A DNA stretch of 64,000 nucleotides from Adineta vaga (taxonomy: Eukaryota > Animalia > Rotifera). Position numbers and translations under genes: made by a program. The stretch spans positions 13,144,001 to 13,208,000 of the forward strand of contig CP075497.1 in assembly GCA_021613535.1 (NCBI GenBank), written 5' to 3'. The notes under the pieces are model-generated. The model did no database searches and had not been told where the DNA came from. It saw only the letters and a program-made list of their open reading frames with translations. Positions 1 to 64,000 of this stretch are shown here, one piece after another; the first letter of the stretch is position 1; the number at the start of each line of letters is the position of its first letter.

Positions 1-175
1 ATCAGATTCTATCGAAATAACACTGTATCAAATGGGCGGACAAGGCTTGAATAGTGTTCTTTTATATAAAAAACATGTGTCTTGACTACAATATATCTAA
101 AAGTACATTGAACAAAAAGAGATAGATAATACATATCGAATAACGTCTATGTTATTTTCAACCCATACTTTGACA

Positions 176-495
176 TCAATCCAACGACCCTTTTTTTGCA
201 GCAACACCACCACCACAACAACAATCAAGGCAAATTAGAACACTTATGACAATGAGAACATAATGCCACCATTGTAATCCGTCACTATCGTTACTTCTTA
301 GATTAGTTTTGGCGCGTTGTAAGTCGTCTGTAGAAAGCGATGCCGATTCAATAGATCTGGCTGTATTGAAAGTATTTTTCGAAGAAATCGAGTTTTCAGA
401 AGGATATACCACCGTACTGTCATTATCTTCCTTCTCCTCGTTGATACTATGTTTTTCCGATGCTGATAACGATGAATTCGAAAAAACTTTTTTGT
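176..495 (-). CDS. 3' part of a single-pass membrane protein gene (Ser-rich stalk, TM helix, CCC motif); 5' end unclear
   Basis: ORF 176..646 ends in WWHYVLIVISVLICLDCCCGGG. The part upstream of ~497 reads through a hairpin element, so it is probably not real coding sequence. A decayed paralog lies at 22913-23160. Confidence 0.5.
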
Positions 496-496
496 T

Positions 497-566
497 AGGG
501 TGTGGGTGAGATAAGAGTGAAGGTGAGAGCGGGTAAAAATAACAACGATACCCGCACCCACACCTT
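497..566. repeat. telomeric-hexamer hairpin element
   Basis: agggtgtgggtgag...cccgcacccacacct; spacer ataagagtgaaggtgagagcggg is shared with 23622-23716. Confidence 0.8.
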
Positions 567-1470
567 TCGTAGACAAATTTAAATATTTTGAAGGAAGTAT
601 ATTTGGTGGTGAGAAGAGCGAGATTCTTCGACTCGAAAAAGTACAAAGTATTTTCGCATCATTAGTAGTTCAAGTTCTAACAGATCATGTGAAAAAAAAG
701 CTGTTTACTTGAAGTTTGTATTGCCTACACCTGACTTGCTGAAAGTCCCTTTAATCTCTTCTTTAAAATGACGTAATAAAATATGCGTATTAGAAAAATC
801 AGTACCTATAATTCACTCAATCGTCATGCAATCAATGAAGAGGATTATCATAAATATTGTTTTCAAGTACTTTTTATTTTATTCATCTTAAAAGATTTAA
901 TGATGCATACAAAATAAAAATGCCTATGGTTTTATTACTTATTGTTTGATGAATCGATGGAAAAAATTGTTAATTTGCAAGTCTAATCAACATAGTTAGC
1001 AAATCTTATTTAAGAACAGTTCTTCATTTTATACTGTCTTTATAATCTTTACGATACATTCGTTTCTTGTAATACCTGCTGATTATACACTTGTGAGATG
1101 ATATTTTTTTCAATTCTAGTTCTAATTTTGGCTCCAGCAAAGATTCTTGGTCCGAGCATGTGTTCTGAGTATGTTTCTCTTTTGATTGTAGTAGCCGTAT
1201 TAACAATACGGGCTTTTTATAGGAATACAGTAGACTCAAACGTGGGAGTTAAAACTAGTCTAGTTATAACGTGTACATTGCATTTGAAGTCCAAGGTTAA
1301 CTGAGTCTTTGATAGTTCTCCAATGGTTGTTTCTAATTAATTTAGTCACCTACTAACACGTTCTAAGAGCTTGAAATTACATTTATAGATTTTTTCAACA
1401 AACATAAATATCAAATAACGATACTTAATCGGATCATTTTAGATAATATAAGAAAGAAATTTATCAAAAT

Positions 1471-2058
1471 ATGTTCCTTAACACTACTTATCTATCAATG
1501 ATGTTATTTTCAATTTATTTAATTTTCTTGATCAGAATTGATCAAATTAGTGCTCAAGGTGATGTCAAAGAACGAGCTGCAAATTTTCTGGCTCGTGTTG
1601 GTTTAACTATTCCTCCACAAGGCGTAGGTGAAGATACATGGATAGCACTTTGCGAAGTGAAAGCTCGCATTACGGATGCTGGAATATCACCGAAAAGGGA
1701 CACACGAACGTGTACAAAAACAACAGGTGGAGAAATTTTAGAAACACGTGTCATTCGACGTGAGGAATGGCGTTGTTCTTGGTCAACAGAATCATATTCT
1801 TCTGGTACTTTACTTAATTATCAAAATACACTTGTCAACCAGTATAATTCTGGTATAAAACTGGCTATAGAAGCAGGAGATAAAGCGGCAGTTGATTATA
1901 TGGAAACAATGAAAAGTCAACATACTCAAAATCTACAAGTGGCGACTAACCGAGATGCAGCTAAGCTAACAGCAACAGCTACAAGTGCAGCTTGGTGGAG
2001 ATCAGGTGCCAACTGTGATTTGGTACTTGAAGGTCGTGTGCGTCGTCTGGCCTATTGA
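1471..2058 (+). CDS. secreted protein of unknown function (195 aa)
   Basis: Intronless ORF with hydrophobic N-terminal signal, 4 Cys and higher GC than its flanks; AATAAA downstream at ~2215. Confidence 0.7.
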   Translation: MFLNTTYLSMMLFSIYLIFLIRIDQISAQGDVKERAANFLARVGLTIPPQGVGEDTWIALCEVKARITDAGISPKRDTRTCTKTTGGEILETRVIRREEWRCSWSTESYSSGTLLNYQNTLVNQYNSGIKLAIEAGDKAAVDYMETMKSQHTQNLQVATNRDAAKLTATATSAAWWRSGANCDLVLEGRVRRLAY

Positions 2059-3078
2059 TTTCTTTTATTATTATTATTAAAAAGAAATTTCAAAAATATG
2101 ATAATCCATATTTTATTTACATTTTAAATTTATTACATTGCTCGCTTACAAATCATATACTTAAGAATTGAGAGATTTTAATTGAATATATCAAATGTCA
2201 TTCATATGATAATCAATAAAATTTACATCATAAAAAATTCTTACAGAAAAAAATCAGATTCTTTTTTAGTTGTAGTATATAGATTTATTATTTTGATTAT
2301 ACAATAAGTAACAGTTCAGCGACTGGGCGCCTTTACGTAAGAATCTATATTATTCTCTTGGGTATAAGCGTATAAGATGGATATTTTATCCTCACCCAAA
2401 CTCTCATAAAACATCACTGCTTCGTCAAGTCTCGCCATGAACTTTCAGTTGAAATAGAAACACTGATTTAAAAAGAAAACAACAGAACAGCATCATCTAT
2501 TCAAATTAGTTTCACTTAGTTTGATTGCTTTGAACAATTACAAACAAGTAAGACGATATTTTTCTCATCAATATTATATGGATACAATACAATACCTGTT
2601 TTTCCTCCTCTTGACACGAACAAAACTATGTGATGACCATCCATAACGATTCGAAATTTGATCTTCTTCGCTCCATTCTGATTTCTCACCGAGCAATTAC
2701 CATGTTAATGTCGCGACTAATTTGTATTACACCGCACCCCAAAATATATGGATTTATTTATGTACTTTAATAATTTCAGGTTATAGTCAAGTGTTTTATA
2801 AATCTCGTAAAACGAAAATTGTTACAGATTCTCGATACTGATTTCTTTCAACTCAACAACGTCAAAAAATACACATTCATTAATACTAAAAATCATCTTG
2901 TATCTGAATGTCTCAGATCCATAGTATAGTTTATTGTTGGATAGATATGTTAAAAGAATGAGACAAAAACAACATGAAAATATGAACATGATGTAACACA
3001 GAAAACAGAATGAAAACGAGACAATCAAAGAAGATGCGCATGTCGCAGAAAAGAAGAAATATGTGTACGTGATAATTA

Positions 3079-3129
3079 GCAAGAGGGTGTGGGTATATCT
3101 TCTTCACTCACATCCACACTCACCCTTGC
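3079..3129. repeat. telomeric-hexamer hairpin element
   Basis: gcaagagggtgtgggt-atatcttcttcact-cacatccacactcacccttgc, ~30 bp downstream of the homeobox ORF stop. Confidence 0.8.
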
Positions 3130-3156
3130 AAGTAAATGAAGTGGAGGAATTCTATT

Positions 3157-3600
3157 CTATGCTTGTCGTTTATTTTTCATTCGTCGTCGTACAAACCATT
3201 GTCTAATTTCATATTCATCAAGTTGTAATTCTCGAGCAATAGCAACACATATATGTTTATCTATATAATGACAAAAATGAAATTCTGTCTCTAAACGTTC
3301 AAGTTGTAATGGAAGAAAACAACGACGTTGACATACATGTGTATTATTATCGAGTATATAACGCGTTGCATCGACAAAAGCCTTCGATATAGAAGATTTA
3401 TTATTCGTTTTGCTTAATTGTCGAACAAGTTGATGAAATTGTTTGTTTTCAGATATAGATTGAACCAACAATGCATGTTTTTGATTAACAACATCTAAAT
3501 CAGAATTATTATTACATTTTTTTATGTAAAATTTAGTAAAAAAAGCGAACTTACTTCGAGATTGTTTCTTTTTCTTATTCTTTTTAGGCATTTTATTCAT
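3157..3600 (-). CDS. divergent homeodomain protein
   Basis: C-terminal RRCFLPLQLERLETEFHFCHYIDKHICVAIARELQLDEYEIRQWFVRRRMKNKR fits the homeodomain helix pattern. Confidence 0.7.
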   Translation of the reverse strand: MNKMPKKNKKKKQSRSKFAFFTKFYIKKCNNNSDLDVVNQKHALLVQSISENKQFHQLVRQLSKTNNKSSISKAFVDATRYILDNNTHVCQRRCFLPLQLERLETEFHFCHYIDKHICVAIARELQLDEYEIRQWFVRRRMKNKRQA

Positions 3601-4104
3601 GCATCAAGCACTAACCATCGTATGATATATTGTGAACTTGATACGTTGACTTATACTTCCTATATATATATATATGCGAAATACACAAACGGTCAATATA
3701 TAGGTCAAGTGAAAAAAATAACTATATGTTTGAATTTAAATGCTTTTTGCTTTATTTAAATAAAAATTAAATAGAACAGTTTCATTATTAGATCTTCTCG
3801 AAATTTATCTCAATCATATTTTCAAAATATTTTATACAGTTATATTTTTGTTCGTTGTGTACACGTATAGATCTATGAAAACATTGTGGAAAAAGAGTAA
3901 CCTACAAATGATCTTAGCGTTTAGGTATTCATCAAATAGGGCAACAGTTCATAGCATCGATAACCGGGTCACTGTAGAATCACTATCTTATTCATATATT
4001 ATGTTTTGTATATGTATCGATTTGACTGCTTTAGTGGAAATTTGAGGATAGATCTGTTCAACATCTTCATACTCGGGAGTGCAGTATTATGTTGATTACA
4101 ATTC

Positions 4105-4238
4105 AGGGGGGGGGGTAGGTTAAAAGAGATTGCTCACAAATATAGTGTTTAACCACACCCTCAAATGATCTAACAGGAATAATAATAACAGGGATGAGGT
4201 GAATATACATGAGACTATACTCTTAGCCCACATCGTCA
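4105..4238. repeat. two adjacent degenerate hairpin elements
   Basis: agggggggggg...aaccacaccctcaaa (4105-4165) and gggatgaggtg-catgagactatactctt-agcccacatc (4190-4238). Confidence 0.6.
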
Positions 4239-4289
4239 GATTTAATTTTAAAATTTTGTTTTCAGATGTCATTCTCTTTATGAATAATT

Positions 4290-5496
4290 TTTATTTAAAT
4301 AATAATTTAAATAATTCTTGACGAAATATTTTTCCTGTAAGTGTATAAACAAAAAACATTATTGAATTATTAATATACGTTATTAAAATATTAATTTGTG
4401 CTATGAAATTTTCAATTTCTTGTCGTTCTATAGATTTGTCTGTATAAACTGTTTAAGATGAATAAAATTTATAAAAGCCCATTGGTGAACTAAATACAAT
4501 AAGAATTCCAACCTGAAAAAAAAATAAATGCGGAAACGTCCGATTTTATCCGAGAGTTATGTATACTGCAAAAAGTGTAGGAGAGAGATGAACCATTCTG
4601 GAATGTCTACGCATCAAAATTACCATGATAAATTTTTCGATGAGCAAGATTTCTGATGACTTGTGGTTGAATCTATAAAAGATCTATGATATTTCTTCGA
4701 ACTCGACCAAGATATTCATGAGACAATAATGTACACAAAGTTTCAGCTCAATTGAATGTAATTGTGAAGACTTATCGTGTAAACGGACGGGCATACAGAC
4801 TGATTATATTAGTATACTCACTTTTTGAGTACACATAAGAAAAAAATTCGTTGAACTTACTTGAACAAATAACATTGTCATTATTTGTAATTTGAACTTG
4901 TCGTCGACTTTTTTGAATACTTTTTAATGTTAAATAACCAAAAAGAATCATTAAACAAATTGGAATTGTTGTATAAAAAATCATTAAAAAAAGTCCATCA
5001 ATAATTTGACATTGAACTGGGATTGTATAACATGATGCAATGTATTGACATTTCCATTATTAAAGCAATAAATTGTTTCACCAAAAATGAAACATCCAGA
5101 AAAAATGACCATTGAAATTGTTTTATAAACTGTCTTTTGATTACAAAGATTTCGAAATGAAACAGATGTTGATGAACTACAAAATCGATCAAAACATCCA
5201 AGTGTTATAAACCATGATGTACAATAAAGACAAAGATATGAAAGAAAATATCGAATTTTGCATAAAATTGAAGAATATGAAGTATAATCAAGATTAAAAC
5301 CATTTAATAAACGACTCATTAAACCAATATAAAGTGCCAATAGACTAACTATTGTTGTTGATAATAAATATTGAACACAAGAATTTTTTCGTAAAGTTCC
5401 AAATGTACCAAATATAAGAAGTGGAATTGGAAAATAACGATTAATAGTTGATGAATAATATGTCCAATATGATATCGAAGATATATTAATAGACAT
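4290..5496 (-). pseudogene. rhodopsin-class GPCR pseudogene (copy 1 of 3)
   Basis: Paralog of 27422-28754 with a 33-nt deletion (NIINILVFTRK lost), a 1-bp frameshift near 5040, an ~80-nt deletion near 4890 and an in-frame TAA in exon 2. Confidence 0.85.
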
Positions 5497-5508
5497 TTTT
5501 TATTTCTA

Positions 5509-5562
5509 TTTGAGGGTGTGGGTGTCGTTATTCTCTTCACTTACCCATACCCACACTCTTGC
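5509..5562. repeat. telomeric-hexamer hairpin element at a duplication breakpoint
   Basis: ttgagggtgtgggtgt-cgttattctcttcactt-acccatacccacactctt; homology of GPCR copy 1 to copies 2 and 3 stops here. Confidence 0.85.
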
Positions 5563-6310
5563 CATGACCTGACATTTTCTGATACAACTTTGACAACTTC
5601 ATTCAATCATGTGCAAATGAATGAAAAATAAGTTTTCGTGTAAATTTTAACCTATTACCATCTTATCAAGGTGATGAAGGTAAGACAGACAGAAAGAAAG
5701 AAACAGTAAGGTAAGAAATGAATATCGTCAGCAGATTTTTTTCTGTGCAGTATCAAAAGGAAGAGGAAAGGAAAAAAAATACATTTTATTATACATTTTA
5801 TTATTTTGTGGTGGGTAACTTATATACAGAAGAGTAAAATATAAGTTTGAATTTTTATCAGGTGGTTGCTTACAGTATTGAATTAATTCTCATCTTATAA
5901 TGAAACAATCCACCAAAGTAAGTTAAGAAGCTGATTTGATTCTTGAAGCGTATTTTTGTTCAGTGAAAATTATCTCAGTAAGTAATCAGTTATATATATA
6001 TAGCTATGTTAAAAAAAAACATTGATATGTAGCTATATGAATCATTATTTATATATTTTTTCGGTCTTGAATCACGTATCATCAGCTTAGCGACTGAGCC
6101 TAATCAAGAAACTCAAAATAACAATACATAACATGCGCAAGTTTATTTTCATCCTAACACACACATACTGAAGAGTAAACAGTGATTACTTCCTTAATTT
6201 TCTCTCGCTGAAAGAAATCGTTTCTGTTTGATGTGATCGTTAAATGCCTGATAATGAACGGTATCATGATGCTAAAGTCGAGTCTCTTGTTTGCTTCTTT
6301 TGTTCTAGAC

Positions 6311-13983
<7,673 letters not shown>

Positions 13984-14098
13984 TCTGAACTTGAAAAAAG
14001 AAGAAATTTGTTTTTGTAATGGCTATTGATACGCAGTAAAAATGTGTTGATTCTTTTCTTTATCTACAACCAAGTAAAAAGTACGATATGTTGGAAGT

Positions 14099-14151
14099 AG
14101 GGTGGGTGTGGGTGTTCATGAGGCTATAATCTTAACCCACACCCACCTCAA
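14099..14151. repeat. telomeric-hexamer hairpin element
   Basis: agggtgggtgtgggtg-ttcatgaggctataatctta-acccacacccacctcaa, ~115 bp after the ABCC stop; spacer nearly identical to the one at 33381. Confidence 0.85.
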
Positions 14152-14578
14152 CATACGATGATATATAGTAGACGAGTTTTTTGTTTAGTCTGATTTTAAA
14201 ATGAAGAATTTATATAGGAAAAAGTACAACAATGATCGAGAGTAAATCTTATGAAACGAGCTCTTTGTTAAACTACAAGACAATCATGAAAATATATATT
14301 CATCTATTACATAAATGTAAGATATTGAATAAATGTGATATTTAGAGACTAGGTCAAAAAGAAACACTAAGACAAAAAGTAGGTCAACATATATGTGATA
14401 ATCGGGGGATGTTATAGAACGATGAACACTGGTAAAAATACTATAATTTACTGAAAAAAAGAGATTAATGAATGGTATTCTGGTTTTAATACTGATAAGT
14501 TCATCTTTTTCATTGATCATTTAATTTGTAGTTAACTATATTAAACGCTTAAATAATGCACTTAATTTTCGAATATTT

Positions 14579-14606
14579 TGGGTGTGGGTGTGGGCGGGTG
14601 TGGGTG
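14579..14606 (+). repeat. solo (TGGGTG)n arm
   Basis: tgggtgtgggtgtgggcgggtgtgggtg with no adjacent C-rich arm. Confidence 0.7.
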
Positions 14607-15043
14607 ATATTATTTGTAATTTATTACGATATTAGATCGAAGAAGGTAAAACTTGATAGGTTATATGATATTCTTTTTTTCTTCATATCTCAGTTTGTGA
14701 TCTATTGGAATGGAGATATATTACATCTTTCAATTAAAACCTATATAAATAATACTTGTCCTATGTTTCGATAACTATATTATATAGAAATTATTTATTG
14801 TGGTAGGTGAAAGAGTGTATCTCATTCTTACCCAAACTATCTCTGTTGAGTATTAGAGTTTCAATGGCTCTTTTCAAATAGTATTTATATCAGTTTAATC
14901 TAACTCGATTCTGACTTTATTTTAACATTAGTTATTCTTACGATCGGGAATAATCATTTTCGATCGTATATGAAGTTTCTTCGTGATTGATAATTTTAAT
15001 ACCGTAAGTATTGTACATAGTAATGATACAGCAACAAATGTGA

Positions 15044-15105
15044 AGAGTGGGTGTGGGTGTGGATGTGCTTCAGTCGTAGTTCCTACACCCACCCACCCTC
15101 AAGAT
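15044..15105. repeat. telomeric-hexamer hairpin element
   Basis: agagtgggtgtgggtgtggatgtg...cctacacccacccaccctcaagat. Confidence 0.85.
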
Positions 15106-15458
15106 GATCATAAAGTCATTTGCACGACGTGTAGCGAAACATTTTTAGGATGAAAATGGATTTCAAAGAAATGTTTTAGAAATAAAAGATAAAATGACAA
15201 AATATAGTTTATCTTTTATTAGCTAGTAAGTCTGTAACACGCAAATCATACACCACACAATGCAAGTTTACTACTTACAATGTGTATTGTATCTACCTTA
15301 TTAGCTTGAGGTCCGTGCGGATCCCAGGTGGGCGCTTGAGGGTTAAGATTGAAACAAATTCTTATCAATGACTGATGAAATTTCATATAAAGCATATATA
15401 AATGCTTTGTCTTAGAACTTTATTTTGTTAAAGAATTTGTTAAAGATCATCAACAACG

Positions 15459-15901
15459 ATGAAACACGGTAAAAACTGTAGGAACAGTAAGTGGAGTAGC
15501 GGCAACAGCTTCTGTCTTATGACTCTTTTTTGCACCATTGACCAGTGGATTATCACTGTTAGCTACTGGTGTTGCAATAACAAAGAATATCAAAGGTGGA
15601 TTATCTGTTCCTTTTCCTACACTTAACGCAGCAGCAAGTATGACATCAGGACAAATTAAAGCTTATGAATCACTATCTCATAGCCCTCAAATGCTTTTGA
15701 ATGAAACATTAACAAATTTGGGAAAAGTAATGCTTGTAGCTCAACTATTTTTCTACAGTTACTGATGTTATTTTATTATATAACTTTTGGACAAGCGATC
15801 ATCCACTTGTCACTCCCATCAATCAGTTTATTTCTCAACTCAACAAATCAATTCAAAGTACGCAAAATCAAATCGATACCCTCGAAATACTACTTTTATG
15901 A
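15459..15901 (+). pseudogene. probable pseudogene of a small hydrophobic protein
   Basis: Coding-like stretch VKTVGTVSGVAATASVL* then TSGLSLLATGVAIT..., broken by a frameshift and a stop. Confidence 0.3.
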
Positions 15902-16020
15902 AAGATTATATTTGAGCTAATGATATAATGATTATCTATAAAGAATATTCTAAGAACGCTTTCAAATAATTACTATTGCTAATTTTTATTTTTATTATTG
16001 AAAAGAAATAAATGTCAAAA

Positions 16021-17525
16021 TTAAATAATAATTAAATCGTCTTCAGATTCTTCTATCATCATATTCCAATCAATTAAATCACTATCATCATCTTCCTCAT
16101 TAATATCTAAAGATGACGATCGTCGATTGGTTATAAAAAGAAATCTAGAATATAGACAAATAAGAAAGATTAGTATTAAAATAAATAACAAAGATATATT
16201 TCATTACATATTAAGAATCAATGGAATAATTGAAAGTCCAATAGTAATGATAAAAATCAAATATGATAAATGATTAACAGTTAATTCATAAATCCAATTA
16301 AAAAATCCATTACCTAATATTGTACAAATTGTATTTATCATTGTAAGAATTGTAAATATGAAATGATATTCATTTTCAGTAACATATTTTGTTATCATTG
16401 ACCATGTTAAAGACTTTTGATAATCAAGAAATGGTATTAGACATAATGTTAAATATAAATGCCAATTTTGTTTTGCAAATATAAACCAAATTGATATTAA
16501 AATCAAACAAGTATGACTAAATGAACATATAATTGAATCATGAATTGACATTAATGTAAAGACTTTCATTCCAAGTATACTAAATATTGCAATTAGAATT
16601 GAACGTACTGAATTATAATGTCCAATTTGTATTGATGACCAATTAAATGGTTTATTTAATAAATACCAAAGAAAATTTGACCATAATGCTGAATTTGCTA
16701 ATGAATAAAAAAGATATGAAAATAGAATTAAGAAAATATTTCGGAAATTTTTTTTCAACGAATTTATTTTTGACCAACAAGAACTTCGAATTTGTGTATC
16801 ATCATAAACTTCTACTAGTAATAAACTTCTTCTTCTTAATAATGAAGGTGAATTTTTAAAAAATATAATCACAATTAATATTGATAAAATTTGTAATAAA
16901 AGTCCAAAATAAAATAATTCAATAAAACCTCGATATGATATATAATAACCAACAGATAATTCTCCAATGGATGTTATACCTATCTTTATTGCTTCAAGAA
17001 TAACAAAAGAAATCGATCGATTAATATCTTTTGTACAATCAGTTGTATATAAATTTAAAACAAGATCTAAAACAAAACAAAAAAAGAAGAAATTTTCGAA
17101 AATTCTAAAATCTTACGACAAATTCCATCTGAACCAGTTAATGCTGGTATAAAAGATGATATATACCACCAATATTTATTTAATCGAAAATGAATAATTA
17201 ATAACCAAATAACAATTTCACTTGAATCACCCATAATTGAAAAAATTAAAAGAAATTTTCTTCCAATTTTATTTATATATATACCTAAGAGAAATGTTAT
17301 TAATATTAATGGTAAACTACAGAAAATATCTTTTTTAAAAACTAAATCAGCAGATTGTTCTTGTGCCCAAATTTCTGCATCATTTGAAGTGGCATTGTCA
17401 TGTGTTTTATTAAAATTTACTAAATAATATGAATAAATATATTGACCAATTGTTGATTGTATACAATCTGTTAAACTTTGAAGACAGATTACAGTACCTA
17501 TTAGATATATGTTTACATCGGACAT
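16021..17525 (-). CDS. MFS transporter, SLC46/PCFT-like, 3 exons (17525-17117, 17066-16208, 16144-16021)
   Basis: Spliced frame is continuous; multiple TM helices; KIGRKFLL and YLLNKPFNWSSIQIG motifs. Confidence 0.8.
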
Positions 17526-17903
17526 TTTCACATAAATGATACGTTAGAGAGAGAAGAAAAAACATATTTCATTTATTTTCGAGTTTTTTTCTCTATTTTA
17601 TCGAAAAGAAAATGATGTCATAAGAGGAAGAGGTAAAAAATAAATTATTCCTTTTTTTTGATCGAAACAGTGAGATAAAATCGTAGACAAGCGTGCAAAA
17701 AAAATAATGATCGTTTATTACATAGTGTTTCGAATATTCTTTGATCTATCATTCTGTAGCTATTTACAAGCGTTAGGTGCATTGCTCAAAAATTATTATA
17801 CAATCATATTGTATTAATTCAAATAATGATAATCTAGAAATAATATTATGTTTATCGTACTTATAGTATGTCTTTGAACTTTTTATTTAAAAAATAATTA
17901 TAA

Positions 17904-17990
17904 ATGAGGAAATTAGATAGAAAAATAGCTTTAATAACTGATGGTATCGATTTTGCAACAGCTGAATATTTTATTCGTGAAGGAATTAAA
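17904..17990 (+). pseudogene. N-terminal fragment of a short-chain dehydrogenase/reductase
   Basis: MRKLDRKIALITDGIDFATAEYFIREG resembles an SDR Rossmann start (LxGKxALITGGxxGIGxATA); it ends at a hairpin element. Confidence 0.6.
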
Positions 17991-17991
17991 C

Positions 17992-18052
17992 AGGGTGTGG
18001 GTGTGGGTAAGAGAAGAAGATATACCCATCCACACCCAGCCACACCCTCAAG
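17992..18052. repeat. telomeric-hexamer hairpin element
   Basis: agggtgtgggtgtgggt-aagagaagaagatat-acccatccacacccagccacaccctcaag. Confidence 0.9.
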
Positions 18053-18342
18053 TTTACCAAGTACAGAAAGACTATTGCAATTTCTCCGTTCTCTCTTCAT
18101 TGAAACTCCATCGTTAAAATTGGTTTCCATTAACGTTCGTCGAAAGTGTTACAACTATCGAATCTCATTTGAACAAACAGCTGAATAAGGATTAGCTCAT
18201 GCGCAAAACATAGATAGTCGTCTTCGTTCTCTCAAGCTCGATTGTGTATATGAACTAGTACAGTTTTCATTACAGTGCATAACTGCGACATCTCTAAATG
18301 TGTGAAAATATTAGTCTGTCTTTTTACTCAATTCTGTTAAGT

Positions 18343-18470
18343 AGGGTGTGGGTGTGGGTGTGGGTGTGGGTGTGGGTGGGTGTGGGTGTGGGTGCGGGTG
18401 CGGGTGCGGGTGAGAGTGTGTATATTGATGCTATCGAACAGCCCACATCTATATCCACACCCACATCCAA
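18343..18470. repeat. hairpin element with an expanded interstitial telomere-like (GGGTGT/GGGTGC)n arm
   Basis: About 11 hexamer units at 18344-18412, then a spacer and a short ccacacccacatcc arm. Confidence 0.85.
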
Positions 18471-19759
18471 ATACTTTATTCGACGTAGGTTTTGGCGCTG
18501 ATTTTGAATATGTAATTCATTTTGTTCTCAAACCAATAATAGCAATAAAAATCGATCAGTACCAAGTCATTTTTTATTCGTTCTGGCTAGTATTACAAAA
18601 GAAATCGAGTTTTTCACAACGACAAAATCTGAGAAAAATAAATAGGTACTATTGTAGTCCACGTTCTGGCGGTTCGAATGAGATATGACAGTTGATTCTA
18701 TCTCTTGAAATAAAAAACAACATAGACTTATACGATTCTTCACGGATATGTGCTTTTTCAGCATATACGGATATGAATGTTAGACAGGACTTTTTCAAGC
18801 TTTTTTGGTTTTCAATCTGATAAAATAGCATTATCCCGATTCAGTTTTTCATGCTGTTTCAGAATATGGTGTTTAAGGAACCCTTTAATATGATAAATGA
18901 TATTAAATTTTAGCAGTTTTTGTAAAGAAAGTAAGATATATGACGTTTTCAGTCATTGAACGTATTTAGCGATTTTCGCAGCCAAAGATCGATCAAATCT
19001 AAACAATTTATATATATATTCGTGATCAGCGTTTCATTCTCTATCAAACCATATAGAAACAAACGAGAAAAACAAATCCACTGAAATTTTGCATTGTTGG
19101 CACCTTGCAAAACTTGGAGCCGATCAGTATTGAGTATACTGAACGTTCAATTGACATAAGAAACCCTCAAGGGTTTTACATTAAAGTTGCTAAGCTTTTA
19201 AGGATTCGCGAACTAGTTATTGGTTTTCGATAACTAGCACGAAACCATGTCTGGTTTGGTTTAAAATATTCAGAACTTTTTGAAAACTGACGAACTATCA
19301 ATTGGCCTACGAAACCGCTATTGGTTCAGTTGACATGTTACAGAACTATCAATGGTTTCGTGAACCGCATAGAGAACTTTCAGATGGTTTTCAACTGCCG
19401 AACCTTCTCGACCCTGCTGAGTTTAAAATAGTTCGGCAAATCAAGGACGAAACGTTTCTCATATTTCTGAACTTAAAATCGATCGGTGGAAGCATAGAGA
19501 ACCTTTTAGGTTCGGTAAAACATCAAATTTTTTTACAGTGTAATAGTTATGCATATAGTGATAACAAATTATGTATTCATTACTATGACTCAATTCGATC
19601 GTACTTCTTTCAACTTTATCTTTACTTTTACGTCGGATGTTTCTTTTTATGATAGTCACTCATGCTTGTCTATACTTGTTTTTTCATCTATCATAGAAAA
19701 CGAAGAGATGAAATATTTACATTTTTGTACGGTCGGAAGTAGACGAAACAAGAAAACAA

Positions 19760-20585
19760 ATGAATACAAGACGTGTATCAATTGATCAGAATGAAGTAGA
19801 TTTTGTTCTGTCTGATGATAATACATGTAATTCAAATATTGAATCAACAAACATAAACAATCTCAATTTTCCATGGGCATTAATTAACGTAATTAAGATA
19901 TTTAAGAAAATTTGGCAACAAAGATCAAAGGAATTTTTCCAGCAACAATCAAAGTTTAATAAACATTTGCTATTTCCATATTATCTTCAACTTTTAGTGG
20001 TATTCCTCATTTCCATTGTCTTTGTTCCATATGGTCTCGAATCTCGATATGACGGTTATTATAGATATCCTCTGTTATTTACTTTTTTTCTTATTCAAGG
20101 TTTATTTGGTCTTTTTATTGTCTTAATTCATACGTGCTCAATTTTATTTTGGTAAATAAGTTTTGCATTTTATATTAATCAATCGATTTGAATTTATTCG
20201 AGTTTTTTCTAGTTGGACACCGTCAAAGATAGCAAATTTGTCGTTTGAACAGCGATTTATTATTCAAATTCTCATGGCTTCTGCTAATCTGATTACCATT
20301 TTTTGTATCATCTGGCTTTTTATTGGTCATGTTTGGGTCATATTAACAATGAAAGAGTATACCACAGGAAACAACAATAATCACCTGAGAGCAAGCATTT
20401 TATTCAGCATTATAGCATTTATAGTTCAATATGCTGTCGGTATTTGGTGCCTTTATTCTTGGATTCAAAATAATTCACAAATTCTACATCGAACAAACGA
20501 ATATATTAAATCTTCCAATAGAAAAGAAACAACCATACATGAAAAAGTTGCTAATCGAAAAATTGATGTTTTGATCCATATTTAA
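19760..20585 (+). CDS. multi-pass membrane protein of unknown function, 2 exons (intron ~20152-20211)
   Basis: Two ORFs with about 4 hydrophobic helices, joinable by a GT...AG intron. Confidence 0.6.
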
Positions 20586-21156
20586 TTTATCAATTTTTTT
20601 AAAAAAAAACTTTTGTTTATTCATCACAAACTAATCCAATTAGTTAGTTTTATTAGATAGAAACTTATTCATATAGATTTTTTTTAACATGTTCAAGTGT
20701 AAAAGAAACTTTTATTTATTATTTCTTCTTTGATCAAATCGTATTTTAATTACATTTATTTTTATTGTCATACCAGTTGAAGATATGTCTCGATAATAAA
20801 TTTCTTCTTCTCTCTAACTACAATCTGCTCATTCCATGATTATAGTTTCGATGCATATTATTGGATATCTGAGAATATTCTTAGAAACTGTCGTTCCTAA
20901 CCACGTAATAATACATTTGACTGTAATGATTTGACCATTTTGAGTAATAATGTAAGATTATTTTTGTCGAATAAAATTTTCGCACGAGAAACTTTTAAAA
21001 TCAATAGAAAGTTAGCGAAAAGTTGTTTATTAACATCGATGAATATGAATGTGTCTCAACAGCGAAGGAGTGGAGCAGATAATGGCGTTGCCAGGGAAAG
21101 GCAAACGAGTAACTGTCAACTCCATGTTGAGGCTTGTCTACTAAACTTTCAGCATT

Positions 21157-21216
21157 TTGAAGGGGTGGGTGTGGGTATCAGTGAATACAAGAGACCCACA
21201 CACACACACTCACACC
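21157..21216. repeat. telomeric-hexamer hairpin element
   Basis: ttgaaggggtgggtgtgggt-atcagtgaatacaagag-acccacacacacacactcacacc. Confidence 0.8.
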
Positions 21217-22005
21217 ATACTGTCATCCTCACCTTTACATATGAAGCTAACAGAAAGATCGCCGAATTTCCAAGTCATTCTAGACCAATGAACATTATTT
21301 ATTATAAATATTATCTTACAGGACAAAAAGTAGACAGTTATATTGCTTTTTTTAAACATATTAACAATATCCACCACCACCCAAAGCACCTAGTTCTGCA
21401 TCAAGAAACGGATGAGACATTGTGTTGATCTTTGTTTGATAATCGTCGAATGAAATAATAAAAATGTTATTAACGAGAAACGTTACTCATTGTATTTATA
21501 TATTTATTGCGCGTATGAGATGAGTATATAAAAAGAACATCACAAAACGCCCATTAACTCATTCTCTCTTTGACGTCACGAACGTATACGTCATATCGAC
21601 TGTTTCTAAAGTTTACCATTGGCGTATTTTACTTTTGATACATAGTACATTCTCAACTTGGAAAAGATCCGTATATTTTTTTACTGTTGAGGAAGATATC
21701 AGTTGTTATCGTTTTGTCGTATGCCATACATCATTCACCTCGTTTGGCGTTTGTTGCTGAAACAAAGGACCTTGAGACACTCGAATACCATTTAGTATCA
21801 ACTGTGCCTCTTGTGTTCAATCGAAACTATTCTATAATCCTAGATAACACGCTTTTTCATCCTGTTAATAATGATCAATTCAAATATTCAATGTCTTATT
21901 AATTGAACTCGGGCGAAGTTTTTCCTCATTTGTCGTTTTTGATTTTTCGATTAAATATCTTTATTATACAACTTGAATGAATTTTAAATTGCCTTATCAA
22001 GAAAA

Positions 22006-22069
22006 TGTGGGTGCGGGAGAGGGTGAGATTAATGTGTAAATATACTATCCTCACCCACACTCTCAAGAT
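22006..22069. repeat. telomeric-hexamer hairpin element
   Basis: tgtgggtgcgggagagggtgag...cctcacccacactctcaagat. Confidence 0.8.
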
Positions 22070-22186
22070 GAATGATAATTGTTGATAAAACTGATCTCTA
22101 TGTTGTATTTTGGTTCATCTACATTTATTATTAAATAAAAATATAGTTAAATTTTTCACTAAATTAATCAATAAAAAATGAATATC

Positions 22187-22459
22187 TTATTTCTCAGGAT
22201 GAAATAAATAGTGTACAAAGAGTTTAGCAAATTGATATGTGGGACTATTCGCTAGAGGATTTAAATCTACATATTCATAGTTATAATGAACTGGTTTGGG
22301 CGCAGAAGCAATTGCATGTGCTGAGTGATGTTGATGAACATAACCACGAGCATTTCTATGATATGGTTCGTTATTGTGATTGATATGATTGTTCATTCGA
22401 TTATGAACTTGCTGTAAATGCTGAGCAGTTCTAGTATGCATTCCAGTTGGGTTGCTCAT
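22187..22459 (-). CDS. small His/Asn-rich protein (90 aa)
   Basis: Clean ATG-TAA ORF with higher GC than its flanks, followed downstream by a hairpin element. Confidence 0.5.
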   Translation of the reverse strand: MSNPTGMHTRTAQHLQQVHNRMNNHINHNNEPYHRNARGYVHQHHSAHAIASAPKPVHYNYEYVDLNPLANSPTYQFAKLFVHYLFHPEK

Positions 22460-22912
22460 TTTGAATGTTGTTATGAAGAAAAATAACCAATATAGTGAAT
22501 GTATTTTTTTCTAATGATAGAAAGTTTCTGTATTATATATAAATATTTCTTGTGAAAATCATTGATGAGAAGCATTGAAGCGTGAAAAAAAAAATACATA
22601 CGAATGATTTCATCAATTTTTTACTAGTTAGTTCTCAACAAAAAAAGTATTCATTACGTTTGTGAACAATTGGGAAAAGGCAACAACAATGATGATGTTA
22701 ACTGGTTCTTTTCATATTGATACTTTGTTTAAGTTTATTCAAATATAGTAATGAAAATAAAGAGTATAGGCAGTCTCACGAACGATAAGTGATGGATTCT
22801 ATCAAGATTGTACATGCAAATATAAAAATAACAATCATCTACATTTACTTTTTACAGAAAACGAATAAATAGATACACAGAACAAGAGAGAAAATACAGC
22901 TTCTGATTTAAA

Positions 22913-23160
22913 ATCAAATTTCATCGAAATAACACTGTATCAAATGGGCTGATATGGTTTGAATAGTGCTTTTTCATCTTAATAATATATATCTTGATTA
23001 CAATATATCTGAAGGTACATTGAACAAAAAGAGTTAGATAATTATACATATCGAATAAAGTTTATCTTATTTTCAATTCATACTTTGCATCAGCACTACC
23101 ACCACAACAACCAAGGCAAACCAGAACACCTATGACAATGAGAACGTTATGCCGCCACTA
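22913..23160 (-). pseudogene. decayed direct duplicate of positions ~1-270
   Basis: Alignable by eye (atcgaaataacactgtatcaaatggg, gtacattgaacaaaaagag, atgacaatgagaac), with a deletion in the coding tail. Confidence 0.75.
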
Positions 23161-23621
23161 CTATGTCTTCCATGAAAGTCATCAAACAAAAGGACAACTA
23201 AGAAAACCTATTGAAGTTTTTTATTAGTATAACGTATTCAAACTTACCAATCAACAATGTACGAGAGTCATGTGATGCAGTCAATGCACATTTAGATTGT
23301 GAGTTGTCTTTTACAAATTAATCACTTTATACACCTTTTTACGACACATAATCTGTGTGTTGTATCGTACCATCAAAATCCTGAGAATGAGGATGCTTGA
23401 CATACTGGAATTAATTAACATACATATCTATATTCTCGGCTTCTGACGGAGAGAAAAAGATTGATTCAATTAAGCAGTCATTTTTAAATCCTACTATTAA
23501 TGTTCGACGCAGCCAAGAATAAATGGGAAACGCATCTGAAACCGAACAATTCGTATGTTCTTTCTTCTTGATTCAGACGTTTTCATACTGGTTAAGCTTC
23601 AGATAAACTATCATTGAGATT

Positions 23622-23716
23622 TGTGTGTGTGTGTGTGTGTGTGAATGATATAAGAGTGAAGGCGAAAGCGGGCGAAAAGAACCAGAAATGATTAAAAAAT
23701 TTTCTCACACACTCCG
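23622..23716. repeat. hairpin element whose left arm is a (TG)11 microsatellite
   Basis: (tg)n-ataagagtgaaggcgaaagcggg-...ctcacacactcc; spacer matches the 497-566 element. Confidence 0.65.
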
Positions 23717-23896
23717 CAACGAAAGTCCATACTCTCACCCAAAATTTCAAATGAGCCTTCACTGATATTTTTTTACCCTTGACTCTGACACTAACACAAA
23801 CCGACAGACAGACAGACAGACAAACTGGTTTTTTTTTTCATATGATCCTCCCTACAGTCGAGGGAACATGAAATTATCTAAAGAAAAACGGAAGGG

Positions 23897-24223
23897 TGAG
23901 GGTGTGAGTTGAAATTAGTTAATAAAGAATTATAACTATTAATCTATAGGACTTGTGTACGTAGAAATTCTCTTAAAAATTCAATAAGGAAGTATTTTTA
24001 CGTTGTCTTTATTTAACACAGGAGAAAATCGGATAGTTGAATTGGTAGAATAGCCGACCGGTTTTTGGAAGATGTACGTTCGGGTCCTGCTCTAATTTTA
24101 TGATGCTTGTTCAATAAGTTTTCCGTACTTATTGAATTTTCAAGAGAATTTCTATGTGGACAAGTCCCATAGATTAATAGTTAGAATTCTTTACATTAAC
24201 TAATTTAAACTCACACCCTCAAG
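23897..24223. mobile_element. ~330-bp foldback/MITE-like element with ~90-bp inverted arms and the hairpin-family termini
   Basis: 23897-23988 is the imperfect reverse complement of 24128-24221; ends are tgagggtgtgag...ctcacaccctcaag. Confidence 0.85.
24027..24098 (+). pseudogene. degenerate tRNA-like sequence inside the foldback element
   Basis: A-box-like tagttgaattggtaga and B-box-like gttcgggtcc at tRNA spacing; cloverleaf stems pair with about one mismatch each. Confidence 0.65.
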
Positions 24224-24401
24224 TTTAAAACTCTTTTCGACTTCTACGTGTACGACTATTAGCACAGATTATCGATTGAATTATGTATTTCATATCGGTA
24301 AATCATTAGCAGTCAATTTCGAAAAAAAAAAATTCAAACAAAAAACTGATATGAATTAGTCACAATCAATAATACCAGCAATGATACACACTAGAAAATT
24401 A

Positions 24402-26987
24402 TCATTCTCCTAATAAATTAAAATAACGCATTCCCCAATAACTTATTAAGAAAGGAGTTGGATCTGTTTCCAAAAATCCATCACCACTATCCAAATCGTA
24501 GACATCATACTTTATATCAATGGTTCGTTCATCAGGAGGTAACATTTTTAACGAACGAAGTGCTCTCTCCGTATCACATTCAGCAGGTACGTTACGTTGG
24601 ACATCCAATCGATCACTATTGAATTGTGGCCAGTTGACAAGTTCCAATGGCCAACGTTGCATATACCATATTCCATCCTTTGACAATGAATTGCAATCAA
24701 ATTCAGGAGAAGATCTACGAATTCTTTTGAATAAATGTCGAGTTTGATTAACTTGACCAGTAGCATAACAATAGATGAAGTTATAAAATGGTGATTTGTC
24801 CATTTGTTTGTATTTATGTGCTAGATCTAATCCAATCATCATATATTCCAATAGTTTATCACTAACTAATTGTGCATGTTTCTTCTGTGTCATAGATAAA
24901 GTAGACGTTGAAGTAAGTTTGTTGATTGCAGAAACTAAATTAAAATAGGACAAATAAGCCAACTGATCATTCCAAAATTTAACTTGACAAACTGCAATTA
25001 TTTTTTGATTAATGATATTAACATCATAACGATAAGTTTCAATAAGAAGTTTAGTAGCATTAAGAAAACGTTCATCACCACTGTAAGCATATGTTTGAAT
25101 TAGAAAAGCCAATATTTCGAGACTACCAAGACCCCGCTCATCTACATAGTCAACATCACTGTTTATATCTAATGGATTCCAAACACCCCTCTGAGTACCA
25201 TTCACGCCTTCCAAATACCAGTCATGAGTTAAAATATGATTAGTGAGATTGAATAGCAACATGTAAGCTCTTTGACGTTCATCCTCATTACTAGCCAACA
25301 AATCATGTACTAATGGATAAACAAATTCATGTCCAACAGCCTCATCAGATGAAGTATCACCCTCGTATTGAAGAGTTGGATAAACAGGAGACAAATACCA
25401 TTTATGCGGAGCAGGAGGAACATCAGTGCGTTTAGCAATTGAACGAGCAGGATAACCAGAAATACCAGTGACTTTATGAAGAAGTTCCAATACTTCAAAA
25501 TGAGTCCAGGCAGATGCTTTGACTGTGACGTCTTGAGTTACTCTATAGCGAAAGATTTGACTACTTAAATACATTGATGTCCGTAGACCATCATTGTCAT
25601 CTGCTTCTTTGACACAAGTACGACTATCTCCCCATGATGACATACGACAACTCGATACCAAATTATATTTTTCATGTCTACCTGTTTGGTTAAAGAAGTC
25701 TTGAAAATGTTTTGCTTTTTGTGCCAACGTCCACATCTGAAAGTAAAGTATAGCTAAGCCTTTACTGGTGACTGCTACTGCAGTACTGCCTAGAGTAGTG
25801 GGTGCGTTACTTTCACGACTCAATACAGCCAATGAAACTACATTGACCAATGAATCGCGATTAGGCATATATCGGGCACTATTAAATACACGCCAAGCAT
25901 TTATATCAGTATCGTTAGGATCAAAGCGTATCATTCCACGAATAGTACCTAACCAAACTCGACTATCAGGTAATGTTGAATGACTCACACCCAACGTAGT
26001 AATATTAGCAAATGGTAAATGACCAATATCTGATCCGGGATTGGAAATTTGTCCTGCTAATCTAGAAAAAAACCAACGTGCACACCCTGTCGACATGATA
26101 ACTGGCGAAAGAAGAGTAATGCCAGTTTCTTGTCCTATCCATAACTTATCTTGACCATTATTATATACTAATGAAGTGATAGGTGCATCAATGAGTCCAG
26201 TAATCAGTTCCAAACGCCAATTTTCATCATCATCAGCGTCATATGAATAAATCCAGAGTTTAGTTTGTGTGCCAATAAAAACTGTCTTATGTTGTGAACT
26301 CCATGCTAGAGAAGAAACAGATTCATTAATTTCATTAATGTAAGAATGAATAATAAATGTTGAAAGATCTAGTCCATGCAATCCTGTATTAGTAGCAATG
26401 TATAACCATCCTGCTGTTCCCAGATCATCTATAAATAAACCAGTTGCAAGGTTGGAAATATTTGCTAAGACAGAAGGAAATGCGATGCTTTTTATAATTC
26501 TACACGAAGTTGCATCCGATTGATTGCATAAAATAAATTGTATACGTTCTACGGAGATGAGAGCAGCTGTGTAAACCATAGCAGTAGTTTTATTATGCGA
26601 AACAACTAAAATGCTTTTAATGTCAATCTTGGGTAAAACTATAGAAGTATTATTGTCCGACAAAGACATCCAAGACATTTGTAATGTTTCAACTGTTGAA
26701 TTAGTACTTCGAGTCAATAACCAAAAACTTTGAGCAGCTTGATCAAAATAGTGTGGCAATGAAACAACTTGATATACATTTTGAATAGTAGTGAGTACTG
26801 GCCAAGCAGTAGATTCATTGGCAAATGGTGCAAATAAATAACGTTTAGCTATGACCTGTTCATATTCGATATCTGGGATGCTTGTCGGTAATATCTGATG
26901 AGCATCAGCCAGAGATTTGTTTTTTCCTAAAAATTGACCATTGACTATTATTGTGTAGAGAAAGAACCAAACGAATGTTGACCACAT
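24402..26987 (-). CDS. intronless secreted protein (861 aa), predicted beta-propeller plus alpha-helical catalytic-like domain; HGT candidate (copy A)
   Basis: Signal peptide; propeller-like LWIG/VWLGT repeats; DNDGL and GDTSSDE motifs; near-identical inverted paralog at 52887-55478. Confidence 0.85.
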   Translation of the reverse strand: MWSTFVWFFLYTIIVNGQFLGKNKSLADAHQILPTSIPDIEYEQVIAKRYLFAPFANESTAWPVLTTIQNVYQVVSLPHYFDQAAQSFWLLTRSTNSTVETLQMSWMSLSDNNTSIVLPKIDIKSILVVSHNKTTAMVYTAALISVERIQFILCNQSDATSCRIIKSIAFPSVLANISNLATGLFIDDLGTAGWLYIATNTGLHGLDLSTFIIHSYINEINESVSSLAWSSQHKTVFIGTQTKLWIYSYDADDDENWRLELITGLIDAPITSLVYNNGQDKLWIGQETGITLLSPVIMSTGCARWFFSRLAGQISNPGSDIGHLPFANITTLGVSHSTLPDSRVWLGTIRGMIRFDPNDTDINAWRVFNSARYMPNRDSLVNVVSLAVLSRESNAPTTLGSTAVAVTSKGLAILYFQMWTLAQKAKHFQDFFNQTGRHEKYNLVSSCRMSSWGDSRTCVKEADDNDGLRTSMYLSSQIFRYRVTQDVTVKASAWTHFEVLELLHKVTGISGYPARSIAKRTDVPPAPHKWYLSPVYPTLQYEGDTSSDEAVGHEFVYPLVHDLLASNEDERQRAYMLLFNLTNHILTHDWYLEGVNGTQRGVWNPLDINSDVDYVDERGLGSLEILAFLIQTYAYSGDERFLNATKLLIETYRYDVNIINQKIIAVCQVKFWNDQLAYLSYFNLVSAINKLTSTSTLSMTQKKHAQLVSDKLLEYMMIGLDLAHKYKQMDKSPFYNFIYCYATGQVNQTRHLFKRIRRSSPEFDCNSLSKDGIWYMQRWPLELVNWPQFNSDRLDVQRNVPAECDTERALRSLKMLPPDERTIDIKYDVYDLDSGDGFLETDPTPFLISYWGMRYFNLLGE

Positions 26988-27361
26988 TATACCACGTTAG
27001 AATAAAAAAATGTTTTGTAGAGGTAAGAAAAATAACTTATATACAATATAGTTACAGGTGAGAACGACACAAAGTAACGATATCATAAATATACATTAGA
27101 TTAGTTAAAAAGTAAGTTAAAACATGTGATACTGTGAAGCTTCTTTTTCAAAATACAACTATTTTATGTCGTTAAAAGACATTTTATGAAAAATTTGAAA
27201 GGCATCATAACCTAGTAGCAAGAAATTGCTTTTGAATATCATATAATCAAGTTTAAAACAGATCTGTCGTATGTTATCATTAGTAGTGTCAAACTTAAGA
27301 AACTTGAATTTAATCATTCATTTAGTCATTTCAACTATCCGCTGAACACACCCTTCGAGGC

Positions 27362-27412
27362 AGGGTGTGTGTGTAGGTATATCTTCTTTACTCACACCCA
27401 CACCCTCAAGAT
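27362..27412. repeat. telomeric-hexamer hairpin element at a duplication breakpoint
   Basis: agggtgtgtgtgtaggt-atatcttctttact-cacacccacaccctcaagat; homology to GPCR copy 1 begins at about 27411, right after ctcaag. Confidence 0.9.
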
Positions 27413-27421
27413 GAATAGTTT

Positions 27422-28754
27422 TTATTTAAATAGTAATTTAAATAATTCTTGACGAAATATTTTTCCTGTAAGTGTATAAACAAAAAACATTATTGAATTA
27501 TTAATATATGTTATTAAAATACTAATTTGTGCTATAAAATTTTCAATTTCTTGTCGTTCTAAAGATTTGTCTGTATAAACTGTTAAAGAAGAATAAAATT
27601 TATAAAAACCCATTGGTGAACTGAATACAATAAGAATTCCAACCTGAAAAAAAAATAAATGCGGAAACGTCCGATTTTATCCGAGAGTTATGTGTACTGC
27701 AAAAAGTGTATGAGAGAGAGATGAACCATTCTAGGATGTCTACGCATCAGAATTACCACGAGAAATTTTTCGATGAGTAAGATTTCTGATGACTCATTTT
27801 TGAATGAATTTTTTGCGTTTGGATCTATAAAAGATCTATGATATATCTTCGAACTCGACCAAGATATTCATCAGACAATTATGTACACAAAAGTTTCAGC
27901 TTAGTCAAATGTAGTTGTGAAGACTTCTTGTGTAAACGGACAGACCGATCATAGTAATTTAATCACTTTTTGAGTACACATAAGAAAATATTTGTTTAAC
28001 TTACTTGAACAAATAACATTGTCATTATTTGTAGATCTTGTTTTCGTTTTTTTGTTAAAGAAATATTCTTTTGCATGATATATTTTCCATTCAATTTTAA
28101 TTGAATATTTGCAATTTTAACTTGTTGTCGACTTTTTTGAATATTTTTTAATGTTAAATAACCAAAAAGAATCATTAAACAAATTGGAATTGTTGTATAA
28201 AAAATCATTAAAAAAAGTCCATCAATAATTTGACATTCAACTGAGATTGTATAACATGATGCGACTGTATTGACATTTCCATTATTAAAACAATAAATTG
28301 TTTCACCAAAAATGAAACATCCAGAAAAAATGACCATTGAAATTGTTTTATAAACTGTCTTTTGATTACAAAGATTTCGAAATGAAACAGATGTTGATGA
28401 ACTACAAAATCGATCAAAACATCCAAGTGTTATAAACCATGATGTACAATAAAGACAAAGATATGAAAGAAAATATCGAATTTTACATAAGATTGACGAA
28501 GATGAAGTATAATCAAGATTAAAACCATTTAATAAACGACTCATTAAACCAATATAAAGTGCCAATAGACTAACTATTGTTGTTGATAATAAATATTGAA
28601 CACAAGAATTTTTTCGTAAAGTTTTTCGAGTAAAAACAAGAATATTAATTATATTTCCAAATGTACCAAATATAAGAAGTGGAATTGGAAAAAAACGATT
28701 AAAAGTAGATGAATAATATGTCCAATATGATATCGAAGTTGTATTAATAGACAT
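27422..28754 (-). CDS. rhodopsin-class (7TM) GPCR, 2 exons (28754-28005, 27643-27422), intact copy 2
   Basis: GTFGNII (TM1), CKIRYF, FDRF (DRY-like), FFVYTLTGKIFR (TM7/helix 8); phase-0 GT-AG intron. Confidence 0.9.
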
Positions 28755-29175
28755 TTTTTATTTCTATTTCTATGTTTTCTGTGAAAATGTATCAATTGAA
28801 TAGATAAACAAAACCTTTCGTTCTCTTTAGAATTTTCTTAGTTTAAATGAAGGAAACTAAGAAACGTCAATGAGTTATCTTTTCTTTAACCTCACGACAT
28901 GATTTCATCATGATTAACAATCACGTTACTGTAGATGTGTGTAGAAATCTTTTGAATTGAAAGTTATTATAATCAAAAAAATGAAGAGAAAGATAAGATG
29001 ACAAATGCGCTTATTAGAAGATAGTATTATTGTCTAGTACATTCTTTATTTTTTTTTTCAATAAATTTATTTATTCGACGAAGAAAATGCGCATTTTCAT
29101 TAAGACAAAAATTTACTTATCCGTACTGAGGATAACACTTTCATAGTAAAAAACAATCATCTATTTCAATTTAAA

Positions 29176-29990
29176 TTATTTCCCAAAAAAAGCTTTTCTT
29201 TTGTCATTCGACGCAATAAATCTTGACATTATTTGATGTGAATCAGTGTCGTCGAGCTTTTGTTTGTAAATATGTGCTATCAAACAATGATTAAGCTGTG
29301 ACTATGTCATAAAACTTCGAAGCACAGTTTTTAACTGATTCGATGCACTAAACTCACGTTCAGCAGTTGCTGTAGTTACAGGAACAGTTAAATAAAGTTG
29401 AATTCATTTATCAAATTTTCTGAATATTTGTTTTATTTTCATCTGATTCGTGTTAATTGCAGATCGAAGAAAATCATAAATCATGTATACTTCAGCTCTC
29501 AACTTTTGAATATCTATATCATCATCACAAAATTCTATTATCTCTTGTATAAGGTCATCTGGATTATGAACTGGAGTATTGGATACATTAAGGATAAATT
29601 TCTCAACACTACATAACAATATCAAGTGCTTCACAAGTAGTAAAAGTAGACATTTTAGCTGTAGACAATATTTCAGTATTTTCATGTTGTGAACTTGTTG
29701 GAACATTACTTAAGTTTACTAATGCAATTTCTTCTGTTGAAAGATATAATGCTGTAACTTTTGATTTTACTGAGCAAAAATCTAGAATTGATCCATCAGA
29801 TCGTTTCAATGTCATAAACTGATTATTATCTAAATTATTGATCTGATAAAGTAGAAATACTTCTTTATAGTTGGTTTTGTTGTCTCTTAACCGCATGAGC
29901 CTATGATCGATCCAGTTCACATATCAACCAGTGTAAACAATATAATAAATCACTCTCATTTCACGTTGCATTTCTAGAACTTTTATCATA
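29176..29990 (-). mobile_element. hAT-superfamily transposase relic (C-terminal dimerisation domain)
   Basis: Minus-strand translation IQLYLTVPVTTATAEREFSASNQLKTVLRSFMT*SQLNHCLIAHI, interrupted by stops; the 5' boundary is approximate. Confidence 0.8.
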
Positions 29991-30515
29991 ATATAGAGCT
30001 AATGACACAAAAATACCTCTCATTGGTACTAAAATAACGTTCGGTCTATTCTATTGATTTACTGTACATATAAATATTTCAACATAAGTATATTTTTCAG
30101 AACATCACATAATTCTTCGGAACCACAGTTAGAAGATGTTAAGTTGATAATCGAAGATAAATGACATCGAAATTCGAAGTTTCTCTGAATTTTCAATACT
30201 TTTAATATTTTTAGTTCAGTTACTGGTTAGAGAGATAGAAGATTATGTTATTCAGCTTGACAATCAATCAGACGAAAAAAGATTAAATGAGCTATACCTG
30301 ATAACATTGACTACAGCTGTGTTGCATTCTTATACGCGTCATTGCTGTCAAGCTTGACGATCAAAGATGAGAAAATTCATTCAAGGAAAATATGGCAAGA
30401 AATGAATGAATTCCAAAAGTATAGTGTATTCATTGAATAAATGAAATGAGTATATTTGATATTTTATTTCTTCGTCGACTATCATCATTTGACTAAATCG
30501 AATGATATATGAATG

Positions 30516-31469
30516 TCATTGAACAGTAGCAACAGTTGCTACCTGTACTCTGTTTCGATTAAAAGTAATAACATTAATTGTATTCCGTCGTCGCATTCTA
30601 ATAATACTCTTGATTTTATTTAGCAACTCAGGTAATGCACCAAGACATATAACTGGTAATAGAAGAGGAATAAAATAGGCAGCGAACTGCATTGTTTCCA
30701 ATTGGTCCGACATAAATGAAGGATCGAAAGTAATTTGAATGAATAGTGTAATTGTTACAGGTAACCAAAACCCCATGTAGAGTGATGAAATCATCCACAG
30801 TTGAAATACCATCTTACCATGACGTCGCCAATTAACTGCTTGTTGTCGAGATATTTTTCGATAGATGACTCGAATAACTAGCATTACATTAGCGAACATA
30901 ATAATCACTACGGGAAGGAGAAGATTAAAAATAAAATCAAACTGGTTTAAAACCTTTTCGTCATAGTAACATGGAAATCCACAAAGAAATAAATTATAAT
31001 CCCATAACGTTATACAAAGTGGACTGATTACAATTAGGATAAAGAAAAATAACGGTGCCCAAATCAAACAAAAAGTAATAGGAAGAAAATGGCACAGCCA
31101 TTTTTTCCATCGAACTTGAAGAATTGTACGCGCATGGAAAATGAGTAAATGTCGTTCGATAGAAATCCATGCCATTAAAAATAATCCCATACTATTTATT
31201 GAGAACTCGTACCATGTCCACCAGACACAATATGCATTTGTTGGTGGCCAAATGGAATTCGAATAATAATAACTCATTGGCATGGGGAGATTGAAAAGGA
31301 GTTGAAAGAAATTGATCGTAAGTAGAATGAACCAGCCATGATTTTTGAGTTTTGAACAAACAGGACGATTGGCAAGAAAATAAACAAAGATAAGAATCGA
31401 TAGAATGATTGCTATAATGTCAAAAACCACCATCAAAATAAATCTAATCAGACGATCCATAATTAACAT
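30516..31469 (-). CDS. intronless rhodopsin-class GPCR (317 aa)
   Basis: Seven hydrophobic segments; WPPTNAYCVWW and AWISIERH motifs. Confidence 0.9.
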   Translation of the reverse strand: MLIMDRLIRFILMVVFDIIAIILSILIFVYFLANRPVCSKLKNHGWFILLTINFFQLLFNLPMPMSYYYSNSIWPPTNAYCVWWTWYEFSINSMGLFLMAWISIERHLLIFHARTILQVRWKKWLCHFLPITFCLIWAPLFFFILIVISPLCITLWDYNLFLCGFPCYYDEKVLNQFDFIFNLLLPVVIIMFANVMLVIRVIYRKISRQQAVNWRRHGKMVFQLWMISSLYMGFWLPVTITLFIQITFDPSFMSDQLETMQFAAYFIPLLLPVICLGALPELLNKIKSIIRMRRRNTINVITFNRNRVQVATVATVQ

Positions 31470-32470
31470 AAGAAAGAATGATCAAACAGACACGTATCGT
31501 TTTAAATACTCTTCGGTACTGGAGATATAAATAAAAAATAAAAAATAATTTAATGAGTATTCTTATCAGTCAGTGATATGTTATCAAACTCCAACGGATA
31601 TAACCTTGGTATTACGTATATCGGCTACTATTCTAGTCATTTTTTCTGCGTTATATCTCTATTTGTTTCCTATCAAAGTAACTTAATCTTAATAAGATAT
31701 GAAAAAATGTGAATATTATGGATAGCTATCTTCTGTCTTTTTACTAGAAAATCTTTCCTCTATGTGATAAATTTCACCACTCGACATTTTTTTTCACTCT
31801 GATCATACTTTTACAAAATTCATCTATTTATATATTATGCATTCATTCTTTCTTCCGTTCATATCATTAAAAACCCAAAGCACGCATTCATTATCTTACA
31901 TATAATAAGATAAATGAGATCACCAGCTGATTTCATGTAAATCGTTATTCCGTCGTACGTATCAAACATGCTTATATGATTTCGAACACCTATCCATAGA
32001 CTTTGATAACTATATCCAACAGAAACTACCGACTTTGTTATTTTTTACAAAACTACTTTGTCATTTTACTTCTTTTATGTGAAAAAAGCTACTATCAAAT
32101 TTTTTACAAAAGGCAGGTGGATGAAATTCCTATAACTTTTGAGTGAGAAGTTATTTCGACCTGTAGTTTTCACCATTCGATAGAGGATGCTTGAGGGCCG
32201 ATATTTATGCGGGAAAGTCATCATTCCAAATAATTTGTTAAGTGGACTTTCGTCGACGAAATTAAGTAGATATTAGCGAATCGTTTTAAGGAGTTGTTCT
32301 TCGTGATATTGGTACTCCGACGTGTCCACTTCACGTTGACATCGATAGAATTTTCTCACTTGCTTTACTGGAAATACTAGAGATATATTCGGATGTTAGT
32401 GTCATACTTGTTGCTTTATGACGCTATCGTTTACATGTGTTTTCTTTCTTTTCTTCACATGTATATATTT

Positions 32471-32595
32471 CAGAGGTGAGCACAGGACAAACGTTTTCAT
32501 CCTGTCGTGCCTGCCGCTCCGACTCATTCGTCCTGCCGCGCGGACAGGACAGGAGGGCAGTACGTGCGATATGTCCTGTCCTGTGCTCACCTCTG
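32471..32595. mobile_element. 125-bp GC-rich MITE with perfect 19-bp TIRs (CAG...CTG, hAT-like)
   Basis: cagaggtgagcacaggaca ... tgtcctgtgctcacctctg; no TSD visible; it truncates GPCR copy 3. Confidence 0.9.
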
Positions 32596-33091
32596 GATGC
32601 AATGTATTGACATTTCCATTATTAAAACAATAAATTGTTTCACCAAAAATGAAACATCCAGAAAAAATGACCATTGAAATTGTTTTATAAACTGTCTTTT
32701 GATTACAAAGATTTCGAAATGAAACAGATGTTGATGAACTACAAAATCGATCAAAACATCCAAGTGTTATAAACCATGATGTACAATAAAGACAAAGATA
32801 TGAAAGAAAATATCGAATTTTACATAAGATTGACGAAGATGAAGTATAATCAAGATTAAAACCATTTAATAAACGACTCATTAAACCAATATAAAGTGCC
32901 AATAGACTAACTATTGTTGTTGATAATAAATATTGAACACAAGAATTTTTTCGTAAAGTTTTTCGAGTAAAAACAAGAATATTAATTATATTTCCAAATG
33001 TACCAAATATAAGAAGTGGAATTGGAAAAAAACGATTAAAAGTAGATGAATAATATGTCCAATATGATATCGAAGTTGTATTAATAGACAT
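32596..33091 (-). pseudogene. 3'-truncated GPCR (copy 3)
   Basis: Nearly identical to 28258-28754 up to NGNVNT, then reads into the MITE. Confidence 0.85.
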
Positions 33092-33380
33092 TTTTTATTT
33101 CTATTTCTATGTTTTCTGTGAAAATGTATCAATTGAATAGATAAACAAAACCTTTCGTTCTCCTTAGAATTTTCTTAGTTTAAATGAAGGAAACTAAGAA
33201 ACGTCAATGAGTTATTTTTTCTTTAACCTCACGACATAGTTTCATTATGATTAACAATCACGTTACTTTAGATGTGTGTGGAAATTTTTTGAATTGAAAG
33301 ATAAGATGACAAATGTGCTTATTAGAAGATAGTATTATTGTCTAGTACATTCTTTATTTTTCTTCAATAAATTTTATTTA

Positions 33381-33448
33381 AGGTGGGTTCAGGTGTTTAT
33401 GAGGCTATGATCTTAACCCACACCCACACCCTAAAAAAAATATTTTTC
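33381..33448. mobile_element. hairpin element present here but absent from the paralogous site
   Basis: aggtgggttcaggtg-tttatgaggctatgatctta-acccacacccacaccct-A8-tatttttc, flanked by ttattta direct repeats; the paralog has a single ttattta at 29067-29073. Confidence 0.8.
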
Positions 33449-33734
33449 TTATTTATTCGATGGAGAAAATGCACATTTTCATTAATTGTTATTTATACAC
33501 ATATATTTCATTCGTTGAATCATATATATATATGAAAATATATAATAGGTTTATGCATGATTGATTTTTGTAAATTGATGACGTTAGTTTTTCATGTGCA
33601 AAATATCGAATGGTTTGAAATAGTTTAGTTATAACTTATTATACTAAATAACATATGAATCTTCAATCTATATGTTAATATTAAAAGATATAGTTTGAAA
33701 AATCTGATATAGATCGAATCATTTTTTTTTATAG

Positions 33735-36700
33735 ATGAGTTCTGAAACAAATTCAACAAATGGTGATAATAATAATGAAAGCGAATCGAAAAGTAGTACA
33801 GTTATTTTATTTTTATCATTTTCTGTGTTATCAGCATGTGTATGTAAAATAATCTTTTCAAAAATATTAAAAAATAAAATTCCTCTACCATTTACGGTTG
33901 CTGTTCTTATACTTGGATTTATTATTGGAATTATTGTTACACAAATTAAAGATATCAATAATGATTTTCTTTATGGTGAAATACAATTAAGTGAAATTAA
34001 TCCTCATTTAATGTATTATATATTTTTACCTTTATTAATATTTGATTCATCATTTAATGGTCATTTTCATGTCATTAAACAACAATTATTATCAGCTATT
34101 CTTATGGCTGGTCCTGGTGTATTTATATCAACTGCAGTTATTGCTATATGTGGAATATATATATTTCCATATAATTGGTCATGGTTAGTTGGTTTAATGT
34201 TTGGAAGTATTTTAAGTGCTACTGATCCTATTGCTGTTGTTGCTTTATTACATGATTCAGGTGCAAGTAAATCATTAGCTTCATTGATTGATTCAGAATC
34301 TTTATTAAATGATGGTTCAGCATTTGTTATTTTTCTTATTTTTCATAATATTGTTCTTGGTGAAGATCATAGTGCAAAAAAGATTATTATAGATATTGTT
34401 AAGTATAGTATTGGTAAGTAAACTTTAAAAACAAACTATCAGATACTATATGAGAATAATTTTAGGTGGTCCTGCGTTTGGTTTGGCTTGTGGAATTCTT
34501 AGTGTATTTGTATTAAATCGAATTAATAATGAACTTGAAGTTGAAATAACATTGACATTTGGTCTTGCTTATCTTATTTTTTATGTTGCAGATGTTGAAC
34601 TTGGTGTATCTGCTGTTCTTGCTCTTGTTACAATGGGTTTATATATGAGTAAATATAAATATTGTATTAGTAGTAATGTTCAACCTTCTATGGCAAGTGC
34701 TTGGCGAATTACAACATATTTTATTAATATACTTATTTTTATTGTCACTGGTATTATTTTAGCTCGTCTATTTGTTGGTACATCTATAAATATATCAGCA
34801 AAAGATTTTGGTTTTTCAATTATTTTATATATAATGATTCATCTTGGAAGAATTTTAACAATTATTATTTTATATCCATTAATGAAATGTACTGGTGTAC
34901 AATTATCATGGAAAGATTGTATTATTTTAGCATGGAGTGGTTTACGAGGAAGTATGGCACTTATTCTTGTATTATTTGTTAGTTTAGATACAGAAATTGA
35001 TAAAATTACACGTGATCGCTTTTTATTTCATGTATCAATGATCGTATTATTAACGTTAATTATCAATGGAACAAGTAGTAAATTTCTTGTAAGACTTCTC
35101 GGTTTACATCATGGTACGTATAAAGTTTTATTTATTATGAAATACGATTTAAAAATAAGTAAAGAAAATATATCCACACTATAATAGATTTTTTTATTTA
35201 AGGTACAAAAGAAAGTGAAATTGTTCTTTTACAAGCACTTGAACATATGCGAAGACAAACATCATGGAAATTATCTAAAATGAAAGCAGATGAAAAATTT
35301 GTTGATGTTGATTGGAAAATGTTAAATGAATATTTACCAGATAAATTATTAGAAGAATTAGATGAAGAAAATAATACAAATTTACATCAACAATTATCAT
35401 CAACAACTCAACATGAACTTCCAATATCAACAAGACGATCTTCACGTGAAAGTACAACTTATGAATTACAAACAATTGCAACTGTTTATCAAACAGATTC
35501 AATTCCATCAAGTCCAATAACACGAAGAAACTATTCGAATACTGAAGATATAATTTTACCAATAATTGATCTTCGAAATACTAATGAAGAACATAATAAA
35601 AATATTCGAAATGAATTAATTATTCGTTTTTTAACAGCTATGTCAATTGATTATGAAAAACAATGGTATCTCGGTATGATTCGACGAAAAACTTTAAATA
35701 TTCTTATTAAATCAGTTGAACAAGCGAAACAAAAATGTTCACTTCAACTTCATTGGAAATTTATTTTTGAACATTTTCAATTATCATTATTTCATCGATT
35801 TCTTATTCAATTTAATTATTTTCATTTTATTAATCAATGGACACATCGATTCATTTTTGATCATATTTTTCAAACAATTGAATTAACATTAAGTAAAACA
35901 ATTTAAATCAATAAAAGATCATTTATTTCATTTATATATTTTAGGTTTTCATACAGCTAAAACTCGAATGGATAATATTCGATTACATTTTCCTGAATTA
36001 TCAAATTTAAATGAACGAATTATGAATGAAGTTTGTGAAGAAGTTAAAATGTATGAATTAAATGCAATGCATATTTTACTTGATTTACAACAATCATATC
36101 GACTTTGTTGGATTATTCTTATGACACGACGTTGTGCTCAAATGTTATTAAAATATGAATCAATTGCAATTATTCAATTATATGAAACTGGTATGCTTGC
36201 AGAAAATGAATATTCACATATTTTAGAATTAATTCAAGACAAATTATTTACTCTCGAATATGGAAATATTAAAATGCCAGAAAATCAAAAGAAAATAATT
36301 GAAAATTCTTTTGATTTAATTCCATATTTTCAATTACTTTCTTTGGAAGAAAAAAATCAATGGAAATCTCTTCTAATATCTAAACATCAATGGTTTCAAC
36401 CGAATTCTATTCTAATAGAAAAAAATCAAACAGTATTAACTGCCTATTTAATCGTTCGTGGTATTGTTCAATATAAAAATGATACAATACCAACTTATTA
36501 TAAATGTGGAAATATTATAGGTATCGATGCATTATATCTTGAAAAATCTTCATCCTCTGGTACTTATATTGCTAATGGTGGACTTGTTGAAACATATTCA
36601 ATTGATTTAATTCTATTAAATACTTTATTATCTGATGAGAATATTTCTCGTTCAATTTATAATGAAATAACATTTCATGTGCTTATGAATAATTATCAAA

Positions 36701-37191
36701 AATTATTAAATTTAACTCATTCACAATTAAAAGTTCTTCTCAATGATAAAGTGTTATTTTATAAAAATCAATCGAATTTAATTATTGATATGGAAAGAAA
36801 TCAAAGATTATTTCTTCTATCAGGAACAATAAATCGGTATTTAAATGATGAAGAAAATATTCTTATCAATTCAATGGAATTTTGTTTAATTGATTCTCCA
36901 ACAAAATTTCAATTAAATTCAACAAGTATTCTTTATACATGGACATCTGAAGATGAAATTTATTGTTTAAATGTTAAGAAATTTAAAGTTAATTTTTCAT
37001 TAGATCAAAATCAAATGAATTCTTTGGAACCATTCTATCCACTTTATTCAGGTGAATCAATTGAATTTACTCCACGACGTCATTCACCATCAATTACTCG
37101 TCCAACTGAAAATAGTAGTAATTTTCAATTAATACCATCAGAAATTGAAGTTAATAATCAACTTAATATTCCATCGGAATTTTCTCATTGA
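33735..37191 (+). CDS. CPA1 Na+/H+ exchanger of SOS1/SLC9C type with a cyclic-nucleotide-binding-like domain, 4 exons (33735-34413, 34466-35113, 35203-35892, 35945-37191)
   Basis: IFLPLLIF, GSILSATDPIAVVALL, ESLLNDG, WSGLRG motifs; CNBD-like AYLIVRGIV...GNIIG; spliced frame is continuous. Confidence 0.9.
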
Positions 37192-37260
37192 TAAAAAGAA
37201 AAAAAATGTATTTTTCATCTTAATAAATAATTCTTTATTTCTTGTCTTCTTATTTCATCT

Positions 37261-37325
37261 CTTGAGGGTGTGGGTGTGGGGTTGTATAAGGGACTCTTGT
37301 TAATTGACACCCAAACCCTCAAGAT
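37261..37325. repeat. telomeric-hexamer hairpin element (best-conserved copy)
   Basis: cttgagggtgtgggtgt ... acacccaaaccctcaag, 16/17 inverted match, ~70 bp after the exchanger stop. Confidence 0.9.
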
Positions 37326-37728
37326 AAATAAACAATTCCTCGTTCATATTCCAATTCATAATATTTTATAATATTTCTATGATCTAAATTTCGTACTAGT
37401 TCCATTTTGATTTCAACACGATCAAGCATATTGATTAGTAAGTACTTTAATTGCAGCGATATTTCCTTGTCATGTTCGAGAATAAATTGTTCCTTCAGAA
37501 ACATAACTCAATCCACTTCATAAATTGATAATTTTTAGTCATTTAATGTCCTCTATAAAAGAATTTCACGCAATATGACGCGTTAATTCTTATACGTCAT
37601 AACTTCTTAAAGAAATTTCTTTTTCGTTCTGACTCAACAACAATAGAACATTCTAAAACAACGCAACTAAATTCTTCATTGTGTCAATCAATAACAAAAC
37701 AGAGATTTTTCCCATATTTCTATCGGTA

Positions 37729-37736
37729 TATAAATA
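37729..37736 (+). promoter_or_regulatory. candidate TATA box of the GIMAP gene
   Basis: tataaata about 25 nt upstream of an Inr-like tcagt and about 45 nt upstream of the ATG. Confidence 0.4.
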
Positions 37737-37777
37737 TGCAGAATTTCGAAAGCAATCAGTACGTTCACTTGAATAAA

Positions 37778-39081
37778 ATGGTATGAAATAAAAGATGTTT
37801 TTCTATATTGTATAGATTCTTGTTTAATCTTTTTAGACTTCTCAACAAAATGAAATGCGTATTATTTTAATTGGAAAAACCGGCAATGGTTCGCGTTAAG
37901 ATTTTCTCTTGTAAATAAAAATTTTATATTTTTTCTTTAGGAAAAAGCTCAACAGGCAATTCATTGCTACATTCTCGAAGTACTTTTCATGCTACTCAAT
38001 CAGGAAAATCAATTACAAAAGAATGCAAAGCGGGTGAATATAATTATACTAACAATCGTCGTGAACCGAAAAAACTTACTGTTGTTGATACACCGGGTTT
38101 TTTCGATACTGATCTAACGATGACCAATGATATGGTAGAAAAAAAAATTGCATCACAAATTTTTGAAATGACTACACCAGGTGTCCATGCTTTTTTGATT
38201 GTTCTTCGTGTTGATCGATTTACACCTGAAGAGAAAAATACAGTTGATTTTATTCGACGTATCTTTGGAGCAGGTGCAGCAAAATATTGTATTGTGATTT
38301 TCACTCGAGAAGATCAATTAGAAGATGGACAAAGTTTGAATGATTTTATCAATACATCATCAGAATTACAAAGATTAGTTCAAGATTGTGGTCGACGAGT
38401 ATTTGCTATAAATAATAAATTGAATGGGCAATTATTAGAGAGAAAAACGAATCAATTAATTGATATGATTGACATAATGATAAGAAATAATAATGGAAAG
38501 TATTATACAAATGCTGAATATGAACGTATTGAAAGAGAACGAAAGGAAAAACAACAAAAAGAGGAAGCGAAAGAAAAACAAAATGAAGAACGAGTATGAC
38601 TAGATTTTTTTTCAAGAACATATTGAGAATTGATTTTATATCTTTAGATACGAGAAGATGAAAGAAAAAAAGGGGAAGAACGTCAAAGAAAAGTAAAAGT
38701 CGAAATCGAATAAATTTTCCTTTATATATTTGATCTTATTTCGTTTAATTTTAGTTAAGAAATCAAAGAAGAGATAGTGATGACGAATGTGATATTAATC
38801 CATTGGTGAATATAATTCGGTCATGGGGTTTTAGAGATACGATGTCGCCCATGAGTTCTGATACGGATATGCCACATGGAGGAATGCCTGGTGCCGGTTT
38901 TGATAATAATATGTTATTTAGAGGAATGAATTCTGGCAGAGGTGATGCACATGGAGGTCGATTTACAGGTGAATATGTAGTTTCAAATGGCTCCACAAAT
39001 GGTAGACCAATCTTTGAAGGTGGACGTGGAGGACAATATCATATAACTTCAAATGGTAATCGAAGTTACATACGCAAATGA
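37778..39081 (+). CDS. GIMAP/AIG1-family GTPase with coiled coil and PBCV basic-adaptor-like C-terminus, 5 exons (37778-37780, 37837-37888, 37941-38593, 38648-38692, 38755-39081)
   Basis: RIILIGKTGNGKSSTGNSLL, VVDTPGFFD, PGVHAFLIVL, RFTPEE motifs; tail GRPIFEGGRGGQYHITSNGNRSYI. Confidence 0.9.
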
Positions 39082-39159
39082 TATATTGAATTTTTTAATA
39101 TATTTTTATACTTTTTTTCTTAATACTTTCAAATAAATAGAAATAAAAATGAATGTTTT

Positions 39160-39197
39160 AGAGGGCGTCAGTGTAAATACAAGAGACTTACACCCAG
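39160..39197. repeat. degenerate hairpin element
   Basis: agagggcgt-cagtgtaaatacaagagact-tacaccc; spacer shared with 21157; lies after the GIMAP AATAAA. Confidence 0.6.
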
Positions 39198-39419
39198 ATG
39201 GAAACACCGAAACTTAGTTCATATATTCCACATCTTCGTCATTTATCATTATACACCTATCACGTAGATATAGACCAACTTAAAATCTATCGCGTTATTC
39301 TCCATTGAAATTTCTAACACATCGTACTCTTACATTAGATTTTTATTGAAATTTTAATCACTTTTCGACAACATATTATGAATTATTTCCTATATATTCA
39401 AGTTCTTCGCCTTACAACA

Positions 39420-40091
39420 TCTCAAAGTGATTATATGAATGCGCGAAGGAATGAGAACAAATCATCTCATTATCTCTACGAAATTTACGTATTTCCGATG
39501 TTCGATTCGAAGTACATGAATACATTAATTCACAAAAAGTATCATTCGAATAAGAAGCAAATTTACTGAATTCTTCTTTTTGGATTGAACGACAACAGGT
39601 GAAAAAGTAATGACATGGCTGCTCCTTAATCACCCTCAACCAATCTTAATCATATTCTATCTGCGAAACAACTGAAGACTCTGATAGGTCAATTTAGTTA
39701 TTTACCATTCGTAAATTTGATTAAATTATTATTATTTACATCCAATGTTGAAACATTAATCTTCTGAAAATATATCCAATATACTTATGTAATTAAAAAG
39801 GTCATTTGTCGGGGAGAAATGTGTACTTGATAAAGTTGAATTACCCGTTATTTTATTTCTTCGTATAGAAAATCTGGAAATTTGTTTACAAAAATGAAAG
39901 ATATGGAATTGATCTTACCATTTCTATTGAATGAAAACAATCAAAATACTCAACATTTGATTTCATTACATTTTCTAAACGGTAATAATCATTCGTGTGG
40001 ATGTTTCGAACGTTTAATTCATTCGGCAGGAGTAATATCTTGTAAACAGAAACAAATACATATCAATAAACAATTTTATATATGGATATAG
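39420..40091 (+). pseudogene. decayed C-terminal fragment of an F-box/LRR-like paralog
   Basis: Patches aligning to 41150-42141 (LRNLRISDVRF, SSFWIERQ, HLISL). Confidence 0.5.
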
Positions 40092-40367
40092 TAATAACAT
40101 GTTTTTATCGACTTTAATAAGTTATCATTCAAAATAAAACATGCATTGTTCTTCTTATCCTATTATATTCATAGTCAGTCATGTCCTTATCTCTATCATA
40201 TATAAAATACACGAAGAAAAATGAAAAGAAACAAAAGATATGTATATTTTAGATTCGTATAATAATGAAAACAATTCGATGGAAGAGTTAATAGTACAAG
40301 TATCGTATAAGTAAATAAAATCAATAAATAAATTTATGGAAATAATTACGATTTGTTTGTTTTTAGT

Positions 40368-42141
40368 ATTACAAAATTCGAAGATCTTGACAATGAACTT
40401 ATCTATGAAATATTTGATTATCTCGATTATTATCATATATATCAAAGTTTTTTCAATCTTAACTATTGATTTCGTTCGTCTCTTATTCAATTAACATTTC
40501 CACTGAAAATCAATGTTCCTATTATATCTCAAACAATCTTCAATCGTTATCATCGAGATATAATCCTTCCTAACACACATCGAATTGATTATTTTAAAGT
40601 ATTAAATCATTACATGTTCGAAGATGAAACACTTTCTTTATCATCGAAAACATCTCTTCAAACGCTCATTCTTGAAAATGTTCTAACAAGTTGTCTAAAC
40701 AATCTTCTTCTTCAATTAACTTCCTTACCCTATCTTTCTTCACTAAGTATCACTACTCTCGACGATGTTAAAGAAAAAACATGTTTATCAAACAATATTT
40801 CGTTTACCTGTTTTGAAATTTTGCAAATTATTCTTAGGAAATCAATCTTCTAACGAGAAATTACCATTGTCTAGCGGTGAATACAGTTCAATCGAACATT
40901 TAATCATTGAACATCGAATATACTATGACGAATTACATTCATTGTTATCATACGTTCCTCAACTTCGTCATTTGTCATTACGTACATTGTTTTTATATGA
41001 AGTAACACAAAACCAATTGTCTTCATTTGTCTTGAACTTTTTAACACATCTATCTCTCATACTTGAATATTCTGTCAAATTCGATGATTTAGAACAGCTT
41101 CTTGTGAAATATTTTCCCTTTATTCAAGTTTTACACATTTCTTCTGATTGGGCATGCCTCGATGCGAATAAATGGATACAATTAATACCATCGTATTTAC
41201 CAAATTTACGGATCTTCGATGTTCAATTCGAAATCTATTCAAAATTTTCCGGGAGAAGACGAACATTTGAAACAGAATCTTTTCCATTCCGATCTTCATT
41301 CTGGAATGAACGACAATGAATTTTTGACGAACGAAGTAGCTCAAGTAGATATGGTGAATGCATTATTTTCTATTCAACAAATCCATATAGGTATCTATTC
41401 ATTTCATTTCTTTACTCTGAATTACATATGTCGTCTATTGGATTTCTTAGGAGAAAAGATTATAAATTATGTCATCTATTGAATGATGATACATGTAGTA
41501 CGAAGACAATCTACGAACGAGTTGATCATGTACAAATTCCCGATGAAAAAATTATGAATAAATGTATATGTTATTTTCCACAAGCTACTAAACTTACTTT
41601 GGAAGATGGCTGTGCTATCACCACTTGTGAATCAATAACAACTAGTCTCATTCGCATAATACCCCTGAAACAATTGAAAACTTTGATAATTAAATCTGGT
41701 TATATCTCATTTATGATTATGATTAAACTATTATCATTCGCACCCAATATTCAAACATTCGCATTCGAAACGATGTCCATTTCTTTGATTGATAAGAAAG
41801 ATATCGAACAAAATCATATTGTTCAATCTGTAGCGAATACTAATATAATTACTAATGTTACTTTCAATGAAAAATGTACATTAGAGAAAGTTGAATTACT
41901 TGTTATGTTATTTCCTCGGATGGAACATCTTCGAATTCATATATTATTATATGACACGACATCGATATTTCGACTTCTTCTAGATACAAATACTAAGAAT
42001 ACAAGTCACTTAGTTTCATTATGCTTTCAAAGTGATGTTATTCCTTCATTCGAACATTGGAACCAAAGAATAAACTCTGAAAGTATACACTGCCGGTGGA
42101 AAACAATATATACAAACAACAATTTATACTTATGGCGTTAA
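40368..42141 (+). pseudogene. F-box/LRR-like gene with stops and a frameshift
   Basis: [21 protein letters not shown]-box; TGA near 40467 and 41317; frameshift near 40780. Confidence 0.75.
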
Positions 42142-42227
42142 TTTTCAGTATATATCATAACTATTTTCTTTGTGTAATCCTAAATTGATTTATTTAAATA
42201 CAATAAGAGAAGAATACCGAGGGTATC

Positions 42228-42286
42228 ATCTTGAGGGTCGCGGGTGTGGGTATGATGTTATAGTCAATACTAACACCCACACCCTT
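42228..42286. repeat. telomeric-hexamer hairpin element
   Basis: atcttgagggtcgcgggtgtgggt...aacacccacaccctt. Confidence 0.85.
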
Positions 42287-42481
42287 CCATCATAACTTAT
42301 AAGAAATGTTTCATTCTCAATACATCACTACGTAGTTATAAACCTTTTTATACATTCATATTTGTTTTGTCATGAAATCAAAATGATTCATATGTGTTAT
42401 GGTTCGTTGCTTATCAAATAAACACATTATATATATATATATATGTATCATAAGAAGTGAAACATATTTACTCATTTTAAG

Positions 42482-44299
42482 ATGGCTTTAACAAATATTG
42501 AATCAAAAACATGGTTTGATTATTTTCCTCCTGAAATAATTTTTCATATATTTGAATATTTATCAAGAAATGATATTATTTATACTTTTTTTAACTTCAA
42601 TCAACGATTCAATAATCTATTATTAAATAATCCATTTTATTTCACTCATATGAAATTAACAACAAGAAAAAGTTTAAAAATGTGGGAAAATATTCTTCCG
42701 ATTGTTGCTGTATATATACAATCAATACATATGACCACAATTGATTTACCTATTTCATTAAAAAATTTTCCAAATTTAAAATCAATAATTTTATCTTTAC
42801 CATGTGATTTTCCCGATGAACAATTAAATCTAATTATCAATAGTGATCTATTTCAAAATTTAGATACATTAAAAATGAAACAAATGGAAATATTTCAAAA
42901 ACATTATTTTGATTATGGTGATTTTATTAAAAACAATTCTACAATACCAAAAGAAATCATTTCTTATCAAACGAATATATTAACCAAAGTTTTTAATAAT
43001 AAAAGTTTATTAAAAATATTTCAATATTCACAAACAATATTACCATTAGAAAGATTTCGAATAAATCATTTTCAAATTAATAATAATTTACATTCATTAA
43101 CATTATCAGTAACTTATTTTGCAGAAATTTTTTTATGGCTTAAATTTACACCAAATTTAAAATATTTAAATGTTCAATCAAGAGTACCATATCGTACACA
43201 TGACCATCCAGTAGTTAAAGTTGATGTTAAATTAGAATATTTATATTTAAAATTGAATAATGATACTTCTCATAATCCTGAAATATGGAGTACTGAAATT
43301 GATTTTACTACATTTAAAAATGGCCTAGTGCAATTTTCATCATCTCTAATTTGTTTTTCACTTAATTTAGCTGATTCAGTAATAAAAGCACAATATAAAT
43401 TTCCATTTCGAAGTGATGAACTTAAACAATTATTAAAATCAATGATAAAACTTGAAAAATTTCATTTCTATGCTCAATTAGTTGGTTGTGGCACTATTCC
43501 TGAAAGTATTTTATCAAGATTTAATGATCTCCCTTGGTCATTTGGAACACATGGAAATTATATCTATACATTACCATTTCATTTTGATTATTTAGATTGT
43601 TTTAAAAATGTTGCTAGTATTAAATCAACTAATCAAAATATTCTAAAAACGAATTCTCGAATATGGCATCATGTCAAAACAGCTGCTTTTTCTTTTGAGA
43701 CGATTTATGATACATTTTTAATGAAATACCTTAAAATTATGATGCCAAATTTAACACATATTGAATTTAATGAATATTATTGTAATGATATACCGAGTTT
43801 GTTTGTAACTAAAAGTATTCCATTAAATAGTGTTACAACAGCTCGTATTACAGGCAAATTCTTGGAAATAGTAAAAGATCGGTTAATCAACACATTACCA
43901 AACTTAAAACATTTATTTGTATCAATCAGAAGTTTATCACAAAAATTAGCCGAAAGAATTCACCGGTTCATTGATAAGTGTCTTACCATTGATGAATTTT
44001 TAAATCTAATTTATTATTATTGTCCCAACTTTCAACAAATTTGCTTTTGTCCAAGGTATCTCAGCGGTCAGCACCTTATAGACATCGCAAGTTTTGTAAT
44101 ACAAATATCGAACAATTTCAATTATAGGTCGACATTTAAGCTTTATGGTGATGAACGAAAAAAAGTACCTGGAGATTTGTTAGAATTAAGTCTAAGTGAA
44201 CTTATTCAATATATTGGTATGAACGAGACTCTGCTAAGTTATCAAGTGAAAAGTTTTCAAAGATATTTAGTATTTTCAAGGAAAGTACTGAACAATTAA
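42482..44299 (+). CDS. intronless F-box/LRR-like protein (605 aa)
   Basis: FDYFPPEIIFHIFEYL...FFNFNQRFNNLL F-box; YIYTLPFHF motif; repeated PNLKxL. Confidence 0.85.
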   Translation: MALTNIESKTWFDYFPPEIIFHIFEYLSRNDIIYTFFNFNQRFNNLLLNNPFYFTHMKLTTRKSLKMWENILPIVAVYIQSIHMTTIDLPISLKNFPNLKSIILSLPCDFPDEQLNLIINSDLFQNLDTLKMKQMEIFQKHYFDYGDFIKNNSTIPKEIISYQTNILTKVFNNKSLLKIFQYSQTILPLERFRINHFQINNNLHSLTLSVTYFAEIFLWLKFTPNLKYLNVQSRVPYRTHDHPVVKVDVKLEYLYLKLNNDTSHNPEIWSTEIDFTTFKNGLVQFSSSLICFSLNLADSVIKAQYKFPFRSDELKQLLKSMIKLEKFHFYAQLVGCGTIPESILSRFNDLPWSFGTHGNYIYTLPFHFDYLDCFKNVASIKSTNQNILKTNSRIWHHVKTAAFSFETIYDTFLMKYLKIMMPNLTHIEFNEYYCNDIPSLFVTKSIPLNSVTTARITGKFLEIVKDRLINTLPNLKHLFVSIRSLSQKLAERIHRFIDKCLTIDEFLNLIYYYCPNFQQICFCPRYLSGQHLIDIASFVIQISNNFNYRSTFKLYGDERKKVPGDLLELSLSELIQYIGMNETLLSYQVKSFQRYLVFSRKVLNN

Positions 44300-44441
44300 A
44301 TTTTACTGTTCATATATAATCAAGAGATGTAAAATAACAAATATACAAGAAAAGAGAAATTTTATATTACTTTTTTTAAAATAAATACTATCAAAATCTA
44401 AAAAAAAGGCAGGCGGAAATCATCTGAATCTACTTCTTCAA

Positions 44442-44505
44442 AGGGTGGGTGTGGGTGGGTGTGATCGGCATTCGTTCTTACTGTATCTCCACACACTCAC
44501 ACCCC
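44442..44505. repeat. telomeric-hexamer hairpin element
   Basis: agggtgggtgtgggtgggtgtg...ccacacactcacacccc; a 5'-truncated F-box fragment starts just after it. Confidence 0.85.
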
Positions 44506-44509
44506 GCTT

Positions 44510-45412
44510 TATTTCATATAGATTCATTCACTGACACTCAAAAACTGGCGATTGAACGACGGCCAAGCTTTTTCAAGTCATCATTTTGGATTGATCGGCA
44601 ATAGTTTTTTGACTATCGCTTGACGCAAACAGAATACTGGGGGAAAAGAATTCTTTATTCAACAATTCCATACAGGTATTTATCTCTAACATTTCAACTA
44701 CATCAAAACAAATCTATTTCATTGGTTTTTAGAAGAAAAGATTGTACAATAAGTAATCACTTGAATAGTGTCCTTTGTGTAAATGAATAAGGAAACATTT
44801 TAACGTCAGTTGATCATGTTCATCTTACAAACAAAGAAATCATGGAGAAATGTTTGGATTATTTTTTCCAAATGCGACAAAACTTACTTTAGAACGCAGG
44901 TTTTCTACAGCTACTACTCAATCAATGCTAAGCAGTCTTAGCCGTTTTCTCTCGTTATAATTGAATGTGGTCGTCTGTCTCTTTTGAAAATGGTTGAGCT
45001 CTTATTTTATACACCTAATCTTCAGACATTAACTTTTCAAACAATACCTCTTTACAAAGAGAGTGAAATAATTATTGAACAAAATGAAATATTTCAATCG
45101 ATATCAAAGACAAATCGTGTCATTAATGTTAATTACAATTCTGACTGTATATGAAACGAACTCGAACTACTGACTAAGCTATTTCCTCGTTTACAACAGC
45201 TTTAAATTAATATACAGATGAAAGATATGAAAACAATATTAGAATTTCTACTGAATAATAATCAACAGAATATTCCGGATTCCGGATTATTATGTTTTAC
45301 ATCAGCAAGTGAAGTTTATCTGGCGCATTTAAATAATCTGATCGAATTGGGAGTGTTATCTACTGACCAGAAAGCAAATCACACTGGTAACATCTTGTAT
45401 TTATGGTGGTAA
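44510..45412 (+). pseudogene. 5'-truncated, disrupted F-box/LRR paralog (C-terminal half)
   Basis: Aligns to 41210-42141, including intron position (STIPYRgt...ag) and the LYLWW* end; contains stops and frameshifts. Confidence 0.7.
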
Positions 45413-46058
45413 TTTATCTTACATATCGTTTCTTTTCAAATATATCTTTGGTGATATGTCAATTTAAATTTAATAAATTATGTAATTATTTTCAGTTATA
45501 CTAATATCACCTGTTTACATATTATTATGATAAATATTTTTGATCTTTCACTTTTGATTAAGAAAATGAATTTATAAAATATTCAATATGATTTATGCTA
45601 CAAAAATATGATCCACTCCAATTCTTTACTTTATGTTTTGATTTTAATATTCTGTCAGACTCTCAACTACTCGTCAATGATCACACAGATATATTCTTCT
45701 CGTGCTCATTGTGTTGTTAAAGAAACAAAAGAAAGTGCACATTTATCAATTAGTCATCGTCGAAAGTAATGTAGAAAACCTGATTTTTCTTCCTCGTTTC
45801 TCTTTCTTTCAATAATCGATCCCGAAAACTATACCCACATTCTCTTCTTGTTTGTATGTAATGATTGAGGTGTGACGAATTTCGATGTTATTTTCATATT
45901 TTTTGATGCAAGAAACGAAACGTCGTCGAAGTGGCAGTTTCGATGATTTGCATAATGTAGACGACCGAAAAAAACAACGAAAAGTTCGTGAGTAACATTA
46001 ATTTGTATTATTCTAAAGAAACTCGGCTTTCGTTTATTAGTGATATTCATCAAAAAGT

Positions 46059-46613
46059 ATGACACAATTGGAGAATCTTGCTAATGAACTTATTTATGAA
46101 ATATTTGAATATCTCGATTACTATCATGTTTACAAAGGATTCTTTGATCTTAATTATCGACTTCATTCACTTCTTATGCAATTAAGTCTTCCACTTAAGA
46201 TCAATCTCTTTCCGATGTCTCAAACAACTTTCAATCGTTACAATCAAGATATAATTTTACCTAATACACGTCGAATTCATACTCTGCGAATTCCAAATCA
46301 TTTCATGTTTGATCAAGATACACTTGCATTATCACATAAAACATTTCTTCAAACATTAATTCTTGAAAATATCGAACCACAGTATTTGAACAATCATCTT
46401 GATCAATTAACTTTATTCTTACAATTGTCATCATTAACTATCATAACAATTAACGCGGTCGATAATAAATCTTCTATCTATCAAAAAATATTTAGTTTAC
46501 CTTCGTTGAAATATTGCAAAGTATTATTATGGGATCGATATTCTGAATATATATTACCATATGCCATAAGAGATTACAGTCCCATTGAACATTTAATTAT
46601 CGTCGATAGATGA
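46059..46613 (+). pseudogene. 3'-truncated F-box paralog
   Basis: [20 protein letters not shown]; homologous to 40368-40915 and ends abruptly after SPIEHLII. Confidence 0.7.
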
Positions 46614-47129
46614 AGGTGAGGATAGATTAACAAAAGTGGAAGATTTTGTAAAATCACCTAGTCAATACAGTCCAAAATCATTTGCTTTAAACATAGCTCA
46701 AAGGAAAAAAGTACGAAGATTTAATATATTTTTATTTTCAAGAAAATACTTTTCCTTTATTAATTTAGCTTCATCAAATCTATAAATGTTATCGACATCC
46801 TGACTATCCTAACAGTGGATGGGGTTGGCAATGGGATGAATCAAGCAAATTCGAAGCTTATTGTTTTATATGTGTTCCTATTCTACTTTTCATTATACCA
46901 ATTATACTTATTATATTGCGAGAACTTTCTTAATTTTTCTATTTGCTGAATATCAATTAAAAACTTTTTCGTTACATGAATATATCATTTACAAGAAGTT
47001 ATTTTATTTCATTCAATTTTCAACAACACATTTTTGTATTCGATAATTCACATTGTCGACAACATATAGATTTCCTTCTCCATCGAATGCTATGTCTTCT
47101 GGCGCATATAATGTATGTAAAGATCTGCT

Positions 47130-47840
47130 CTTTCTATATCCACTTCAGTCCACTCGGAAAAAACAATTGTTCGACATGATGACCTTGATCATATCCACCA
47201 GAGACAAGTGTTTCATTTGATTTTTCATCCATCCAACGTTTTACTTCACAATATTCTGAATCACTAACATAAATAGCCCCATTTCGATCGATGGCTAGAT
47301 CGTTTCATTACTCGACGGTTTCCTGTATCGCAAACGATAAGTGAATTGTTCTGTTTATCAATAATTACATCTCTTGGTGTATTTAATTGATGAAGTTCAC
47401 TTCCTTTACCATTTCCACCCCAGCAACAATTCCATCAATGGTTAAATTTGGTCTTCATCGAATAATTCGAAGACTGAACTGATTTTAATTCCATATTGAT
47501 CCCATGAATAATAATTCATATAAAATCACTGTATTTAAACTTTGTATTTGTGTATAAAAAAAGAAACTATACCTTCTGTTACTGTTATTGGTACAGTTAA
47601 TGATGTTTCTGTTGTTACCTATATTCTCTTTCATTATAGCGTGATTAAAATAATAATGATAATTGATATAATCAACATACTAATAAATAATTTACATATC
47701 CTTTTTTGGTAATCGAGTATGATCATTGCTAAAATAATGGATTATTCTTTCAACTTTATTTATCATTTGAAATACACGTACATTGTTTCTATTATGATTG
47801 AGATGTGTTCATCATTGTTAATTGTTGATAGATGGTTCAT
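47130..47840 (-). pseudogene. NHL-repeat membrane protein pseudogene
   Basis: Minus-strand peptides GNGKGSELHQLNTPRDVIIDKQNNSLIVCDTGNRRV and LAIDRNGAIYVSDSEYCEVKRW, with frameshifts and deletions. Confidence 0.75.
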
Positions 47841-48459
47841 GTTTGATACTCCTATCAAATTGATATGATTAAAAAGTCTACAAAAATAATATCTATATCA
47901 TGAATTCATAATAAAAACTAATCAGATCATTTCCTTGTTAACATTATAACAGATGTGACTTTGCGCATCTACGTCATTTTATTTTTCAAATATTTTTATA
48001 AAGGATATGGAAGTAAACTGTATCAATCAACATTAGATATCATGCTTATTGAAATCAAATACGCAAAATCAAGATTTTGTTTTATAACGAGAAAGAAAAG
48101 TATGTAAAGAAAATATAAAACAACGTATTCTAAAGTATCGTTAGTAATAATCTTATTTGATTTTTTTGTCTGAAAACAATCGTTTTTGATTCAAAAAGAA
48201 TATTATGATTTTTTTTCTTTCAGGAAACTTTGTGTTTCCTTTCAACAAACCTGATTTTTAATGTTATTTTAATATTGATTACATTGTTTTATGTTGGCGT
48301 TTTGTTTTGATTTAGGCACTGGAAAAGGAAAGGGACTTGCGTTCATCCGTTTATTTAACTATTATGTTATTGTTCTAGTTATTTATCACAAATATTCTAT
48401 TAATGTCAAAATATACACAATAACATACAGAATTTTTCTTTTTTGAGAAAAATCTGATT

Positions 48460-50560
48460 ATGTCTACAAGATCGTCATCTCAATCGTTATACAAATGTAT
48501 ACATGAAAAATGGATTATATGGAATATGTTTGATCCTCGATGAACAGATCCATCAATAAAATATCGATAAATGCTATCAATTCGTCTCTGTTTCATTCTT
48601 ATTATATAATATCTTTTTCAATTTTAACAACATATATTTCTATTAGTATTCAAATTAAGAATAAGATTATACCATTTTCATCTCAATCTATGTATGAAAA
48701 TCTTCGAAAACAATATTTCAATAATTTACAATGTCCATGTAATAAAACAGTGATACTTTATAAAACATTTGTGAAACTTATTCCATCAAGTTTGTTTAAG
48801 TGATTTTATTTCACAAAAATGAATCGACTTTATATTTAAAGTTGATTCAACATTAATTTATCCAATCGATATTCGAACAAGTTTAAGTTCTATGTGTCAA
48901 TTTCATAATTCATCTTTAATTGAACCAATATTATTAACTAAACAAATATTAGAAACAAAAGTTCAAACAATTTTATATTCATTATTTCAAATGACATTAT
49001 TTAGATAAACTTGGAATATATAATATGAAAAACATTCATCCACTAACAACATTACCTGATCTTATCAATGAATTGTCATTATACTTATTTAAATCATTTT
49101 GATTGGATTTCTATTTTAACTATTCTATTTGGTCTTCTTGGTGGTATAACATCAGTATTACGTATTATTACTCCATTTATTATTCATTTTATTGTATTTA
49201 TAAAAAAAAACGATTCTTTTCAAAATCAATTCAACAAAATCGAACAATTCGAATTCGTCTAAAACATTTTTCTCAATCTATACAAATGAAAATACTTCAT
49301 TTAAATCTTTATAATAAACATTCTCGTGATAAAAATCGTGTTTATCATGATATTTTATCAACATGGTTATATATTATTTTATTTTCTGATTTATCAAATC
49401 AAATAATAAAAAAAAACAATTATATAAACAAAATTAATATGTCCATGCACATAAATATCAATATCTTTTGAAAATTTTATAAATATTCAAGTTAATTATC
49501 ATCAAATCATGGTGGTATGAAAATTTTCCTTCATCTTTATCTATTCTTGATATTCAAATCAATTTTTATTTAATTGCATCATCTTATTTTCAAACATTAT
49601 CAACATTTTATGAATTTACAAATACAACAGTAAATAATGGAAATCAACGATTTTTAAATACAACTTTTATCAAATGATTCATTTATTAATATATTTATTG
49701 AATCAACACGAAATGAATTTCGTTATCAAATGTTATTAATTAATATATCATTACATGCAAATCATTATGAAATTAAGTACACATCTTCAACCATTAATAA
49801 TTCGAGATTTAGTTGTAAAATATCATATACGTAATTATAAATATATGAATTATTTACTTTTAATTTAAAAGAAGACGAATGTCGTTGTATACGTCATTCA
49901 ACATGTAATATTAATTGGGAAGTTGAAGGTATACAAGGTGGTTGTTCTGTTCTTGATTCTATATTTAAATCATCAATGATTTGTTGGTTTAAAAATAGTT
50001 ATTGTTTAAATCGTTTACAATTATTTATTTCAAAATTAATTGGTAGGAAACTTGTTTCTCCTAAAATACTAAATCGATCATTACTTAGTCAATATTCTCT
50101 CGATACTTCAATAAAAACAATTGTTGATGAAATCATGATTGAATATTGGAATATTTGATAGTGAATCAAATGATATTGAAATAAATCAACGTGAATAAAT
50201 AATAACAAGAGTTCATCTTATAATTTTCTTAATTACAATTTATTTAAATATCAATATAAATAAAACAATTTTAAATCCTTTAGAAAATGATTATAATCAA
50301 TTATTAATATCTTATTCTAATTCATTTGATTGTCCTTGTGAAAAAATATCTATTGAATATAAATATTTTATTAAAATTGATACAAGAATTCATTGAATAT
50401 GTTCAAGTGATTTTATTAAAAAAGAATGAATTAATTATTTATCTCCTTATATTGGTTTAACAATAGATAAACGACGTGATATTCGTCTACGTGATCATGC
50501 ATATTTTACATTCCTATCATCTATATGTCAATTATCTCAAAGAATAATAAAAAAAATGCT
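48460..50560 (+). pseudogene. heavily decayed repeat-containing membrane protein gene (LxCPC...CSSDF repeats)
   Basis: Repeated YENLRKQYFNNLQCPC / YSNSFDCPCEKISIEY...CSSDF units and a TM segment GLLGGITSVLRII; many stops. Confidence 0.65.
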
Positions 50561-50804
50561 ATTATCATAAAATATCATTTATTGAAATAAAATATATATC
50601 TTTTTTGTCTAAATTTCTTGAATTTTAGATTTTCAAACTATATAAATTCACAATTCACAATGAATCAAAACAAGATAGGAGTTAATCAAGTAATGGATTT
50701 TTGAGAAAAAACCAAATGAAATAGAAAGCACTATTGTTTATTTTAGTTTAAAAGAGACAATTTCCATATAGCACAAATATCAAATATTGAATCACGAGTA
50801 TCGT

Positions 50805-52257
50805 ATGTATATTATAAATATAAAATCTATAATCAAAAGAATCGCTCATTCTAGATGTGAACAATTTCGAAATAGAAAATTCATTCGTAACCTATGTATT
50901 ATCACCGTTGTTATTTTTATTATAATAGCAATATTTATTTGTGCACCTATTTTTATGAAGAAAGTGAAAAATGCACAAGTTACATCACTAATTGCAGAAC
51001 CATCAATGGTAACAACGACAGAAGAGAAAACTACAACATTGCCATCCACGACAACAACTGAAACGTTATCATCATCATCAACCACAACAAACAGTACTAC
51101 GATAAAAACAACATACAGTACTACAAAAACAACAACAATAACAGAAAGAGGTATATGTCGTATGGGAAAAAAGATAGTCTTTTTTCAGTCACATGACTTA
51201 TTTGTAACTTTTTACCTGGGAGAAAAAAAAGAATTTACGAACTACTAAATCGATAGTTGAAGGTTGTGATAAGGTCTTACTCAAAAGAATTATTTTTTTG
51301 TTTATTTTTTACAAAAAAAACAAATTTATTCTTATTGTAGATAACACGGGCCGTAGATGGGTACAAAATGGTTTTACTGTTGCGGGAGGAAATGGAGAAG
51401 GGGACCAACTAAATCAATTGAATAGTCCCACTAAAATCTATATTGATAATGATAATGATCAAATTCTTTATATCGTCGACAGACATAATCATCGTGTTCT
51501 TAGATGGAAGCAAGGTGGTACGAAAGGTGAAATCATTGCTGGTGGAAATGGGAAAGGGGATGAAATGAATAAATTAAATCTTCCGAGCGATGTGATTATC
51601 GAGAAAGGTAAAAATTCTTTTATTATTTGCGATTCTAAAAATAGACGAGTAGTACGATGGTTCAATCAAAATCAAACTAACATGCGTCAACAAATAATCA
51701 GATCGAGAATCAATTGTTCCGATCTGGTAATGGACATCAATCTAGATCTTCATATTTCTGATGTTTATAAACGTGAAATAAAACGATGGAAAGACGGGGA
51801 GACAGATGGAACTATTGTAGCCAATGGAAATAATTTTGGTGATCACGCTAATCGAATCTATCTTCTTATACCATTCTTTATTGATCAACATCAATCCGTT
51901 TATGTATCGGATACTTACAATGATCGCGTGTTGAAATGGACAAAAAGTACAACAAAAGCAATCGTGGTGTGTGGTGGCCATGGTTCAGGAAATGATTTCA
52001 CTCAATTATCGAGTCCTTCTGGATTATTTGTTGATCAACAAAGCAACATATATGTGGCTGATACATGGGGTCATAGAATCATACGTTGGTCAAATGGATC
52101 TAAAGAGGGTAAAATTATCGTTGGTGGAAATGGACAAGGACAACAATCAAATCAATTAAATTGTCCTGATAGTTTAGCATTCGATCATCAAGGAAATCTC
52201 TATGTTTCTGATTACAACAATCATCGAATACAGAAATTTAATATTATTCATGATTAA
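50805..52257 (+). CDS. TM-anchored NHL-repeat beta-propeller protein with Thr-rich stalk (intron ~51151-51340); start codon uncertain
   Basis: Repeated AGGNGxGxxxNQLNxP and YVSDxxNHRI motifs. Confidence 0.85.
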
Positions 52258-52483
52258 AACGATTCTTTTTCATATATAAAATAAGATCATTAAATCTATT
52301 TTCAAAACATGTTGTTTTGTTTTTCTTTCGATAACGATCAAATATCTGCTATAATTTGATTTTGCTTTTGCCAAGAAAAATAATTGTTCTACCATTTTTT
52401 AACGGAAGTATTTCGATGATATTAAAAATGTGTAAAAAGTTCTCTAAACATACAACTATATAGAAGTATACTGATTGTAGCAA

Positions 52484-52538
52484 GTGAGTGTGGGTGTCGG
52501 GGGTGAATTGTATTGATTAATTTCATTCACACCGTCAA
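52484..52538. repeat. telomeric-hexamer hairpin element
   Basis: gtgagtgtgggtgtcgggggtgaat...attcacaccgtcaa. Confidence 0.7.
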
Positions 52539-52886
52539 TGAATGAAAAGTCAAAAAGTATCTAGTTAGAATTCGGTAATAACACTTGAATATGTAAATGA
52601 AACTTTCGGATTGTCCTCCTAAGTTTCAAGATAATATATTCAAAAGCAATTTCTTGTTATTAGGTTATGGTGCCTTTTAAATTTTTCATAAAATGTCTTT
52701 TAACGACATAAAATAGTTGTATTTTGAAAAAGAAGCTTCACAGTATCACATGTTTTAACTTACTTTTAACTAATCTAATGTATATTTATGATATCGTTAC
52801 TTTGTGTCGTTCTCACCTGTAACTATATTGTATATAAGTTATTTTTCTTACCTCTACAAAACATTCTTTTATTCTAACGTGGTATA

Positions 52887-55478
52887 ATGTGGTCAACATT
52901 CGTTTGGTTCTTTCTCTACACAATAATAGTCAATGGTCAATTTTTAGGAAAAAACAAATCTCTGGCTGATGCTCATCAGATATTACCGACAAGCATCCCA
53001 GATATCGAATATGAACAGGTCATAGCTAAACGTTATTTATTTGCACCATTTGCCAATGAATCTACTGCTTGGCCAGTACTCACTACTATTCAAAATGTAT
53101 ATCAAGTTGTTTCATTGCCACATTATTTTGATCAAGCTGCTCAAAGTTTTTGGTTATTGACTCGAAGTACTAATTCAACAGTTGAAACATTACAAATGTC
53201 TTGGATGTCTTTGTCGGACAATAATACTTCTATAGTTTTACCCAAGATTGACATTAAAAGCATTTTAGTTGTTTCGCATAATAAAACTACTGCTATGGTT
53301 TACACAGCTGCTCTCATCTCCGTAGAACGTATACAATTTATTTTATGCAATCAATCGGATGCAACTTCGTGTAGAATTATAAAAAGCATCGTATTTCCTT
53401 CTGTCTTAGCAAATATTTCCAACCTTGCAACTGGTTTATTTATAGATGATCTGGGAACAGCAGGATGGTTATACATTGCTACTAATACAGGATTGCATGG
53501 ACTAGATCTTTCAACATTTATTATTCATCCTTACATTAATGAAATTAATGAATCTGTTTCTTCTTTAGCATGGAGTTCACAACATAAGACAGTTTTTATT
53601 GGCACACAAACTAAACTCTGGATTTATTCATATGACGCTGATGATGATGATGAAAATTGGCGTTTGGAACTGATTACTGGACTCATTGATGCACCTATTA
53701 CTTCATTAGTATATAATAATGGTCAAGATAAGTTATGGATAGGACAAGAAACTGGCATTACTCTTCTTTCGCCAGTTATCATGTCGACAGGACGTGCACA
53801 TTGGTTTTTTTCAAGATTGGCAGGACAAATTTCCAATCCTGGATCAGATATTGGTCATTTACCATTTGCTAATATTACTACTTTGGGTGTGAGCCATTCA
53901 ACATTACCTGATAGTCGAGTTTGGTTAGGTACTATTCGTGGAATGATACGCTTTGATCCTAACGATACTGATGTAAATGCTTGGCGTGTATTTAATAGTG
54001 CCCGATATATGCCTAATCGCGATTCATTGGTCAATGTAGTTTCATTGGCTGTATTGAGTCGTGAAAGTAACGCACCCACTACTCTAGGCAGTACTGCAGT
54101 AGCAGTCACCAGTAAAGGCTTAGCTATACTTTACTTTCAGATGTGGACGTTGGCACAGAAAGCAAAACATTTTCAAGACTTCTTTAACCAAACAGGTAGA
54201 CATGAAAAATATAATTTGGTATCGAGTTGTAGTATGTCATCATGGGGAGATAGTCGTACTTGTGTCAAAGGACCAAATGATAATGATGGTCTTTGGACAT
54301 CAATGTATTTAAGTAGTCAAATCTTTCGCTATAAAGCAACTCAAGATCCAACAGTTAGAACATCTGCTTGGACTCATTTTGAAGCATTGGAACTTCTTCA
54401 TAAAGTCACTGGTATTTCTGGTTATCCTGCTCGTTCAATTGCTAAACGCACTGATGTTCCTCCTGCTCCGCATAAATGGTATTTGTCTCCTGTTTATCCA
54501 ACTCTTCAATACGAGGGTGATACTTCATCTGATGAGGCTGTTGGACATGAATTTGTTTATCCATTAGTACATGATTTGTTGGCTAGTAATGAGGATGAAC
54601 GTCAAAGAGCTTACATGTTGCTATTCAATCTCACTAATCATATTTTAACTCATGACTGGTATTTGGAAGGTGTGAATGGTACTCAGAGGGGTGTTTGGAA
54701 TCCATTAGATATAAACAGTGATGCTGACTATGCAGATGAGCGAGGCCTTGGCAGTCTCGAAATATTGGCTTTTTTACTTCAAACTTATGCTTACAGTGGT
54801 GATGAACGTTTTCTTAATGGTTCTCAATTTCTTATTGAAACTTATCATTATGATGTTAATATTATTAATCAAAGAATAATTGCAGTTTGTCAAGTTAAAT
54901 TTTGGAATGATCAGTTGGCTTATTTGTCCTATTTTAATTTAGTTTCTGCAATCAATACATTAACTACTACGCCTACTTTATCTACAACACAAAAGGAACG
55001 TGTACAATTAGTTACCGATAAACTATTGGAATATATGATGATTGGATTAGATCTAGCACATAAATACAAACAAATGGACAAATCACCATTTTATAACTTC
55101 ATCTATTGTTATGCTACTGGTCAAGTTAATCAAACTCGACATTTATTCAAAAGAATTCGTAGATCTTCTCCTGAATTTGATTGCAATTCATTGTCAAAGG
55201 ATGGAATATGGTATATGCAACGTTGGCCATTGGAACTTGTCAACTGGCCACAATTCAATAGTGATCGATTGGATATCCAACTTAACGTACCTGCTGAATG
55301 TGATGCGGAGAGAGCACTTCGCTCGTTAAAAATGTTACCTCCTGATGAACGAACCATTGATATATGGAACTATAACGTCTACGACTTGGATGGCGGTGAT
55401 GGATTTTTGGAAACAGATCCAACTGCTTTCTTAATAAGTTATTGGGGAATGCGTTATTTTAATTTATTAGGAGAATGA
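52887..55478 (+). CDS. intronless secreted protein (863 aa), HGT candidate (copy B)
   Basis: Inverted paralog of 24402-26987; carries DNDGLWTSMYL and GDTSSDE. Confidence 0.85.
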   Translation: MWSTFVWFFLYTIIVNGQFLGKNKSLADAHQILPTSIPDIEYEQVIAKRYLFAPFANESTAWPVLTTIQNVYQVVSLPHYFDQAAQSFWLLTRSTNSTVETLQMSWMSLSDNNTSIVLPKIDIKSILVVSHNKTTAMVYTAALISVERIQFILCNQSDATSCRIIKSIVFPSVLANISNLATGLFIDDLGTAGWLYIATNTGLHGLDLSTFIIHPYINEINESVSSLAWSSQHKTVFIGTQTKLWIYSYDADDDDENWRLELITGLIDAPITSLVYNNGQDKLWIGQETGITLLSPVIMSTGRAHWFFSRLAGQISNPGSDIGHLPFANITTLGVSHSTLPDSRVWLGTIRGMIRFDPNDTDVNAWRVFNSARYMPNRDSLVNVVSLAVLSRESNAPTTLGSTAVAVTSKGLAILYFQMWTLAQKAKHFQDFFNQTGRHEKYNLVSSCSMSSWGDSRTCVKGPNDNDGLWTSMYLSSQIFRYKATQDPTVRTSAWTHFEALELLHKVTGISGYPARSIAKRTDVPPAPHKWYLSPVYPTLQYEGDTSSDEAVGHEFVYPLVHDLLASNEDERQRAYMLLFNLTNHILTHDWYLEGVNGTQRGVWNPLDINSDADYADERGLGSLEILAFLLQTYAYSGDERFLNGSQFLIETYHYDVNIINQRIIAVCQVKFWNDQLAYLSYFNLVSAINTLTTTPTLSTTQKERVQLVTDKLLEYMMIGLDLAHKYKQMDKSPFYNFIYCYATGQVNQTRHLFKRIRRSSPEFDCNSLSKDGIWYMQRWPLELVNWPQFNSDRLDIQLNVPAECDAERALRSLKMLPPDERTIDIWNYNVYDLDGGDGFLETDPTAFLISYWGMRYFNLLGE

Positions 55479-57250
55479 TAATTTTCTAGTATGTATCATT
55501 GCTGACACTATCGATTGTGACTAATTTACATTCATCTTTTGTTTGAAATTATTTCTTTAAAATTGATTGCTAACAATTGATCGATATAAAGTACATAATC
55601 TAGTTTTCTCGATTGAAAGGAGGATCATAGGAAAACAAATAGTTTGTACGTATGTGTCAGGCTCAACGGAGAAAGGTAAAGATTTTTGAAGAGTCACCGA
55701 ATAATGTATACTATACGTGTAGGTATCCAGAATTTTGTTGTTCTTTTTCGATTTCTTTCCCAGATCGTATTGATAAAAGAGCAGAGCCAAGTGACATAAT
55801 TCTCTTTAGATAATAAATTGTAAAGGAAATCAATTTCTCAAAATAAAAGAGAAAATTAAGACAAATATAGAAACTAAAACCTATTATTTATTTTCATTTT
55901 TCAGACTTATTTTATTTCATTACAAGAAGAATTAATTACCATATATATCCTTATAAAAAAAAAACAATTTGAACGATTAAATCAAATTTGTTGTACTTCT
56001 AACCATTTCATTGTTAACAATGCTTTTGATTTTAGTAAATAAATATCTCTTCTAAATTGGTTGAGAATTTCCTTGAATATAAATAATTCAATTTAGACAT
56101 TCTTAATAAAATATAATTAATTGTATGAGTTGTATTTTAAATACCTAATATTAAATATTGATATCATTCCAATCATCTATTAATTTCATTAATTGACTTT
56201 TTCTTAAAGTTATAATGAATATATTTAATACAGTCAATTATAGTTAAACAAGAACTAAAAACAAGTTTTTTTAAATTTCAATAAATCAAATGGTAAAAGA
56301 TCTTTTCCACAGAGTGAATTCATTGAGAAAAATTTTCTTGTTAAAATATAATTTTCAATATGAGATGATCAATCCAGAATGGTTTTTAATCGTCATTTGA
56401 TATTCGTAATGATTTTCATTGATTTGTATGATGAATATGAAGTAATAAGGATGCATTGTTTTCTCATTCAGATTCGAATTGAAATTGATTTTTACGTATA
56501 GACCTAAATCTAATCCGATTAACTACATTCAGGAACCATTGAATAGTATTTGGCATCTAAATATATATTTTTATTTCGTATGAGGTCGTAGGTATTGACA
56601 TTCTATTCATCACTCACTCATTTACGTACTATATAGAGACAATTAAGAGAATGAAGATATTTAAGATAAAATTAGACCTTTCTTTTCAGTATATCAACGA
56701 CATAAATCTTTGTTGATTAGACAAGAACATCTTTTAAGATTAAGAGTGTACACTAATTATGAGAAATAATTTTCATTCTATGAAACAAAATATAAATATT
56801 AGTCAAAATGATTGGTCATACTGATAGAATGCATTATTCTCGAAGTACCTACATACAGCTTCTATGCTATGAGAAATGGAAATCTGCTAGTGATGAGTAG
56901 TGGAGAATATAGATATACGGGCTTTCACATCGTTTTGAAATATCCCACCCGTCATATCGAAATCGAAAAAATTCATCTATAAATTCTAGACTCCTTGAGG
57001 ATGGGAATGACAAAAGATATTCTAAAAGTTCTAATTCAGAGAACGAAGAAAAAAATTTACATTCTATCGTCTACATATATTTAATCCAGAATACATAGAA
57101 TTATTCGATAGAAAACCCTTTTTTTTGTGATTATACAACATTATTTATCAAATATTACATCGCTCGTCTTTTATACGATACTACTTAACTATCATTGAGA
57201 ATTATATGATCGAAATAAATAACAAATTTTCAATATTTTTTATTTTTAGC

Positions 57251-58094
57251 ATCAATGCTTAGTGGACCAATCACTGGTATAGGATAATATTAATACAATA
57301 TGAAAATAGAAAAGAAATATTGATTTTAATATTATAGGTGCACATCTTAATCCAGCATTGAGTATATCATTATTGACTATTGGTCAAATCAAATTATTAC
57401 AATGTCTATTTTATATAATTGGTCAAATTATGGGTGGATTTCTTGGAGCTCTTTTAGTTTATCTTATTTATTTAAAACAATTTGATGCATATGATGGTGG
57501 TCAAAGAGAAATGGTTGGTTCTACTGGTACGGCTGATATTTTTTTACTATGCCTTCTGATGTTATACCTAATTGGAGTGTATTCCATCGATCAAATTATT
57601 GGTACTGCTATTCTTATGATATTTATTATGTCTGTTCGAAATGTAAAGGTAGAAAATAAATTGACATATATAAATATTTATTTTATTTAGAAATTTAAAC
57701 AAATGATGTCAAAAGTTATTCAACCATTTGCATTTGCATTAATTGTTACTGGTATTATTTGTGCATTTTCAATCAATGCTGGTGCTGCTATTAATCCGGT
57801 AGATTTATATTTTTTTTTTTGTAGAATTTTCATTAATTAAACTTCTTTTTTTCTATATGGAAGGCTCGTGATTTAGGTCCACGACTTTTTGGAGCAATTA
57901 TCTATGGTTGGAATAACGTCTTTACAGTACATGATTATTTCTTTTGGGTACCAATTGTAGGACCAATTTTAGGAGCTACTATTGGTGTATGGATATATCA
58001 AGGTTTTAATTTTATTGTAAAACAATATGGACATCTTTTCGATATAGATGTTTCAACCGTAGAAATCGAACAAATTCATTCATGTAAATTTTAA
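57251..58094 (+). pseudogene. aquaglyceroporin (AQP3/7/9/10-like); 5' exons not found, internal compensated frameshift
   Basis: GAHLNPA and GAAINP/ARDLGPRLF motifs, FFWVPIVGPILGA; 4 short exons. Confidence 0.75.
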
Positions 58095-58100
58095 TATAAA

Positions 58101-58146
58101 TTGAGGGTGTGCGGGATCAAGGTATCTCTTCTTCATTCACACCCTT
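58101..58146. repeat. telomeric-hexamer hairpin element between convergent genes
   Basis: ttgagggtgtgcggg...ggtatctcttcttcatt-cacaccctt. Confidence 0.8.
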
Positions 58147-58200
58147 TTCATATATCACTCTGATAGATACAATATGATAAAAAGAAGAAGAATACTGGTT

Positions 58201-59192
58201 TTAAATTTTTATACGAGTTTGAATATGAAATAAATTTAAATGAATCATCCAAGGAAAAGGACAATGTTCGAGATCAATTGCTATTTCATATGATTTCTTA
58301 GAACGAAAATTGTGCATACGAATACGTCGATGATCACACTCGAGAATTAATTCAATAATATCTCCTGTTGCATAATCACTTTCATATCCATTGACATTCT
58401 TCTTACAAGATCCATACATATATACTTCATTATGACCTGCCCAGCCATATGCAGACAATGACGTATAAGAATTGGATTGCATACGTGTTGATTTGGAAAT
58501 AATACCAAAAAACCACCATGGATTTACATCAAGTTGTTCAATTTTTAAACGAATTCGATATGTACCAATAGAATATTTTCTTTTTCCACGAATTTCTCCA
58601 GAACTAGGAACGATATTGAAGTTATGACATGCAAGATGACCGTTTTCTCCAATACACACATCTCCATATTTCTGATTAAATATATCTTGTAGATTAACAT
58701 AAATATTGTTTACAAGAGGCAGATCTTGTTTGTTTTGATCGATTTTAATATTTGTTTGAAAAATATTTTCCTCCAATTCGCTCAGTGCTTTTTCCATTTG
58801 TTTAAATCACGTTCATCAAATCCATCATTATGTTGATCATTACGAATCTGTTCGTTGATTTTTTCAATCTTTATCTCTTGTTGTATATCATCCGATGCGA
58901 TCATTTCTTCAACTTGTTGACGTGTTTCTTCAGCCGTTTTCTGTATCTTTTCAATTGATATCATTTCCCATTTATTAATTTCATGTAACAGAGAAAATTT
59001 AAGCGTACTATGTTTTTCCTTCGATGTTTGTTGAAATGTATTTAGTTCGATGATAATAATTTGAAGTTGTGAATCAAGATCATTTCGATGGATATTCAAA
59101 TCATGACGACAATATACATGATCACATCCTTTACATTTAAAAATACCTGCTTTTGTTCTACAAATAGCACAAAGATCTTCTTTTGCTGACAT
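58201..59192 (-). CDS. B-box-like zinc finger / coiled-coil / SPRY-like protein, split by a 1-bp frameshift near 58790
   Basis: CAIC...CKGCDHVYCRHDLNIH, coiled coil, then WWFFGIIS...AYGWAG...GDIIELILEC. Confidence 0.7.
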
Positions 59193-59362
59193 TGCCTGTG
59201 TAATTGTTTTTCATAAAGAAAAGAAAAAAAAATGTGTGAATTCTTTTTTATCAACATTTTCTTTCGTTTGTTAACAATTACAAAATGTTCTAGTTAAACA
59301 GAACGAAAAAATTCAGATAAAATATACTTATGTAAATATTAAAAAGAAACTAATGTTTAAAT

Positions 59363-59414
59363 AGGATGTATGGGTATCGATTTTTTTATTTCAACCTACA
59401 TCCAACCTCAAGAT
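59363..59414. repeat. degenerate hairpin element
   Basis: aggatgtatgggt...cctacatccaacctcaagat. Confidence 0.65.
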
Positions 59415-59481
59415 ATGACGTCATGATAAGTTTATTTCTCATAGGTTATCGTTCAATCTTGACCTATTTATTTAATATTAG

Positions 59482-62212
59482 TCACTGTTGACCAACGACG
59501 ACGACGGCGAGATCGTTCGATGGTTGTATTTGTTTTTTTCTGGCAAGAGTTTGATAAAAACGATCATAGATTAAATGATATATTGGAATAAGTAATAATT
59601 TAACCAGAAGAAAAATTAAACCGAAAACTTCTAAAACAACAATGGTAAAAAGAAGACAACGAAAGATTACTTCTGTTTGTCGAGCAATAGGTTGTTGTAA
59701 ATTACTAATATAAAATATATTTTGTGTAATTATAATATTAATTGTAGTTTGTGTTCGATAAAAGAATGTATATCGATTTTCATTGGTAAATAATTGATCC
59801 GAATTAGCAGTTAATGAATAAGACCAAATAGCACTAAATTTAGGTGATCCATTATTATCTAATGGATCAGTTCGATTGATAATTTTTGTTAATTCAATTG
59901 GAAATACAATTGATTCAGCAAGAACTTGATCAAGTGATGATGAAATAAATGTTGAAGCAAAGTTCAATTTCATAACTATAAATCTTTCATTGAAAAAGAA
60001 AAATACAAATTATAGTTCTTTGACAATGTCAATAATAAAACTTACTTTCCATCTTCAATTTCTGCTTCAGGTGCACTAAGACCGAGTCGAATAGCTCCAA
60101 TAGTTTTTAATCCTAACAAAACAAGTTGAACACTCAATTCATGAATTGGTAGTACAATTTCTAAACTTAAAATTGTATTATTATAATTCATTGTACATGT
60201 AGTAATTGAGATTGAAATAATTTTATATCCATCATTACGTTGTAGATAAAATTGATCATTACAAGTATATGCTGTTTGAATTAAATCAATATTTAATGTA
60301 AATAATTGTGAATCAAGTAAATCAAATATTAATTGACTTTCTTTTGTTGTACGACGAGGATCCCATCGTTTTTGAGTTGTTGTAGTAAATTTTGCATTAC
60401 GTAAAGTAACATCACATGCAAATGAATTATTACCTTTAAGTTGTTCAATTGGATATTGATGAAGATATGCATTCGAAAAAACATATGCTGATATAATAAA
60501 AACGATAACTGCTGTTGTAATTAAACCACCAATCCATACCTAACAAAAATTGATGGTATATATATATATATATATTTTAATAATAAAAATACCTCTCCTT
60601 CACCAATTAAATCTATTTTTCGGAATATTTGTTTAGCACGATCGCGAATAGAATGTTGATGAGGATAAAATTTTTCTGAAAGTTCCATTCCAATAACTAC
60701 AATACAAACAATAATCATGACAAGTAGAACCCATGTTATAGGTGATACAAGTAAACAATGAATAGATTTTGTATTGAAACTAAAGATATTTTGCATAAGT
60801 ATATCATCAAAGACAATATTTTCAGGTGATTCAGGATATTCTTGATCTTGTTCAATTGATTCAAATGATGAATAACTAACTTCACCAACAGCTCCATATG
60901 GACAATAAAATTCTTTTGAACAATTATTTATTGATGATGAATAAGGATAACATAATTCAATTCCATAATAATCTCGACTTGTACCACGATTACAAGGAAG
61001 ATAACTTGTAACATATATACTTGTATTTGTATTTGCATAAGTATTCGGTGGAACACTAAGAATAGCAATACCATTACCAAAACGATCTAGAAGACCTAAA
61101 TGACCACTGGGAGAACATATGATACGAATAAAGGATGGATTCATTGATTGATGTAGAGTTTGTTGAGCATTTGGATACACAAGAATTGGTTGTGTTGAAT
61201 CATTGAAACCATCAGATTGAATATCATAAACATGTACTGATGATGAAATCCATTCATAACTTGAATATGAATAAACATTAGCTAAAATAACTGCTTTCTG
61301 ACATGTTTTATCTAACCATGCAACACTTTTCCCATAGCCCATTAAATTCATTCCTGTTTGACGTATACCAATTGGAGTTTGAGTATTATTTAATGAATAT
61401 AAAAAGACCGTGTTCAATGATTGAACACCAATGAGAACTTGTTGTGTTTGCCAACAGATACTTACGGACATAACAGATTGTGATGTATAAATTCGACTAT
61501 TAGTTATTAAACGAATAGAACGTGGATCATTCCATGAATATTGTACGACAGTATTAAGTGGATATGTACTTGTACTATATGGACATGATAAGGATGTATT
61601 TAATTGAACGATAAAACCACATTCAACTGCAATTGTTGCTGATGATTGACAATATCCAGCGATAACAGCATATTTTTCATTGAAATTAATATCCATAGCT
61701 CGAGGAGAAATATTTAGACTATTTGGCCAACTGATCAAATCAATAGTTGGAAATAATTGATAAAAAAATATAAAATCATCAGCAAAACCATATACACCTG
61801 TATCTTCTCCATTAATTGCAATGATAAAATTATCTTGTGTTGAATAATTTGAAATAATTTGTTCATCTTTCAAATGAAAAATACATGTACCATTACTAAT
61901 AAAGAAGCCTACAAGATTATTTCCCTGAAAATCAATACAATTGTAAATAAACGAGATATTATTCGAAGTTGGCACAATAACACTATAGACAAAATCACAT
62001 GATGTTGAATTATAAAGAACACGACATGAAGAACCGTTAGCATGTGGAAAGTATTCGACATACCAAACTAAAAATAAATTGTCAACACTAACCAAGAATC
62101 GATCATTTAACGCAATTTTTATTCCATAAAGATCATAATCTGTAGATACTTTCGTGTACATCAATACCGAAGGAATCCATAAAAACATAAGAATAATTTT
62201 CTCAAACGACAT
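59482..62212 (-). CDS. membrane protein with signal peptide and Cys-rich ectodomain, 3 exons (62212-60593, 60539-60046, 59975-59482)
   Basis: Long ORFs joined in frame by GT-AG introns; three hydrophobic helices. Confidence 0.8.
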
Positions 62213-62404
62213 TGTACAATTTTAATATTTTTAAAATGATCGATATTCTTCCGTTTTCATCGAGTATAATATAATATTAACTATAACGGAAATATTCTGT
62301 ATGTCATTTTTTTTGTTCATTTTGATGCATTCAGGAAATATACTTTTGATTAGAAAAAACACTTTCATTAATTGATTGTAATATAAATTATAGTGTTGTA
62401 CATT

Positions 62405-62523
62405 TTGGGGGTGTGAATGCGGGTGAAGAAGTGATACATTGACCCACACGCTCAAGATACTATCTATGAATGGGTGTGGGTATAGATGTAAGTATCGGCT
62501 CTACACCCACACCCACACCCACC
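62405..62523. repeat. two tandem hairpin elements between divergent genes
   Basis: ttgggggtgtg...acccacacgctcaagat (62405-62458) and tgggtgtgggt...acacccacacccacaccc (62471-62523). Confidence 0.85.
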
Positions 62524-62837
62524 ATCAATTTTCTGTTATCAAATGGTTTTGTCATCATTTTTATTTTCATTTCTGTTATTATAATAAAAATAAACAGATG
62601 AAGCTTTTCTTTCATATTTTCTTGTTTTATAAGTACACGAGACAATACTAAGACAATTTTCGTATGCTTCAAGATAAGAACAAAACAAAGGAAAGAAAAT
62701 TTATATAAAAGCATGGTTGCAAAAGTTTCAACGTCAATATAAGACTGTATGTTTGTGCAATGCTTGCAGATTAGAAAAGAATAATTTTATTCTGAATTGT
62801 TTACAATCGTTCGGTTCGAATGAATTCATCGAGTGAC

Positions 62838-63931
62838 ATGGTCGATAGTGTGCAACAAACTAAAAATTCGTAAGTAGTTTTTTTTTATTCAAAATATAAG
62901 TTTTGTTTTAGTTTTTTTGAAAATTATCATGATATAGAATATATTGGAGAAGGTGCTTTTGGATATGTTTGTAAAGCACGAACTAAAATTGAATGTATTG
63001 CTGTTGCTGTCAAATGTATTCCGTTGAAACGGTAAGAAAAGAAAGTACTTAGTAGTTTTTCCATTACAGTTTAGAATTGAGACGCTATGATGTATGAAAA
63101 TATTAGATGTATTTGAACGATTTGTTGACATTTAAACTCACCTAAGAAGAGTCATTGGAAGGAAGTTTAATTCTCCTGATTTCAATAAGAAGAATAAGAG
63201 CATTTATGATGTACATTTTTTCTTATGTAGACAAAAAATAGATAAGTCCGTTTATGTGATATATTTTATGCAATCTCTAGTTATTTGTTAGGTACGATTA
63301 AGAAATTGTTGTTTTTAACAACTTATTTTTAGAGAAAAAAGCAAGAAATCAGCAGAAACCGAAGCGTCTATGCTACGTTCGTTCAAACATAAGAATATAG
63401 TTGGATATATAGATGTTCTGTATGAGAACGCTCCTAAAGATTGGCAAGAACAACAAGAAATGAAACATGGTCTTCGATCACAAGAAAATACTGATGCATC
63501 CGAGTCGACTAGTCGTTACTCGACTGATACCAGAGAAGATAAACTGGATGATGTTGTGGTATTTGTACACGACGACAATGATATGAACGAAGAAGTGGAC
63601 GATTTATCTAGTACGTTTGGAAAATCTAGCAACACATCATCAGATGCTGATGAAGAACAACAAAAGGTAAAACTTTTTGCTAGTCTGTGTAAATTATCTC
63701 TGTTTTACACAATAATCTAGATTTCTCATTTCGTTTTCTAAGGAGCCCATAGAATCTAATGTCGAACGAAAGCCTGTGGCATATATTATAATGGAATTAT
63801 GCAAATCAGAGACATTAAAAGATCGCTTAGTTCCAGAATATCTTATGAACAATGGCTTAGAACGAATAGAAGCACTTCGTATCTTCTCCCAAATAGTGGA
63901 GGGTATAATCTATTTGCACGAGAAAAGGCTG
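62838..63931 (+). CDS. eIF2-alpha kinase-like (GCN2/PKR/PERK family) protein kinase, 5' part; continues beyond the window
   Basis: IGEGAFGYV, AVKCI, HKNIVGY, acidic insert, YIIMELC, IFSQIVEGIIYLH across 4 exons. Confidence 0.85.
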
Positions 63932-64000
63932 GTAAGTTAGCTGGAAAATATCAATTATCCTTTTTATATGTAAGCTATTTATATAACTAGATACATCGAG

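Follow-up and report, generated by a model that had tools for sequence, protein, structure and literature searches.

Telomeric-repeat hairpins scattered along a chromosome arm of Adineta vaga: candidate scars of RNA-templated break repair

A family of telomeric hairpins between genes

The window analysed here, a 64-kb stretch of a chromosome arm of the bdelloid rotifer Adineta vaga, carries about 25 tiny inverted-repeat elements scattered along its length. Sixteen clear and about eight degenerate hairpin elements of 45–125 bp share one plan, in which a G-arm of GGGTGT repeats is followed by a spacer of 9–40 nt and a C-arm. TGAGGG is the telomeric hexamer reported for Philodina. That of A. vaga is TGTGGG, as the first-pass annotation had stated (PMC8494291, PMC7943196), and (TCACCC)n tails are mentioned in PMC6431247.

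The best-preserved element (37260..37325) has both of the outer motifs described below and lies ~70 nt past the stop of a Na/H-exchanger gene. A complete outer motif is also found on the right (TCAAGAT) at 15044..15105, 22009..22069 and 62408..62458, and on the left (ATCTTGA) at 42228..42285. Spacer family S1 is represented by the element at 62408 and by those at 3083..3126, 17992..18052, 27362..27412 and 58101..58145, the last taking up roughly half of the ~110 nt that separate two convergent open frames, while 14099..14150 has an S2 spacer and 21161..21218 an S4 spacer. The element at 497..566 has a 40-nt spacer holding a small inner palindrome, and that at 18343..18468 combines a G-arm of 75 nt (~11 repeats, with GGGTGC variants) with a short C-arm. 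The other clear elements are 5510..5559, 44442..44505 and 62472..62520. A solo G-strand telomeric tract occupies 14580..14606 on the + strand, and a long relative (23893..24235) has the same termini, with a tRNA-like core between inverted arms of ~90 bp.

Among the 25 start sites listed in the first-pass annotation, 16 correspond to clear elements, about six to degenerate ones and three (2358, 7772, 23622) to weak or partial ones. Degenerate members were accepted on one good arm or a common spacer family. They comprise 4105..4166, with a G-run as left arm and a good C-arm (end CCCTCAAAT); 4190..4242, of family S2; 33381..33448, an S2-type element with a 16-nt A/T-rich tail; 39160..39198, with an S4 spacer; 52484..52537, upstream of a duplicated 864-aa gene; and 59363..59414 (right end CCTCAAGAT). 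Two of the weak candidates are a heavily decayed copy at 2358..2407 and a very short one at 7772..7799 (end CACCCTCAAAAT).

The dispersed family reported earlier is real: the window contains 35 copies of GGGTGYGGG, where shuffled sequence predicts 0.04. Clusters defined by the core GGGTGTGGGTG with ≤2 mismatches number 20 for the G-arm and 24 for the C-arm. Arm pairs ≤60 nt apart run G-then-C in 16 cases and C-then-G in one, formed by the adjacent elements 62405 and 62471. In a second region, 200 kb of contig 1, these orders occur 37 and 3 times, and direct pairs of the same polarity number just 3 against 37 inverted ones. Across the whole genome, a scan for GGGTGTGGGT-N10-40-ACCCACACCC, which takes in exact arms alone, returned 694 matches against 5 in the opposite order; hairpin copies probably number in the thousands. 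Folded as DNA, ten elements form hairpins of −7 to −16 kcal/mol (z-scores −1 to −5).

The elements are intergenic, with mostly non-coding flanks, and concentrate in the subtelomeric thirds of chromosomes; on contig 1, only 5 of 94 copies of the leader 16-mer lie within the central 8.5 Mb. RNA contigs neither cover nor splice the elements of the window, and those of the + strand gene upstream of 14099..14150 stop at 14063. A spliceosomal intron or introner was rejected, as these contigs show only AT-rich introns of 51–63 nt, none at an element. A known structured RNA was likewise discarded, with no Rfam covariance-model match in the window and no covariation between arms. DNA contigs of a short-read assembly were seen to end at elements.

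Position relative to genes raises the idea of selected cis-elements, such as insulators, bidirectional terminators, sites for telomere-binding or KLF-type factors, or gene-cassette recombination sites. Where long open frames converge or diverge, about 40% of the gaps between them contain an element; elements often lie 35–150 nt past a stop codon, and a second, bdelloid-like species also has the family. We nevertheless consider this function extremely unlikely: the arms do not covary, the elements stand next to genes of every orientation, many copies are decayed, nothing in the RNA contigs points to a role in processing, and neither a recombinase nor an exchange of cassettes was seen. The integron attC analogy proposed earlier finds no support past the association with sequence boundaries, which has another explanation.

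Termini, arms and spacers

The consensus on the outer side of the G-arm is (C)ATCTTGA, and motif and arm together, (C)ATCTTGA-GGGTG, read CACCC-TCAAGAT on the other strand. Both ends form terminal inverted repeats with the 18-nt consensus ATCTTGAGGGTGTGGGTG. Exact matches to the 16-mer ATCTTGAGGGTGTGGG number 474 genome-wide, and 0 for a reversed control. A C-tract followed by TCAAGAT also terminates 10 hammerhead-core loci, spread over four contigs (control, 0), and a hammerhead precedes an ACACCC tract at ~26 loci. At L033:8807-8857, a tail, a C-tract and then TCTAGAT come after a Hammerhead_1 match of 23.9 bits, which is below threshold. This hammerhead-tail-C-tract layout is exactly that of the Terminon 3′ end described in PMC6431247. 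Judged by sequence, the element termini are identical to the 3′ tip of hammerhead-ribozyme-bearing retroelements of the Athena/Terminon type of A. vaga. The hairpins themselves hold no ribozyme: Rfam searches at E up to 1 found no hammerhead in the window, none was found in local hairpins, and of 82 local ends with the outer motif, 59 are in hairpins and 1 is at a hammerhead end.

The arms of an element pair with each other no better than swapped arms do. Spacers recur in families (S1–S4 and others) with fairly fixed ends, although ~37% are singletons. Compared with three local hammerhead tails, the spacers showed similarity not above chance, and no hammerhead locus had an exact S2 or S3 tail.

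These features bear on the main rival explanation, a SINE-like non-autonomous retroposon. Its small hairpin RNA, made up of leader, G-arm, spacer, C-arm and UCAAGAU, would mimic the Athena/Terminon 3′ end, borrow the reverse transcriptase of these elements and be copied whole onto free DNA ends, with spacer families as lineages of master copies. Such an origin would account for spacer sequences that are confined to the space between arms and recur in either orientation at unlinked loci, and for a 3′ terminus in common with hammerhead-bearing elements, as in SINE/LINE pairs. Of 10 family S2 copies, 8–9 retain the outer motif beside the C-arm and 3–4 retain it beside the G-arm (manual count), as 5′ truncation predicts; one RNA contig from another locus bears an entire S1 element, and 33381 is a clean insertion. 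Against it stand the singleton spacers, arm lengths that are independent within spacer families, the unimproved pairing of own arms, the lack of polarity in S1 and the half elements at junctions. Moreover, a promoter or master gene was not identified, and metagenome relatives have the arms and leader in common but different spacers. On this balance, we regard retroposition of this kind as unlikely.

Sequence boundaries and a repair interpretation

At window positions 5511 and 27411, homology between paralogues or between transposon copies breaks off at the outer arm edge. The limit of homology to GPCR paralogues (28769 and 33106) coincides exactly with the element 5510..5559, and at 27362..27412 homology to a copy at 4280 begins directly after CTCAAG. 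The same is observed in contig 1 at b73647, b111793/b136295, b153319, b156767 and b9288, where b is the contig 1 position minus 15,900,000. BLAST endpoints fall ≤20 nt from an arm in 9 of 98 cases, against 3% at random positions. By eye, 2–4 flank bases in the alignments also match the outer motif at several boundaries, and half elements are present at junctions. The partner copies have no element at the boundary points, so recombination between pre-existing elements fails to explain these boundaries. A clear insertion was found once, at 33381, where comparison with a copy at 29073 reveals a flanking 7-bp repeat (TTATTTA) and an A-rich tail resembling ordinary retroposition, as against about eight breakpoint contexts.

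This tally weakens the earlier reading of the elements as tiny MITEs, by which very small cut-and-paste elements would have termini that are telomere-like by chance and would perhaps insert at AT, with the breakpoint link secondary. Such a reading draws on the 18-nt terminal repeat kept in A. vaga and another species around differing internal sequence, on the 340-bp relative with the same termini, and on the AT dinucleotide that flanks CTTGA at ~75–80% of good ends. Yet in eight copies with two good ends no target-site duplication was found other than an ambiguous palindromic AT, and the AT at 27411 is part of the flank, the opposite end of that element having none. Copies of transposons and genes are truncated at elements rather than interrupted by them, the termini equal a retroelement 3′ end, and outer-motif matches vary in length and are nested instead of decaying evenly. 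With no autonomous partner bearing these termini seen in ~300 kb, MITEs appear very unlikely.

The best fit to the boundary positions, the lack of target-site duplication and the Athena/Terminon-type terminus is the scar reading already put forward in the first-pass annotation. The elements would be scars of RNA-templated break healing and rejoining, that is, two minimal end-copies made by a retroelement or telomerase and joined head to head; we judge the case for this evenly balanced. At a break, a reverse transcriptase, either telomerase or the endonuclease-lacking Athena/Terminon enzyme, would lengthen the 3′ end of each side on an RNA with the 3′ end (ACACCC)n-UCAAGAU. Each side would thereby acquire (C)ATCTTGA and then GGGTGT repeats, a few bases of microhomology setting a variable entry point on the template. 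Both lengthened ends would then be joined head to head, one of them sometimes having copied a further 15–25 nt of template RNA that became the spacer. Joining in this manner would give G-arm, spacer and C-arm on either strand and make the C-then-G order impossible. Enzyme, template identity, joining step and spacer origin are all steps that we infer. Two published observations accord with the scar reading: newly arisen deletion breakpoints in lines of A. vaga have telomeric repeats and Athena fragments (PMC13564844), and head-to-head inverted truncated copies are the commonest arrangement of Penelope elements (PMC3846280).

Recurrent spacer families are only partly explained by repair scars: at unlinked loci, independent repairs would need a recurring template. 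The retroposition-like 33381, the spacers unmatched to hammerhead tails and the long arrays starting with the leader CTTGA, 0 of 15 of which lie at a contig end, also count against scars; no present-day telomere beginning with this leader was found, and no de novo event was observed.

A related possibility dispenses with the retroelement: both break ends would gain short new telomeres by telomerase and fuse, the leader being a copy of telomerase RNA next to the template, as in vertebrate TERC-ITS. Telomerase healing has precedent (PMC2246262, PMC8537989) and fits the geometry, the independent arms, the breakpoint positions and the absent target-site duplication; an Athena landing on such a new telomere would also yield hammerhead, C-tract and TCAAGAT. 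It leaves the recurrent spacers unexplained, however, and the position of the CTTGA arrays speaks against it. We consider this version improbable.

Drying and radiation shatter the genomes of bdelloids, which survive this; they also have unusually many foreign genes close to their chromosome ends. How broken ends are joined in their subtelomeres is the question on which these elements bear. If they are repair scars, each marks an old break and reveals the template used, and together they form a record of non-homologous repair that can be counted and dated, and tie telomere-attaching retroelements directly to genome maintenance. More tentatively, bdelloids may join breaks by reverse-transcriptase end-bridging, both ends being extended on telomerase- or Athena-type RNA, and the mini-hairpins may be its genome-wide fossil record, including the junctions that stitch duplicated, transposon and possibly foreign DNA into subtelomeres; we hold this broader view to be possible but doubtful. 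For annotation, a few thousand intergenic palindromes of 50–70 bp break short-read assemblies and inflate the counts of 'telomeric repeats' that serve as a subtelomere marker.

Relation to known systems

The suggestion of an undescribed class holds in part. No paper was found on the stereotyped hairpin form, but its ingredients are already published: bdelloid subtelomeres contain short runs of telomeric sequence, telomeric repeats cap Athena copies, and breakpoints can carry sequence of telomeric or Athena type (PMC2861651, PMC6431247, PMC13564844). Closest are truncated copies of Athena/Terminon, the endonuclease-lacking Penelope-like retroelements of bdelloid telomeres (PMC6431247, PMC3846280). 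These have a 3′ C-rich ACACCC/TCACCC tract with the same TCAAGAT extension, are subtelomeric and extremely 5′ truncated, and join free DNA ends without target-site duplication; Penelope-like elements also tend to form head-to-head inverted copies. The hairpins differ in having neither hammerhead nor reverse transcriptase, with just 9–40 nt between their arms. In a capped copy the two telomeric tracts have the same polarity (a local example is L033:8752-8900), whereas in the hairpins they are inverted, and hairpins outnumber recognisable parent ends locally by ~50 to 1. Neotelomeres and Athena fragments in experimental A. vaga lines (PMC13564844) involve the same organism, sequences and broken-end context, but are terminal additions at unrepaired ends in a few samples, while the hairpins are internal, two-sided, stereotyped and fixed in the reference.

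As proposed for the hairpins, vertebrate TERC-ITS and short interstitial telomeric sequences (PMC2246262, PMC8537989) combine telomeric repeats with a copy of template-adjacent RNA, both entering a double-strand break in a single step, and the hairpins too place telomeric repeats at putative repair junctions without target-site duplication. The vertebrate insertions comprise one tract in one orientation, tens per genome and templated by telomerase RNA; the hairpins comprise two inverted tracts around a spacer, probably in thousands of copies, and their template may be retroelement RNA. MITEs and foldback elements resemble the hairpins in being short, inverted-repeat, non-coding, dispersed and intergenic, with termini alone in common, but the hairpins have no target-site duplication or known transposase partner and lie at truncation junctions instead of simple insertions. 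The ciliate elements TBE1 and Tel-1 are also mobile DNA with telomeric-repeat ends; they are multi-kb and encode a transposase, and their C-strand repeat lies at the 5′ end of each strand, a geometry opposite to that of the hairpins.

Abundance and anatomy of the hairpin elements

The first-pass annotation had proposed a dispersed family of hairpin elements, each made of a G-arm (GGGTGT repeats), a spacer and a C-arm, and the family is borne out: GGGTGYGGG occurs 35 times in the window, against 0.04 expected from shuffles. The claimed arm order holds as well, with 16 G-then-C pairs no more than 60 nt apart against one C-then-G pair (11-nt core, two mismatches), and this lone exception consists of two adjacent elements. 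Most of the remaining sites proposed are decayed members, identifiable from a single good arm or from a spacer found in other elements; three are weak. In 200 kb of contig 1, arm pairs comprise 37 G-C, 3 C-G, 2 G-G and 1 C-C, and an exact-arm scan in both orders across the genome searched (100.8 Mb, six contigs, about 30% G+C) returned 694 G-then-C against 5 C-then-G pairs. In the chromosome-level assembly of Adineta vaga there are six chromosomes, and the telomere repeat is TGTGGG (PMC8494291). Local densities place the genomic copy number very roughly at 1,500-3,500. The hairpins are thus a real, abundant and stereotyped element class.

Predicted folds have stems of 9-19 bp. A conserved leader, (C)ATCTTGA, abuts GGGTG, and its mirror, TCAAGAT, follows the C-arm; the exact 16-mer of leader plus arm has 474 matches in the genome, equally on both strands, and the control has none. 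The leader is carried independently at each end (both ends in 10 elements, one in 35, neither in 25), and its match is nested outward from the arm with variable length, only the last A being kept at many ends. Arms measure 10 to 75 nt, each independently of the other, and the two arms of one element show no better pairing than arms exchanged among elements, so that nothing points to hairpin selection or fold-back copying, both of which are rejected on this ground.

Recurrent spacers fall into families, among them S1 (GAGTGAAGAAGATATAC), S2 (TAAGAGTATAGCCTGAC), S3 (TTAGATAGATGTAGTAC) and S4 (GAATACAAGAGAC). Family members recur at unlinked loci in either orientation and are confined to the space between arms; singleton spacers make up about 37%. 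Because spacer orientations are mixed on one chromosome arm, polar addition from the chromosome end is excluded. Among the rare C-then-G arrangements are two S1-type half elements mirrored around a 20-nt centre at b31971-32075 (contig 1 stretch L019; b denotes the position in contig 1 minus 15,900,000). At window positions 23622-23643, a (TG)11 microsatellite precedes a spacer akin to the one in element 497, with no C-arm.

Genomic setting and expression

The window, positions 13,144,001-13,208,000 of contig 6, is gene-rich, encoding a Na/H exchanger, rhodopsin-type receptors, an NHL-repeat protein and several orphan open frames, and it contains recent internal duplications. Looking up its gene models as exact proteins returned no recorded entry. 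An intron-less gene of 862/864 aa with no Pfam match is present as an inverted duplicate (24402-26987 on the minus strand and 52887-55478 on the plus strand; 96% identity over about 2.96 kb), and each copy has a hairpin element some 80-120 nt past the end of homology. A segment of a rhodopsin-type receptor gene is present in three partial copies (4280-5511, 27411-29073 and 32596-33380), which are 88-95% identical and differ in their truncation point.

Element flanks are non-coding for the most part, and elements lie in tandem, convergent and divergent gaps between long open frames, with about 40% of convergent and divergent gaps containing one. Since all three kinds of gap hold elements, a promoter-only or terminator-only role is excluded. 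Of the 94 leader 16-mers on contig 1, only 5 fall in the 2.5-11 Mb interval and the remainder in the outer arms, a bias that matches the A. vaga subtelomeric regions described as rich in transposons and foreign genes (PMC8494291).

RNA contigs from three probable RNA runs support two spliced genes, at 13520-14063 (plus strand) and 16100-16879 (minus strand), whose AT-rich GT..AG introns measure 51, 56 and 63 nt (13605-13655, 13768-13823 and 16145-16207). The four elements in this stretch are neither spliced out nor covered by RNA contigs, and one transcript contig stops 36 nt short of element 14099. Introns or introners are therefore ruled out as the identity of the elements, given that the real introns are of this AT-rich, 51-63 nt type, that none coincides with an element and that the flanks are mostly non-coding. 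A whole S1-type element does lie inside an RNA contig from another locus, which shows that certain copies are transcribed as part of longer RNAs. A trans-splice acceptor or start-codon context (CTCAAG|ATG) is dismissed because the G following AT is not conserved, and a known RNA or tRNA because Rfam and ARAGORN gave no match in the window.

Homology breakpoints at telomeric arms

Paralogous homology repeatedly ends at the outer edge of an arm. Such stops occur at window position 5511, where a receptor-gene copy is cut short, and at 27411, as well as on contig 1 at b73647, b111793/b136295, b9288 (a half element), and b153319 and b156767, which belong to two truncated mariner-type transposase copies. 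A mariner-type transposase gene lies at 7321-8376 (plus strand; Transposase_1, HTH_48) of L016, another local stretch, and its two truncated relatives near b153319 and b156389-156767 end at telomeric arms. BLAST endpoints fall within 20 nt of an arm in 9 of 98 cases, against 3% for random positions, and at several boundaries 2-4 flank bases also agree with the leader in alignments read by eye.

Past the element no sequence relationship remains, and at the equivalent point of the partner copy an element is absent. These boundaries are therefore junctions, neither insertions nor exchanges between pre-existing elements, and recombination between such elements is rejected as their cause. The sole clean insertion case is 33381, with a 7-bp repeat and an A/T-rich tail. 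Target-site duplications were absent in eight copies with two good ends.

Retroelement ends and a proposed origin of the hairpins

At their 3' end, Athena/Terminon elements, the endonuclease-lacking Penelope-like retroelements of bdelloid telomeres, have a hammerhead ribozyme and, after it, a run of (ACACCC)n or (TCACCC)n that base-pairs with the telomeric overhang (PMC6431247). In the genome, a hammerhead core plus ACACCC tract has 32 matches at about 26 loci; when CCC-TCAAGAT is required after the tract, 10 loci on four contigs remain, and the control has none. These shared hammerhead-bearing termini identify the hairpin C-arm and its outer motif as the retroelements' 3' terminus, and leader plus G-arm as that terminus in inverted orientation. 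Three hammerhead-type ends lie within the local sequence examined, where 82 ends bear the leader: hairpins account for 59 of them and a hammerhead end for one.

Contig 1 stretch L033 holds, at 8752-8900 (about 16,078,750-16,078,900), a mini-copy of an Athena-like 3' end of about 150 nt: a C-tract cap, 25 nt, a hammerhead (8807-8857; 23.9 bits against Hammerhead_1, below Rfam's threshold), a 26-nt tail, a C-tract and TCTAGAT. Truncated copies of this normal short kind, C-tract-capped in the same polarity, are rare and form the counterpart of the hairpins.

A reverse-transcriptase remnant (RVT_1, E 3.7e-07) occupies 4944-6325, minus strand, of the local stretch L032; Pfam gave no GIY-YIG domain, and no further DNA copies were found. 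Its downstream open frame has a Cys-x2-Cys...EH motif reminiscent of Penelope endonucleases, without confirmation from Pfam, and runs directly into an S2-type hairpin (L032:4944-5030) ending CTCAAGAT. Given a frame that merely enters the arm, the missing GIY-YIG domain and the lack of further copies, the remnant does not qualify as a truncation at this hairpin. A 340-bp palindrome at window positions 23893-24235 (see also L033:8542-8613) has arms of about 90 bp and termini like those of the small elements. At its centre lies a degraded tRNA-like sequence; some ten further loci match it at about 80-86% identity, and Rfam scores one of these as a real tRNA (47 bits).

The hairpins are best read as scars of RNA-templated break repair, assembled from retroelement or telomerase end-copies. 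A reverse transcriptase would copy an RNA ending in (ACACCC)n-UCAAGAU onto each side of a break, and both extensions would then be joined head to head. Such a course would yield the exclusive G-then-C order, independent arms, variable leader entry, lack of target-site duplications, half elements and junction positions. Its weak point is the spacer families. As a source of spacers, hammerhead tails are rejected: the likeness of S2 and S3 seen by eye is not significant against the three local tails. Exact hammerhead-plus-S2 or -S3 patterns gave zero matches, and one hammerhead has a tail starting ATGACTAT. The negative tail test and the failed exact searches make a SINE-like hairpin RNA mimicking the Athena 3' end a serious rival; the S2 leader, commoner on the C-arm side by a count of the listed copies, fits either explanation.

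Sixteen low-GC JGI metagenome contigs share the arms and leader but have other spacers. Two are not from A. vaga, one matching this genome through the element only and the other in coding sequence at 67-75% identity, which places the family in at least one other bdelloid-like species. In the literature found, the hairpin form is undescribed, though the 2007 Athena paper of Gladyshev and Arkhipova and the Terminon paper may hold a prior description; bdelloid subtelomeres are reported to contain "short stretches of telomeric repeats" (PMC2861651), and TGTGGG density serves as a marker (PMC7943196, PMC11258130). Repair by double extension agrees with the tendency of Penelope-like elements towards head-to-head arrangement (PMC3846280) and with the telomeric and Athena sequence carried at fresh breakpoints (PMC13564844). 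The leader may derive from a retroelement RNA or from a telomerase RNA on whose product a retroelement lands; for the telomerase RNA, the vertebrate TERC-ITS loci, interstitial telomeric loci with a piece copied from telomerase RNA, provide a precedent (PMC2246262, PMC8537989).
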